Below, piece after piece: positions 1 through 64,000 of a stretch of 64,000 nucleotides of DNA. The stretch's first letter is position 1. Every line of letters begins with the position of its first letter. The notes beneath the pieces were generated by a model, which saw nothing but the letters and a program-made list of their open reading frames with translations, did not search any database and was not told the origin of the DNA. The stretch is from positions 80,112 to 144,111 of the forward strand of contig NMRA01000038.1 of NCBI GenBank assembly GCA_002633005.1. Reading direction: 5' to 3'. The stretch comes from Phoronis australis. Its lineage: Eukaryota; Animalia; Phoronida. The position numbers and the translations under genes are program-made.

Positions 1-345
1 AAGAATACATTTGCTATATCTTGTTTTACTTGTATGTCACTGTTTCTACCAGTCTGTACTTCAGTTGCTAGTTAATTGATATACAGTGAAAACAAAATTG
101 GGAAACTGATCATACAGCCTTTAGCGCGTGTAACGAGGGTACTGTTTTCCAATCAACGACAGACTTTTCTTTGTCAAAAAGGCGGAAAATTATACAAGAA
201 AATGTAGTTTATTAGATTGTTTTCACTTAAAGGGCTGCAAGAGGCAAGGTGAGTGTCAGTTGACTCCCCGCCGGTCGTTAACTCTATATGTTGACGAGGC
301 GACGGGTAGAACTACCCGAGTTGTGTGAAATTTCTTGTTTTAACG

Positions 346-419
346 CATGGGAAGTACAGCACTTAAATTAGTGGTGGGGCTATAGCCCTCTCCCAACCTC
401 CTATGGTGCGCCACCCATG
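346..419. mobile_element. Tiny (~72 bp) MITE-like dispersed repeat, family A (CATGGG...CCCATG ends, central GGCTATAGCCC)
   Basis: Inverted ends catggg/cccatg. Related copies at ~424-475, ~1977-2017 (inverted, partial), 5036-5107 and ~46070-46155. No TSD seen. Confidence 0.55.
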
Positions 420-3199
420 TGACCAGGGGCGGCGCAGCACTGAAATAATTGGGAACTTTAGCCCCCAACCCCTTATAGTGTTAAACAGACCTCAACACAC
501 AGTGGTACCCTGCTGAATTTTGACAATAGCCTTCTTACAGCTAGTCGACAAACCAAACCTCAAAAAGGGTTGGAAGTTCGCACAGTGGATGTGTAGAATC
601 AAGTGCCATTAACATTTCATTTGAACTGTAGATTAAACATTACTTTGTACACTTCGGAATTGCGATCGTCTGAACACTTTCAATTTATGAAATAAAACGG
701 CGATTATAACTGCACGGAAATCAAGACATTTGAAACAATTTATTTACTCAAAAATTGGACTCTTAAATTTTCGCTTGTCATTCAGCCATTTGCAATTTTA
801 ACCTACTGATGAACTCATTAACTAAATGCATTCAATGGGATACGACGATTTTATTTGTTGTTCTTTGAGGAGGGCAATAAGAGGCGAAATATAATCTATA
901 AGACCGTTTGAGATTTTCTAAACGTGTCAAAGGAATTTGATTTGGTTAGTACTAACATACTGCACAAGAATTTTTCCCTCGTTCTTTTGGTTTATACCCA
1001 TTTCACCACGTAGTGAAAAGCAATCCGGGGGACCTTCAGCTCTCTGTAAGCCACATTTGCTTGTCGTGAACAATTTGTGTTGATTTACCATCTCTCAGCT
1101 TCCCGATTTATGGCCGGCCGTTCAACAGGTATGTTACATTTTTACAACCGATGGCATATGCTAAATTTTTGCATATATTGTAAATTAGCTTCAGATTGTA
1201 TGTAAGTCTTAACAACATCAGAAATACTGGATTTCTATGAAATTTCAGGTCTTGGAATACTTGCGTTCCTAAATCATTTCTTTCAAGACAATTCATGGGA
1301 AATCTTTAAACGAGCAATACTCCATTAAATTAGACGCTTGAATTAACGAGGACCTAAGATATTAATGTGCTTGGAGAATTAATCACTCTAGCCGTGGTAA
1401 TATACTTATAATTTTGAAGATGGTTATAAATCAGAAAACATTACCAGGGAGGGTCTTAACTTAAAATGACTAAACAACGATTTTACGAAAGTAATTGCAA
1501 AATTACTGCTTAACTGACAAGAAAATAATTTATGTCATTAGAAGGCGTCGACTATTGCCAACAGAGTTTGATCAGTTTCTTTATTGTTTTGGTTTTCAAA
1601 TAAACGGTGTAATTGTGCTGTGAGAATAATATCGCCAATGACGGCTCTCGGAAATTCCCGTACGCGTGTCCGTAATACCGCCGATGTGTACATATAGAAT
1701 GCGGTGCAATCAAATATAATTTCACCGGTATCCCGAAACGTTACCTAGAGTTCATGCAATCCGGATGACCTTTTGTCCCAAAGTTGATATTACGTAGAAC
1801 ACGCCTATGGTATCTGTGGTATAACTGAAACTGATTCGAAATATGCTGCTTATTGAGAAACACATGCCTTTTCTGCCGTAATTGTGCAGTGCAGTAGACA
1901 AGGATATGGTGGACCGGAGAAAGAAATGGCCATTCAATGGACCTTGTATTGCGAAGTCACTGTTAGCATGAGAAGATATGGGCGGCGCACCACAGGGGTC
2001 TGGAGGGGGCTATAGCCGATAAATGTCCATCAAAAATGATAGAAGAGAAACAGCCCATGGACTACAACTGTTGACAAATGAAGATTAATTTGTTTTAAGG
2101 CTTCCACTGGCGTTATCGGGGCTGAGTTCTGAAGACGCGAAAATCGGGCGGAGGAAGCTACAGGTACATGTACATGTACATGCAGTGGGATCGAGTGTTG
2201 CATTTTGTGGTGATTTCTCGCGAAATCTTGCGTTACATTGAGTTTTCACCAGGTTGTCGCGTCTACGGAACGCTCGCCTGAAAACTTGGAAAGGACGTAC
2301 GAGGGGTTGCAATGTTCGAGAATCTGGGAACACTTTACAAATCAACAGCTTAACATACATAAAATTGAAACGAATTTTGACCATGGTCAGGGCTTTTTGC
2401 AATGAACAATGGGCATGACCCCGTTGTGTCCCCACCCTCCCTAATCCTTTTTTACGTCGGTGATGGTACCCAAAACAACCGACAAAATGAAGTCGTACTG
2501 CTATTTCTCCCCTGTACCTATGTGTTTTCCAGTCCTCGCCCAAGGTGTAATTCCACCTGGACTGGTTAACATATTATTTGGTTTGCTTTCACAACCAAGG
2601 ATTCGAGTAACAAACGTGTGCTATTCCCCTTTTGTGGTAACGTCCGAAGCCCGAAATTGTACTGAGAATCAAACAGTTTCATTGGAAAACCTTCTATCCC
2701 ATGAATGCTGCGTGCTGAGATACAATAAGTATCCTTTACAGTCTTACAGCATGGTACCCAAGATATCACGACTGGGGTCTATTCTCCAAATTTGAATTAC
2801 TTTTCACAATTTCCCGGTTCTACTTTTGATTGAACTCAAGGAACATGTAGTGTCCATCATTCTGTACATTACGGTTTATTGCAGATAAGTATCTACATGT
2901 AGTCCAATTTTGCGCTTGAAGACCCCAAATTTAGAGGCAGAAACTCCAGTAAAACTCGAGATAGGAAAATGTCAAAAAGAATCTCGAGTTCGAGTTGGCA
3001 TACTAACATTTGACCTTTGACCCTGGTTATGGCAACAGTACAGCAAATCAAGTTTCTAAAAGCGTGCGCATTTTCGAAAAAGCACACTCGACGGTTTTAT
3101 GACTTGGGATTTTGTTCCCAAAATTGTGCATAGGCGCGTGTTCAGGAAAAGACTTCAACATAATCAGTGTTACAATGATTAAATTACTGACACATTTAA

Positions 3200-4594
3200 A
3201 AGTTCCTTTCTAGTTAAAGCTCGAGTCTGAGGTTACCCTAGAAATTTTTAACGTGGTATAATTTCCCAGCGGTTCTAATCAATTTTGCTTACGTCACTAC
3301 AGATGTGACGCCAGCGGACGAGATCATTTCGCGCCACCTTTGTTTTGGCGACAGTTCAACCTGAACATCTGTGGATTGTACAGTATGTTATTTAACAAAA
3401 AATACCGTTCGCTTTCAACGATTGTTTTGCAACAAACTAGATTGATTGAATTAGAACTCATATGAGTTGAATTTAGCCGGTTGGTCTGCAGTGGACAGTA
3501 TGGCCGAGTGGGAAACCTCAACTTGACTCTCAGTAACGGAGCAATGGTAGAAAGTGGAAATAAGCGCATATTCGTTTATACTGGCATAGACGGAAGCTAG
3601 TGCACAGGCCCAGGCAACGTTTGAGCCGAGTGGAGGTCGAAGAAAGACACTTGGACTCCCACTGAGTTGACACCGCACCTAACAATTCCCTCACTGTACT
3701 CCTGGCACATTCGAAACAACAATAGCTTTTAGATCAAATCAACGATGAATTTTTCAAAAGCCGCCTCCAAGGCCTGTTCACTAAATCCGGACGACTCACT
3801 GCTCTCAACTGATTGTGAGCTGGGTCTGTATTCACAGCCACTATTGATCATCGCTTCAGGGTTGCTTATGTGCTCTAGTTGGGCCGGAAACACCACCAAC
3901 ACATGGTGAAACTGTGATTGGTTTCGTCATGGGCTCTGCGGTGGCTCTGACACACGGGTGTGACAACAGCTTCTTGTGCGTAACTGCCGTGGCTGCAACT
4001 TGGAACGCTTCCCGTTTCAAAACGCAATCCGAGCACGTAGCGATGTACATGTAACAGAGCCGAACGTACAATGTAAGTATCGAGGGAATAACATCCTTCT
4101 CCAAAATGTGTCTTGGAGGTACTTTCATGTGCTCTACATGACTGATGGTACAAAATGTTAATATTTTTGCGCAGCTTTAGCTGAGACATGGACAGTCGAT
4201 GCTCCATTCTCTCTCGGACGAGCCAACTTCGACGTATCTGGCCTTCCATGGGAAATCTGTGAACTTCTGGAAACATATACTCAATGACAGCCCATAATGC
4301 GTGCATCTAAGTTCAGGAACAAACTGTAGTCGATTAAAGGTCTAACTTGTTGCAAGCTAACACACTGACGCACCCGATGCCAGACAAAGTCCTGCGTGCA
4401 TGGAAACACAATGACGCACCCCGCTGTGACCGGATCGATGGAAGGAATCGATTTGGTCTGCGGTCATAACATTCGGTGTGACGCATGCGGAAATAACTTA
4501 GAACCCGGAAAATCAATTTAAGTTAAAAAATTATCCAGGATAACCCGAAAATCGTGTTTTAAATAAAATAACCCTAAAACGGTTGCTTTTCCCT
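3200..4594 (-). mobile_element. Decayed, internally deleted THAP-bearing DNA transposon (Kolobok-like)
   Basis: Minus-strand pieces read CVSVLAC / VHRFPMEGQIRRSWLVR / LRFETGSVPS (THAP-like), then ...EKFIVDLI*KLLLFRMC. The reverse complement of 4515-4594 (agggaaaagcaaccgtttt...ggttatcctggataattttttaactt) resembles the element end at 63522-63600 and, in part, 3205-3255. The left boundary is approximate. Confidence 0.5.
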
Positions 4595-5035
4595 TCGAGT
4601 TGTGAAATATCATTTGTTGGCATCATTAAATACAGAAGGCTGCTTATAATGACACATGCCATTGTACCTTTTTCTAAGTTCAGTGCCTTTACACATTAAA
4701 AAAGAAAATGGTACTGGTCCTCAATTAAATTAGGACAGAAAGGGCACAGTCTCTTCTGACTCGTTATTATATAAGAGAGAACTTCAGGAAGAATACTTGA
4801 ACTCGGAGAACAATCCAGTTTAATTGTTAAAAAGTTGAAAAATACAGTATCAGGAACAATTTTTTGCGTCTGATGCGCCCGTCGGTATAGGCAAGTACCG
4901 AAACCCGGAAGGAGAACTCTGCTCCTCTGGGGAGGAACACTTAGTCGCCTACAAATCTTGAATACATGAAATTCGTGAGACCATTTTCCTGACACTAGCC
5001 AATCCCAGATATTCCGCCAAATAAACTCCAGTTTA

Positions 5036-5107
5036 CATGGGCGGCGCAACACTGAAAAAAGCGGGGGTCTATAGCCCGCCCCAGCACCGTATGGTGCACG
5101 GACCATG
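5036..5107. mobile_element. Tiny MITE-like repeat, family A
   Basis: catgggcggcgca...ctatagccc...tatggtgcacggaccatg; same layout as 346-419. Confidence 0.55.
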
Positions 5108-7342
5108 GTTTGCTACATTCCTCCCGGTTACGCGCCTCATTTTAGTCAGTTGCGTTTTCAATTAATTAATCGCCGACTTTTTTCTTAGACAACGGTGATT
5201 ATTGATTGTAAAAATGTTTTGTCTAATAAATGAAATTTAAAGTTAATTTAGTAAAAGGTTAACTTTTAGCGGCGAGGTGATTCATGGCATTTCCCGGTTG
5301 TCTTCATAGCTGTGGTGGCTGAACGGTAAAGATTAAGCACACGTGCGTGTTTTTATAATTCAGGTGAGGAGCGCGCTGTTTGTGTTGTTGAAAAATTAAC
5401 GTGTGTGTTTGTTTTTATTTTTCTTTTTGTTTAGCTTTAAATCTTAACATTTTAACGGCCGACAACGGGTGACAAGGCCGGTGTCTGTTTTCTGCCAAGC
5501 GAACTAAGTCTTGTAAATCGCACTGTCAGTTGCCGCGGCAATTACAGGCACCTTCTGCATTTTGATTCCAATTTCACGTTGGAGCAGTGAAGAAAGTACA
5601 TTTAATGACCTTAAAAATTTTCCCCAATGGTATTACCGGATTGTGTTCTTCAGTTGGAATTCGCAGTACCTTCGCGATGAGTCATGGCAGTGAGTGCTAG
5701 CAGTGGGGAGTGTGACGTTTTTACCACTTCAACTGACAATTATGTTAAATACTCTTCATAGTCAAACAGAGGGCTAAACATTTGGACAATAGGCAACCAA
5801 ATGTGTTTAAGAAGATCAAACATTGAATAAAAAATCTCCTGTGCTCATAATCAAACAATGGCGTTACGTTCAGAACGACTCTTTCCTGTTTCTCATCCGT
5901 CCTTCGTATTTTGGGTCTGTCTTTCCCGTCAGCAGATCCGACGTTCCAAAATCGTCGTTCCTACCGGCAGTCCGAACTTCAAATTGTAACACACATGAAA
6001 ACTTCATTCATGAAGCCCATACCCCATTCCCAGATACCACGGTGAGAACTGTATTCTGTTACGTGTAATCCAGATGGCAAAATATCCAAGTTTACATGAC
6101 TTCGAACTCCATATCTCATTAATAGCTGATCGAATTCAAGGTGCAGCGTTCTTCTTAGGATTGCTGTTTTTTTCAAAATATTCCAGTATTGCGTGATGGG
6201 CTATTAAATGTCTGTTTTTAGCAAATGATATAAATAAATAAAAGTTTCATAAAGCACAAAGGAAATGATTGGCCGCTAGAAAAGTCTAACAGCATATAAC
6301 AATACTTTATGTCAAAAGAATTGTTACCGTTTCTTTTGGTTTAATGTAGATAAAAAATGGTCACGCGACCTGACATGTCAGAATGATACACCGTCAATAT
6401 GGCAAACTTGCTGAAGTTGTACTTTTACTGATTTCACTAATATTGTATTGTACGTAAACTGCTCAAAAAGTAGGTGTACCATTCGTTTTTTGCTCATAAT
6501 TTTCTAGAAGTTGAGCAACTGGTCAAATGTCATATATGCAGAAGCTCAATAGGAAAGTCCATGTATATCGTAGGGGGTGTTTGTCCTTTGGTAAAATACT
6601 CGGTTTGAACAAAAAACACTAGTCACGAAATGGATGATTTAAGTGGTGGTATGCTGTTTCAGAGGGTTGATTTTAGTTTTGAATATTATTGGTGCATTTA
6701 ATTTCCAATGACGACAATCACAAATTCAAATCTCACAGACGTGTCGCGAGGTTTTCGTTGCCCTGGTAGCAACTAGCTTTGTATGCGGCTAAATATTTAT
6801 GGGCTTGGGACGCTTGTCAAAAACTAGTGGCTTATTGAAATGTCTTGTACTTTCTGACGCGCTGGGTGAGAGACTAAACTATTGTATCACGGTGTGCATG
6901 GGTTTGAAACGCCATCGTCTTGCGTCTTTAGTAACCTGGTCCAGTGCTGAGTAAATAGTATGTAGAGGACTGTTTAGAACATTTTCATTGGATCACATCA
7001 CACAGCTACAGAAATGTATTTCAGAATCTTGCTCAAATAACTTAAGTTTATTCCACTGAAAGGGGACCTAAACAGGCCTCGGAACATGTTAAATGTGAGT
7101 CAGGTTTCTGAACTCGGAAACCCACATTGTTAAATCAGTCATTTTTACTCGTTTTCTGGTTAACGAATTTCCACGAAACCGTGTTCTCTCAACGTATGTC
7201 TAAAATGTCACAATTCAAGTTTTCAGGGAATTTCCTACTGAACGCATGCATTACGCATGAATTGTCTCCATGTTCTCGATTTCCTAGAAGTTAGGTGCGA
7301 AAAATAAAATAGTGTGTTTACTTGTCTGCTAAATACACGGAC

Positions 7343-7522
7343 TTGTCGTTGAGGTTAGAATTTAACGCAAACACATTTTAGGATTTCTAAAGCACTTCCA
7401 TTGTCGTTGAGGTTAGAATTTAACGCAAACACATTTTAGGATTTCTAAAGCACTTCCATTGTCGTTGAGGTTAGAATTTAACGCAAACACATTTTAGGAT
7501 TTCTAAAGCACTTCCATTGTCG
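7343..7522. repeat. Perfect tandem repeat, 58-bp unit x ~3.1
   Basis: ttgtcgttgaggttagaatttaacgcaaacacattttaggatttctaaagcacttcca starts at 7343, 7401 and 7459; partial copy at 7517. Confidence 0.95.
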
Positions 7523-9949
7523 ATCCACATTTAGCATGTCAACAATATCGTTAAATAGAGTGTTTAGGAACATAAATGGGACGGTTAGAAACATTTAACG
7601 CGTTTATCCTTTCCGGAAGGTGTTTAACAATATATAAAATGACTTAAATATTATCGATTTTGTATAAAATCGTGAGCAAATAGAGATGGATATATCAATT
7701 CAAACGTTTATAAAAGTGGTCGCTTTAAGCGTTGAATAAATCCAGTTTTTGACAAATTCTGGATCACCTGACAGCATGTCTGTGAGTATCAAGATCAAAG
7801 CGGTGGATCACCTCGCTACATGTATTGTGCCCCTTTTAGTGAGTGGACATGCTGCTGAAAATCACTTCATAATGACCAGAGCCTTTTACTGGCTCGCCTG
7901 GCTTGAGATTGTGTATGTCCTTGTCGACACGCCTGCGTCACTAGCCATTTATCTAACAGTGTACAAAACTACAGATTTTTAATTCGGTAAAAGTGTATTA
8001 TTTATGTATATTTAGTTGAAAGTCTGTAGAATTTATTTTTACTTTATACCAATATGCCATTAAATGAGTTACGTGGACTTGTACTTTTCTGTAAAGTTTA
8101 GCGACAAAAGGTACAAGCACGTGCAAACAGCTGTATCCAAAATATGGGAAGGTTCCAAGTAAAATCTCAGACTTGATAAATTATCGTTTTGCTTTTGTTT
8201 TATGTAAGTTTTTGGGGTTTTTTTTTGCTTAAAAATCGTGAAAATTCTATTCTAATAACCCCTCATGCAAAAGTGAAACTTTTTAAAACGAGGAAGTTAA
8301 AAAGAAGAATGGCACTAGGGTGCATCGTGAAACGTGTTTGGAAGGTTTGGCAAAATTCGTTGTTTTTGTGTTTGTTTTCTACTTCATGCTTCTAACTTGT
8401 CCAAAACATTTCTGAGAACAGTGCATAAAGCACGGAATCTCAAAGTTTCGCATGTTGAGATATGTTCTGAACTTACAGCTAAATCTGGATTTTTTTCTAG
8501 GGCCGTACATAACTGGCGTTAATATTCACGGTTTTATCCTTAGGATACTTCATATATACATGTACATGTATATATCGTTTCCAACTATGCCCTTACACAT
8601 GAGGCACAAACAAAAAGTCAAAAACAGCATTCCGTGTACTTGGGGGAGGACACGCTAACAAAATAAGTCATGGATCCATCCACGAGACACTGCCGGTATC
8701 CTTATTTCAACCGAGGACTTTAAAACATGATGACAATCCTAAAACTACTAAAGCCTCCGCTTGTTGAGTTATACTTTTGATCTTTTCCTGGATATCGTTT
8801 TATAATTATCAATTCGATCAATTTATGCTATGCACGTGTTTGACTGTCAAACAATTTTCTGCCGTACACTGTTTAAGCGTTCCACTTACCTCAGCATTTT
8901 TAATCGATGATACCAGTTGAGATCATTTCCCATTGATAGAATGTTCCAATCGCATAAGTTTAAACTGACGGTCCTCATAATGGTGACTGAGTAATTTGCT
9001 ACCTGTTTAACTTAAATACTATTTCCCAACAGGTAAAACACCAATTGATCACCGCGCATCAGTCATCGCTGAATCCGGGTCTTAAAGCCACGCTTAAAAA
9101 TAGACCGCCGGATGTGAGAGTGCGCGAGGCATGTTCAGGTTGCATTAAACCTGGGTCTACATTACGGTGTTACATGTAACCCATGTGTCTGAATTTTGTT
9201 AAAAGTGACTGGTGGTTAACACCCATGCACGCTGTCGGTCAGGGATTTTGATTTTGTGAGATTCATTTGAAATATTTCCAAAGTGCATGTACTTGTGTCA
9301 TCAGAAACCATACAATCAAATGCACAAATCATCGGCTCCTGTGCTACATGTGTGCCGAAAGAAAAAATGACAAGATATATTTTCAAAAGGTTTTATACAT
9401 TATCTCTGTTGCTAAAGCTACAGACATTATAAAATTAGTAGCATCACCAATGCACAAATGTAAAGAAATATCTCAATTGTTCACTGGCATTGTGATGTAG
9501 AAAATAAACAAACTTAGATGTTCAAATCTATACTGTGCTTCTGGGCACTTTGAGCGTAATCAGAAAAATATAAAACATGTCGTTACTTAATTAAGCCGTA
9601 ATCTTATTGACTTATAATAAGCATATAAGCTTTTACGTGAGTGAAACTCGTATCAATCTTCATTACTACAAACAAAACGATGAATACACTTAATTACCAG
9701 AGATCGGTTAATCCGCGGCATATACCTGGCGCCGTCGTGGGAAGGTAGCTATTATTCTTTGCCGACAGCTCCCCGTCTCCTTGCGCCTCAAGGAAATTCC
9801 AGTCCATGTTTTACTTTGAAGTAGTTATTGGGATGCTTTTAAATATTGGATTTCTTGTCTATTTGACTCTTTAAACTAATGTGAAATGACTGCAAATTTA
9901 AATTACGCAACCACAACGTGGTGTAAACATTTGCACTTTTACCATCTTC

Positions 9950-10160
9950 TGCCCTCCTACCATTCATGCTTCCCTCAACCCCTGCCTCCACCCTCCTCTC
10001 CTTCCCTCCCTGCCTCCCTCCTTCCCTGCCTCNNNNNNNNNNNNNNNNNNNNNNNNNNNNNNNNNNNNNNNNNNNNNNNNNNNNNNNNNNNNNNNNNNNN
10101 NNNNNNNNNNNNNNNNNNNNNNNNNNNNNNCTCTCCCTCCATCCCACTCCCTCCCTGCGT
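9950..10160. repeat. CCCT/CCTC-rich simple repeat spanning an N gap (10033-10130)
   Basis: Polypyrimidine microsatellite on both sides of the N run. Confidence 0.85.
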
Positions 10161-13100
10161 TCCCCCTGTTCATCTCATTCTTTACAACATTTTTGTGCAC
10201 CTTCAAAGAACCATGAAATCTAGATATTTTACAAAGCATAATGCATATCACCAATTACGAACGATTATTACAAAATTAAAATTTTTCTATATGTAGGTAA
10301 TCTTTGTTTGACTAATTATTGGAAATTGGCTTATCATATAACGTTACCTTTGCGTGTATATCACCCATTGTTTACGAGTCCTGCAGCGTTTAAAGTCTAC
10401 ACCAGCTTTCCGTTGACTGTGCAACGACTTCCTGATTTGCATAAATGAAATTTCGTCATCAAGTGGGCTTGTGTTAAAGATTTCGTTGTTATTAAAATAA
10501 ATATCAATTTCCCATAGTATGCACGCCCCGCTATTTTTAGAGACGATTCCACTACGAGAGCGGCCTGCCATGATGCATGTAAAAGCGCTAAGATTTTGTT
10601 ATTTTGCAATTCAAATTTTCATAACACATTTGGAACGTCTGCTGTGGAATACGACTCAGTCATTCATTTGACACAATCGAACTTATCGTTTTAGTCGTGT
10701 ATGAATCCCCATGCACCTGTATATCAAATACCTCGCACTCTGGTGGAACACAATAGTTCTTTTTTGAACCACGGTTAAATTTGCATCACCCCCCTCCCGA
10801 TCCCCCGAGTTTCATTGGCAGCTGCTGATTGGCTAGGCATTTTAGGTTTTGTGGTACATGAGAAGGCTGTGGATGGGATTTGTTTGATGTTTGAGTCTGC
10901 TCTCGGTGAAAGATTGCCAGTTGTTGACCCTTGGTCCACTTTTTGCCCAGTGACTCGTGGCTTTTCTGAGTGTCACCTCGTGTGTTTTGCGTGTATCTGC
11001 GCGTGTGTTCAAACTCTTAGCTAATTAGCTATAGGCGGCTGTGAATGGCTTAACAAGAAATGAGTGTTGAACTTGGACAGAAGTGACAGTTTGCTGCTTC
11101 TTGAGACCATTATGGCTGTATACACAAAAATGCCATGATAAACTATTGCATTGAGCCTTATCGCGCATGCGTTAACGAAATGTCAGTTCGCCCCAAGCCC
11201 AAAATCACGTCGAATCTAAGTGAAGAACCTGTCGGAGCCAGTTGCAGTGCCGTAAGTGATCTATGGTCAAAGTATGATAATTAGATACATCTTCATAATT
11301 ATCAATTTTTAAAATCGCCACGTGCTAAAGTAGTCAAATGGGTAGAATTTACTGCACTAAGCAGGGTTTTCTTGAACATCTGTCTGTATACTTGTTCCAA
11401 AAAATAAAGAGAACTCTGTCGCGGACGGAGTTTAATTATCCCATTTACAACACACAAAATTCCTACATGAAGTTTCAATTTAAAAGTGATGTTGATGCAG
11501 TAATGATATCTCCCAAACACTAAAGAAAAATGCGGTGAATTCCATTATCTCAAGTACCATTTCTCTAATTACCGAGTCACTTTGTTCGTCCGTGACCTTT
11601 TATGTATCAACCTCCTTACTGTCTAATAACAGCATCATAGAAATAATGATATATTAAAGATTGAAAATAATCGAATTGCCATTATTTGAATTAAAGTACT
11701 ATATGGTCATGTCGCCCACGGAAGTTTTTGTCACAGACGTATTTTCGGCAAGTACATTTGAACATAAATTATTTAAATAAAGCCTTTATTTCTTCAATTC
11801 ACGTAAACTATGCATCATAAATATGAATGATATCAGGAAAGCATTACCTGATAATACGCAATAAAATTAAAAAGGTAATTTGCTTAACAATAAATTACTT
11901 TTACCTGATTCTAAAAATTCATTTTTCCATTTGCAACATGGAGATAGGAAATAGAGTTTAATTATGTTTCACTGCAAGATGATTCTGAGAACAGTGGATG
12001 AAACATTAGATTAATCACCAACATTCTTAAAATAAAAAATAATTACGAAAATGCTACCCACACAAAGGTGAAAAAGTGGAAATTCTGCATGGTTCAAATA
12101 GATAGAAGTCTGGATATTTTAATACTTGTTCTGTGCAAGAAACAGTATACAGGTGTTAAACTTCGAAGTAATTTTTTATTAGTTGTTTAACTTAATTTAA
12201 ATAACCATCAACGTATCAACATCTAAGTTGGTGCAGGGTAAAACTGCAACATGAAGGGTAAAATGCTTACTAGCTCCAACTTGTCATACTGGGTTTATCT
12301 TTCGGAACATAATCGGCAAGAAAGGGATTTTGTGAAATCGAACGTGGAATCCCCACTGTGGCAAGCAAACGCTGCGGGCAGAGCTCAGTCCCACTGAATA
12401 GAAAGCCGGAACTAACAAAGTCATCGGCCTTGATGTCCGCGAATATCTGGTGGTGACAATGGGTGGTTTTTAATGCAATCAAAAAGTGAACGAACTCTGT
12501 GTTTTAATCGTAAAACCGTTAATACCTCTTGAAGGCATAGTTTTGGAAACTGGTCTACATTCAAAGCTGGCTCGGAACATGCAGATGTCAAAACTTATTT
12601 TAGTCAGAAATTTTGCTTAAAATGTATCTGGACAAGTTTTGCATCCGAGATAACATCGTGACAGCGCAAGATTACTTAAGACTTCGCAAAGCGTATCAAG
12701 CGAAGCACGGGATCACGCAATCTTCGTTCACGAGATTAACGAGTAAACAGAAGTCAATTACCCAGATTTATCGAAACCATTTCATACATGAACGATCGAC
12801 CGGATGATTAATTCAATTAATTGGTGGCTTGGTGCTGATCTGTATTTTTTGAAGATAGAGTCGTTGGTGCGACATGTTTCCCTCGTTTTTGTGTATTTTA
12901 CGGATTTTCATTTATTACCACCAATTTTCTATATATCCCCGTCATTCGTAATGTCGCTATGGCTAATTTACTTTGATGCGTTCTTGGTTTCGGTTTCGGT
13001 CCCTCATTGGAGGCAGACAGATTCTGTTGATTTTGCGGTACTGTGTCATATAAATGAAAGTTGATTAAGTTTCATTTGATATTATTCCACAATATTAGCG

Positions 13101-13171
13101 TCAAATAGCAACTGTAAGCGTGTACTAACCCATTTAGTTATCTAACTAGAGAAATAACATTTTGGCGGGAA

Positions 13172-13240
13172 ACCGAGGCCGGTTTCGAACCCGGGCCTCA
13201 GGAGTTACGACTCACCGACTTTGCCACTACACTACTCAGC
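13172..13240 (-). pseudogene. tRNA-like sequence (tRNA pseudogene or SINE head)
   Basis: Reverse complement GCTGAGTAGTGTAGTGGCAAA...GGGTTCGAAACCGGCCTCGGT has an A box, a B box and about 6/7 acceptor-stem pairs, but an irregular anticodon arm. Confidence 0.5.
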
Positions 13241-13789
13241 AGCTGACGTCATCGAACGTGAAAATAGAAATTCTATTTAATACTTAAATGAGCACGCGCA
13301 ACAATCGCATGTTCAGCAAAGGGCACTGCACCGACATTTATACACTATGAAAAATAAGACTCATAATTTCCATAAAAACGATATTTTAATTCAGTGAATT
13401 TTTTCTCTCTTGTTCTCTCACTTGTAAATCACCGATCTCCAGTTTGAAGGCGGGTATCGTGTCGTCGGGATCCTTTGACTTGAGCATTATAGTGAGTTAC
13501 TGGTGGTAATCTACTTTAGCAGACGATATTTTCCCGGTCGAAGCTTAGCGTGATAAAATGTGTAGTACGCTATGATAGTTGCTAAACCTTAATTTATAGA
13601 TTCACTTTATTTCTGTGTTGTTTAAATTTTCAATCGGTTTTGAGTAAAAGCATTATTTGACAAAAATAGCTCGGCTTTTCTTAAAAGGTCACGACTTCCG
13701 ACCCCGGGCCTGTGACATAGAAAGTAGTTACAAAGCCGAGGCGAGTCGAGAAATGTAGATCGATTTATTGCAATGTTTCTCGTTCAGTA

Positions 13790-15031
13790 CAGTGGCGGAT
13801 CTAGGATATCACAAGGGGGCCCAACATTTTGTCCAGATGTAAGCATTTGCGCAAACTAAACCACGATTGTACATGCGCATAGCACCGAATGGGGGGGAGG
13901 TCGGGAGGGGGTTTGCCCGCTTCCCGCCCAGGAAATTTTTCTGTTTTTACCTCTAAAAATCAAGCATTTTCATTGATTCCTGAAGTATTATCCAAGAAAA
14001 AAGGCAAAAAAAAAACAAGAGAACGTGTCAAACAGGAAAACCGCAAGTACCAATGATTCGAACTCACGACCTGGCGGTTAAAGCGCGCGCGCGTTACCAC
14101 TACACCACCACGATATAACTAGTAATGTTCTACTAAGAGACCTACTTGTTTATGGTCCACAGCGTTTGCGCGCGAAACCTACTTCTTTTTGTAATGCTTA
14201 TTACACGTTTTATATTTTGTGCCATCAATTCTTAACAAATTTGTCGTATTTAAAATAGTCTTCAAATGCCCAAAAGACCAAATCTGTTTTTCGTGTTGGC
14301 AATAATGACGAGATTGCTTTGGAAACCGTCTTAAGATAAGGTTTGACAAAGAGAATATTGCGAGTTTCTGAGTGATTCACTAAGGCTTCGATTAAAATTC
14401 ACATCTTACCAGCAGCTTCTGTTTTTTCATCATCACTCAGGTTCCATTTTCTTTAAAAAATGAAGTAAATTTTCGTCATTGCACAGTGGAGCAGACGACG
14501 GAAACGGAGTCGTAGTGTGCAGCGCCACTGCCGGTCGCCTGGGATATCGCGGGAGAGCCTATACATGTACTTAGCCATAGTTCCGTTACGAATGCGCCGT
14601 GTTCCGAATTTGACANNNNNNNNNNNNNNNNNNNNNNNNNNNNNNNNNNNNNNNNNNNNNNNNNNNNNNNNNNNNNNNNNNNNNNNNNNNNNNNNNNNNN
14701 NNNNNNNNNNNNNNNNNNNNNNNNNNNNNNNNNNNNNNNNNNNNNNNNNNNNNNNNNNNNNNNNNNNNNNNNNNNNNNNNNNNNNNNNNNNNNNNNNNNN
14801 NNNNNNNNNNNNNNNNNNNNNNNNNNNNNNNNNNNNNNNNNNNNNNNNNNNNNNNNNNNNNNNNNNNNNNNNNNNNNNNNNNNNNNNNNNNNNNNNNNNN
14901 NNNNNNNNNNNNNNNNNNNNNNNNNNNNNNNNNNNNNNNNNNNNNNNNNNNNNNNNNNNNNNNNNNNNNNNNNNNNNNNNNNNNNNNGGGGGGGGGGCGG
15001 GCCCCCTGGGGCCCCCCTAAATCCGCCTATG
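13790..15031 (+). mobile_element. Non-autonomous hAT-like element, family B, copy 1 (contains N gap 14616-14987 and a tRNA-like segment at ~14047-14112)
   Basis: Ends CAGTGGCGGATCTAG ... AAATCCGCCTATG. Internal blocks are shared with 17023-17813 and, inverted, with 21483-22055. No clean TSD. Confidence 0.65.
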
Positions 15032-15046
15032 TAGTATGTGGTATAA

Positions 15047-15214
15047 ATAGATTATTACAAGTCATGTTCTCAGCCGTTATCCCCTTATTTAGAGCCCTTG
15101 TGGATTTTGTAGAATTATCACTCTCGTGGCTAACGCCTCTAGGGCGATAATTCTCCAAAATGCACTCGGGCTCTAGATAACGGGGGATAACGACTTCGCC
15201 ATGTAATAATCTAT
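15047..15214. mobile_element. Fold-back (palindromic) MITE, ~170 bp
   Basis: Matching arms: atagattattaca/tgtaataatctat, cgttatcccc/ggggataacg, tagagccc/gggctcta, agaattatc/gataattct. A right-arm-only copy lies at ~17383-17460. Confidence 0.75.
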
Positions 15215-15518
15215 GTGTACCACTGTTATGTTTTACATCGTAAAACAATGAAAACAGAATGTTAGCGCAGTTACCACTGCAGTTTACAATGATCAGTTTC
15301 AACGGCTTTGTTTACAAGCTTTCGTGAACAGGCGAGTTTGACTGAGGAAGGAGTGACAATAAAAGCCGAAGGCAAAAATGTTCGTTTATTGTGACGAGAA
15401 TTTTCAACTTTGATTACAAAATGTTCTCCAATGCATTATCATGATTTAGATTTCAAAATCTATAGTAAAGGTAAATTCATGTAAGTTATTCGGCTTATTC
15501 TTGCTGACGGAGCTAAAT

Positions 15519-15664
15519 AAGTGGCGGATTTAGAGGGGCCCAAGGGGGCCATGCCCCCCACCTAAAATTTTCCCAGATTCCATGTGGTAGTTCGGGGATG
15601 TAAATGTCTGAGGGGCAAAATCCTGGCTAATACTCAGCCCTGGCCCCCACTAACTCCGCCCCTG
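15519..15664 (+). mobile_element. Short hAT-like MITE, family C
   Basis: agtggcggatttagaggggcc...actccgcccctg; inverted relative at 45810-45968. Confidence 0.6.
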
Positions 15665-17022
15665 TAAATGCCAATCGACACTGGTAAAGTTACCGCCCCC
15701 GGTTTCAGTGAATGTTTGGCAGACAACTTTGAGAACTGTCAATTTGTAATAACATTTCACAACCACAATGTATTTTGTTTTAAAGCTCTGGTTTACACTA
15801 CATGTAATAACTTTAACGTGTCTGTCCTGACCATTATGCAAATTGGGGTGTAAACCGATATTAAAAGACCATTACCGATGAAAAAATGATTCCCTGACGT
15901 CAGCCTCAACGCGGAAGCCAATATGCAACCCCGGCGGCCGCAGTCCAACGCTCCGCTGGTGGAGAGTATTGGTTAAAGGTAATACATGTAACTTTATGAA
16001 GCCTATGCCTTCCAACAATGACCAGGCAATTTGTTTTGCGACTGTAACACGGATATTGTCTCTTCATGGTTAGGTAGGACCATACAGAAATGTCCAAATT
16101 TGGCTTAATTGGAAATATCGTGTGTACCTCAGATATGGCTTACTTGGGAACATCGTATATACCTCAGATATGGCTTTTTGGATTCATATGGAATTTTCAC
16201 ATACTATGCTTTATGCACCGTTCTCAAACTTCTGGTAAGAATTGTTTTTCAGGTGTACCAGGTTTGCATGAGAGGCTATAAAAATAGAATTTTGATGATT
16301 TTCATCAACGAAATTTAAAGTTGCACAAAATGAAAACGAAATGATATTTTGAAAAACTGTAACAGAGTTTTTGAGATTTCACCTTGCACATTTGTGTTAA
16401 ATAAAAATTGATCACGATATTGCCATCGTTGTTTTGCAATCGATGCATTAGATTCTTGTTCTTAATGTTACAAAAAGAGATGATCACGTGACCCAATCAA
16501 TGGCAGATTGGTAAAAAGTCAAAAATCAACTTCTACTGGCTTTCTACTTTCAGGCCAGTTTACCCAGTTAAAATTTATAGTTATGTAGGTATTTGGCAAA
16601 ATACTACAGAGTTGTCAGTAAGGCATTCCATAACCTTAACTTAGGGCAGACCAGTCTGATATTTCTGTTTTATTAGAGAAAACACAAATCCTGAGATACA
16701 GTCCCGTACGTAGTGGGCAAAAAGGTCCGCCACAGAGAAAAAAACACTAGAAAAGGCGAGACAAAAATCCATTAAAAACGAAGGAACTACCAAAATTCGG
16801 CGAATGCACGATTCAGAGCTATGAACGTACACGTGAATCTTAGTAAAAGTTCCACAATCACAAAAATTCCAGCCTCTCGTATTTCAGGCTGGATTCGCGC
16901 ATGTACTGACTGTAAATATATGTAACTTAAGCACGAAGTCAGTTAGTTACATGTATTTAGTGTCGGAGTATTCATCAAATAGTATTTTAATAGTTGAAAC
17001 TGGACAGTGACAGATCATGTCG

Positions 17023-17813
17023 CAATGGCGGATCTAGAATATCATAAGAGGGGGGCAACATTTTGTCTCTTAGGCAATCGCGCAAAGCGGGATTGTAGAG
17101 GCGCGTAGCGCCGAATAGGTGGACGTAGGGACGGAGGTTTCCCTCTTCAGCCCATGGAAAATTTTTGTTCTTACCTCTGAAAACAAGCATTTTCCTTGAT
17201 ATCTGAAGTACAACAAGCCCTCGACGGCTCCACTTTGACCAGGTGATTTAAAATGGAAAATTCGTAGACTTGCGCGAATTTGAACTCCAGCAGAGCGCTC
17301 GTGCTCTTCCCTTCCATCACCACACTTCCACCTACAATACAATACCGTGCTAATCGAGACATACTTGTTTATGGTGCGCAGCCCCTCGGGCGATTATTCT
17401 CCAAAATCCACTCGGGCTATATATAACGGGGGATAACGACTTTGCCATGTAATAATCTATATTTATTGCACAGTCGAGCAGACTATGGAATCCATGTGGT
17501 AGCGCGCAGAGCCACTACCGGTCGCATCTGATATCACGCGCGAGTAGGCGGCAATATTTAGCCATAGTAACCGATTGTGCTGGTGTTCTGAATCGGACAC
17601 TTCAAATCGGATCTGAGCCCCCCCCCCCACACGCACACACAAACTAAAACTCTACACATCGTCAAATATTGTTTCAGTCGTGTCATGTTAATTATTTGGG
17701 TTAATAATTAAACTCAATATTTCCACCCGCTTTTGCTGCTAAAATGGTATTTGCTGCCGCCAAGGGGGCAGGGGAGGGATCGGACCCCCTGCGTCCCTCT
17801 AAATCCGCCTATG
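17023..17813 (+). mobile_element. Non-autonomous hAT-like element, family B, copy 2
   Basis: caatggcggatctagaatatc...aaatccgcctatg; ends homologous to those of 13790-15031. Confidence 0.7.
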
Positions 17814-19950
17814 CGTGGTGAAACGTGAAAGGACCTAATGAAGGTACATGTACTAGAGGTGGACAAAAGACGCGGAGAAAAAACTCGTTGACTTCGATAA
17901 CAAAAAGCTACGCAGTTTATTGAGAACGCCTAAGCTATAAAAAGTATGGGGGTCCTGTAATTTGGTTAGCCTTCGGTACTCACAACTAGAGAGGTAGCAA
18001 TCTGACTCTGGTAGATACTGGTGCAGAGGGAACCTGTCTCAACTAAACGTGATCGTCAGTTTGAGCGAGACATGATACATGTATGTGTCATGTAATCCGG
18101 TGCTGTAAACAGCTCAAAATCAAAATTTCCTTGGCGAAAAGATTTAAAAATTATACTTAAATCATGTCGCGACAACGGGTTCCATTTTTAGGAAGGGATA
18201 AAAATATGTCGTTTCCGAACATGCGGCTTACTGTGTCTGCTTATCAAGGGCAAATTGTCCACAACGAAAACAAAACAAATCCTCATTATAACACCAACAC
18301 AAATATTTAGTTCTAGGATTTCCTATTTATGTCTTGATAAATCATCTTTAATGTTCTGGTCTGTTAGTTAATTTCCATTTCAATTAATAAACGTCATGAC
18401 TTCCTTTCTTAATTCAACTCCCCATGAATATTCGACGTAAAGCAGCTCTAGCAATTAAGGAACAAGTTGTCTCGTGTAGTTAGTTTTTAAAATAGATTTT
18501 GTAGCTCTTTAGTTTTTATACTGTTGTACTAAACATCGTGGTCGATTTTAATATAACTACGTATTCCAAATCGAAAATGACAATGGGAATATACATGTAT
18601 AGACAGTGGTTCAATCATCGTTGTCAGACTTGAGTGAGTTTTAACGAAAGCTGGGCCAAAATGGGACGACCTACTTCGTCCGTGGCTTCTTAGCTCAAAA
18701 TGAGGTGTCGGACCCACAGATAAATCATATAAGATAGATCGCTTATACATGTACATGTAAAGCGTTACACGACTAATCTGAGTGAGTTGACATAATGTGG
18801 AGTTCCAACAATGGCGTGTAAAATTTGGTGATGCACGGGACGATTTTATATTGGATGTTCCTATCTCTACTCAAATGTATGGACCCTAGCACGAAAAATT
18901 TTTAAAGAAAAAAAATTAAAATTTTATTCAGTTTAGTACAAATCAGTGAGAAATTCAAAAAGATTATCTGTGGGGATTGAATGCCACACCCCCCTTCACC
19001 CTGCACGCAGAGTCAGGTCACGTCCACCTAAGTTTCTACTGCGGATAAGACAAATTCAATCGCACTGTCTTAGTTCGCTGAAACTGCTGCCGTATTATCC
19101 AGATGGGTGAGGGCGGGATTTAGTCTGACATTGTCTGAATGGATCAAGTCTCATACGCCTTATTGAAAAGGCTGCAAAACTCAATACACTGAAACACAGG
19201 CCTACTGCCTGGTCCTTAATAATAGCTTTTCGAAATTGCCGAACTGATAATTCAGCTGTTCATATTTTTCTTTTTCTTACTTCATTTGATTGTTCATTTC
19301 TGTAATTACTTCCAAGGAAAGCTCAAACGTATGCCGATTATAATTACGCATTTAATATGTCTCCTGAAACAACGTGTACTCTGTAGTGTTTGGTTTTGCC
19401 TTGGTTGAACTGAAAGTTCCCACAATTTACAATGAAATCGGACAAGCATTGGGCAACAAGCTTGCGAACGACCAAACAGAATACATTAAGTGGACGAATA
19501 AATGGAGGCATAATTGCGTTGACTGATTCACAAATTTAATAATACTTTTATTGGTAGCCTAAAGTCTCAAGACAAATGAAGTCTGGAGAGTTGCCTCAAA
19601 ACAACAGAATTACAAATCAGACATTCTCTGTAGTTTGTCCTATTACTTCAACACCTTTAGAACAGAGGAACAATGACGCGTCGGTTCGATCTATTTCACA
19701 TTGCACCCTAATACTTGTTTGTTTATGTCAAGAGGCAAATAATGTTTGAAAATTTTTGCGATTGGCGAACTGTCACGAAATAGGCAGGGATATTCGTTGG
19801 GTATTTTCACATTTCACCCGAGACACAAAACTCTGTTAAAAAGAATTGTAGTTTGATAATAGAAAATAGGAATCCTTTGTTTCACACTGCATACGGTGTA
19901 CGATGTTCATTTGGTAACGAGTATCATGAGCTGCTTGAGATAAGTTCTTT

Positions 19951-20416
19951 CAGCCTCGTCCCCAAACCTTAAGATGGCGCAAATCGCCATTTTAGGCTTG
20001 GTTATGGGAAATGAAATGTGCCAAAATTTTAACACCTCTTTTCGGAAATTGACGGAATATCACCAGTAATATAAAGTTATATCAACTTTGAAATTTTTTG
20101 CCGTATCATATAAAACTGAAAACTTACGGTATATTGCAACAATGTAGGTCTAAATTAATACAAAAATAATTTCTATAATGATACTATTAAAGAATTTAAA
20201 ATAAGTACGCTAACAACCATTATCGCAAACAATAACCAAAACAATGTTTTCTGCTTCATGAATGGCAGCAACAACGTCTGTGAAAATAATTAAAATCTGC
20301 ATTTGTTTTAATGACGTCAGGGCAGCGGCCAATCATTGAGCAGAAGGTATTTCTCGTAACCAAGCCTCACATGGCTAAACCGATCAGCGTCATCTTAAGG
20401 CTGGGGGAGGAGGCTG
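19951..20416. mobile_element. MITE with ~60-bp TIRs and a 9-bp TSD (Mutator-like by TSD length)
   Basis: Left end cagcctcgtccccaaaccttaagatggcgc; right end reverse complement cagcctcctcccccagccttaagatgacgc. Flanks aagttcttt (19942-19950) and aagatcttt (20417-20425). Confidence 0.8.
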
Positions 20417-20873
20417 AAGATCTTTCAGCTAACTGCTCGTGCATTTTCTGGCAATAGTATTAAATCGCGTTTCTGGTGAACGACGAACCCCAGGATGGAT
20501 AGTCATTCACCATTCAAACTCAACGAAAAACTAGTAGCATAGTGAATAAAATTCCGTAGAGAGCATAGTGATATCTTCTGCCAGTTAAGGACTCGAAATT
20601 TTGTCCGATTTGTACTAGTTGTATAGAAGTTTGAAAAATTCATGTGCGGTTAATGCTAGTCGGTATGTTACCGCTGTCCGGCTGGTGGCGTTAACCATTC
20701 GATTTTTCCCTTGAACCACTCCAATTGAGTTCATCGACAATATTAACAGTGAGTTAAATTTTTGCCGTGATTAACGTTAATGCAGGCAGGAAAGTAAATG
20801 AATCTTCTCGTAATTATGAATAAACAAACACGTGACGTGTCTGTCAATAGACAGTCAGGGTGGGGTTGCCAAA

Positions 20874-21240
20874 ATGACAACTGCAAAACAAAAAATTGCC
20901 ATGAAAGGCATGAAAAAGGAAGATTATCACTTTTTCAGTCGCAAATATAAAATCAACGAAAACAAATTAAAGGAACTGCGAGAAAATTTCGAAAGAAACC
21001 GTCCAGTTGAGCAGCAAAAGTTTAAGGCCAACGAATTTGAAATGAGCGCGAAACTAGAGAGGCTGAAAAGTCTCAGCAGCAGCAGAAGGAACAGTTCATC
21101 TATGGAAAAGACTGGGCCGACAGTGACATGCACTTCTTCAGCAGATAGTCCGTCGGTCGGGACGAACGGCAGGCGACAGAGTAGGCCAATGGTAGCAAAG
21201 ATTCTATCGACACACGATGCACGTGTTCACCACGAGCCAG
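20874..21240 (+). CDS. Cluster paralog 1, exon 1 (charged/coiled-coil N-terminus); C16orf78/DUF4638-like family
   Basis: aaaATG at 20874 (MTTAKQK...). Donor CAG|gtaaac at 21240/21241, phase 1; joins 23111 in frame. Confidence 0.75.
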
Positions 21241-21482
21241 GTAAACTATGTCTTGGTTATAAACACATTTGGTATGCAAGATATACGTGTACGCATTGCG
21301 AGCCATATACTCCATCCAATGAACACATGCAATTGATGCCTCAATTCTGACACAAAAACCAACGACGAATCCGAAGTCTCATAGAACGCTGTTTACGCTC
21401 TCTAGAGCACAGGTCTCCGGCATTTGTCAGCACAACTCGAGAATTCTTTGCTTGTTTCGTCATATTCGCACCATAGATTTCT

Positions 21483-22055
21483 AGGCGGAGGCTGCAAGAA
21501 ATAAAACAGCAAAAGCGGGATAAAATATTGAGTTTATTAATTAAGCCCGGTAACTATCATTATACGGCCCAAACAAGACATGACAAAGTGTGGAGTTTTA
21601 GTTTTTGTGTGCGTGTGAGGAGGCGGCTCAGGCCCGATTTCAAGTGTCCGATTCAGACAACCGGCGCAATCGTAACGGTATCTATGGCCAAGTATATTGC
21701 CGCTCTCAGTCGATATGCTCGTGATATCCCAGACGAATGGCAGCGGCGCTGTGCAATGCCACTCCGTTTCCATCGTCTGCTCCACTGTGCAATGATTAAA
21801 ATCATTTATTTTTTCAAAGAAAACGGAAGCTGAGTGACGATGAAGAAACAGAAGCTACTAGTAAGATGTAAATCAGGTGAAAATCTAGAATCAAGTACGT
21901 TTTAGTGGCAACTTGAACATTTCCGTGCAGCGACGTCGGATTCCAAATTGCGACCTGACCAAAGTAGAGCCGTCAAGGGCTGACTATATTTCAGAAATCA
22001 AGAAAATTGCTTGTTTTCGGAGGCAAGAACAAAAATTTTCCCTGGGAAATCCCCA
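21483..22055 (-). mobile_element. Family B element, copy 3 (inverted, deleted), in the intron of paralog 1
   Basis: Blocks are reverse complements of ~17590-17750, ~14400-14520 and ~17150-17245. Confidence 0.7.
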
Positions 22056-23110
22056 CCGTTTAATAAGACCACTGCATGTTTGAGCCCCTATACATGTAGT
22101 TCTGCTCGTCACCTCGTCACAGATGAAACTACTTCATCAACATGTAGAGCTAACGAGCTGACGTTGGGTCATCCAACACGCATCATGGCCGCTACAGCCA
22201 TTTAAATGAAAAAAAAGTATAATAAATGGAAAAAAACAATAAACGTAATTTTCTTGCGCCATTCTGTGTAATAATAAGGAAAATAATGTCAGTTGAAGAC
22301 CTGAAAACGGAATGCTCGTGACACGCCTAAGCGCAATTTGCTAAAAAATTGACATCTTCAGATTAATTTGCTCAGAAATTTGGATTGCTGATATTAAAAT
22401 ATTAAGAAATAATAACGACATGAAACCAATCACGATACTTTATTGTGACATGTACATAACCTGGTGGAAGAGGAACAGTTGATTGTAGAATCGGCTAAAT
22501 GCAAGTTGGTCAATGTGTGGCGCTCTAGCTATTTTATGGCGTTGAAAGCCACCGCATAAGAACGCTTCACAAATTCAGCATCAGAATAATACATGTAGAT
22601 GAACGGCAGTTTCTTAGCACCGGTTGGTCTGAGTAAACCGATTAAAGTGAATCCCGTTTTTAACCAGTTAAGCAAATCAATCAGCTTTTAAAAATCTTGA
22701 TTGCCAGACAATCTGTGATTTGGAGATAATCTTTGAATTAGACACATTTTGTCTTTATTTTGGTTATCATTACACGATCAGAAAATAAATACCTTCGTGG
22801 AGTTACTTGTAAGAGTAGCAATTAAGTTAAGTCGTTTCCATCAATACGCGTATTCTGAGACATTGTACAAAAGAAGGAATATCATGTAAAAGTGGAGTTC
22901 AATGACAACAGCTTATGTATGAATACGCCAATCACTTCCCTACATGCACAAGTACTGTATATGTCAACATTTTGCTATATGGCGTTAATGGCCCATGAGT
23001 TTGAGTGGGAAACTGTACAGCGTGGTTTTGTTTTCCTTGACCTTATACAGGTTGTACTTGTTTGTGTCACAAGATCGTCTACTCATGACTATGTTATACT
23101 GCGTTTTTAG

Positions 23111-23844
23111 ACGATACATTTACAACGTTGCTGCGGTTCCTTCGTCTACCATCCACTTACGACGCAGAGTTGCCGCCAACGCAACGCGAGTATATGAAGA
23201 TGATGGGAAGAAGGCAGTCATCACCGGAAGGGTTAAACGATCTGCAAATGGAGATTGAACACTATATCGACAAGATTCGTCAAATGTTCAGTGAAGATGA
23301 ACTGGGGGTCATGTTTGTAACATTCATGGGAAAGAGACCTTACACAACGATCCTGCATGATAAACTCGAGTCCGTGTTTTCTGAAATGGCTGTCGACAAT
23401 CCATTGGTTCAAAAAAAGCTCATCGCTTTAGAACTAGTGCTAGAGAAAATACAAACCGACAAGGAGAAGACGTCATTTACCGCTGTCGATGCTCTAAATT
23501 GTAGATACTTGAGGTTAGGCAAAGCGACTGTAAAAGAACTGGAAGAAAGTTGTCGCAAACTCGGTATCGAACCAGGACTTCATGCGCATAGTGAGGGAGG
23601 GCAGCTTAACATTGTCGAAGAAGTTTTCGCCGACTTGCCGAAATTCAGTGTACATTCAAAGCCACCAAGGCACCAGGTACCCGGACACAACTCGAAGCCA
23701 AGATCAAGAAAACCTGAGTTGATGAGCGAAGTAAGCCCACATCGTGGATTGAAAAATTCATCCAGCACTGCAATGGCACATGATATAAAGCACCAAAGCC
23801 GACACTTTCTAAGCAACACCTCTTCACCTTATAAACGCATTTAG
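23111..23844 (+). CDS. Cluster paralog 1, exon 2 (whole protein ~366 aa)
   Basis: Acceptor tttttag|AC; in frame with the 238-aa ORF; contains DALNCRYLRLGKATVKELEESCRKLGIEPGLHAH. Confidence 0.85.
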
Positions 23845-25743
23845 AATGACTTAAAGACATTGCTTAAATAAGAAATATGAAACGAATAAGCAGTTATTGT
23901 CACGAATTAGTAAAACAAACGGGAACTTGGGTCGTTAGTGTAGTTTTATTCTTGGGGCAAATCACAAACGAATCAGGTTTGAACGTTATTTCTTAAGACG
24001 CTTGGTCAAATGAATCTACATATTTATTAACAAAAACTCAATTTTTGTTGAACAATAACAAAGATAAGAGAGAGATATTACGTTTATCAAAGGTTATGTG
24101 GGCCTTTCATTTTTTAATAAACATTTTTGGTACGAGTCGTTGATTTTCACCCAGTTCTTCACAATCTCACGATGATGATTTATTTTTGATGTGCAAGCTT
24201 TTCCTTCAATTTCCCCAGAAGGGCAAGGTAAATCTCTATGCTTTGTTTGAATTCGTGTCATCCAACTCGCATCAATACAGTTGCTCTTGAAGGGGATGAG
24301 ATTCGTTGCGTTAACCTTTGACCGAATTTGCTTAACGCCTAAGCTTGTACAGGTCTGTTTTGTTTTGGAGTAAGTGGTTAACATGAACTTCATTGCTTAA
24401 ACTAATAAAAGTGTTATTCCAAGCCAAGGCTTGTCACTTAGTTGAGTGCCAAGGAATCTGTTGCTGGTTGTATGAAACAGTCCCTATTAGTGACTCAACT
24501 AGCTAGCCAGGTAGATATATGAAGACAATCGGTACCACTGTGTGTTCTTCTTCCATGGATCCCAAAATTACACACAGCCAGGGGAGTTCTGCTTGTCAAC
24601 TCGCTGTGAAACCTGTATCAACATGGAAAGCTAAAGACCGGACGTGGTGCATGCAAAATCTGGGAATCAAACGACACTCACCTTGCCCGTTACAGTCGTT
24701 TAAGTGGAAAACAATCAAATAAATGTCATTTTCTTGCGTAATCCTCCGCCGCCGAAAGCCGTCGCAGAAGATCGCTCCACAACTTTAGCAACAGAATAAC
24801 GGTAGAACACCAATTTTTCCAAAACCAGAAAATAATTTTATTTACTCAAATAATTGTGTAGTTTTTAATGACACTAATTTTATGTCATATTTTATTTGGT
24901 CATTTTTATCCACATCGGCGCAAAGCTGTATATTTACTATACAGCTTTGTACTAAGGCTAGGACTCAACTAAGTTCCCTAAATGCTTTGCATATTTGTTT
25001 CGTTTATAACTTACATACAGCTGTATGTAATGTTTTTCTATCATTTTACCTTTGTTACAAGCTCCTCTTTGACTAATAATATTTTCTAATAATATAACTA
25101 AAAACTAAACCCTTAGAACAATCAAAACGATTAGGGACTTAGTCCTTGAATTAGGGGCGTTGCATGAAAAGATCCCCACTTATTTCAATAATACTGAAAA
25201 TTCGACGAAGAGTTCACTCTCGGTTTGTATCAAAGACCAATAAGAAAGGACAACCAGGATTTTCACAAGCCCACAAATATGCAGTTGATTTAGGCAACTT
25301 GGTTGAGTCCCTATTTGGGACTGTTTCATGCAGCCGAGCACTGACACTTACAGATAATGGTAACTATTTACGTGTAGCCCAGCAGCTACTGCATAAAATT
25401 GCTTGTTTTGGCAGAATCACTCTGTATATATGTATGTATATGTATAATGTAAAATTGATTGTAGAATGTAAATTACGTGTCACACTCCGTACGTCTTAAG
25501 CACCTCGACAGGCGGCGGTACGAAATAGTTGACGAGGGGGCGGGGGTGATAACGATGAACACAAGACTCGATGCGGGGGCGCATAGATGAAGACTGGTGA
25601 GGAGGTGACATCAGTGGAGGCAGTTGTAGCTAGGAACCATGCCATAACTTATTCTGAAACTTAAAAGAATGCTTACAAAGTTTCAGGACAGTTTGACATT
25701 CATTCAACCAATGTGTGAAAGTATTAATGACAACATAAGTGAG

Positions 25744-25751
25744 TGACGTCA
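25744..25751 (+). promoter_or_regulatory. Perfect CRE (TGACGTCA) 63 bp upstream of the paralog 2 ATG
   Basis: Exact palindrome; equivalent sites lie upstream of the other paralogs. Confidence 0.5.
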
Positions 25752-25806
25752 GGGAAAACTTGGTTCACGGGTTACGGGTAGAACAGGATTAAAGACAGAA
25801 AGAAAC

Positions 25807-26119
25807 ATGTCTGGGAAACCACAAAAGATTGTGAGGCGGGAGGACGATTTGAGATTTACGACAAAGGGCAGAGTTTTGAAACATCAACTGGAGGAAGTAG
25901 ACAAACAGCTGGAGAGAGAAAAAGCAACAGTTGCCCGTTCACTTAAAGATCTCAAGACTACACAGAGCTTACTTCTAGCTGAAAAAGTTGCAAATCCCAA
26001 ATGCCACAATGTGGCTTACACCAAAAGACCTGAGGTCCCAGTCGAGATTGCTGATTTGCTTGTTCGAGACTATGCACCCTTGCCACACTTTAGCGACATG
26101 TTAGAAAAGAAAAAGGAAG
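25807..26119 (+). CDS. Cluster paralog 2, exon 1
   Basis: MSGKPQK...IADLLVRDYAPLP...; donor AAG|gtatga, phase 1. Confidence 0.8.
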
Positions 26120-26349
26120 GTATGATATGATCATTTCTTCCTAATATCTGTACAGTCTGTAATTGTATCGCAGTTCTACTTATAGCTGAGGCTTCATAAT
26201 AAGGTACAAACCTAGAAAACATATTGTCTAATTCATCTATCTAAAACGGCTAGGGTTTCGTTACATTAACGTTCCCAAGATTGCATCAGATACAGTTTCT
26301 AAAGCTAAATATTTTTAGAATTATCTTAACTCTCTGTTTTGCACAACAG

Positions 26350-27017
26350 CTAAGGATATCGGTATACCAGATATACTGTTACAATACTTTTCGCTTGACC
26401 ACGAGGTACGTCCAACAGACGAATACTTGGCGACGTTTAGTCCCAATCATCTGCCACAATTTCTCCGTGGAGGGCACCATTTAATTCTTGCCAAGCACGT
26501 GACGATGTTACATATTGAAATTGTGCAATATATGAAAGACATCGAACAGAAGTTTTCAGATGACGAAATTCAAGAAATAAGCGGCTTATTGCCTTTGCAT
26601 ACATGCGCTGGAGCAGAGATATACGAAAAAATCAAGCAATTCTTCGGTTCCGATTTGATTATTAAACATCCAGTAATGCACAAAAAAGAAATTGCACTCA
26701 CCCTATTGCTTGATCAGATCGCAGCAAAAAAGTGTGGCACCGACTTCGATCTTTACGAAACCATTAACAAGAGCTACCTTCACATAAGCCACCATAATGT
26801 AGAAACGCTGACCGAACTCTGCTTAAAACGGGGTAAAATACCGCAACACATGGACTTTCATATGCCTCCTTTAATAGTGGGCAACTCGGGATCTTCAAAA
26901 AAACTTCGAAGTTCGGATAGATTGGTTGACCACGATAAAGTCAGCCCGACACTCACAGGAAAGAAGACCACAGAGCCAGCACCGACGACAACTATAAAGA
27001 AGACAAAGTACATGTAG
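26350..27017 (+). CDS. Cluster paralog 2, exon 2 (whole protein ~326 aa)
   Basis: Acceptor caacag|CT gives AKDIGIPDILLQYFSLD in frame with the 196-aa ORF; contains HPVMHKKEIAL and INKSYLHISHHNVETLTELC. Confidence 0.85.
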
Positions 27018-27180
27018 GTCATGTCCGGAGCAGGTCGTAAGTACAATATCTAAAGAAAAACATGAGGCAAAAAATTCAGCCTCAAGTACAATTTTGTGAC
27101 ATCATAGATAAACTCGTCACACTGTCAAACAAAAAGTAGTATATAAAGCTAATAACGAAAGACGCAAAAAAAAAACAAAA

Positions 27181-27508
27181 ATGGCAAACCAAAGAAAGGG
27201 CGGCAACTTATTTCAAATAACAAAAGAAAGGAAAGTTAGTGAGAATCAGGTGAGGCTGGCTGGTCAACACTTCGACAGGGCTAAAGGTGTTAGGGAAGCG
27301 CTACACGCACATGCGAAAAAAAGTCTTGAGAACGCACTTCATAAACTGGAGACTGCCAAGCTTCAAGCAAAAGAAGAAAAGAAAAAGAGACAATCAAAAG
27401 ATAGAGAAAAAGAGAAAGAGCACAAGGAACGAGAAAAAATGATTTCAAAGTCTGTTAAAGATCTTTTGGTACGGGATTATGAGCCTCTGGTCTCCGAGGT
27501 GACTCCAG
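27181..27508 (+). CDS. Cluster paralog 3, exon 1
   Basis: MANQRKGG...VKDLLVRDYEPL; donor CAG|gtttga, phase 1. TATATAAAG at 27140-27148. Confidence 0.75.
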
Positions 27509-27779
27509 GTTTGATGATTGTTTGTCATTTATTTTTTAAAATCTACTGGTTTATAGTTGAAATGCTATTAAGCAAACAATTTCCAACAAACTATGAAATC
27601 CCATTAACACGGCAGTCAGAGAGCTTTCGGATAATGCTTTGGGGTATCGAGATGATTTAGGGGGGGTAGTAAATTTGTAGATTAGTCGTGTAACTAGAAA
27701 CCAAGTCAGTCAATCAAATTTCCCATATTATTTTGCGTGTTATTTCCACTTCATAGACGAATACATTTCGTATTTAAAG

Positions 27780-28471
27780 ATACCCCCCCTCTACAAGACG
27801 TACCCGAGCATCTATTGGAGTACCTGAACTTTGAAGGCGACATTCAACTTGAGGACGAGAGACTTACAACCACGAAGCCCCACCTACCGGATTCGGTACT
27901 TCACGGTGTCTCACCGATACTTGGTAAACACGTTAATATGGTGCATCTAGAAATTTATAACTACATCGAACATCTCGGTATGAAGTACACGTACCAGGAG
28001 CTGGAGGAATTAAAGCGGGCCATGCTAGAAGCACTAGAAATTGGGTCCGATATAAATATCAAGCTACAGAAATATTACGGCAATAAATTTACGAGTCACC
28101 CGATATTGAGGAAAAAGAACGTGGCACTGGAGCTTTTGCTGGAGAAGTTACAATTCGAAAAAAACAACAATTACGAGTTTGATCCGGTGGACGTCCTAAA
28201 CTGCAGATATTTGCGATTAACAAAGAGCACAGTTTCCACCTTAGCTGGCATTTGTCGCACAAAGGGTAGCATGCATAAAATTTCATATGACTTGCAGGAG
28301 TCCATGAACCCAGGATCAGCAACATTGCTCGGGATGGACCCAGGCGGGAGAACAAGTGTACATGTATCTCAAGCCCCTGGACCAAGCAAAGCTGTTGAAA
28401 AGTCGATGGTGAGCAATAAATCCGTCGCTTGTTCGAGCAACTTTGCAAAGAAGAACAAAGGTCGACCGTGA
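27780..28471 (+). CDS. Cluster paralog 3, exon 2 (acceptor uncertain: 27780 or 27798)
   Basis: 244-aa ORF containing HPILRKKNVALELLL and DVLNCRYLRLTKSTVSTLAGIC; two AG sites are phase-1 compatible. Confidence 0.8.
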
Positions 28472-31400
28472 AAGCCCTAGTCAGGGAAAATATCGACGGT
28501 TAGTAATTGGTGTAAATGTATTGTACTGGAATTAAACTAACGAAGGCTGTGTATACTAGAAACTTGAGAGCCAATATACTCGTTCGTCACAAGGTGTTGT
28601 TTCACTGTCACTAGACGCTGTTAGTTTTACCACTGGGAAGTTATGTCAGCCACCATGCAGGTTTACTAAGAACACTAAAATCATTTCTAACTGTAAGTGT
28701 AGAAGGCTAAACGTTGATAGGGGTCCATCGTGTGCATCGCAAGAACCAAAACCAACAGTGGTGACCATTACGTGGCGAAGTGAAGTTTTTCCATTGTTCT
28801 TTTGATCTGTTTTGATGTGTTTACTTGCCGTAACGAAATTTCCCCACGTCGAGAAGACTGGGGGTAGCTGAAACATTTTTCATTTAAAGGAAATTATATT
28901 GAACATGGGGATGTGTCAGTCTTTCCGCCGGCACGGTGAATGTGTAAAAACTTCCACCCTATAATCTGCTAACCATCAGTAAGTGCAACGAAATTGTAGG
29001 ATATTTCAACTTGTCTCATGAGCGGAGCCCTTTGTAACACGCTATGGGGCCAGTGGCGCTGTGGGTGCATGCAGTTCTTCTTTGTAGGTGGTGCCATGTA
29101 GATCTTCTTAGTAGGTGGGGCCAGGTAAGAAAATGCGCCCCCTCCCAATCACAGTGCTATTTGTGGCCTATCTTGAATGTCATGTGCCAATTTTGTTTGG
29201 ACAACATGTACTTTGGAGGCTAATAAACTTAAGTGAAGAAAAGGAAGCAACGTGTTAATTTTATTCTCCACGAAAATATAAAGGACGCATCGGCGCTGAT
29301 TAAATTTACTGGTGCTAATTTTATATCAACATAATTCACTGATTTGTTAAGTAACCGATTCCGTACAAATGCACCTTTACTGCGTATCCAATGTGTTTCA
29401 GCCTCGAGCTTTTACAACCGACGCAACTTGTACTCTAATAGAACCCCTCCTTTATATATGTACGACCCGCGTTCAAGCAAGGGTGAACCGGCTCAGGGTG
29501 TCCGAGTCGGATTTAATCTCGAAATATTCGCCGTCTCTAGACTAGATGCGCAAACAGGGAGAACGTCGCAGGCTCGGAATGCATAACGGATAATCGACTG
29601 TTCAGGAGTACGATAACCATCTTAAAGAGTGCTTGCGGAAAAACACTTGTTGGCCAACAAGCCGGCTTCATTCGAATCAAACTCTAAGCTGTTGCCATCC
29701 AGCCAGCGTCTCGTCCCCAGAAGAAGATCAAGCACACCACCTCTACCACCACCGGCCTACCAGGTCCTGCCCTCGATCCACGTCCACACCAACCACAGCA
29801 AGGACAGAAGACGAGATCCTCCGATCTCGCGAAGCTGTCTGAGGGTTTCACCCTCATCTACCCTACTCTCAAACACTTGTTGGGAGCAGTAACGCTATTT
29901 TCTCAGATCATCTTTTTGGGAATATTGCATGGACCGTCTACATCAACTGGATCTAACGCTTTAAACGAAAATGAGAGACGGTATGGTCCTGACACACGGC
30001 TCAATGTTACCTTTGCCCGACTGTTATAAAAAATAGTTTCGGATGCACAAGGCACTATGTGTGAACGACATTCATGAAAGTGCGCGTTGTTTTAGTTGTC
30101 TTGCAACGTATTAGTTGCGAAACAACAAGAGATTCTCTGTATCTTTCCAACTCGCTAATCCCTTGCAGGACAATTTTAACTCGTCCCGTGTTGCAAGGAA
30201 AACACTTTAAAAACTTTGATACACAGTACGAAAACAACGAAAGTATAAGTATTTCATATACAGTTTAATGCGGAAAATTGTGTGATTTGGCGTCCCAAAA
30301 TTGCGATTTTAGCTCCCCTGTAACGCATTTTCAGGGGCGCCCAGGATTCCTTATGTGTGTGATCTCAGTCATTGTTAAACCGACTCAACACTACTGCTAG
30401 AGCATTGCAGTGCCGATTCTCCGTCTAATTGAACAACTCTCAATTAGTAGGTCTGTCTCAGTACAAAGCCATCTGACGGATATGCCATAAGTCTTGAGCA
30501 AATTTTTTGTAGTTTCATGGTATAAAGGTAGCTATCAGTTAATTTTAATTGTAGCGAAATCCCTAAGCTGTGGTTATACTGTATGTAGTTACAAAACTTG
30601 ACAAGTCTGGTGTATAATGGCAAAAATGGCTATTTACAAAAAAAAAATCTTTTTTAAAGCTTCATACGTCCAAATATAATGTTTAAACAAATTCATAGCT
30701 CTCTCTAACTCTACAAGCAAAGTTCATACTAGAGGTTCTCGTCAAAAATTAATTCAACTGTTTGTTTTTCGTGACAACTGCTGGAACAATGCTTTGAGTT
30801 CAGTAACTCAGTGCCCCTCCCTGTGCCGATCGAATCTCTCCATTGTGGAGAGAAGTTCATACAGTTGTACACTAGCCTACTGGTACATGAATAACAAAAA
30901 TGTACCTCTGCAACGAAACAGAACGATGCTCATTATAGATCGAAATAAATGAAAAATGATAAAGTTGTCCTTAAAAACAACAATTTCCGAGTACTACCTC
31001 TAGACAAGCGCTGGCATCCAACAGATGCAGAGACAAAGGCGCCCAGAAGAGTGAAACTCCGGCGCCAAAAATCAGATTGGCCTACACCAAACCGAAAAGT
31101 ACGTATCTCGGAAAAAAAAGATTTGTGTTTAACCTTCGAGTAATCCAACACCATAGTAAAGTTAAACTGCTCGTTCGGCCGTCCAAAGTTTGATTAGCCA
31201 TCGTTTACACAGTCGACCATGATCACTTTTCGGCTAAGAGGATGCCCAAAAAGTGACGGGATATTCTTCTCGAGTTGTACAGCGGCCAGAATTGCACATG
31301 CCATATCAACACCGTGTCACCATTCTTATCGCATACCTTTTTGAGCTTTATACTAAAATAAGCTTTACCGCGAACAACTTCTGTTTGTCGGGTAAAATGA

Positions 31401-33049
31401 TGGCGGCTTGGAAAAGCAGACGAAGGTGAGTCAAGAATGCTACATTCTGATTGGTCAGTGAAGCCGTCAGTCATAATCCTAGCGATAGGTTAATTATTTG
31501 ATTATTCATCTGTGAAGTTGCTTATAAGAGGTTCTGAAATTAAGGGGTGTCAAGTTGTATACTCGGTATCTCTCGTGAAATATGTGGTTCTTCGTCTTGC
31601 CTCGGTGGAACTGGTGAGTTCCCACAATTTAGAATCGAGTCGGAAACATAGATAGTCAATAAAGGGTCAAACAAATTACAAGAAAACCAAAAAACAATGT
31701 TTTTTAGACATTCGAAACAAGTACGTTCATCAATTAGTCAGTCCCTTTAAACAAGAAATTAAGATTTCGATATTTAGATTTCCTTTGGTTATGTAACACG
31801 TTGAGGAACACAGAGCATAGAAATCTTCACCAACTGGGCAGCTTTCAACGGTCTTTCATTTGGCTACCCGAATGCATGCACGCATACAGAAAGGTATGTT
31901 GCATGACAAGCGCCACCTACTGAGGTCCTAATTATACTTGTGCATCTGGAGGCCGCTTTGGAATGTTTGAAAAAAATCAATTTTCCTGATGTTCCTCTCC
32001 GTTCTAAATCACTCTCGATTGCGCACACTCCTCGACTGTACATGTATGCCCATAGCTGCGTATAACCGCACCGAAAATCGTGCTAAATCAGGGTCACAAG
32101 TCTGAGCTATGGTTGCGCATTGTTTTTATTCCTAAATTAAAATAACTCCAAAAATGACCTTCGATTTCACTGTCAAAACAAAAAGTTGACCTGCTTCATC
32201 TCAAACAGCTTGATTATGTAATTATTTATGTCAAAGGCATGCCTTCAACAGGTGAACAAAATGTCTGATCAAATTAAGTAAGCAAGCACTGCATTTGTGC
32301 GCCAACCTTGAGTCTCTTTGTGACGTGTGTCGCTTTTGTGGTTCCCTTCTCCCCCGATACGCCAAGTACTTATAATTCCATGCTAGAAAAATAACCAGAA
32401 GTCAGGCATTCAAAACATCGCTTGACCCAAATAGATGATGTTGTAAATGGAAAATTATTTCATAACCAAAATCAAACAGAACAAATTAGCCCTATTAATG
32501 TCTTTGTTATTCGGAAATAAGAAAACGCCTGAACTTTTTTAACTCTTACGACGTCTGCAGTTCAGAGTCCCTTTGTTGCGGCACAGTGGTTTTGCGCTGT
32601 TCTGATCCCTTCGTTTTCTACCGCCATCTGCCGGGAACAAGATACGCATTAGGGCGCGGCGTCTATTAAAAGCGCAAACAACGCCGAGTGTATTTCTTTC
32701 GGATGAGGTGCTGACAATCTAAAGAAGCACTGGTGACAACAGATAAAATGGAAATAGACAGGCCCGAAAGAAGTGACGTAAGACTCCAAAACTGGAATGA
32801 CGACAATGTCAACCCGCCAATAAATATACGAGGACATAAATGGAAACACTATTAACAAATCACTGACACTTTATAAGGTATGCATTGCGCGATGCCGACA
32901 CGTCATAGGTGCGTTATTTCTACATATTCAATGTGCACCTGCAGTTATGAGAGACTTCTAGACGACTAATTATTTCTCTACTTCGTTACACTTTGTGGCA
33001 GTAGCTTTGGTCGACAATTTCAAATCTCCTGGGGTTCTTCACGTAGTGA

Positions 33050-33858
33050 TTAGTTTGTCTGAGTAGACTTGTATGAGGGAGACGATGGCAAATGGTCATA
33101 TCCGTCTTTGTTATTGTGAGATTTGTTGCTAAATCCTGGATTTTTTATTTGGTGAGGAGGCGTATTGAACTCTGAGTGGCGCCTAGGTCGTGTAGCAGCA
33201 GTCGTAGGATCCATCAGTCCGCTGACTCCAGAATTTTCTGTTCTATCATTGGTCGTGCAAGCTGCAATGGTAAAACGGCGACCCTGACAAGGCTGATCTT
33301 TCCCGAAGACCAGATCAATGGTTTCGTCTGTACTTAAATTTGATATATGAGTGTGCAGTTCAATTGACTTGCCACTCCTAACGCAGAGCTCGGTCAAATC
33401 CTCAACGGTTTTGTTACTTAAACGTAAGTACTGGGTGCGCAACGCTTCACCGGGATCAAAACCCTGGCCTTTACGGTCTGACGTCATTTTTTTCAACAGG
33501 ATAGAAAGGGCAACTTTTTTCTTCTGCATTGTTGGGTGTTGAGCTATACTGCTTCCAAACAGTTTGACCAGTTCTACATTCAGCTCCGAACCCTCGTCTT
33601 CCATTTTTTCGATTAAGCGTGCAATCTCCTTCAGTTCCAGTTCGGTGAATTTGGTACCCAATTGCTCAATGAATTTGTAGATTTCTTTATGGACCTGTAA
33701 AATATGTTGCGCCAGCGATGGTTGTCTGCAATGCTTAATTATTTGGGGAAGGTGTTGATGATCGAAACTCTCTGTTTTAACGGGCCCACATAGATCTCTG
33801 TTATCAAATTCTTCCAACTCTAGATACATCTTCAGAATGGGTGGAATCACATCTTCCT
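33050..33858 (-). CDS. Cluster paralog 4, exon 2 (whole protein ~389 aa)
   Basis: Acceptor tttcag|AG; contains HPTMQKKKVAL and EALRTQYLRLSNKTVEDLTELCVRSGKSIELHTH. Confidence 0.85.
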
Positions 33859-33979
33859 CTGAAATACAAACAAGTCACAACTAGTAACAAGTAAAAATAA
33901 ACACCACTAGCTACCAATTGGTATGATAGTTGTTTCGTCAGCTTTGACTGAATTGTGCATGTTTTCTTTAGATACTTAC

Positions 33980-34340
33980 TTAACTTTTTTTCGGCAATCA
34001 TGTCTTCAACTGCTGGTAGAGGTGTGTAATCTTGTGCTAACAACAACGCTACGGATTTGCCTGCTTCTGCTGCGCGGTGTTTTATAATGCCACTAGCTTG
34101 TCTCGCTTCGCTCTCTTCCATTGAATGTCTTCTCTTTTCTTCAAGCTTTTCAGATTTTTTCCGCACTTCCTGTTGTAAGCGGTCCATTTGCTGGAATGAC
34201 GATCTTCGTTCTTGATCGCATCTTTGGCGTACCTTAGCCACTTCTAGCTTGTTTCTCTTTGCCTGCCTGTCTGCATCTGTCAACTCTCTTTCTTGTTTCT
34301 TTTTTGCTCCCTCGGCAATCATTTTTGTTTTCAGCGACAT
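33980..34340 (-). CDS. Cluster paralog 4, exon 1
   Basis: MSLKTKM...VALLLAQDYTPLP; donor A|gtaagt, phase 1; 121-nt intron. Confidence 0.85.
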
Positions 34341-34585
34341 CTCCGATTACTTGCAGCCGGAATGTCTTTGGATAATTTGAACTATTTTTATTCGAAGAGC
34401 ATTTTTAATTTTTATCAGGAATTTTGCAAACCGGTTGTTACCCCCAATGAAGCCACCATGTCACGTCATAACTTTATTGCGTCAGATTTCTAAACACTCT
34501 GTGAAGTCTTTTACGACACGCACTCTGAGAATTAGTGTAAGAGCTCGCAAGAAAGATATTCTGTATAGGTGTAGAAAATTTCGTG

Positions 34586-34653
34586 ATGACCGAGACTTGA
34601 ACCCGGTTTGCACGAGCGACAGTCAAGCACCTAAACCATTCGGTCAAGAGGCA
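34586..34653 (-). mobile_element. tRNA-like SINE head
   Basis: Reverse complement has an A-box-like TGACCGAATGG and a B-box-like GGTTCAAGTC at tRNA spacing. Confidence 0.4.
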
Positions 34654-37600
34654 ATTGCCATTTGGCAAGCGGCTTAGAGAGGCTTTATCTGACTGTAAGT
34701 GTCGTGACAACCGGAAGTCACGATTCACAACATAGGGGCGTATCGTTGCCGTTTTGCTGTGAAATGTTGATTTAATAACTGAGGCACCTAAGGCTTTAAA
34801 ATACCACTGGTGGCCCACTCTTGTATTGTTGCGGAATGAGACGGCAACTAAACTCTGCGTACACGCGCGATTTCCGACTTAGCGAATATGGTTAAGCAGG
34901 GCCCAAGAAAAGTGCCCAAACTTGTCTAACTTCGAAACACCATACTCAAAAGAAGCTGATCGGGTTCATGTGACACATTTACAACCTATATTTCATACAG
35001 TGTTCTTTAAATCTCTGTTTCACATGACGGAATTATTCCAAAACCGTTCCACTTTTACATGGCCAGAGACTAGCAAAACATGAAACTTTTAATACTGAAA
35101 ATTCATAAAATGAAAATGTAATGATATTTAAAAAACATCCCGTTTTTTAAGATTTCATCTTAACTTTAAATGAACTGAGATTTGGTCGCCCTTGTTCAAA
35201 TACTTTTTCATATCACGAATCTCATAACACACTGGTACAAACACGTACGTTGTATAACCTACATGTATGTAAACTGAACTTTTGTTGCCGTCAAGCACCT
35301 GTCTTTCAGCTAAATGTTACTAAAAAGGTGATTACATGACTAAAGTAATGGCATATTGGTAACAAATCAAATATCGAATTCTACAGAATACATGCAATTT
35401 TCCTGATTTAAAGTTTTTTTAATTTGTAAGTTTTTCGGTTAAATTCGTAAGTCGTTGGAGCATAGGTCCTACATAAATTTTATCAGGTTTGGTGAACCCA
35501 TACATACAGTGTATGTAGGCGTATCTCGACTTGTATGTTCGGGGGGAGGGTGGGCGGGTATACGACATAGCTTTGCTCGAGTATAGGCATAAGGAAGTTT
35601 CAATCACCTCTGGTAGTCACCAGTTCGACCCCGACCGCTTCCAATTTCCCTCTTGCAGGTCCGTAGCCAGGGGGGTTCGGAAGGGGGGGTCGATCGAACA
35701 TCCTCCCCATGGAAAAGGTCCAGCCCCAGCATATCGGTTACGCATACGATATATATGAGGTAGATGAGCAACAATATCAACAAAATTGTTATAGTTATTA
35801 ATGGTACTGCTACTTAGAATAATTATCAAGTTGATTATAATTTCAAAATTGGTTCGAAATCCAGGATCTTCCCACGTAATCACCTGGGACATAGCCAGCC
35901 AACTTCGCCAAGTGGCCATGTACCTCATGATCACATCATGTTCGTGCAGACGACGATTAGCGGACGTTTTATGTTACTCACAGTCATAAGCGACCGACCG
36001 ACTACCACGTTGAACGTGCGTAGTGACTGTACCATAGGGTAACACGGGCCTTAGACCTACATGTATATGTTTATGTCTATATAGCAGAGAGAGGTCCCAA
36101 AAAGTAGTGTGTAAATGGCTTACAACCGATCGACAAACAAAACAGCAGAAGATAGGTTTGCCTTGTTATTTGATTTTCGGTATAGTTACCAGCACATAGT
36201 GATGTTGCAGGATTTTTTAATTTTCGAATTGAAAGTAATCCTCGAAAATGTTGTTCATCCAGTGCACGCTTTGGTACGTGTCAAGTGTGCATTTTCATTC
36301 TTTTAAATATAGTACACGTAACTTCAATAGGAATTCCCCTGCCGTTGCTCCAAAAGCAGACATTTCACTAGGCCTACGTAGTCAGGTTCATTATGTCCAA
36401 ATTTTGACGTTCATTGCAATTTTTTGGGGAAAGTGGAAACTATAAATTTTTGGAAACCTCATGGAATAACGAATCAGAAAATAACTGATTACAGTTTTGA
36501 CGGTCATCTTGGCGGCCATCTTGGATTCTCAAAAATGAAGCCGGTAAAATAGATTTTGCCCAATATCTCCGAACTTGGGTCACTCAGAATGTTATGTTAG
36601 TTTTTTGAATTAGCAGTGGATGCAGGTTGAAGCGCTGCGGATAAACTTTTCAGTCGCGTTGTTAAATGATGTCATCTTGACATGGACTTGGTGACTGTAT
36701 CGTGGATTGTTTGATAATTCGTTTATATTTCTACTTCACTTTCTTTTCAAAATGCAGGTACGCATTCATTTTTCCATATTCATAAGAAAAGCTTTGGAGC
36801 CCACTTTGGCATAAGCAAAAAACCCAAACAATTAAAGAAGAATGCCACCAAAATCAACATATGTTGTATCAATTTAGATCGAGTAGTTCCACTCGATAGC
36901 AGCAAGTTCAGTTTTTTTACCTGACACCAGACGGCAGACAGAGGTGCTGAAATTAACCTGAATGACGTCATTGTTCTAACACAGCCTGTTCAGCAGTTCA
37001 CAATACGCTTACTGGTGTTGGCTTATTGCTTGAATTCATTGCTGTGCACCAATAAATCACCAAAATTCGATGCGAAACCCTCACAAATTCAATGATTTTT
37101 TAAACAAAGAAGTTGTTTATTTCGTGGTTACGGATTTATAGAAAATTTGAACGTACCGTAGCCTACAAAGTTTGGAAGGCCAACCTACCGAGATCGGTCG
37201 CTGAAAGTTTGGATCTGTTCGGTGATAAATTAGAGTTAGTCTTCAGTGAAATACAGACAGGAGAGCATAAACATGTGTTGTAATTTTAGACTTACGAATT
37301 TTCTCAATTCTAAACACACAAAACGCTCTTTGTAACCCAGTGGCTCAGAATCCGATTAGGCCCGTCGCCTTCGGCCGGAGTAGAGACATCACGAACATAA
37401 ACCAGCCGCGTTAGTCGACTACAAAACTTGAAAATTAAACTTCCAGCCACAAAAAGACTAGGCTAGTGAATTAAAGAAATAATGTTCGCGTGAATGTTTT
37501 GGTAAAAACGCCAAACAATTGTAAACCTTACCCGTCGTGGGGAGCGAATCCAGGTTCCCCTTCCACAGAACCGCGCAGGACAAAAGGTGTACAGTAACAA

Positions 37601-38213
37601 TTATTCAAATAATGCTTTTTTCAGCGAACACAGATTTAGCATGTGCTCACATGGCCTCGGGCAGCTGGTCAAGTAGTTTTATTGCCTCTGAAGCCTGTAA
37701 CGCAATTGATATGATTTATTCATTGTTAGTTTCTCAGAACATTTGCATTCATAACACTCTAAAGGAAATTATTTGCTGAGACAGTCTTTCGAGACACTTT
37801 GTTATAGTTTTAATAAACATTGATTAGGGTGAGATTAACTCATTTTGAAAAACAACGATTCCGGCCACAGACACGGGGAAATTTCACGACCTCATAATTG
37901 GTATTAACGGCGTGCTTTTCATTCTTTTACTACCGCGAATCACTTCCGATGCATTTCAGGTTGTCGAGAAAATCGAAAAAACGATATACCCAATTTCCTT
38001 GCAGTTTCATGGTTAGCACAAGCGAGAACCGTACACACTCAGCTGAAGAACCACTTACGTCGCTGCGTCTACTCACCTTCCTCACAGGTTAAGGCGACAC
38101 CTCTCGGTGAGGTGAGATCGATCGTATACTAGGTGATGTATATGCAGACCAATTAGACGGCAAAAAAACGAAATAAATCGGGTGGCATTCTCCTAATTTA
38201 GTAATTTCCGGGC

Positions 38214-38526
38214 GTTGTTCTCAGTATCATTACTAGGCACGCTACTGCGTTTACGTTCGGATTTCCCGAATCGCTATGAGCGACTGAAGTTACCTGACAA
38301 AAATGTCTTCAAGACATTCTCTGACTAAATGTTTCCGTATAATGCTTTGGAGCCCACATGTGCATAGGCAAGAAACCCAGATCATTAAAGTTGTTCTCAG
38401 TATCATTTCTAGGTACGCCACTTTATTTCGTCTAAACCGGCTGTTCCCATTTCCCGAATCGCTACGAGTGACTGAAATTACCTGACAAAAATTTCTTCAA
38501 GTTATTCTCTGACTAAATGTTTCCGT
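38214..38526. repeat. Diverged direct repeat, two ~125-135 bp copies (38214-38338, 38391-38526)
   Basis: Shared gttctcagtatcatt...ttcccgaatcgcta...ttacctgacaaaaat...ttctctgactaaatgtttccgt. Confidence 0.85.
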
Positions 38527-40049
38527 GCCAGTTATCCAGTAATCCAGAGAGAGAACTCTGTGTACCACAATACATCCGAACTTGTGTCCTGTTTTTTTCG
38601 AGTAACCGTCATGGCATTCCCATTTCTTGTATCAGGCCAACCAATTTCATCTTATCTCAGGAAGGTAAAGCCACCAAGAGTCGTCGCCGTGTATACGGAT
38701 TTCCCTTTCACCGGGTTCAGCTGCCTTAGGGCGCTACAAAAAATGGCAGACATTTGCAAAATATGATCAAAAAGGTCCACCGTTTAATAAATTCGAACCA
38801 CTCTCCGCGCAATGCTGGTTACGGGCCTGTCTTGTCGTCTCCAACTTATTTCCCAATTTCACCCCTGGTCGTAACGTCCTCCTATTATCTTTCCTGTTTG
38901 TTCCATTGTGTATTCAGTTTCCCGAAATTGTTCTTGCTTTGTCCGAATTTTTGTTAGTTTTTGCCCAAAATTGCTGGTCGAATATTTTTAATCGTTCTGT
39001 CGAGTTTCTGATGGTCTCGGTGAAAGTGGTAAAAAATCCTATCACAGAAAAGACAATACAACGAGACCAGGACTCGGGACTGCAGCCGATGGCCCGGTGC
39101 CGACTGAGACCAGCATTGGCAAAAGGCGAAAGCATGCGGTCGCCGGCTGTTTTATCGGAATAAATGGTTCAAACCACACACTTGCATATTATTTCGAACT
39201 AGTCACACTGTCCTGTGCCAACGATTGAATAATATAGCGTGTTTTACTGGGTGTATTTAACTCTGGTAAACAAACAGTATAAGCATAACAACGAACATGC
39301 AACATCAAAATAATTGAATAAAATTGCTGTACAGTTACAATATTCTGACGATTAAACTCGCGAAGATATCGAAAATAAATTTAGACAGGGAAATTAAGAA
39401 ACCGGTGGTCTATCGCGACTTCCGTTACGACCGGGCGCGGCTGACGTACATGTACGCTCAACAATGAACGACAGAATACTATTTGGTTGCGAAATAACCT
39501 AAGAAAGAAAACTTGCCATGGTGCTAAATGGTACGATAAAAGTATTAATGAGTTTAAAGTAGAAGGAATGGCCTTAAATGAGTGAAATTTGTGTGACAAA
39601 GAGATTAAAAAATACTGTGTCATGCTCATAACATTGCAATATTTTCCCATTCGTCGACATTCAGATCATCGACTACAGTTCATTACACCCCCCCCCCCCG
39701 TTTTCGTTTCCAATCGCGGAATTTTTATATTTAAACAACAGAGGTATAATTTATATTTTAAATTTTTAAAAGTATTATGTTTAGCCTAATAGTTGAAAAT
39801 CAAAGACAATTTAGCAAGTTATTACATTCCCGGCCAAGAGTCCCGGAAACCGCACTGGGGAATTATTTCCCCGGTTACTGTGTCCGGACAGTAAAATCAA
39901 GCACAGGTGCACGTTATTGCAATTGAAGTGCGGAGCTCACTGTTTTGAGATAAAACTTGTTTCTTTTTGTTGAAACATCGCCGTATGTGGATGTTTCTTT
40001 TTCATGCACTGCGCAATAAAATTTATTATCACGTGACAGCACAGACACA

Positions 40050-40057
40050 TGACGTCA
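40050..40057 (+). promoter_or_regulatory. Perfect CRE (TGACGTCA) 62 bp upstream of the paralog 5 ATG
   Basis: Exact palindrome; almost the same spacing to the ATG as in paralog 2. Confidence 0.5.
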
Positions 40058-40111
40058 TGTCATCGGGCTAAGCCCGATGGTGCTCGGGAAAGATCCATAA
40101 CAAGATAAGTA

Positions 40112-40481
40112 ATGTCAGAAATCAGAAAAAAGTTAGTTGCTGTAAGGGGTGCAGAAAAAAGTGGAAAATATTACGATGCCGGAGGGATAATAGCTAAACA
40201 TAACGATGTGATGATTGAACATGTGCGAGAAGAGTACAACAAAGCCAAACGGTTGAGTCGGTCGAGTATTGACAAAGATAAATGTTTAATGCAACGGAAA
40301 TTGGAGGAGCTTCAAAATGCTAAAAGATGCGCAGAAGAAGATAAAAGAAGACGAAGAAGCTCAGAGGCATCTAAAAAATCTAAACATTCCTCGTCTCCGG
40401 AAACGTTACAAGCCGTTGCCGACTTGCTAGTAGAAGACAACGAACCACTGCCAAACTTCAATGAAGTGATCAGTAACTGGG
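40112..40481 (+). CDS. Cluster paralog 5, exon 1
   Basis: MSEIRKK...VADLLVEDNEPLP; donor GGG|gtaaat, phase 1. Confidence 0.8.
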
Positions 40482-40730
40482 GTAAATATTGAATTTAGCT
40501 GCCATGGTTACATGTATTTTCAAAACCGCCGAATAGTGCCTAAGTAATGAAAAAGGAAATCAGGTGTCATTCTCTTTTTTGCTGCAATTTTGGTCGTAGC
40601 TTTGCAAGGTAAAAGTATTTCTCGTGGTCCCTCAGTTATAAGAAGTCCGAGACTGGGGGTGAACCTGGTTGACACGATCTTTATGGTGTCCATATGCATG
40701 TTCTCAAGGTAAAAGTATTTGCCGTAAAGT

Positions 40731-40822
40731 AAATGTTCAATGCAACTGAAATTGGAGGAGTTTCAAAATGCTAAAATGTACGCAGAAGATTAAAGGAGAC
40801 GAAGAAGCTTAGAGACATCTAG
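40731..40822 (+). pseudogene. Decayed partial duplicate of paralog 5 exon 1 inside its own intron
   Basis: Matches 40280-40375 (aatgtt.aatgcaac.gaaattggaggag.ttcaaaatgctaaaa...gacgaagaagct.agag.catcta), with an indel and a stop. Confidence 0.85.
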
Positions 40823-42505
40823 ACATCAGACAACCGATTGCTTTACTGTATGCCATTTGGAAACAAGAGTATTCTTTCAGGGTTTCTTCCGTCTAGCGCA
40901 AGCGATACCGGTTAAGAAGCCGTTTAAAGACAGATTTCTCTGAAAAAAAACGTGAATAGGACTGAAAATTATTACCCAAATATGTTTTGAAACATCTCGT
41001 GAACATGTCTGAGCCATGGCAGAAACGAATTTCCAACGGAAATTTCAAGGTTTGGGTGAGGTTCTTGTATACAAAATCGCTATTTCTTGGCCAATTTTGA
41101 AAATTGAAGAGCTCGCATAGTCAAAATTTTACTCAGCTATTCAGACTTTTTATTACCAGAGCCTGTGTGCTTTCCAGCCTCCAATTCCAGTTGATACTAT
41201 CTTCTAAGAAATAGTACGCGACCTTAGTGAACATAGAGTCACTCTATTGATGACTACCCCCTTATGAGGCGGTTGGGTTGGCCGGTGACACTGGAGAAAT
41301 TCAAACGACTTCCACAAATCGATCCTTATCTTGTTTAAAGGGGATAGTTACGTCACGAGTATCTGCGAAGGTGTTACAAAGCAACTTCCTTAGAAAACCT
41401 TAGGTTGGTGGAAAACGCTAGCAAAGCTGAGTAGCATAGGTTTCTAATTGGCCTTCGTTAATGGATGATCCATCAATGTGGGATTCAGATTTTTGCGCTG
41501 AAATTTCATGGAGTACTAGACAAGTGTGTTTTACGTCAAAAATTAAATGCAAAACTGGTTTGGGGAAACTCTGGACTAGATTTCGAAGTCACTGATCTCA
41601 GTGTTACAGAAATAGTCACAATAAAAATTAGAGTAAATCTGTCTGCGTAAATGAACAGACGAGGTAAATAATTTACAACTCGTGAGCAGAAATAAAACAA
41701 AAGCGATTACGTTTACCTTGAGGTAAAATGGTCACCTCGGCCTTTGACACTGATGGCAGACATCTTTATTTTGTAGACGAGACGAGTCAGGGTGTGATTC
41801 TATACCATCGTCTTTTCTATTATGAGATCAAATTTATTGAAAGTAAATGGTCCCATTCGAATGCAGGGCAAAATGCAACTTTGATGAAAATTGGCAGTGG
41901 ACAAAACCAGGAACACATATAACACTAAAGAACAGTTATTTTTGCGTATTGGTCCTGTTTTCGAAGGTTATTTAAAAGCTAACTGTCAAGGTTGTCAGCA
42001 ATCTAATAAATGTAGTATAAAGTTGAAGTATTAATCTTCAAACTGACACCAATTCCGTTCCTTAAGATTTCAATCAGTAGGGGTAGGGCGCCATGAATAA
42101 GACGTGCCCCAACAGAAGACGGCTCTTTGCAGGCAAAATTTCCGAGCAGAGCTTCTCTGATTGGCCAATTCTTTATCGCACCTATTAAGCATATTAGGCC
42201 AGATCACATCCTGTGGTTTCTTTTTAAAGGTTATTTTCTTCTCAGTTAAACAAATGATTCTGTAATTAATCTACGAATCATCAAAACGAAATTGTTGTTT
42301 TTCCTGTTGAGTATTCCTGGTATTCTTCCAAGTGTAACCCAATAAGTACACGCAATCAGTACTTGATAGTGTGTATGATGTTTTATTGTGAGCATCGAAG
42401 GACCATAGATCCTGATGAAGTTGTGGTTTGAAATAACAAAGCTAAGTTAGCTCAATGCTTGAGTAAACACAACTACAACTGTACGCAAATGTTTTCATCT
42501 TTCAG

Positions 42506-43314
42506 AGGGCGATATAGGAATAGCGCCGCTCGTACTGAGGTATCTGTCACTGGACGTTACTGACAAGAACGATAGTGAAGATACTCGGGGTGACAATTTG
42601 GCTGGAACTAGCGTACGCGCAACTCATCAACGGCGCATTTCGCTAGAAAAACACCTATCTCACGTTAAGACCGAGATGTTTAAAATCATTCATAGTTTGA
42701 GGAAACAGTTCACTATACCTGAGTTGAGGGAGCTGCACGTCCATCTTAACGCGATGCATCCTGGTAATGCCTCATACGAAAGAGTGGTACACGTGTTCGG
42801 GGAACCAGCTTTTACTCACCCCGAGATGCGCATGAGAAAGTACGCGGTAGAGTTACAAGAGGAGAGTATAGCTGCGCATTGGAAAGTTGCTGGAACCATG
42901 TCAGCCATGGACGCGCTGCAATGTCGCTATCTCAGACTGGTTGATTCCGCAGTAGAGCAACTAGTCAAAATGTGCCACGAAATGGACATGGATCCCGGCT
43001 TGCATGCACACACACACATCTTGTCCCCAGCTGACTTGGTGGAATTCATATTCCGGGACAACAAGCGTTCACCGACCACAACTCACGAGCTAGTGAAAAT
43101 CGGAGACAAATCAAAAACTGATCGAACGCATGAGAGGACATCCTCACCCACAAAAGGAAAGCAATCAAAGCTAGCCAAAGTTTACTCTGTTCCAGAAGAC
43201 GAACTGGGCCTCCGCGACAGAGGCACGAACAAGGAGTCGGGCAAAAAATTTACTTCTACGATTCATAATAAATACCATTCGGCACAGAAATCAAAATCTC
43301 CGGATAAACCCTGA
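42506..43314 (+). CDS. Cluster paralog 5, exon 2 (whole protein ~392 aa)
   Basis: Acceptor tttcag|AG gives EGDIGIAPLVLRYLSLD; contains DALQCRYLRLVDSAVEQLVKMCHEMDMDPGLHAH. Confidence 0.85.
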
Positions 43315-45809
43315 TCCTGTAAGCCATGAAAGATGTCGTACATCCCCGGGACTTAATGGAGTAGTCTGAACCAGCGTAGGCTGCACAACATCTTAATTTG
43401 GAAATTATGAAACGGGTGATGTACCCAACGCAACACAATAAAGGCGATGTAGCCATTGCAAGATATTGCATGTAGGTAATGATACAGCCCCTCTCACCCA
43501 ATAAAGGGCAATTGAAAAGCTGGTAGAACACTAAAATTCGGTAAATTCATAGTATTAAAGAGACTAGCTTTCGAACTTTCGTCGTAGATACAAATGGCAT
43601 CTCGCGCCACTTGTTACCGGTACCATGCCTGTAAATGCCAGCTCCTCTTAAGCTCGAAAGCTGGACGGTGTCCTTAATAAAAACATTACCACATTTTAAA
43701 GTGTTTTACCAGCGTTTGCATTGTCTCATTTTATTTGATCACAACATTTTTAAATACTCACTATACGATGATATAGCCACTCCAGCACGGGTTATGTTGA
43801 CGTATAGATCGTCTAATTACATTTGAAAGCGTGCTATGAATCCCAACAAATTCTACGCCCATATTTTCAAGAGAAAAATTAATAGATTTAAAATTCACGA
43901 AGCCACTCCATTTCTCCCAGGAATCCCTTATTACTGGGAAATTATGGTGTGCACAGACGAGCTTGAAGTTACATGTCAGTGTACTGGGTATGACAGACAA
44001 CAGAAGTCAAATCAGCAGAAATATACATTAGGCTTTGTGTTTTTGCAAACCTATCCATTTCAATGTAGTTACTTGTTGAAATGAAATTTCTCCAAGTATT
44101 ATTTGTAATAAAGTCGTTTTGTTTTCTGTTTGTTTCCTTGTTTGGCTTAAGCCACAGGTCAGGGTGAAATTTACTGACACACACGTGTCTTGACTATAGC
44201 TCGTAGCCGATTGTTTAATTAGAAATCGGCGGCGACCATTTTTTACCATTCTGGTATGCGGAGCTATAGCTCTACTGTCTCTGGTGGAATTTTTTGATTA
44301 AGTTTTCTGTAGATAGGTCATTTCTCAGGCTATTTGAAGTCTGCCGTTTGTTTTTCTTTTGTACTGAACGGTCTCTAGTCATTCGATATTTTCCGATGAC
44401 TGTTGTCTCCCAGCGTACCTAGACGGATCCAGCGTAAAGATTTTTAATTTCTGTTGATGTCAAAGCATTTATCCTTAAGATTGAAATTTCAAAAAACGAT
44501 CAGTCAAATACTCGTCACTTCCTCGAATTTTCAACCACACGGTGATTTCAAGCAGCTATTCCTCGAGTGCATGTGCGCATATACATAAACAAATTGAAAA
44601 CTCTATTGGATTGAAAGTTATTAGTCTGTATTTCGAAAATAGTGAATCTTAACGATTTTTTCTAGAAATCCTTACAATATTCAAAGTGAATAGTTCTCAC
44701 GTTAGCATCCTTTAGAAGTAGATTCGCCACGATCTGTTTAAAATCAGTATCCGCGTTCCATGCCTCTTTTAACATTCGCTGTTACATGTAATTCCAAAAT
44801 ACTTGGTTACCATGGCACCAGTAGCAGCTTCCCATACGTTTTACCGAGGATCACGAAAATGCTATGATCATTGCCTGCCATCTAACAGGGCTGCCATTCA
44901 TTCAGCCTAAACTTGGCGATATTGTCGTAAAATACCTGGTTACCAAGGTAACGATAACCAGTTCAACGTAGTAACACCTCTAACTTTCAACAAAAATTGA
45001 ATCCGGGTACTATTGGCAGGGTTGCCTGCTTCTAATAAGAATTGGCAGTGAAAGATGATTTTTTATTTTGACTGACAAAATATCTTATTGCCATAGGAAC
45101 TGTGCATACTGCGTCAGTTCGCTATTCACCAAAAGTTCTTGTTGAAAAAGTCACAAAGCAAATCAACAAATGCACACGTGCTGAGAAGGGCAAGCTTGTT
45201 GCAACGCGCATAATGAGTGCTACAGGAATTTCTTGCCACCAGAGACACGTGGAGTGATTAATGGTTGCCCTCCAGGGACATTTGACGAATGTAGTATACA
45301 TTCCAAGTACTGTGGTCTAATATAAATTTTAAAACAATTTTTCTCTATCGTTTGTTCCTTTAACGATGACGCTCGGGGAGCTACAGCACAGATGCGATCC
45401 GCACCCAAGAAGTATTTTTCGACAATACCAGAAATGCAGAAACAAGATATCCAATAACGAATGTTGTATCGTCTTTAAGGAACTCTGCACCAGAGAGGCA
45501 CTACTGCCGAGTTATACATGTACAAAACAACTTAACTCTGCACCAAACTTTAAGATGATAGGTAACGAGGTTTTTTTGNNNNNNNNNNNNNNNNNNNNNN
45601 NNNNCCCCCGCCCCCGCCCCCCCCCCCCCCTCCCCGATAATGAAAACACCGCTTGTGGTTGTATATCTTTCATTGCAATTTCTTACAAAACCTACAATTT
45701 AAAACAACAGCCAGTATAGCGTTTAAATGCAGATAACCATAAAAGTTACAGGGGCAGCATCACTTGCAATGAGCAGACCAAACAACCTGAAACATACAAG
45801 TGGCACCCA

Positions 45810-45968
45810 CAGGATGGATCCAGGATTTTGAGTTAGGGTGGAGGGGCCAGGGCACAGTATTCGCCAAAATTTTTCCAGTCAGACATTCGCACCTCTGAAC
45901 TGCCCAATGGAATGTGGGAAAATTTGGGGGGGCCTGTTCCCCTTGGCCCCCTTCTAAATCCGCCACTG
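45810..45968 (-). mobile_element. Short hAT-like MITE, family C (inverted)
   Basis: Ends aaatccgccactg; reverse complement resembles 15519-15664. Confidence 0.6.
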
Positions 45969-46069
45969 ATGTGCAACTTGACGCATAAGGAACATTTCGT
46001 GAAAACTATTCATCACTAGGAAGCATGAACCAATGGCTAGGTACCACTGACACGAGATTCAAGAGAGTA

Positions 46070-46155
46070 CATGGGCGGTGCAGCACTGAAATAAGTGGAG
46101 GCTATAGCCCCTCAGCCCCCTATCAGGTGCGCCCCCTCTTGGGCGCGCCACCCAT
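46070..46155. mobile_element. Tiny MITE-like repeat, family A
   Basis: catgggcggtgcagcactgaaata...ggctatagccc...gcgccacccat. Confidence 0.55.
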
Positions 46156-47585
46156 ACCCATGTGTAGCATACAGCAATTAACTTTCCTTAGTGTTAACAA
46201 TTTTGACCAGCAATCAACTTTGATCATTACAATACACTGAAAACGTCTATGACTTGACGTGACAATTGTGTTTGGAAGTTTTGCCTCTAAGAGTTCATCT
46301 GTGCATCCAGACAGACCAAACCCCAGGTGCCTTTAGGTTTGCAAGCACTTAAAGCTCATGTGAGGAAACCTGTTCTCCTAGAAACAATCTGATTGAGACT
46401 CCAGCATAAACGTGGTTAGCATGTACAAAATGTCAGGTTTAACTGTATTAAAGTTTAATCCAACAATTTATCTGACTATAGCAGATATATAATGAGAGTC
46501 TTTCCTTACAAATATATATGTGCCAAACAAGATATGCTGGATGGCAAGGTTCATTAACAAAAGCAATGTACAGCAGTCCATTGATATGCGCCATCTATTG
46601 TGTGCATCACAAATGACAAAGATGTATTTACACAGCTAAAACATAAAAGAATCCGTGCCAATTCCATCAGAAGACTCATTGATTTGATCACATAGCATCT
46701 CAGTCTTCTGACAAAACTGTCATGGTGCCTGTTACTACAGCTTTATTCAAATTAAAACCTCTTCCAATCAACAAAATATTGCACCACAAATAATCCATTA
46801 TCACCATTAAAACAAATCACGTACAAGGATTGCTGCCAACAAACTAATAAATTAAATGTATTCTTTTGACTACTCCGAAATCATGACAATATTGAACTAT
46901 GGAAGCATTAGAGGTGGAACACAACTCGTGCACCAACATGAAACTGTCAACTTTGCCGCCACACATTTGTGTTTGTGAAAGTTGTTTATCATAGTGTCTA
47001 CTTCAATAATGAGTTACCGGTATATGATTCTAATAAAAACTTGCTTCCCAATTACCTAATGCATACATATACCAACAGTGTATTCCAATATTAAACAAAA
47101 AGGTCACTGAGGATACATTGAGCTGGCATCCAGTTATTAAACTTGGTGGACTAGAATTTAACAAACAAAACGGTTACTGCAAAACTCAAATGAAACCCAA
47201 TTTTGTATGCTACGTGTACGCTCCAAAACGATTCATAATCGTTGATCTTGGTACAAAAAATTGCCACATGTCCTTGCTTTTTCTAACAGTAACCATGGGA
47301 ATTTTTCATTCAACCGGTGTCCCCAGAAAGCTCTGAAACATCCATATGACGTTACTGTGTACATGAAAAAATTTGAAAATTTAGTGAAAACTCATAAAAT
47401 ATTGTTTAGTTTGAACTCCAAACAATTTAAAACTAATAGCAACGGTACGGAAATGAAAATCAAGCAATTCTAAAGTGTCACCTGTCCCTTGTCCAAGACA
47501 AAAATGTGCTCCTTTGATTTCAAATGCAGTGTATATTCCTAACAATCAATTGCAAACTCCTGTGGTCCAGCAAAAAGGAAACTGA

Positions 47586-47676
47586 TCATCGGAACACTTC
47601 ATCTTCACTGTCATATCTCGATGATCTGCCATTTGGTCTCGCACGACTTGTCAATGAGGTCTCTTCAACATCAGAC
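47586..47676 (-). CDS. TMEM181: TMEM181 coding exon 13 (last): SDVEETSL...YDSEDEVFR*
   Basis: Acceptor tgtcag|G completes phase 2; acidic tail resembles the vertebrate (G)SDYEE... ending. Confidence 0.75.
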
Positions 47677-48374
47677 CTGACAAACAATAACACATACATG
47701 AATGGATAAACATTGGGTATATTTTCAGTTGGATAAATTCTGTGATCTTGCATTCATTAACGACACCTGTTGTCAAGCAGGCTTTGCTTTGTCTGCTCAC
47801 CATACGGTCGTTTTTTTGCTTGGTGGCCAAAAATGTCTTGACAGGAGAAAAGTTGAAGCCAGGATTTGGATCAGTGATTCTGGCAAGCTGAACACCCAAT
47901 TTTAACACTTTTGATTACCCTTGAAACGTTTTTCAATAACCAGCTAACTCACACCAATGGACCCAGAAACGAACAGAATCCAAATTCTACCACTCTGCTC
48001 AGACTTCAACAGCATTTATGTACTCAATGGGGTGAAAAGAATTGTCTTTATATGAATTCAACCGCCTATGAAATAGCCCCACCTCCACACACAGACTTTA
48101 GTAACGAATGCATGAACATGAGCATAAAAATTAGGAGATGTATATCAACAATGTTGCTAAATGTTTGCACCATGACTATTAGATGAATCAAGCATGATTA
48201 ACGCATTCTTTAAACGCTTTACAAAATCTATACAGTCCCCCTTTCTTAACAATTGACCGATGAAAGTAAAGTAAAGATCACCACATATCATTCGATCAGT
48301 AGCTACATTTTCTTCAACTCACAACAGCCAATAATCTAAAAGTGTTGTATCGCCCTCATGTTCTTTACGATGGT

Positions 48375-48645
48375 CCATTACTTATGGGTCCGGGATACCT
48401 GATGTGTCCAGCAATAGTCGCAAGGGTACCAGATTGCTGAAAACTTATGGGCCAAGATTACTTATAGAATGATCCAGGATTACTTATGGATCCAGGATAA
48501 CTTATGAATCCAGGATAACTTATGGATACTAGGTTGTTCATGGGTCACGCATTATTTAAGGATCCAGGATTACCTATTGGTCCAGGATCATATTTGGGTT
48601 CACGACTACTTATCGTCAAGGATTACTTATGGGTCCAGAATTACT
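48375..48645. repeat. ~20-bp minisatellite (ccaggattacttatgg[ga]t); resumes at 49407-49435 after the MITE
   Basis: About 10 degenerate copies visible. Confidence 0.85.
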
Positions 48646-48647
48646 AA

Positions 48648-49406
48648 GGGCTGTTCCAGTAAAATCCGTGTGGGAGGGGGGGGACGGCAGCAGTAATAAA
48701 AATTCATGGGTGGTGGTCTTCAGAAAAAAACTCAAATTATGGGTGGTCGTTCCTGTAAGAAGTGATGCATTAAAAATAGATGGTATTTTTTAACCTGCTA
48801 ATGTTGATCCCAATAAAAAAGAGCCCATATTGCCAGTGAACAGAGTGCAATATGTTCACTAAGCCATTAAACAAGTCATGGGCAACTTGATTTGAGTCAA
48901 CTGTTTGTCTGCAGTCCTATTGAATTGAAGTTATGCAACACTAAACTGGTTTTAACACATATAAGAAAATTGATGATTTTTAAATAAAAAGTATGAGGAG
49001 TAAGCTAAACAAGTTCCAATATTCACTTGACATAGAAGTATAAAAGAGTTCGTGGAGACAGTTTGAGATTCATAGATCCTTATAATTGAAAAAATGTTCA
49101 TTGAAATTTTAGACACATGGTGAACAGAGACACCTGGTGGCTGCCAAAAGTATTGCTCACAGGCTACTTTAGTTTTTGACAATATTGGACAAGACAACTA
49201 GTTCTTGTCTGTCAATCATTTAAGTTCTCAACAGGTCCTCCTGGAGGCAATTTGTTTGCAAGTGTTGGATTTTATATTTTAACCTATTAAAAATAATTAA
49301 AAAATTATGGGTCATGGGTTGGAGAAATAAATGAAAAATATGGGCGGTGGGTACGAAATAAAAGTGCCTTCCCCCCCCTCCCATACAGATTTTGCTGGAA
49401 CAGCCC
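48648..49406. mobile_element. PIF/Harbinger-type (Tourist-like) MITE, 759 bp, TAA TSD
   Basis: TIRs GGGCTGTTCCAGTAAAATCCGTGTGGGAGGGGGGG and (reverse complement) GGGCTGTTCCAGCAAAATCTGTATGGGAGGGGGGG; TAA on both flanks. Confidence 0.9.
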
Positions 49407-50235
49407 TAATGGATCCAGGATTACTTATGGGTGCAGGGACAGTTACAACATTGGTTTATGGTGACATCTAATATCTCAAATCTTGTTCACAAATCTAAAA
49501 TTCTTCGTTTTCTAACATTCCAAAATATGTCCACTAAAATAGCTTATCCTGATTCTTGGGAATTTCGAATATGAAATATATCAATATTTAGCAAGAAAAT
49601 AAGATTTTGTACAATCACCTTCAACAGCGAGGAAATTTGTTTGCAACTTATCCAAGCTCAATGTTACAGAGCTGTCTCTGAAATCAAATCTCTCAACAGC
49701 CATACGCAATCCCATCTGTACAAACAATTCATAGTCCTTTCATTCACCAAGTCCTCATAATATTGAGTCAACGAGGTGTACATAGCATAGAGAGATGCCA
49801 CAGAAAACAAAGAAAAAAGTAGTTTTGATCCTGAACGAGTTGTGTGTCTGCCTACATACCACCATTAAAAACGTATAACCTAGTAAGTATGACAAATACA
49901 CCGGGTCACCGCAGGGCATCTAGCACTTTGTTTTCACGAACACAGTCATGCAGGTTGTGAAAAAAGAAAAATCTTCTCGATCTCGGGCTTACAGCATGCT
50001 TTAATCACAGAAACTTGATTTCTGTTTTCCATTTCGCAGTCAATTTCTTGATTATTCAATCTCTTACGTGGTTGATATGTTGTATACTAAAATGAACTGT
50101 TGACTTACTAGCGTTAACTCCTCCTTTGACCTAGTTTAGACCCCTGACATTGGAAACATGTGACCACAACAGCTCACTTCAGTTGCCAATCATATGCTGC
50201 CCAGTTACTAGGAACAAGTTAGCACGCTTACTCAC

Positions 50236-50302
50236 CCATACATAACTTCCTCATCAGAATCATTTAACATGGACACCACGGGATTGTCACGGAACTGAGA
50301 TT
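50236..50302 (-). CDS. TMEM181: TMEM181 exon 12 (ESQFRDNPVVSMLNDSDEEVMYG)
   Basis: AG/GT bounded; matches the conserved DNP..SMLNDSD motif. Confidence 0.92.
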
Positions 50303-50304
50303 CT

Positions 50305-50740
50305 GTAACAAGGTAGAAAGGGTTGAAGATAATCCATTTAACACTGAAGACTCTGTAATACATACTTCTCTATGACATTTCACACTGCAGACTCTGTAAT
50401 ACAGGGTTCTCTAAGATATATAAGACTGTAGACACTGTAATACACAATTCTCTAAGAAATTTAACACTTTAGACTTATCTACAGCAAGGCAGAGAGAGTT
50501 GAAAATAGTTCATCTAACATGACTACAGACTCTGTAATATAAGAGTTCTCTTCAACAAGGTAGAGAGAGAGTTGAAAATAGTACATTGACTGCAGACTTT
50601 GTAATACAGGGTTCTCTAAGCCATTTAACACAGTTGCTGACTACGTAATGTAAAGTTCTCTAAGACAAGCTAGAGATGGTTGAAGATAACCAATTTAACA
50701 CTGCAGACTTTGTAATATATAGTTCTCTACAACAAGGTGT
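50305..50740. repeat. Intronic degenerate minisatellite (actgcagactctgtaata...ttctcta) filling TMEM181 intron 11
   Basis: Repeated ctctgtaata, ttctctaag, caaggtagaga and tttaacac blocks. Confidence 0.8.
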
Positions 50741-50760
50741 TTAAAGATATGTCAACTCAC

Positions 50761-50985
50761 CGAATGTGGCATTCCTCGACGGTGAGTACACATAAGCCAT
50801 AGTGTACAGATAAAAGTTGAGGAGACCATAGAAGGAAAGGAACTCAGCTGAGTTCTGGTAATGAGTTGAAATCTCGGCAACAAAGTTATCCTCCAGCGCC
50901 GTGCCACCGAACCTGACCGCAGTGATGGCTATGCTTATAATGAGCACTATGATCATGAGTGCAGTCATGAACTTGAGCCGTAGAT
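50761..50985 (-). CDS. TMEM181: TMEM181 exon 11 (DLRLKF...YQNSAEFLSFYGLLNFYLYTMAYVYSPS)
   Basis: Very close to the recalled TMEM181 C-terminal TM region; AG/GT bounded; phase 1/1. Confidence 0.95.
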
Positions 50986-51609
50986 CTGTGCAAAACATTA
51001 GAGAAGACCTGAGACATTGGTCGACTGAGATGAAACTAATGAATCTTGTCAGATAAGCAACACAGGACAAAACCCAAACAGATAAACTGATTATTTTTGC
51101 TTGGAGGTGCAGGTAAACCTAGTAAGGTTATGTATGACCCTAAAAAAGACAACTTCAGAACACTGCATCCCAGAAAGTGGCATAAAATGAGAACAAAATG
51201 ACATTTTAGAAAAATGTAACACAGCTTTCTACATAAAACAAAATTTGGCCATTGATTAAATAGTTTTGCTATCAAATGAATGTACCTTTTTGCTTAATTT
51301 TACTAGATACACAGTCATGTGGCCCAATTACTAATAGATTAATAAAAAGTCAAATATTAAATTCTAGTCTTTCTACTTTCAAAAGTAATAATACCTTATC
51401 AAGTTAAAACCAATGGTTTTCTGTTAGATATGGCTAAATACACAGACTGTGAACAAGGTCTCACATAACCTTAAGGAAGTGTGTTTGTGTGCCTGACATG
51501 TGTGTGGTTGAAACATGAAAGCTCTGACTTTTATTAACAGGTGTCGGTCAGTTCAGGTAAGAAATCTGCTATCGAATGCCAACATGAGGCATGGTTTGTT
51601 ACTACTCAC

Positions 51610-51712
51610 CAAAGTATGGCATGGATCGTAACTCGGCATAGGCTCGCACCAACAAGTAGGCCAAATAGAGTAAATAAAGACCACCAATTACGAAGAAAAA
51701 TACCTTGAAACC
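51610..51712 (-). CDS. TMEM181: TMEM181 exon 10 (GFKVFFFVIGGLYLLYLAYLLVRAYAELRSMPYF)
   Basis: AG/GT bounded; frame continuous. Confidence 0.93.
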
Positions 51713-52309
51713 CTGCAAAGAAAAATATTAAAGGTGACAATAAACTGCAAACACATAAAATATAACGATATGGTAAGGAAAAGCCTCCACAAAATATTTT
51801 ATTTGTCCATAAATAAGACAAAGAAGTGGATATCTAGAACACAAAGTATGCTATCACTCGTCACTGGCACATGGACAGCCAAGGACAGAAGTGATGTGGC
51901 ACAAACAAGTGATCAACGTTTAGGAAAATTGGCAATGCCATAAAGTTTTTAAGTAGCCTGTCACAGACGGGCTCATGGAGGACAGACATATTCAACTAAC
52001 TCCCACCTTTTCACAGAAAATATCAATTGTACATAGACCGATATTGCCTATGAGGTGCCGGTTGTTCAAATTACAGAGGACACCTTTGTATTCGCTTGTT
52101 ATACATTCCAAAGGATGAGTTTCATGACAGTAACAATGGCTATTATTTTCTTTGGCAAAATGGGAGAGCAAGAAATTGGTTTAACTAACAGCTCTGACAA
52201 GTCATGTAATAGGGTTTGGATCACACATCGATAGAACTCTCCTTTTGTCCCAGAGTTAACAAAGCGCGTGACCTCGTTTTGGAAACCAGGCACATTTTCG
52301 TGTCTCATT

Positions 52310-52405
52310 GATGCATCCCGCAGCCACAGGTATTTGTCCACTGTATCAAACCTTCTCACGTCAGAGTTGCAGCCCACAGCACAACAGTAATACTGTTGGC
52401 ATTGG
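52310..52405 (-). pseudogene. THAP N-terminus-like relic (YYCCAVGCNSD...KYLWL) in a TMEM181 intron
   Basis: CCAVGC-type C-x4-C start next to a frameshifted ATGCCA; the rest of the domain is missing. Confidence 0.3.
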
Positions 52406-52727
52406 AATGACAAATAGAGAAATGCAACCAAGAGAAAGTTGTGAAGGATCAGACAACAAGAAATAACATGCCATGAAAATGACATGTCATGAAGATGAGG
52501 CAGCAAATGTGCCTGACGGATGTTTACGGCATTCTGGGTAAATAAAGCAAAACTCATGCGTCGCTGCATAATCCGGGACAGCCCTATTAACAGACAAAAT
52601 TGTCTTGGCATCTACAAGTTGGCTGCATTACTTGAAGTTTATTGTTGTCCACATGGAATTGTAACAACAGGACAACACATCAATACAAACAGTACAACTG
52701 GTATAATTCCTATGTAAAAGTACTTAC

Positions 52728-52877
52728 TAAAAAGTTGCCAGTATCTAACCGGTAGTTGTATGTAGGGTCCAGAAGTTCGTTGTATTCCTGCCATGAGGAT
52801 AACGTTATTGCAGATATCCAAATTAATCCCACAATAATCAGCTTAGGCACATAAAAGGGCAAGAATCGCCGTTTGTT
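52728..52877 (-). CDS. TMEM181: TMEM181 exon 9 (NKRRFLPFYVPKLIIVG...DPTYNYRLDTGNFL)
   Basis: AG/GT bounded; conserved FY.PK..IVG and DP.Y.Y..DTGNF. Confidence 0.93.
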
Positions 52878-53662
52878 CTGAAATGAAAGAATGCAGGGTG
52901 GTCAAATCATGGCAGAAACGAAGTACATTTTTCTGAAAGTTGTTTCTATTGAAAAATTTGTGTCCCAAACTGAAGAATTTTTACCATACTATTGTCAGTA
53001 GAACTTTCTGACCGAAAATCTCTGCTTGAAAGGTTCAAGGTCTGTGCCAGAAGTTCAGGCTTACAATAAACATGAGCTCAACTTCACATTCCCATCCTTG
53101 TATTACGTAGTAAGCCACTTACAACAGCAATATAGTGTTCCAGCGATGATCCCTAACAAATGAATAAGTGGTGAGTATACAATGGTAAGCCCTTATTAAC
53201 AAATTCAGTTAAAAAGGTCTCTGTTAACTAGAAACTATGTAGGGGCTTTGCCTTCTTATTTTACGAAGTGCAAAACTTATCCTGTGCAAATTAGGTGAGG
53301 CAAGAATTTCGCCACCAAGTGTCCACTTGTGAAATAAGCTAGGGACACAATATTATTTTTATCAATAATTTGAGCATGCGGAATAAGGTGAGTGTTCTAA
53401 ATAAGTGGAGAATTACCGTACTTATTTACAGACATGTTACGCACACATCTCCATCAGGCTTCCAAAACTGGTAAATTAGACACTACAAAATCACTGGGTG
53501 ACCTGTGACAATGCTCGCTGCGAATTTCAAAATTATTGATGAAGTAACACTTGCAAATTGAATGCTAACATGTTAACATGTTATGGTTCCTGGCTGCACA
53601 AAATAATTACAGGTTGCAGAAGCCTGCATTACGTAGTCTTCTTCTCACAAAGATTGTCCTAC

Positions 53663-53790
53663 CTGTCTAACACCATGGTAAATACACAACCAAAAGAGAA
53701 GTAGAGCACAGAGAAATGTAGCCTGGAAAATGGCATCAAACAATCCTGGCAACCAACTATTGATGAGAAAGGTTAGGGCGAACACTGGGT
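53663..53790 (-). CDS. TMEM181: TMEM181 exon 8 (NPVFALTFLINSWLPGLFDAIFQATFLCALLLFWLCIYHGVRQ)
   Basis: AG/GT bounded; conserved FLCALLLFWLC.YHG.R. Confidence 0.95.
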
Positions 53791-54719
53791 CTGAAACAAA
53801 GACAAGTCAGTGTTATGTTACAAATTTGTTTAAATGAATAACACACAACTCTATTTGTTTATTTAGCAGTTAGCACTTGATCCACATGACCTATGAGGTC
53901 GTAACCTATGAGGTCATGTCAATGATTATGAAATTTGTTAAGACCAGAACACTTAAGAATATTCTAATAGGTTCTAGCATATGACTTATACAGAGCTGTG
54001 GCCTGGAACATTATATAGCCCAGCCTCAGAATGATTGGGTAAAGATTTAATAATACAAAGTCATAGAATGTGCTTGAATAGATAAAAGTTTCAGAACATT
54101 GAAAGAGATAAAATTACTGACACACGAGTCAGTAAGATTCCAACAGTAGTTACAGCCAGCAGTTACCGAGTCAATAATGACTCAATAACAGATGCAGCAA
54201 CAGTAGTTATTGAATCCATCAGAGACAGACTGCTGCTGAAAGTGACTAAAAAGCTCATGACATCCAGTCAAGACTTGGAGGTGCTGGATGGAGCATTAGA
54301 ATAGGCATAGCATGGGATGTTTTGTTGGAGTAAACTCGCGTAGATTCGGTTGAGATTAACGAAAGTGATCAACTCGAACCAGTCTATAGTCACACAAATT
54401 TCTACTAGCAATGGTCAATGATGACCTGCGCCCATCCATCCAGAGTGGACAACATTTGACAATTAGTATAAATGACCAGTGCAAATGCTGGTTCTGAAGC
54501 TCAAATGGAATGGAGTGACCATATGATGCGTATCAATTATGAATAAGGAATAGATTTATTAAGTTTAACACATACCCAACTTACTAACTGCAATCATGGC
54601 AGATTTTAGTAACAGTACACACGCGCCACTTACTAACTGCAACAGAAGATTTAGTAAATAAATGAATCCACTTACTCATGGCAAAAGCGTATTAATAAAG
54701 TTACACATATTCTACTTAC

Positions 54720-54819
54720 TATTGTACAGCAACAGTAGAGGTAGTAATGCAGACATCCACCTCTGTTCAATGGACCAGTCTCGTACTGAGAACCGGCGCA
54801 AGTTGTGGGCAAACAAGCA
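54720..54819 (-). CDS. TMEM181: TMEM181 exon 7 (CLFAHNLRRFSVRDWSIEQRWMSALLPLLLLYN)
   Basis: AG/GT bounded; strongly conserved. Confidence 0.95.
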
Positions 54820-56571
54820 CTAGAATAGAAAATAATGTCCTTATCTAACAAATATCAAGAAAGCCAAATTGACCTGCATCACATTGAGGCTATCCCTAGG
54901 TGGAAGGCAACTTAAGATCCTGTTTATCAAGTAGAGCTACTGACATTTTCCATGTTTTTTTGCTTTTCCACTGGCATAGTCAAGTATTATCCAAAATGCA
55001 AAATTAAGTGACGTAAACGACAAAGGGATTTGCAGGCATGAAAGCTGTTCAATTACTCTTAATGTACCTTGGCAGTGTGTTCAACACCACGATAGAATGC
55101 CCAAAACCAGCATTTTGGATACATTCTATTTCCTAACCTGCAACTGTGAAATGCTTCTACTTTCCATTAGCAAAACTTCAATCTTTTGCAAGTCCCCTTA
55201 CCTTTCCTATTCACTCCTCTCCAGTATTGACAAACTTAAGGAGTTTCTACCTCTTCTACTGCAGGTATAAAATACAGAGGGCATATCTGAGTTATAAGAG
55301 ATATGCAACTCTGAGTAACTGGGACTGCTGTTTAAGTCCTCAATTTAAGCCCTGCCACTGTTCATTAGTTTATGAGATAAATTCTATTCGTTAACAGCCA
55401 CTTTCATGAATAATCGTGTCCTCAATTTTAATGCTCAAACAATTAAAGCAGACTCTTGTCGGGCTGTGAGCTGGATCTGGCACCGGGCATTGTCATGTTT
55501 ACAATGGACTCCATGGTTGTCCTGTCTAAGATATGTTCTTAATATCTTACTGGACCATTTTCCGTGCCACGCATTCATACCCTGCTGTGGTGTGGAGCTA
55601 TGTGCCTGGTTATGCAGGCGTCCAAATGAATGAAAGAGAGGGTCACATTGGGGCATTTAACAAAACAGACCCCTCAATCTGTACGTCTCTGACATCAAGC
55701 TTTTGGCGAGGCACTCTTCTATCGTCAACATCAGAGACTGTCTGCCTATGGCGACGGGACCTGCATCTTGAATTTTAATTGCGACCTGTGCCTCAAGCCG
55801 GTCCAGCAACATACAGGGGCGACTGGAAAACCAACAGCTTACGGGCAACATCAGTGTTGTAAGTTAGCACCTCCTGCTGTCGGGATGAAAGTGTGGTGAG
55901 ATGATTAGTGCTGCCGCACATCTTCTATGACACTGTTTGTGTCTCTTTATTTCAGGACGGAAGTGTGGTGAGATGATTAATGCCACTGCAAATCCTCTAT
56001 GACACTGTCTGCGACAGGTAATTTGCAGGTAATTTAATGCAGACTAACATTACTTCTAAGAGAGTTTGTACAATACGGCAAGTTGGGTTCCTTACCCATA
56101 GTCACACCTGGCCACTGATCAAATGATTCCTTCAACTTCAAGATTCAATGACACTAAATTGATTCATTCAACTACGAAGTTTGTGACTTCGGATTGATAT
56201 TAATTGGTTAGCAGTGAATGGAATCGTGGGAATTCTCGTCATTTTGTAGGATGACCAAACGGACATGCATGTAAACACAAACTGACAGTCTTTCCATCAT
56301 GACAGCTCGGTGCAAACAGAATTCACCATCAGAATAGCAGAATGACAAGTAAAGACCCACCAGGACAAGGAAACGGTCTGCTCAATCTTATCCCAAACTG
56401 TATGGCTCTGAGTGTTCCAAAACAAGACAATGGTGAATGGCAATCTTTTCAAATTCCCTCTGTATTCACAATAACCGTCACTGTTGCACCACCGCAGTGA
56501 ATTCATGTCAAACTTTAGGCTAACGCTCAATACTGTAAAAAAGCGAAGTCAAGTTCTTGTCTAATACTTAC

Positions 56572-56652
56572 AGTTGCGATGAACGTGAGAACCAAGAAGA
56601 AGAAACGGAACCAGATCTCCAGATTTGTAAAAGATTTGTTGTATGTCTTGAA
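56572..56652 (-). CDS. TMEM181: TMEM181 exon 6 (FKTYNKSFTNLEIWFRFFFLVLTFIAT)
   Basis: AG/GT bounded; LEIWFRFFF motif. Confidence 0.95.
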
Positions 56653-56689
56653 CTGAAATTAAATGAACAACAGCTTAGATACTACAAGA

Positions 56690-56946
56690 GCAATGCAAAG
56701 CATTGAAGTGCTCCCATGACTGTCCCGTAAATGGTATGCATAATATAGAGGTGTTTTTTGGTATCATAAAAAGTCACTAATTGGCGTAAAATACAGCAAA
56801 CCTGTTTGAATACGGGAACAGCAATGTAAACAAAGCATTGAAATGCAACCCCGATAGCCCGACAAAAGGTATGCATATATGGAGATTATTGGTATCGTAA
56901 AACTGGTCACTTAGTGGCATAGAATACAGCAAATCTGTCCGGATAT
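56690..56946. repeat. Diverged tandem duplication (~135-bp unit x2)
   Basis: caaagcattgaa...ggtatgcata...ggtatc.taaaa...gtcact...aatacagcaaa.ctgt repeated. Confidence 0.75.
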
Positions 56947-57390
56947 GTGAAAGCGTCAACGTCTAGCTAACAGAAACCTAATGTCATATGAATACGCCAA
57001 GGAACTCAAAGATGCACACATAAGAAATAAAATTGCCATTGATTCAACTGGGAATCACCTTGAGGAGCCATGGCTTTGCTTGAGGTGTACCTCAGATCAA
57101 TCTGTTTCTTAAGGTACACGTTGGGGGGATGAGAAGGACTGAGGACCCTTTTAGAATAGAACGTGACGTAAGGTGATATCAAATTATCGCAATCAATAAA
57201 AGATCAGTTTTTCTTATTGTAACCTAAATTATCTCATTTAAACAGTCTTGTTCTGACAGCATTTGGAGAACAGCCTAAAGCCTTTGAATCCAGTGATCCA
57301 TTACTCCTGAGATACCAAGAACATATTTCGATACTTTCTCACAAATAAGGTAACCCGTAACCATGGTGAAAAGAATGAGTGAGTACTTAC

Positions 57391-57513
57391 AAAAAACTGA
57401 ATTTCCTTGACCTCGTGCTTCAGGTTGTCTTTCAGTCCATAGAAGTCCACTGTGATGACGTAGTCAGAATACTTGAGATAACCAAGATGGAGGAGAATGA
57501 TGTCATCACAGGA
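57391..57513 (-). CDS. TMEM181: TMEM181 exon 5 (SCDDIILLHLGYLKYSDY...EIQFF)
   Basis: AG/GT bounded; HLGYL.Y motif. Confidence 0.92.
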
Positions 57514-58192
57514 CTACAAAGTCAACAAAACATATTAAAGCTTATCTTGAATAGTAACATGTCTGACCACACTGAAATCTTAAATTGTCAAAAGTAATAA
57601 ACGCTTTAATACACTTATTCCTTGACTTTCATCCACTTCACCCCGACAACACTCAGCTATGTCTAACAGCTTCAAACAATATCCACTCAATTAATCGATG
57701 TTCTATTCAATATACTCTGATAACAGTGACAGCTACATACTTCCACCGCAGGCACTGGCGAATGTCCAAAACTACGACTATCACCAGTTCTTTGGTTACT
57801 GTTTTCACACAGAGACGCAACATGGCACAAAAATACTACAAGTTCACGTCTCATTTGACGTGCCTTGGTTTGAGTGACGAAATCTGGATTTCCTGTGTTG
57901 CTATAAAGCATTGCTATGACTACCTGGATAGTCCAACACATCTAGCATAAAAATCAGTTGGAGAAAGTCTTTAAAAGGTACAAGCAGATCTACTTAAAAC
58001 TGACTCCACCTATTTTGCACCAATCAAGAATCAGCGAACTACAATAGATATCACCTGCACCCTATTGGACGCAATAAAACAATTTGTTATAAACAATGTG
58101 GATGACAACAATTCTACAATTCAGAATACATGTTTGGTAGCCAAGGACACGTGTATTCAACATAGAATTGTCAAGTTCTGGAATTGACTTAC

Positions 58193-58311
58193 TGAACTAC
58201 AACGCAACTCTCGAGTTCTGTTGTGGTAATCAACCACTGATTCACTGGTCTCCTGGTCTGTAAGGGCTCGGATACCCACACCCACATGAAATGCTTGTTG
58301 AAACATTCCAC
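58193..58311 (-). CDS. TMEM181: TMEM181 exon 4 (GMFQQAF...HNRTRELRCSS)
   Basis: AG/GT bounded; HNRTR.L.C motif. Confidence 0.9.
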
Positions 58312-60088
58312 CTGGAAAATGGTAAACATAATGTTCACTAGTCACCCGTTAAGAATCCCACAAATTTAATGAACAGCAGATCCATCAAAATTGTACTGAA
58401 CCGCACTAAGGCAAAAATACAATTTGTCTACAAGAGTGTGCCACAGTAGATTTGTTCGATTGATGGAAGAAAACAAAATTTGAAAGTAATAAAAATGGTC
58501 ACTATGTGGCACAAAATACATGTAATCTGGCCGAAAATATGGTAGTTTCATCATCTCTTCAATAGAAACCTATTCTTCAATTTTTATGAAAATTGTTCAA
58601 CTCCTAAGATAAAAACGCAAACAAAATACATAATTCTCACTAGGGGACACACCAGTAGTCGGATCCCTCCCTAAATTCACTCATGCCGTCCCATAAATGA
58701 CAGAAAAAAGTCTGTAAAATTCCACAAATATCCATCTGCACTTTGAAGATACATCAGCGGACACCGGACAGTCGTACAGACAGGAATGAGGGGGTAATGC
58801 ACCCACATAAAAATGTGTGGGTGCATAAAAAATAAAAATGTCACAAGAGGACGCCACAACTGATCTGTCTGAAAATCAATATTGGCCATATGATACTGTC
58901 CAATATTGGCTATATTATACTCTCTCCAATATTGGCCATATAATACTCTCTCCAATATGAAGACATCTGTCATCTTTCATGATTCTTCAAGAGGTTTGAT
59001 AAATATGGAGTCGGACAGCAACAGAACACAAAAATAACAACTAGCTAGGGAGCACAGAAAGCACAAAATAGTTTGAATCTATCCGTAATTTGACAAGTTT
59101 CCCTCATAGATGGATATTTGTACGATTTCATGAACATCTTGTAGATATCAAGACATAAGACAAAGAAATTGCCACTACGGTACGCCACAGTAGTGATATT
59201 CATCCGGATTTAGTCAGCACCAGCTGCAATCTCCACAACAGGTACCAAATCTATGATGATCCATCACGAAACGCAGGGACAAAAACTGCCACTAGGTGGC
59301 GCTGATTTTCCAATACATTACACAATCACCATCAGTAATGGTCTCCTTGATGCAAATACATATGTCAAATTTCATAATAATCCTTCAAGCACTTCGGCAA
59401 ATAGGGACGGATAAGAAAACACACTCATAAATAATAAAAATTACCACTGGCACTAGGGAACACAGATTGCCATGAATCTGTTAGAAATTGGGAAGGCTTC
59501 ATTCCCATCTCATTAGAAATATAATTGCCAAATTTCATAAAAACCACTGAGGAACAGGGCAGATTCAGACAAAACTAAAAAAAAGAAAATTGTCACTAAG
59601 AGACACACCAGTAGTCAGAGTCATACAAAAGTCGACGTCATCTAACTTCTGAATCAGTTTAATAGGAACACCTCTGAAATTTTATGAAGATCATGCATAC
59701 ACATTCAGAGATACAGCAATCAACCCCAGACACCAGACAGAGGATGACAGCAATATGTTCCCACATAGTTATGCATGTATGGGAGCATGAACATTTGTGA
59801 AGCTCATTTTGAAGTAGACCTATACAGTCTTTGGGATGTTCCTTGAACAAACCTCAACTGGTAGGGTGTTTTCACACCTGATGCACCCCTCTTGGCTATG
59901 GGTACGAAACTGCTTAAGAGCATTTGAGTTTTAAAATGTGCCTGGTAAGGCACATTAAGAATATAATTATTTAACCATAAAAAGTGTGTCAGATTGACTT
60001 GACCTGTTTTACAATGTTAAGTGTTAAGGCAACATGTAGATGATACAAAGTATCAATCTAACACTAACTACATTCCTTATTCACATAC

Positions 60089-60179
60089 CACTTGAAGCAT
60101 CCGTAATAATGCTGGCAATTAGCCACAACTGTTGATTAAATGTGGACATGGGTGGTGACTTCATTGTAAAGGGACCAGT
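60089..60179 (-). CDS. TMEM181: TMEM181 exon 3 (TGPFTMKSPPMSTFNQQLWLIAS...)
   Basis: AG/GT bounded; ST.NQQLWL motif. Confidence 0.92.
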
Positions 60180-61977
60180 CTGAAAAAGAGTGATAAGTAA
60201 ATTATCATCACTTTTATCCTAAATTAGTTGCTTTTATACACCAAAAAACAGTGAAGAGCAACGACACCAGGCCCCTTTATTTAAAAACATGCCTACATGT
60301 TTTATCTAGGCTAAGCTTTTCTGTTTTTTGTTTAGTATAGTTCTAGTAAACACTTGACTGGCACTAGTTATGTAATGTCAACAATTATGTAATACGTTTA
60401 CAGTAGAATGCTAACAAGACCATTTTAGTATATTAACACTCTGGATAATAATGCCTAGCACATTTCAATTGGCTATTTTGAAAATTGGGGGTGGGCTCTT
60501 AGCCCACAGATGGACGTTTAAATCGGAAATTTCATGAAATTGTAATGGGTGCTTATGGTGTCCTGAACCAGACAGCCATTCAGTGAAACTTGAATCATCC
60601 TCTCTAACGTGAATTTGCGTGGCTGAGTACACAACTTGAAATACTAAAAAATACACATTGAAAAAATATACTCGCCAGAATTCTAGACTGACATATCGTA
60701 TGACTGCAGATATGAATTAAGATAAAACTAAGCGCAAAATCCTTCACTTTATTTGCAGTTCAAATTTTGCAAATCAAACAACTGAAATTAATTTTGTCAA
60801 AAAACTCCCACAAGGCTTTGTATGCCCTTGCCGAATGACGTATTAGTGCTCAAAAGTGATGCAGTGTAAATTTCATATTAGCAAAAACTGGCTTATGTCG
60901 TTTATGTAACTATCCAGTAATTGATTTACCCAAGAAAATAAGTTACTGTTTTTACCAAGATATGGAAGTTGACTGCAAGAATTACTAACAGCATTATACC
61001 GTCTGCTTACGATGTACTGCGAGTAAATTTTAAGTAAGAATTCCAAACACGAAATCAATAGTTGTTGTCAAGCAGTGTTTGACTAATCAATAACATTAGC
61101 AAAGATCAAACATTGCAGTTCAACAGGTGTGAGGCAAAACAACAGAAGAAAAAGTTGAAATAATTAAAAGATGCTAAAAGCTGAAATCGATGGTGAAAAC
61201 TGATGAATGAAAGAGTATAAAATACATCTAAACAAATATGTTAAATTCTAAGGACCGGCATCCCAAACATTGCTCTTTCCCAAAAGGTGTGATAGAGTGC
61301 TGGTCAATGTGGAAGTACCAACTAGACTCCCTGTCCTGAAGTGCGTCACCCTGCCCTGAATTTGTTGCAGACCCAAGTCTCCACAAGGACATGCTTTAAA
61401 CAGTAAACGCAGTCACGCACCATTGGTCATGGATGCCCTCAGAAATGGGAAAATCCACTTTAGGCCCCTATTTGAAATATCTCAGATGATATCCTGCCAA
61501 ACAGTGGGCCCTTAACTGAAAATTCTCAAAACCAGAGGATGACTCCTTAGATAAGCAGGGGCCCTTGAAATCCCAAAATGAGCTTGAGCCTTAACGGGAA
61601 TTTTAACAGTATGCTAAGTGTTCTAGAACAAATTAAAGCTGTAAATCCCAACTGTGAAGCAGTCAATCATAACCGTGTTCAATTGGTCAAAAGTTATCGA
61701 TCACAGCTCAGCTTTCTTATTCACTCTGTGCAGCCAAATAAAGACAAAGAAGTCACATGACCACTTTATGCTCATTGTGTAGTAAAAAACCAATATTTAC
61801 AGAACCTAAAAGTTTCATAGTTTGCAAGTCCTTAATGGATACAATGTATCTGTTTCAAATGTTTTAATTCAAGACACTGAAATCATGCAATGCCCTTGAC
61901 TGATCATTTTCAACAGTTCTAGCATGCAATTTACTAGGAAGAGAACATGAGAAAACTGCGAGTGTGCTCATTCTTAC

Positions 61978-62045
61978 CTTTAAACTGGAAGGCTTTGGTT
62001 GAAGTGCAGTGGCATTCTGGACAGTTTGAGATACGACTGGGGGAC
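61978..62045 (-). CDS. TMEM181: TMEM181 exon 2 (GPPVVSQTVQNATALQPKPSSLK)
   Basis: AG/GT bounded; phases 1/0 fit both neighbouring exons. Confidence 0.8.
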
Positions 62046-62535
62046 CTTAAATACATTTACGTAAAACATGTAGAACACAACTGCCAGAGATCAAATTACT
62101 TAAAAGTTTAACTGAAAATGTCTTTGTAATTGAATCATCCGCAGACATACGTCCCAGATGTAACACACAAGCTTGGACACTACCCGGCGAAACTCACATG
62201 CCTGGTCACTCCCAGATGGGACTCGCATGCCTCGTTTAAAACCAAAGAGAGGCATGCTTGGGGTCAAATAAGATGCATGCACCAATGTCCCTTTAAAGAG
62301 CTTAAAACCACCAATTTCATATCAAAAACACCAAAACACACCCACCAGTCGATCAGCTGTCAAATTAGAACACCGCAAACACTATCCGACAACATCTTAT
62401 TTGGCTGTCTCAAGCATTTATTGGTCGAAACATGCAAGTAAAATTGGAACAACTAATCACAGCCCTAGTCATCTTTCATTATATTTAGTGTGAATATCCT
62501 CAGATATTGCTGCTGGTTTTCCGGTGGTTTAGGGA

Positions 62536-62715
62536 AAGGCAAGAAGTTGCCCTCATGGTGGTTGTGACAACTTAGGACTTGGCCATGGTGTGGCTCGTAT
62601 CACTTTTCCGTGGGACAACCCAGAAGTGCGAATATGGCACAAGAATGTACAAGAACCTCGCGTGTTGGTGGACAAGCCACACCAGCGCTGGGTACATTCA
62701 TACTTCATACTCAAG
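62536..62715 (+). pseudogene. THAP-domain relic in the first TMEM181 intron shown (ARSCPHGGCDN...ITFPWDNPEVRIWHKNVQ)
   Basis: C-x4-C, FP and W at THAP spacing; AAG where an ATG is expected; no CxxH end. Confidence 0.4.
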
Positions 62716-63166
62716 ACCACGGATCTAAGAAACTTTCAACTGAAGTTGCTTTTCTTCTATTTTCCTGTTTTTTGGGGGGATAAATTTTACTATTGTGATA
62801 CGCAGTTCTATAATGGAAAGTTTCATGTGGCTGAAAATGTAGCCAAATGTCAAAATGAGGTAAATAATGGTTTTAAGCACTTTAAGATTTAGGAAACATT
62901 AGAACCTGTCAATGACTGAATTCACAAACAGAGTTCCGTGAATTATTGTGAGAGCTGTACCAATATTCTCCACGTTATTCAGGATTCTACATGGGATTAA
63001 AGATACTATATATACCTTGGAAATCCTAGAGTGGCAGTATAACCATTAGCAATGCACAGAATGTACAAACAAGTGAAATGCTTTAAAATAACATAAAAAT
63101 GCACTTTCTTTTGTAAATAATAATTGTTAAGTCTAAATCACTTACAAACCTCAAATGCTCACTCAC

Positions 63167-63260
63167 CAAATAGACCAACGATTAAAGAGAGTCCGAAACA
63201 TATAAAGAACACCACAAACACCATGACGAACTGTCGCTTGTTGAGAGTGTATAGTCGCAT
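63167..63260 (-). CDS. TMEM181: TMEM181 first coding exon seen (MRLYTLNKRQFVMVFVVFFICFGLSLIVGLFG); the exon probably starts at an acceptor at 63270, with more 5' exon(s) upstream
   Basis: Matches the recalled TMEM181 MRLYTL.KR.F..VFVVFFICFGL. The 13 exons sum to 1440 nt (479 aa plus stop) in one continuous frame. Confidence 0.93.
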
Positions 63261-63641
63261 CTGTACTGATCTGAAAGTATAATAGGACACTTTGGTATAG
63301 CTCATCTGATGACTAAGTAGGCGTGCCCAAAATAAGCACACGGCAGAGGAGTACCAGTATTTGATCAAGTCTAATCTCAGCGTTAGATTTATGGAAGGCC
63401 CTCTAATCTAAAAAGAAAGGATCACAAAACATAAAGAGCACTCATTCAAAAGGGGCGCACTTATGTATAATGAAATGATTTACAGGGGATCACAAAATGC
63501 AGACAAAATCTCAAACATTAAAGGCGAAGGCAACCTTTTTCGATGTCATTTTGAGCTAAAATAAGGTTGGTTGGTTATCCTAGACATATTTACCACTTAA
63601 TTACAGCTTTTCGTAATTTTATTAATTACTCGTTCGCTACT

Positions 63642-63680
63642 CCGGAAGTGACGTTTTAGGAGGCAAGCATTTCGCGCCAA
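63642..63680 (+). promoter_or_regulatory. ETS-CRE composite (CCGGAAGTGACGT) and E2F-like site (TTTCGCGCCAA) upstream of the THAP ORF
   Basis: Motif matches at 63642-63654 and 63670-63680. Confidence 0.45.
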
Positions 63681-63786
63681 TTTCTTTTCATATAGTCTGA
63701 CTGTGAAAGCTGTCGAGTCAGTCATTGTTCTACCTCGGTTGTGTTAAGTTCCGTCATCGTTTGCTTTCATTTACTAGTCAGTCAAC

Positions 63787-64000
63787 ATGCCACACTGTTG
63801 CTGCGTACCAGGATGTACTAATTATCGACTCACGCGCGCTTTGGGAGTACCTTTGCATCGCTTTCCGATGGATGACACACTTCGCCCTACTTGGCTCGTT
63901 CGTGTGAAGAACGCAGCGTTACCCGTCCACGCAACGTACAAAGCAGTGGAGAATTACCGTGTGTGTGGCAAGCACTTTCTGCCGTCCGATTACGAAAGGG
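63787..64000 (+). CDS. THAP zinc-finger domain protein, 5' part, truncated by the window (probably a transposase N-terminus)
   Basis: MPHCCCVPGCTN...LHRFPMDDTLRPTWLVRV...YRVCGKHFLPSDY: complete C2CH THAP signature, open to the window edge. Missing from the ORF track because it has no stop here. Confidence 0.9.
   Translation, partial: MPHCCCVPGCTNYRLTRALGVPLHRFPMDDTLRPTWLVRVKNAALPVHATYKAVENYRVCGKHFLPSDYER

What the first reader, a model, noticed from the sequence alone, without database searches (positions are those of the whole stretch)
20874..43314. Cluster of five highly diverged two-exon paralogs with a C16orf78/DUF4638-like motif and an apparently unnamed conserved domain
Seen: five intact genes (20874-23844 +, 25807-27017 +, 27181-28471 +, 34340-33050 -, 40112-43314 +; about 326-392 aa). 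Each has one phase-1 intron just after a 'vA.LL..DyePLp' block, which is weak in paralog 1. Exon 2 shares the order L..YL.l / HLP...L.KH....h.EI...i..l..kFt..El..l / fG......HP.m.KK..AL.lll..i / F...daL.cRYLRL....V..L...C...G...lHxH, followed by a disordered S/T/K-rich tail. DNA similarity between copies is not obvious by eye, so the expansion is old and the frames have been kept open. Recalled knowledge: human C16orf78 (DUF4638, testis-enriched, function unknown) ends in EVLSCRYLRLSKENIRTLLKLCKDAGMNVDIHPH, which matches the last block. Inference: a lineage-specific expansion of an uncharacterised, possibly sperm-related family. The ~150-aa helical region before the motif may be a new domain.
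Basis: partly seen in the sequence, partly recalled or inferred. Interest (0 to 1): 0.85.

Follow-up and report, generated by a model that had tools for sequence, protein, structure and literature searches.

The report
Co-expressed five-gene C16orf78 family cluster
An invertebrate carries five old, intact, side-by-side copies of a gene related to the unstudied human testis gene C16orf78, all strongly transcribed in two RNA samples and silent in a third, and they likely encode sperm-building proteins whose shared end is predicted to bind a metal ion.

Summary
Five intact two-exon genes (366, 326, 339, 389, 392 aa) each have one phase-1 intron; all five junctions are read in two RNA runs (85-656 reads) and in none of a third, where neighbouring TMEM181 is expressed more strongly. 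All 10 pairs are homologous (23-35% identity), fourfold-degenerate sites are saturated, and the five form one clade (96/96). A TGACGT (CRE-type) motif lies 8-24 bases before 4 of 4 read-defined 5' ends. They belong to the C16orf78/DUF4638 family: 80 of 83 profile hits carry DUF4638, from vertebrates, amphioxus, echinoderms, a hemichordate, molluscs, an annelid, a nemertean and a priapulid; the window genes themselves score below Pfam's cut-off. The family has two conserved ends: an N-terminal coiled-coil-like helix and a ~110-aa helical module with near-invariant Cys and HxH. Only ~95 aa across the intron (genes 2-5) is lineage-specific, so the 'new 150-aa domain' is about half right. No solved structure matched. 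Sperm role (~60%) and zinc binding (~35%) are inferred: sample tissues are unknown. New variant of a known, uncharacterised family; interest 0.45.

The parts
20833..20838 (+). TGACGT (CRE-type) motif, 16 nt before the read-defined 5' end (20849) of g1
20874..21240 (+). g1 coding exon 1 (N-terminal helix; 366-aa protein)
21241..23110 (+). g1 phase-1 intron, 1870 nt, GT..AG
   Evidence: 126 and 85 junction reads
23111..23844 (+). g1 coding exon 2 (C-module with Cys, Cys, HxH complete; basic tail)
25744..25751 (+). Full palindromic TGACGTCA, 8-24 nt before read-defined 5' ends (25752-25768) of g2
25807..26119 (+). g2 coding exon 1 (326-aa protein)
26350..27017 (+). g2 coding exon 2; most eroded motif (first Cys, Arg of YLRL and HxH lost; no Pfam hit)
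   Evidence: 129 and 137 junction reads
27097..27117 (+). g3 upstream CRE-like TGACATC plus a TGACG half-site on the other strand; g3's 5' end was not in the listed rows
27181..27508 (+). g3 coding exon 1 (339-aa protein)
27780..28471 (+). g3 coding exon 2 (both Cys kept, HxH lost); highest depth of the five; 3' ends near 28568
   Evidence: 656 and 590 junction reads
33050..33858 (-). g4 coding exon 2 (Thr for first Cys, HxH kept); 3' ends near 32863
   Evidence: 350 and 336 junction reads; models
33980..34340 (-). g4 coding exon 1 (389-aa protein)
34463..34468 (-). TGACGT, 11 nt before the read-defined 5' end (34452-34457) of g4
40050..40057 (+). Full palindromic TGACGTCA, 11 nt before the main read-defined 5' end (40061) of g5
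40112..40481 (+). g5 coding exon 1 (392-aa protein)
42506..43314 (+). g5 coding exon 2 (Cys, Cys, HxH complete); 3' ends near 43434-43462
   Evidence: 207 and 169 junction reads
45692..53760 (-). 3' part of neighbouring TMEM181 (not part of the family; used as expression control)

Best explanation
These are five intact, spliced, old tandem paralogs of the C16orf78/DUF4638 family that are transcribed together in some samples and not in others, and they likely act as non-enzymatic structural or adaptor proteins of maturing sperm, switched on by a CREB/CREM-type factor predicted to bind the CRE motif at each 5' end. Shown: gene structure, splicing, joint on/off expression, the motif's position, family membership at both ends of the protein, one local clade, saturated synonymous sites. 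Inferred: (1) the 'on' samples are testis or ripe males (~60%); (2) the motif is bound by a CREB/CREM-type bZIP protein (~55%); (3) the N-terminal amphipathic helix mediates coiled-coil assembly and the C-terminal helical module is a docking unit whose Cys and HxH hold a zinc ion (~35%); (4) the paralogs have split roles, g1 and g5 keeping the full Cys-Cys-His-His set, g4 three, g3 and g2 having lost HxH, while genes 2-5 replaced the family's long disordered linker by a short segment that folds onto the module.
For: Junction reads 85-656 for 5 of 5 genes in X2 and X3, 0 of 5 in X4, while five TMEM181 junctions have 16-38 reads in X4 against 4-21 in X2/X3; gene depth about 100-740 against 3-12 for the TMEM181 3' UTR in X2/X3. 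TGACGT starts 8-24 nt before 4 of 4 read-defined 5' ends; 1.3% of 30-nt windows hold it; 5 of 5 genes have a TGACG half-site within 130 nt of the ATG. CREM-tau is haploid-spermatid specific in mouse and binds TGACGTCA or TGACG (PMC3091680, abstract start and passages). Human C16orf78 is testis-restricted by RT-PCR (PMC9141640, passages), among the four most reduced genes with TNP2 in spermatogenic arrest (PMC12431239, passages), and stated to be spermatid-enriched (bioRxiv 10.1101/2021.05.24.445517, passage citing Uhlen 2015). Family: DUF4638 E 1e-4 to 6e-4 in 4 of 5; 80 of 83 profile hits carry DUF4638; profile of 81 relatives scores the five 24.8-77.7 bits against 7.5 for the best of 1005 controls. 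N-terminal helix: hhalign window vs 27 invertebrate relatives P 75%, E 2e-5, reversed controls under 1%; invertebrate vs vertebrate P 92%. Among 88 relatives the first Cys is kept in 83, each His in 87, the second Cys in 57. AlphaFold: all-helical, pLDDT 84-97 by blocks over residues 51-170.
Against: The tissue, sex and stage of X2-X4 are not given, and three raw-read runs come from one study; ovary, larva or a gland would give the same on/off picture. CRE sites are common in somatic cAMP-responsive promoters, mouse CREM sites peak near -150, not -10, the motif was noticed by eye before it was counted, and read ends are not cap-mapped. No window gene reaches Pfam's 27-bit cut-off (20-22 bits; g2 none), and g2 scores 5.6 bits with the vertebrate profile, below the best control (8.1). 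Three of five paralogs have lost one or more proposed metal ligands yet are as highly expressed; the second Cys is absent in 31 of 88 relatives. Ligand geometry could not be read from the models; pTM was only 0.58-0.67. By HMM score alone the N-terminal match clears the best shuffle (8.7) clearly only in g5 (12.9; g4 8.9). No expression data were found for any invertebrate relative (0 papers for six gene ids).
Confidence: 0.55

Rival explanations
1. The cluster is real and co-regulated but has been redeployed outside the male germ line (oocytes, a larval stage, a secretory or cAMP-responsive somatic tissue); the rebuilt middle region reflects that new job.
For: The on/off pattern has no tissue label. 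The five sit on long branches (0.9-1.7 against median 0.62) and have a private ~95-aa segment. CRE motifs serve somatic CREB too.
Against: The only family member with data is testis-restricted. Very high, all-or-none expression of basic, intracellular-looking proteins (pI 8.6-9.5) fits spermatid genes (own knowledge).
Confidence: 0.22
2. The proteins are nuclear, chromatin-associated factors of the histone-to-sperm-protein transition rather than parts of the tail or cytoskeleton: the basic tails and RK-rich helix would contact DNA and the Cys/His module would be a zinc-stabilised reader.
For: Tails have pI 9.5-11.4 and 38-57% S/T/K/P; human C16orf78 falls with TNP2 in spermatogenic arrest; helix C carries a KK/RR cluster in most relatives.
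Against: Co-reduction with TNP2 only marks spermatid loss; no DNA-binding family or fold was matched; tails are not conserved between paralogs. This is a variant of the best explanation that differs in location.
Confidence: 0.13
3. The C-module is a small metal-dependent enzyme (Cys plus HxH as active site), and g2 and g3 are catalytically dead regulators.
For: Near-invariant Cys and two His over all sampled bilaterians; Amidohydro_3 was hit weakly by 4 of 93 members (best E 0.001, below cut-off).
Against: The part conserved up to mammals is only ~45 residues of helix and loop; the model has no strands; g3, which lacks HxH, is the most expressed copy.
Confidence: 0.05
4. The lack of reads in X4 reflects absence of the cluster from that individual's genome (sex-linked or presence/absence variation), not regulation.
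For: X4 has depth 0 in nearly all unique bins of the genes, introns included.
Against: TMEM181, whose 3' end lies about 2 kb from g5's, is read in X4 at high likeness; an independent 2015 run with about 2% diverged sequence holds pieces of g3, g4 and g5 and the g3 junction.
Confidence: 0.05

Closest known systems
Vertebrate C16orf78 (Pfam DUF4638, PF15472), e.g. Psammomys XP_055477516.1, and the reptile, amphibian and coelacanth 'C16orf78 homolog' entries
   Same: C-terminal L-x-C-x-YLRL...L...C...G...HxH motif; in non-mammalian vertebrates also the N-terminal '..L++l...Ld.....+EE+++++.L' helix; sample-restricted expression.
   Different: Five clustered copies; ~95 conserved residues with predicted helices in place of a low-complexity linker; tail after the motif 80-128 aa against a family median of 50; motif eroded in g2-g4; scores below the Pfam cut-off.
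Uncharacterised invertebrate DUF4638 proteins: Branchiostoma XP_078577359.1 (best hit, E 1e-13), Saccoglossus XP_077866584.1, Owenia CAH1793996.1, Lineus XP_064639830.1, Diadema XP_072168836.1, several mollusc subfamilies
   Same: Whole ~110-aa C-module (helix 'l..e.L.el..ll', helix '+kk+..ALe.ll..l', F.p.e.L.CrYLRL, HxH) and the N-terminal helix.
   Different: These have 200-500 residues of disordered, Ser/Arg/His-rich linker; none of 119 family proteins matches the window's private segment (best E 0.4). None is an evident one-to-one ortholog: the five form their own clade.
CREM-tau target genes of mouse round spermatids (PMC3091680)
   Same: CRE or half-CRE close to the 5' end of each gene; strong, restricted expression.
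   Different: Sites here lie 8-24 nt from read ends, mouse occupancy peaks near -150 (full CREs near -45 by the paper's cited analysis); binding is untested here; the recalled mouse symbol of C16orf78 was not found in that paper's 7 supplementary files.

Membership tests
C16orf78 / DUF4638 (PF15472) | Pfam gathering score of 27 bits | tested here: not met
   Exon-2 products score 20.1-22.3 bits (E 1e-4 to 6e-4) in g1, g3, g4, g5; no hit in g2. Spliced proteins were not scanned. 19 of the 80 relatives with a hit also fall under 27, so the curated model is vertebrate-biased. The genes are therefore filed with the wider homologous family, not as curated Pfam members.
C16orf78 / DUF4638 (PF15472) | Significant reciprocal profile homology of the C-terminal motif | tested here: met
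   Window profile retrieves 83 proteins of 1.84 billion, 80 with DUF4638, 61 above the cut-off. Profile of 26 proteins named C16orf78 scores g3, g4, g5, g1 at 29.4, 29.2, 28.7, 23.8 bits against 8.1 for the best of 1005 controls; g2 5.6, linked only through its paralogs and the wider profile (24.8 bits). The 26 were themselves recruited by searches seeded from the window, so the test is independent in names, not in recruitment.
C16orf78 wider family (as delimited here) | N-terminal ~50-aa amphipathic helix | tested here: met
   hhalign P 75.5%, E 2.4e-5, 46 columns against 27 invertebrate relatives; reversed controls 0.4% and 0.7%; direct window vs vertebrate only P 5%. Coiled-coil composition may add to the score.
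C16orf78 wider family (as delimited here) | Cys before YLRL and HxH (83, 87, 87 of 88 relatives) | tested here: inconclusive
   Complete in g1 and g5; g4 lacks the Cys; g3 lacks HxH; g2 lacks both.
C16orf78 wider family (as delimited here) | Long low-complexity linker between the two conserved ends | tested here: not met
   Replaced in g2-g5 by a ~95-aa conserved segment, leave-one-out 40-58 bits against at most 8.5 in 300 shuffles each; its last helix is predicted at pLDDT 92-97. This is the variant feature.
C16orf78 (human) | Testis/spermatid-restricted expression | tested here: inconclusive
   On in 2 of 3 raw-read runs, off in 1, tissues not given.
CREB/CREM-regulated spermatid genes | CRE bound by a bZIP factor and needed for expression | not testable with these tools
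   Motif present at 4 of 4 mapped 5' ends; binding untested.
Zinc-binding CCHH/CHH modules | Ligands clustered in space and metal bound | not testable with these tools
   Model coordinates are not returned; conservation only.
Transposon accessory protein | Transposon Pfam domain, terminal repeats, near-identical dispersed copies | tested here: not met
   No such Pfam hit; no DNA similarity between the copies in a self-blastn; shared intron, relatives are host genes in many phyla.

The most novel reading that the evidence does not exclude
C16orf78 is an ancient, pan-bilaterian sperm protein built from an N-terminal coiled coil and a zinc-binding Cys/HxH helical module of undescribed fold; in this invertebrate lineage it multiplied into a CRE-driven battery of five genes that rebuilt the linker into a folded extension and now co-assemble, metal-binding and metal-free subunits together, into a sperm structure.
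Probability: 0.15. Interest if true: 0.75.

Novelty: new variant of a known kind. Interest (0 to 1): 0.45.

Why it matters
C16orf78 is a testis-restricted human gene with no known function. This work shows that its family reaches across bilaterians with two conserved ends that the Pfam model largely misses in invertebrates, names three near-invariant residues to mutate, and offers a natural series of five highly expressed paralogs that keep or lose them. A compact, well-predicted paralog domain may be easier to express and solve than the mostly disordered vertebrate protein. A CRE at each 5' end would, if the tissue is testis, suggest that CREB/CREM-type control of spermatid genes is older than vertebrates. 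It is not a new kind of system, and expansions of reproductive genes are common.

Tried and rejected
Word-index search with the five exon-2 products found no relative among 3054 candidates of 121-469 aa; the HMMER scan of representatives did. P0019 (Myb repeats) was a false hit and was dropped; P0037 was left out of the profile; 11 short fragments and P0019 were left out of the tree. Fold searches gave no verdict: Foldseek 0 matches at E 0.001 for both models; VIA-align best Z 5.7 (SecA N-terminal helices, rmsd 2.4-3.1, 70-76 aligned), none at Z 8 or more of 48,161 chains, the level of generic helical hairpins; the YLRL/HxH end was barely tested alone, so a new fold is not shown. No PDB sequence matched the family profile at E 5. 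The idea that the private exon-2 helix is a duplicate of the N-terminal helix was rejected (hhalign P 0.1-0.3%). A Speriolin_C hit (E 0.047 in 1 of 15 proteins) did not recur among the families shared by 2 or more of 93 members. A recalled likeness of the N-terminal helix to CCDC190 got no Pfam hit. TMEM181 did not place the organism: 74-83% identity to molluscs, annelids, amphioxus and vertebrates alike. No genome is held, so copy number elsewhere and synteny with TMEM181 are untested. Complex prediction and the protein atlas were not available, so self-association and N-helix/C-module contact are untested. No indexed RNA holder was listed; the raw-read runs were added by species label. Literature: 'DUF4638' 0 papers; 'C16orf78' 23 (passages read in 6: none giving a molecular function); 'H16orf78' 3 listed (passages of 2 read, GWAS/variant lists only); recalled mouse symbol 4933402J07Rik 3 papers, listing only, none on testis, and absent from the main text of the 15 listed knock-out papers (listing only; their supplements and subscription papers were not seen and may hold a knock-out); six invertebrate gene ids 0 papers. 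56 other open frames of the window outside these genes and the two TMEM181 exons gave no Pfam hit. Earlier scan notes: none by sequence, none on this family by words.


Full report
1. Gene models. All 10 pairs align (E about 1e-10 to 1e-31; 23-35% identity), a self-blastn shows no DNA similarity between copies, and no sixth copy lies in the window.

2. Expression. One contig run (X1, 2015) and three raw-read RNA runs of one 2026 study (X2-X4, added by species label, 18-19% of each read) were laid. Most X2/X3 reads on the cluster are 99% or more alike (12934 of 16274 in X2). The five predicted junctions are read exactly, on the right strand: 126/85, 129/137, 656/590, 350/336 and 207/169 reads in X2/X3, and 0 in X4. 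X4 is a valid control: five junctions of the neighbouring TMEM181 gene (identity) have 32, 27, 38, 21, 16 reads in X4, against 21, 15, 5, 5, 13 in X2 and 4, 14, 6, 10, 5 in X3. In X2/X3 exon bins of the cluster reach depth about 100-740, the TMEM181 3' UTR 3-12. So the five are strongly and jointly on in two samples and off in the third. The tissues are not given.

3. Promoters. Read pile-ups mark 5' ends at 20849 (g1), 25752-25768 (g2), 34452-34457 (g4) and 40054-40061 (g5); g3's was not among the rows shown. TGACGT begins 16, 8-24, 11 and 11 nt before them, as the full palindrome TGACGTCA in g2 and g5; 1.3% of 30-nt windows contain the hexamer, and the window as a whole has 39 matches against 27 expected. 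g3 has TGACATC 84 nt before its ATG and a TGACG half-site. The motif was picked by eye first, but four hits in register are far beyond chance. It is the consensus for CREB/CREM; CREM-tau drives mouse spermiogenesis, although its sites peak near -150 (PMC3091680, passages).

4. Age and origin. Fourfold-degenerate sites agree in 62 of 276 comparisons (22%; 26% expected at random), so synonymous change is saturated and the duplications are old. On 131 columns of the C-module with 71 relatives the five form one clade, 96/96, as ((g1,g5),(g3,(g2,g4))), on long branches (0.9-1.7; median 0.62); few columns and long branches call for caution, but the shared intron and physical linkage agree. Against the diverged X1 contigs, non-tail coding pieces differ at 3 of 675 sites and TMEM181 3' UTR pieces at 33 of 1836 (Fisher p 0.012; 6 of 838, p 0.036, with the g3 tail; only the 8 listed pieces per call were available): weak support for purifying selection. 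Of the 9 coding variants visible in truncated tables 6 change the residue, in exon 1 or the tails, too few and too selected to read.

5. Family. Pfam DUF4638 hits exon 2 of g1, g3, g4, g5 at E 1e-4 to 6e-4, 20-22 bits, under the 27-bit cut-off; g2 has no hit. A profile of the five cores found 83 proteins among 1.84 billion (best E 1e-13); 80 carry DUF4638, 61 above the cut-off. Of 30 looked up, 21 clusters had names: amphioxus, hemichordate, three echinoderms, annelid, nemertean, priapulid, eleven molluscs, anchovy and a rodent 'C16orf78 homolog'; a second search added 34 hits, mostly vertebrate 'C16orf78 homolog' entries. No cnidarian, insect or nematode name appeared, but 9 of the 30 are unnamed and 53 of the 83 were not looked up. 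Profiles built without the window genes recover them: 81 relatives give 77.7, 24.8, 54.1, 56.8, 61.4 bits for g1-g5 (best of 1005 controls 7.5); 26 named vertebrate proteins give 23.8, 5.6, 29.4, 29.2, 28.7 (best control 8.1).

6. Anatomy. The family has two conserved ends: a ~50-aa amphipathic N-terminal helix, also present in exon 1 of the window genes (hhalign P 75%, E 2e-5; reversed controls under 1%), and a ~110-aa C-module: helix, loop, basic long helix, F.p.e.L.C.YLRL, helix, G, HxH. Among 88 relatives the Cys is kept in 83, the two His in 87 each, a second Cys in 57. Between the ends relatives have long low-complexity linkers. The window genes instead have ~95 residues across the intron that are conserved among g2-g5 (leave-one-out 40-58 bits; shuffles at most 8.5), not detectably in g1 (4.1), and absent from 119 family proteins; they also have longer basic tails. 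AlphaFold models of the g4 core are all-helical (mean pLDDT 70 with 5 sequences, 80 with 87; 84-97 by blocks over residues 51-170; pTM 0.67 and 0.58). g1 and g5 keep Cys, Cys, His, His; g4 lacks the first Cys, g3 the HxH, g2 both.

7. Reading. Human C16orf78 is testis-restricted (PMC9141640, passages), falls with TNP2 in spermatogenic arrest (PMC12431239, passages) and is described as spermatid-enriched with unknown function (bioRxiv 10.1101/2021.05.24.445517, passage); it is abundant in boar testis and higher in the second of the two groups listed in a sperm-motility contrast table (PMC7249385, one table row). With all-or-none expression and a CRE at each start, the most likely reading is a spermatid gene battery of structural or adaptor proteins: coiled-coil N-terminus for assembly, helical C-module for docking, possibly zinc-stabilised, with paralogs dividing the work. 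The tissue, the factor, the metal and the location are all inferred. Rivals are redeployment to another tissue, a chromatin role, an enzyme, and absence of the locus in X4.

8. Verdict. Observation confirmed; interpretation partly supported. This is a new, lineage-specific variant (clustered, co-regulated, linker rebuilt) of a known but uncharacterised family. No description of the invertebrate family or of DUF4638 was found in the searches named under Tried and rejected. Interest 0.45: solid and testable, not a new kind of system.

Noticed in passing
window 26119 to 27780: Read-through splice from g2 exon 1 to g3 exon 2 (8 and 6 reads), in frame, 334 aa; g2's stop and g3's ATG are only 163 nt apart.
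   Followed up: partly
window 26119 to 26878: Minor g2 splice to an internal acceptor (10 and 13 reads), in frame, 150 aa, removing the whole C-module.
   Followed up: partly
window 27498/27780 and 27508/27757: Minor g3 donor and acceptor shifts (26/16 and 16/17 reads), both out of frame (121 and 132 aa).
   Followed up: partly
window 40726-40821: Decayed 86%-identical copy of 100 nt of g5 exon 1 (40274-40373) inside g5's intron; almost no reads there.
   Followed up: no
window 14397-14599, 17465-17738, 21507-21873; 13790-13987, 17023-17244, 21953-22046; 15038-15223: Dispersed short repeats, one an inverted-repeat element, one copy inside g1's intron; likely non-autonomous transposons.
   Followed up: no
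window 24650-25620, 29690-29870, 31380-31480, 48640-49410: High-copy repeats that draw many partly fitting reads on both strands in all runs.
   Followed up: no
window 45692-53760 (-), continuing beyond: TMEM181 ortholog, tail to tail with g5, five junctions read, about 2-3 times higher in X4 than in X2/X3.
   Followed up: yes
P0033, P0037, P0041, P0046, P0054, P0057, P0076, P0078, P0079: A clade of relatives (97/92) with W in place of Y in the YLRL motif, and several further mollusc-type subfamilies, suggests independent family expansions elsewhere.
   Followed up: no
window 1-20000: 48 open frames of 65 aa or more (those without runs of N) gave no Pfam hit; no RNA was laid there.
   Followed up: partly
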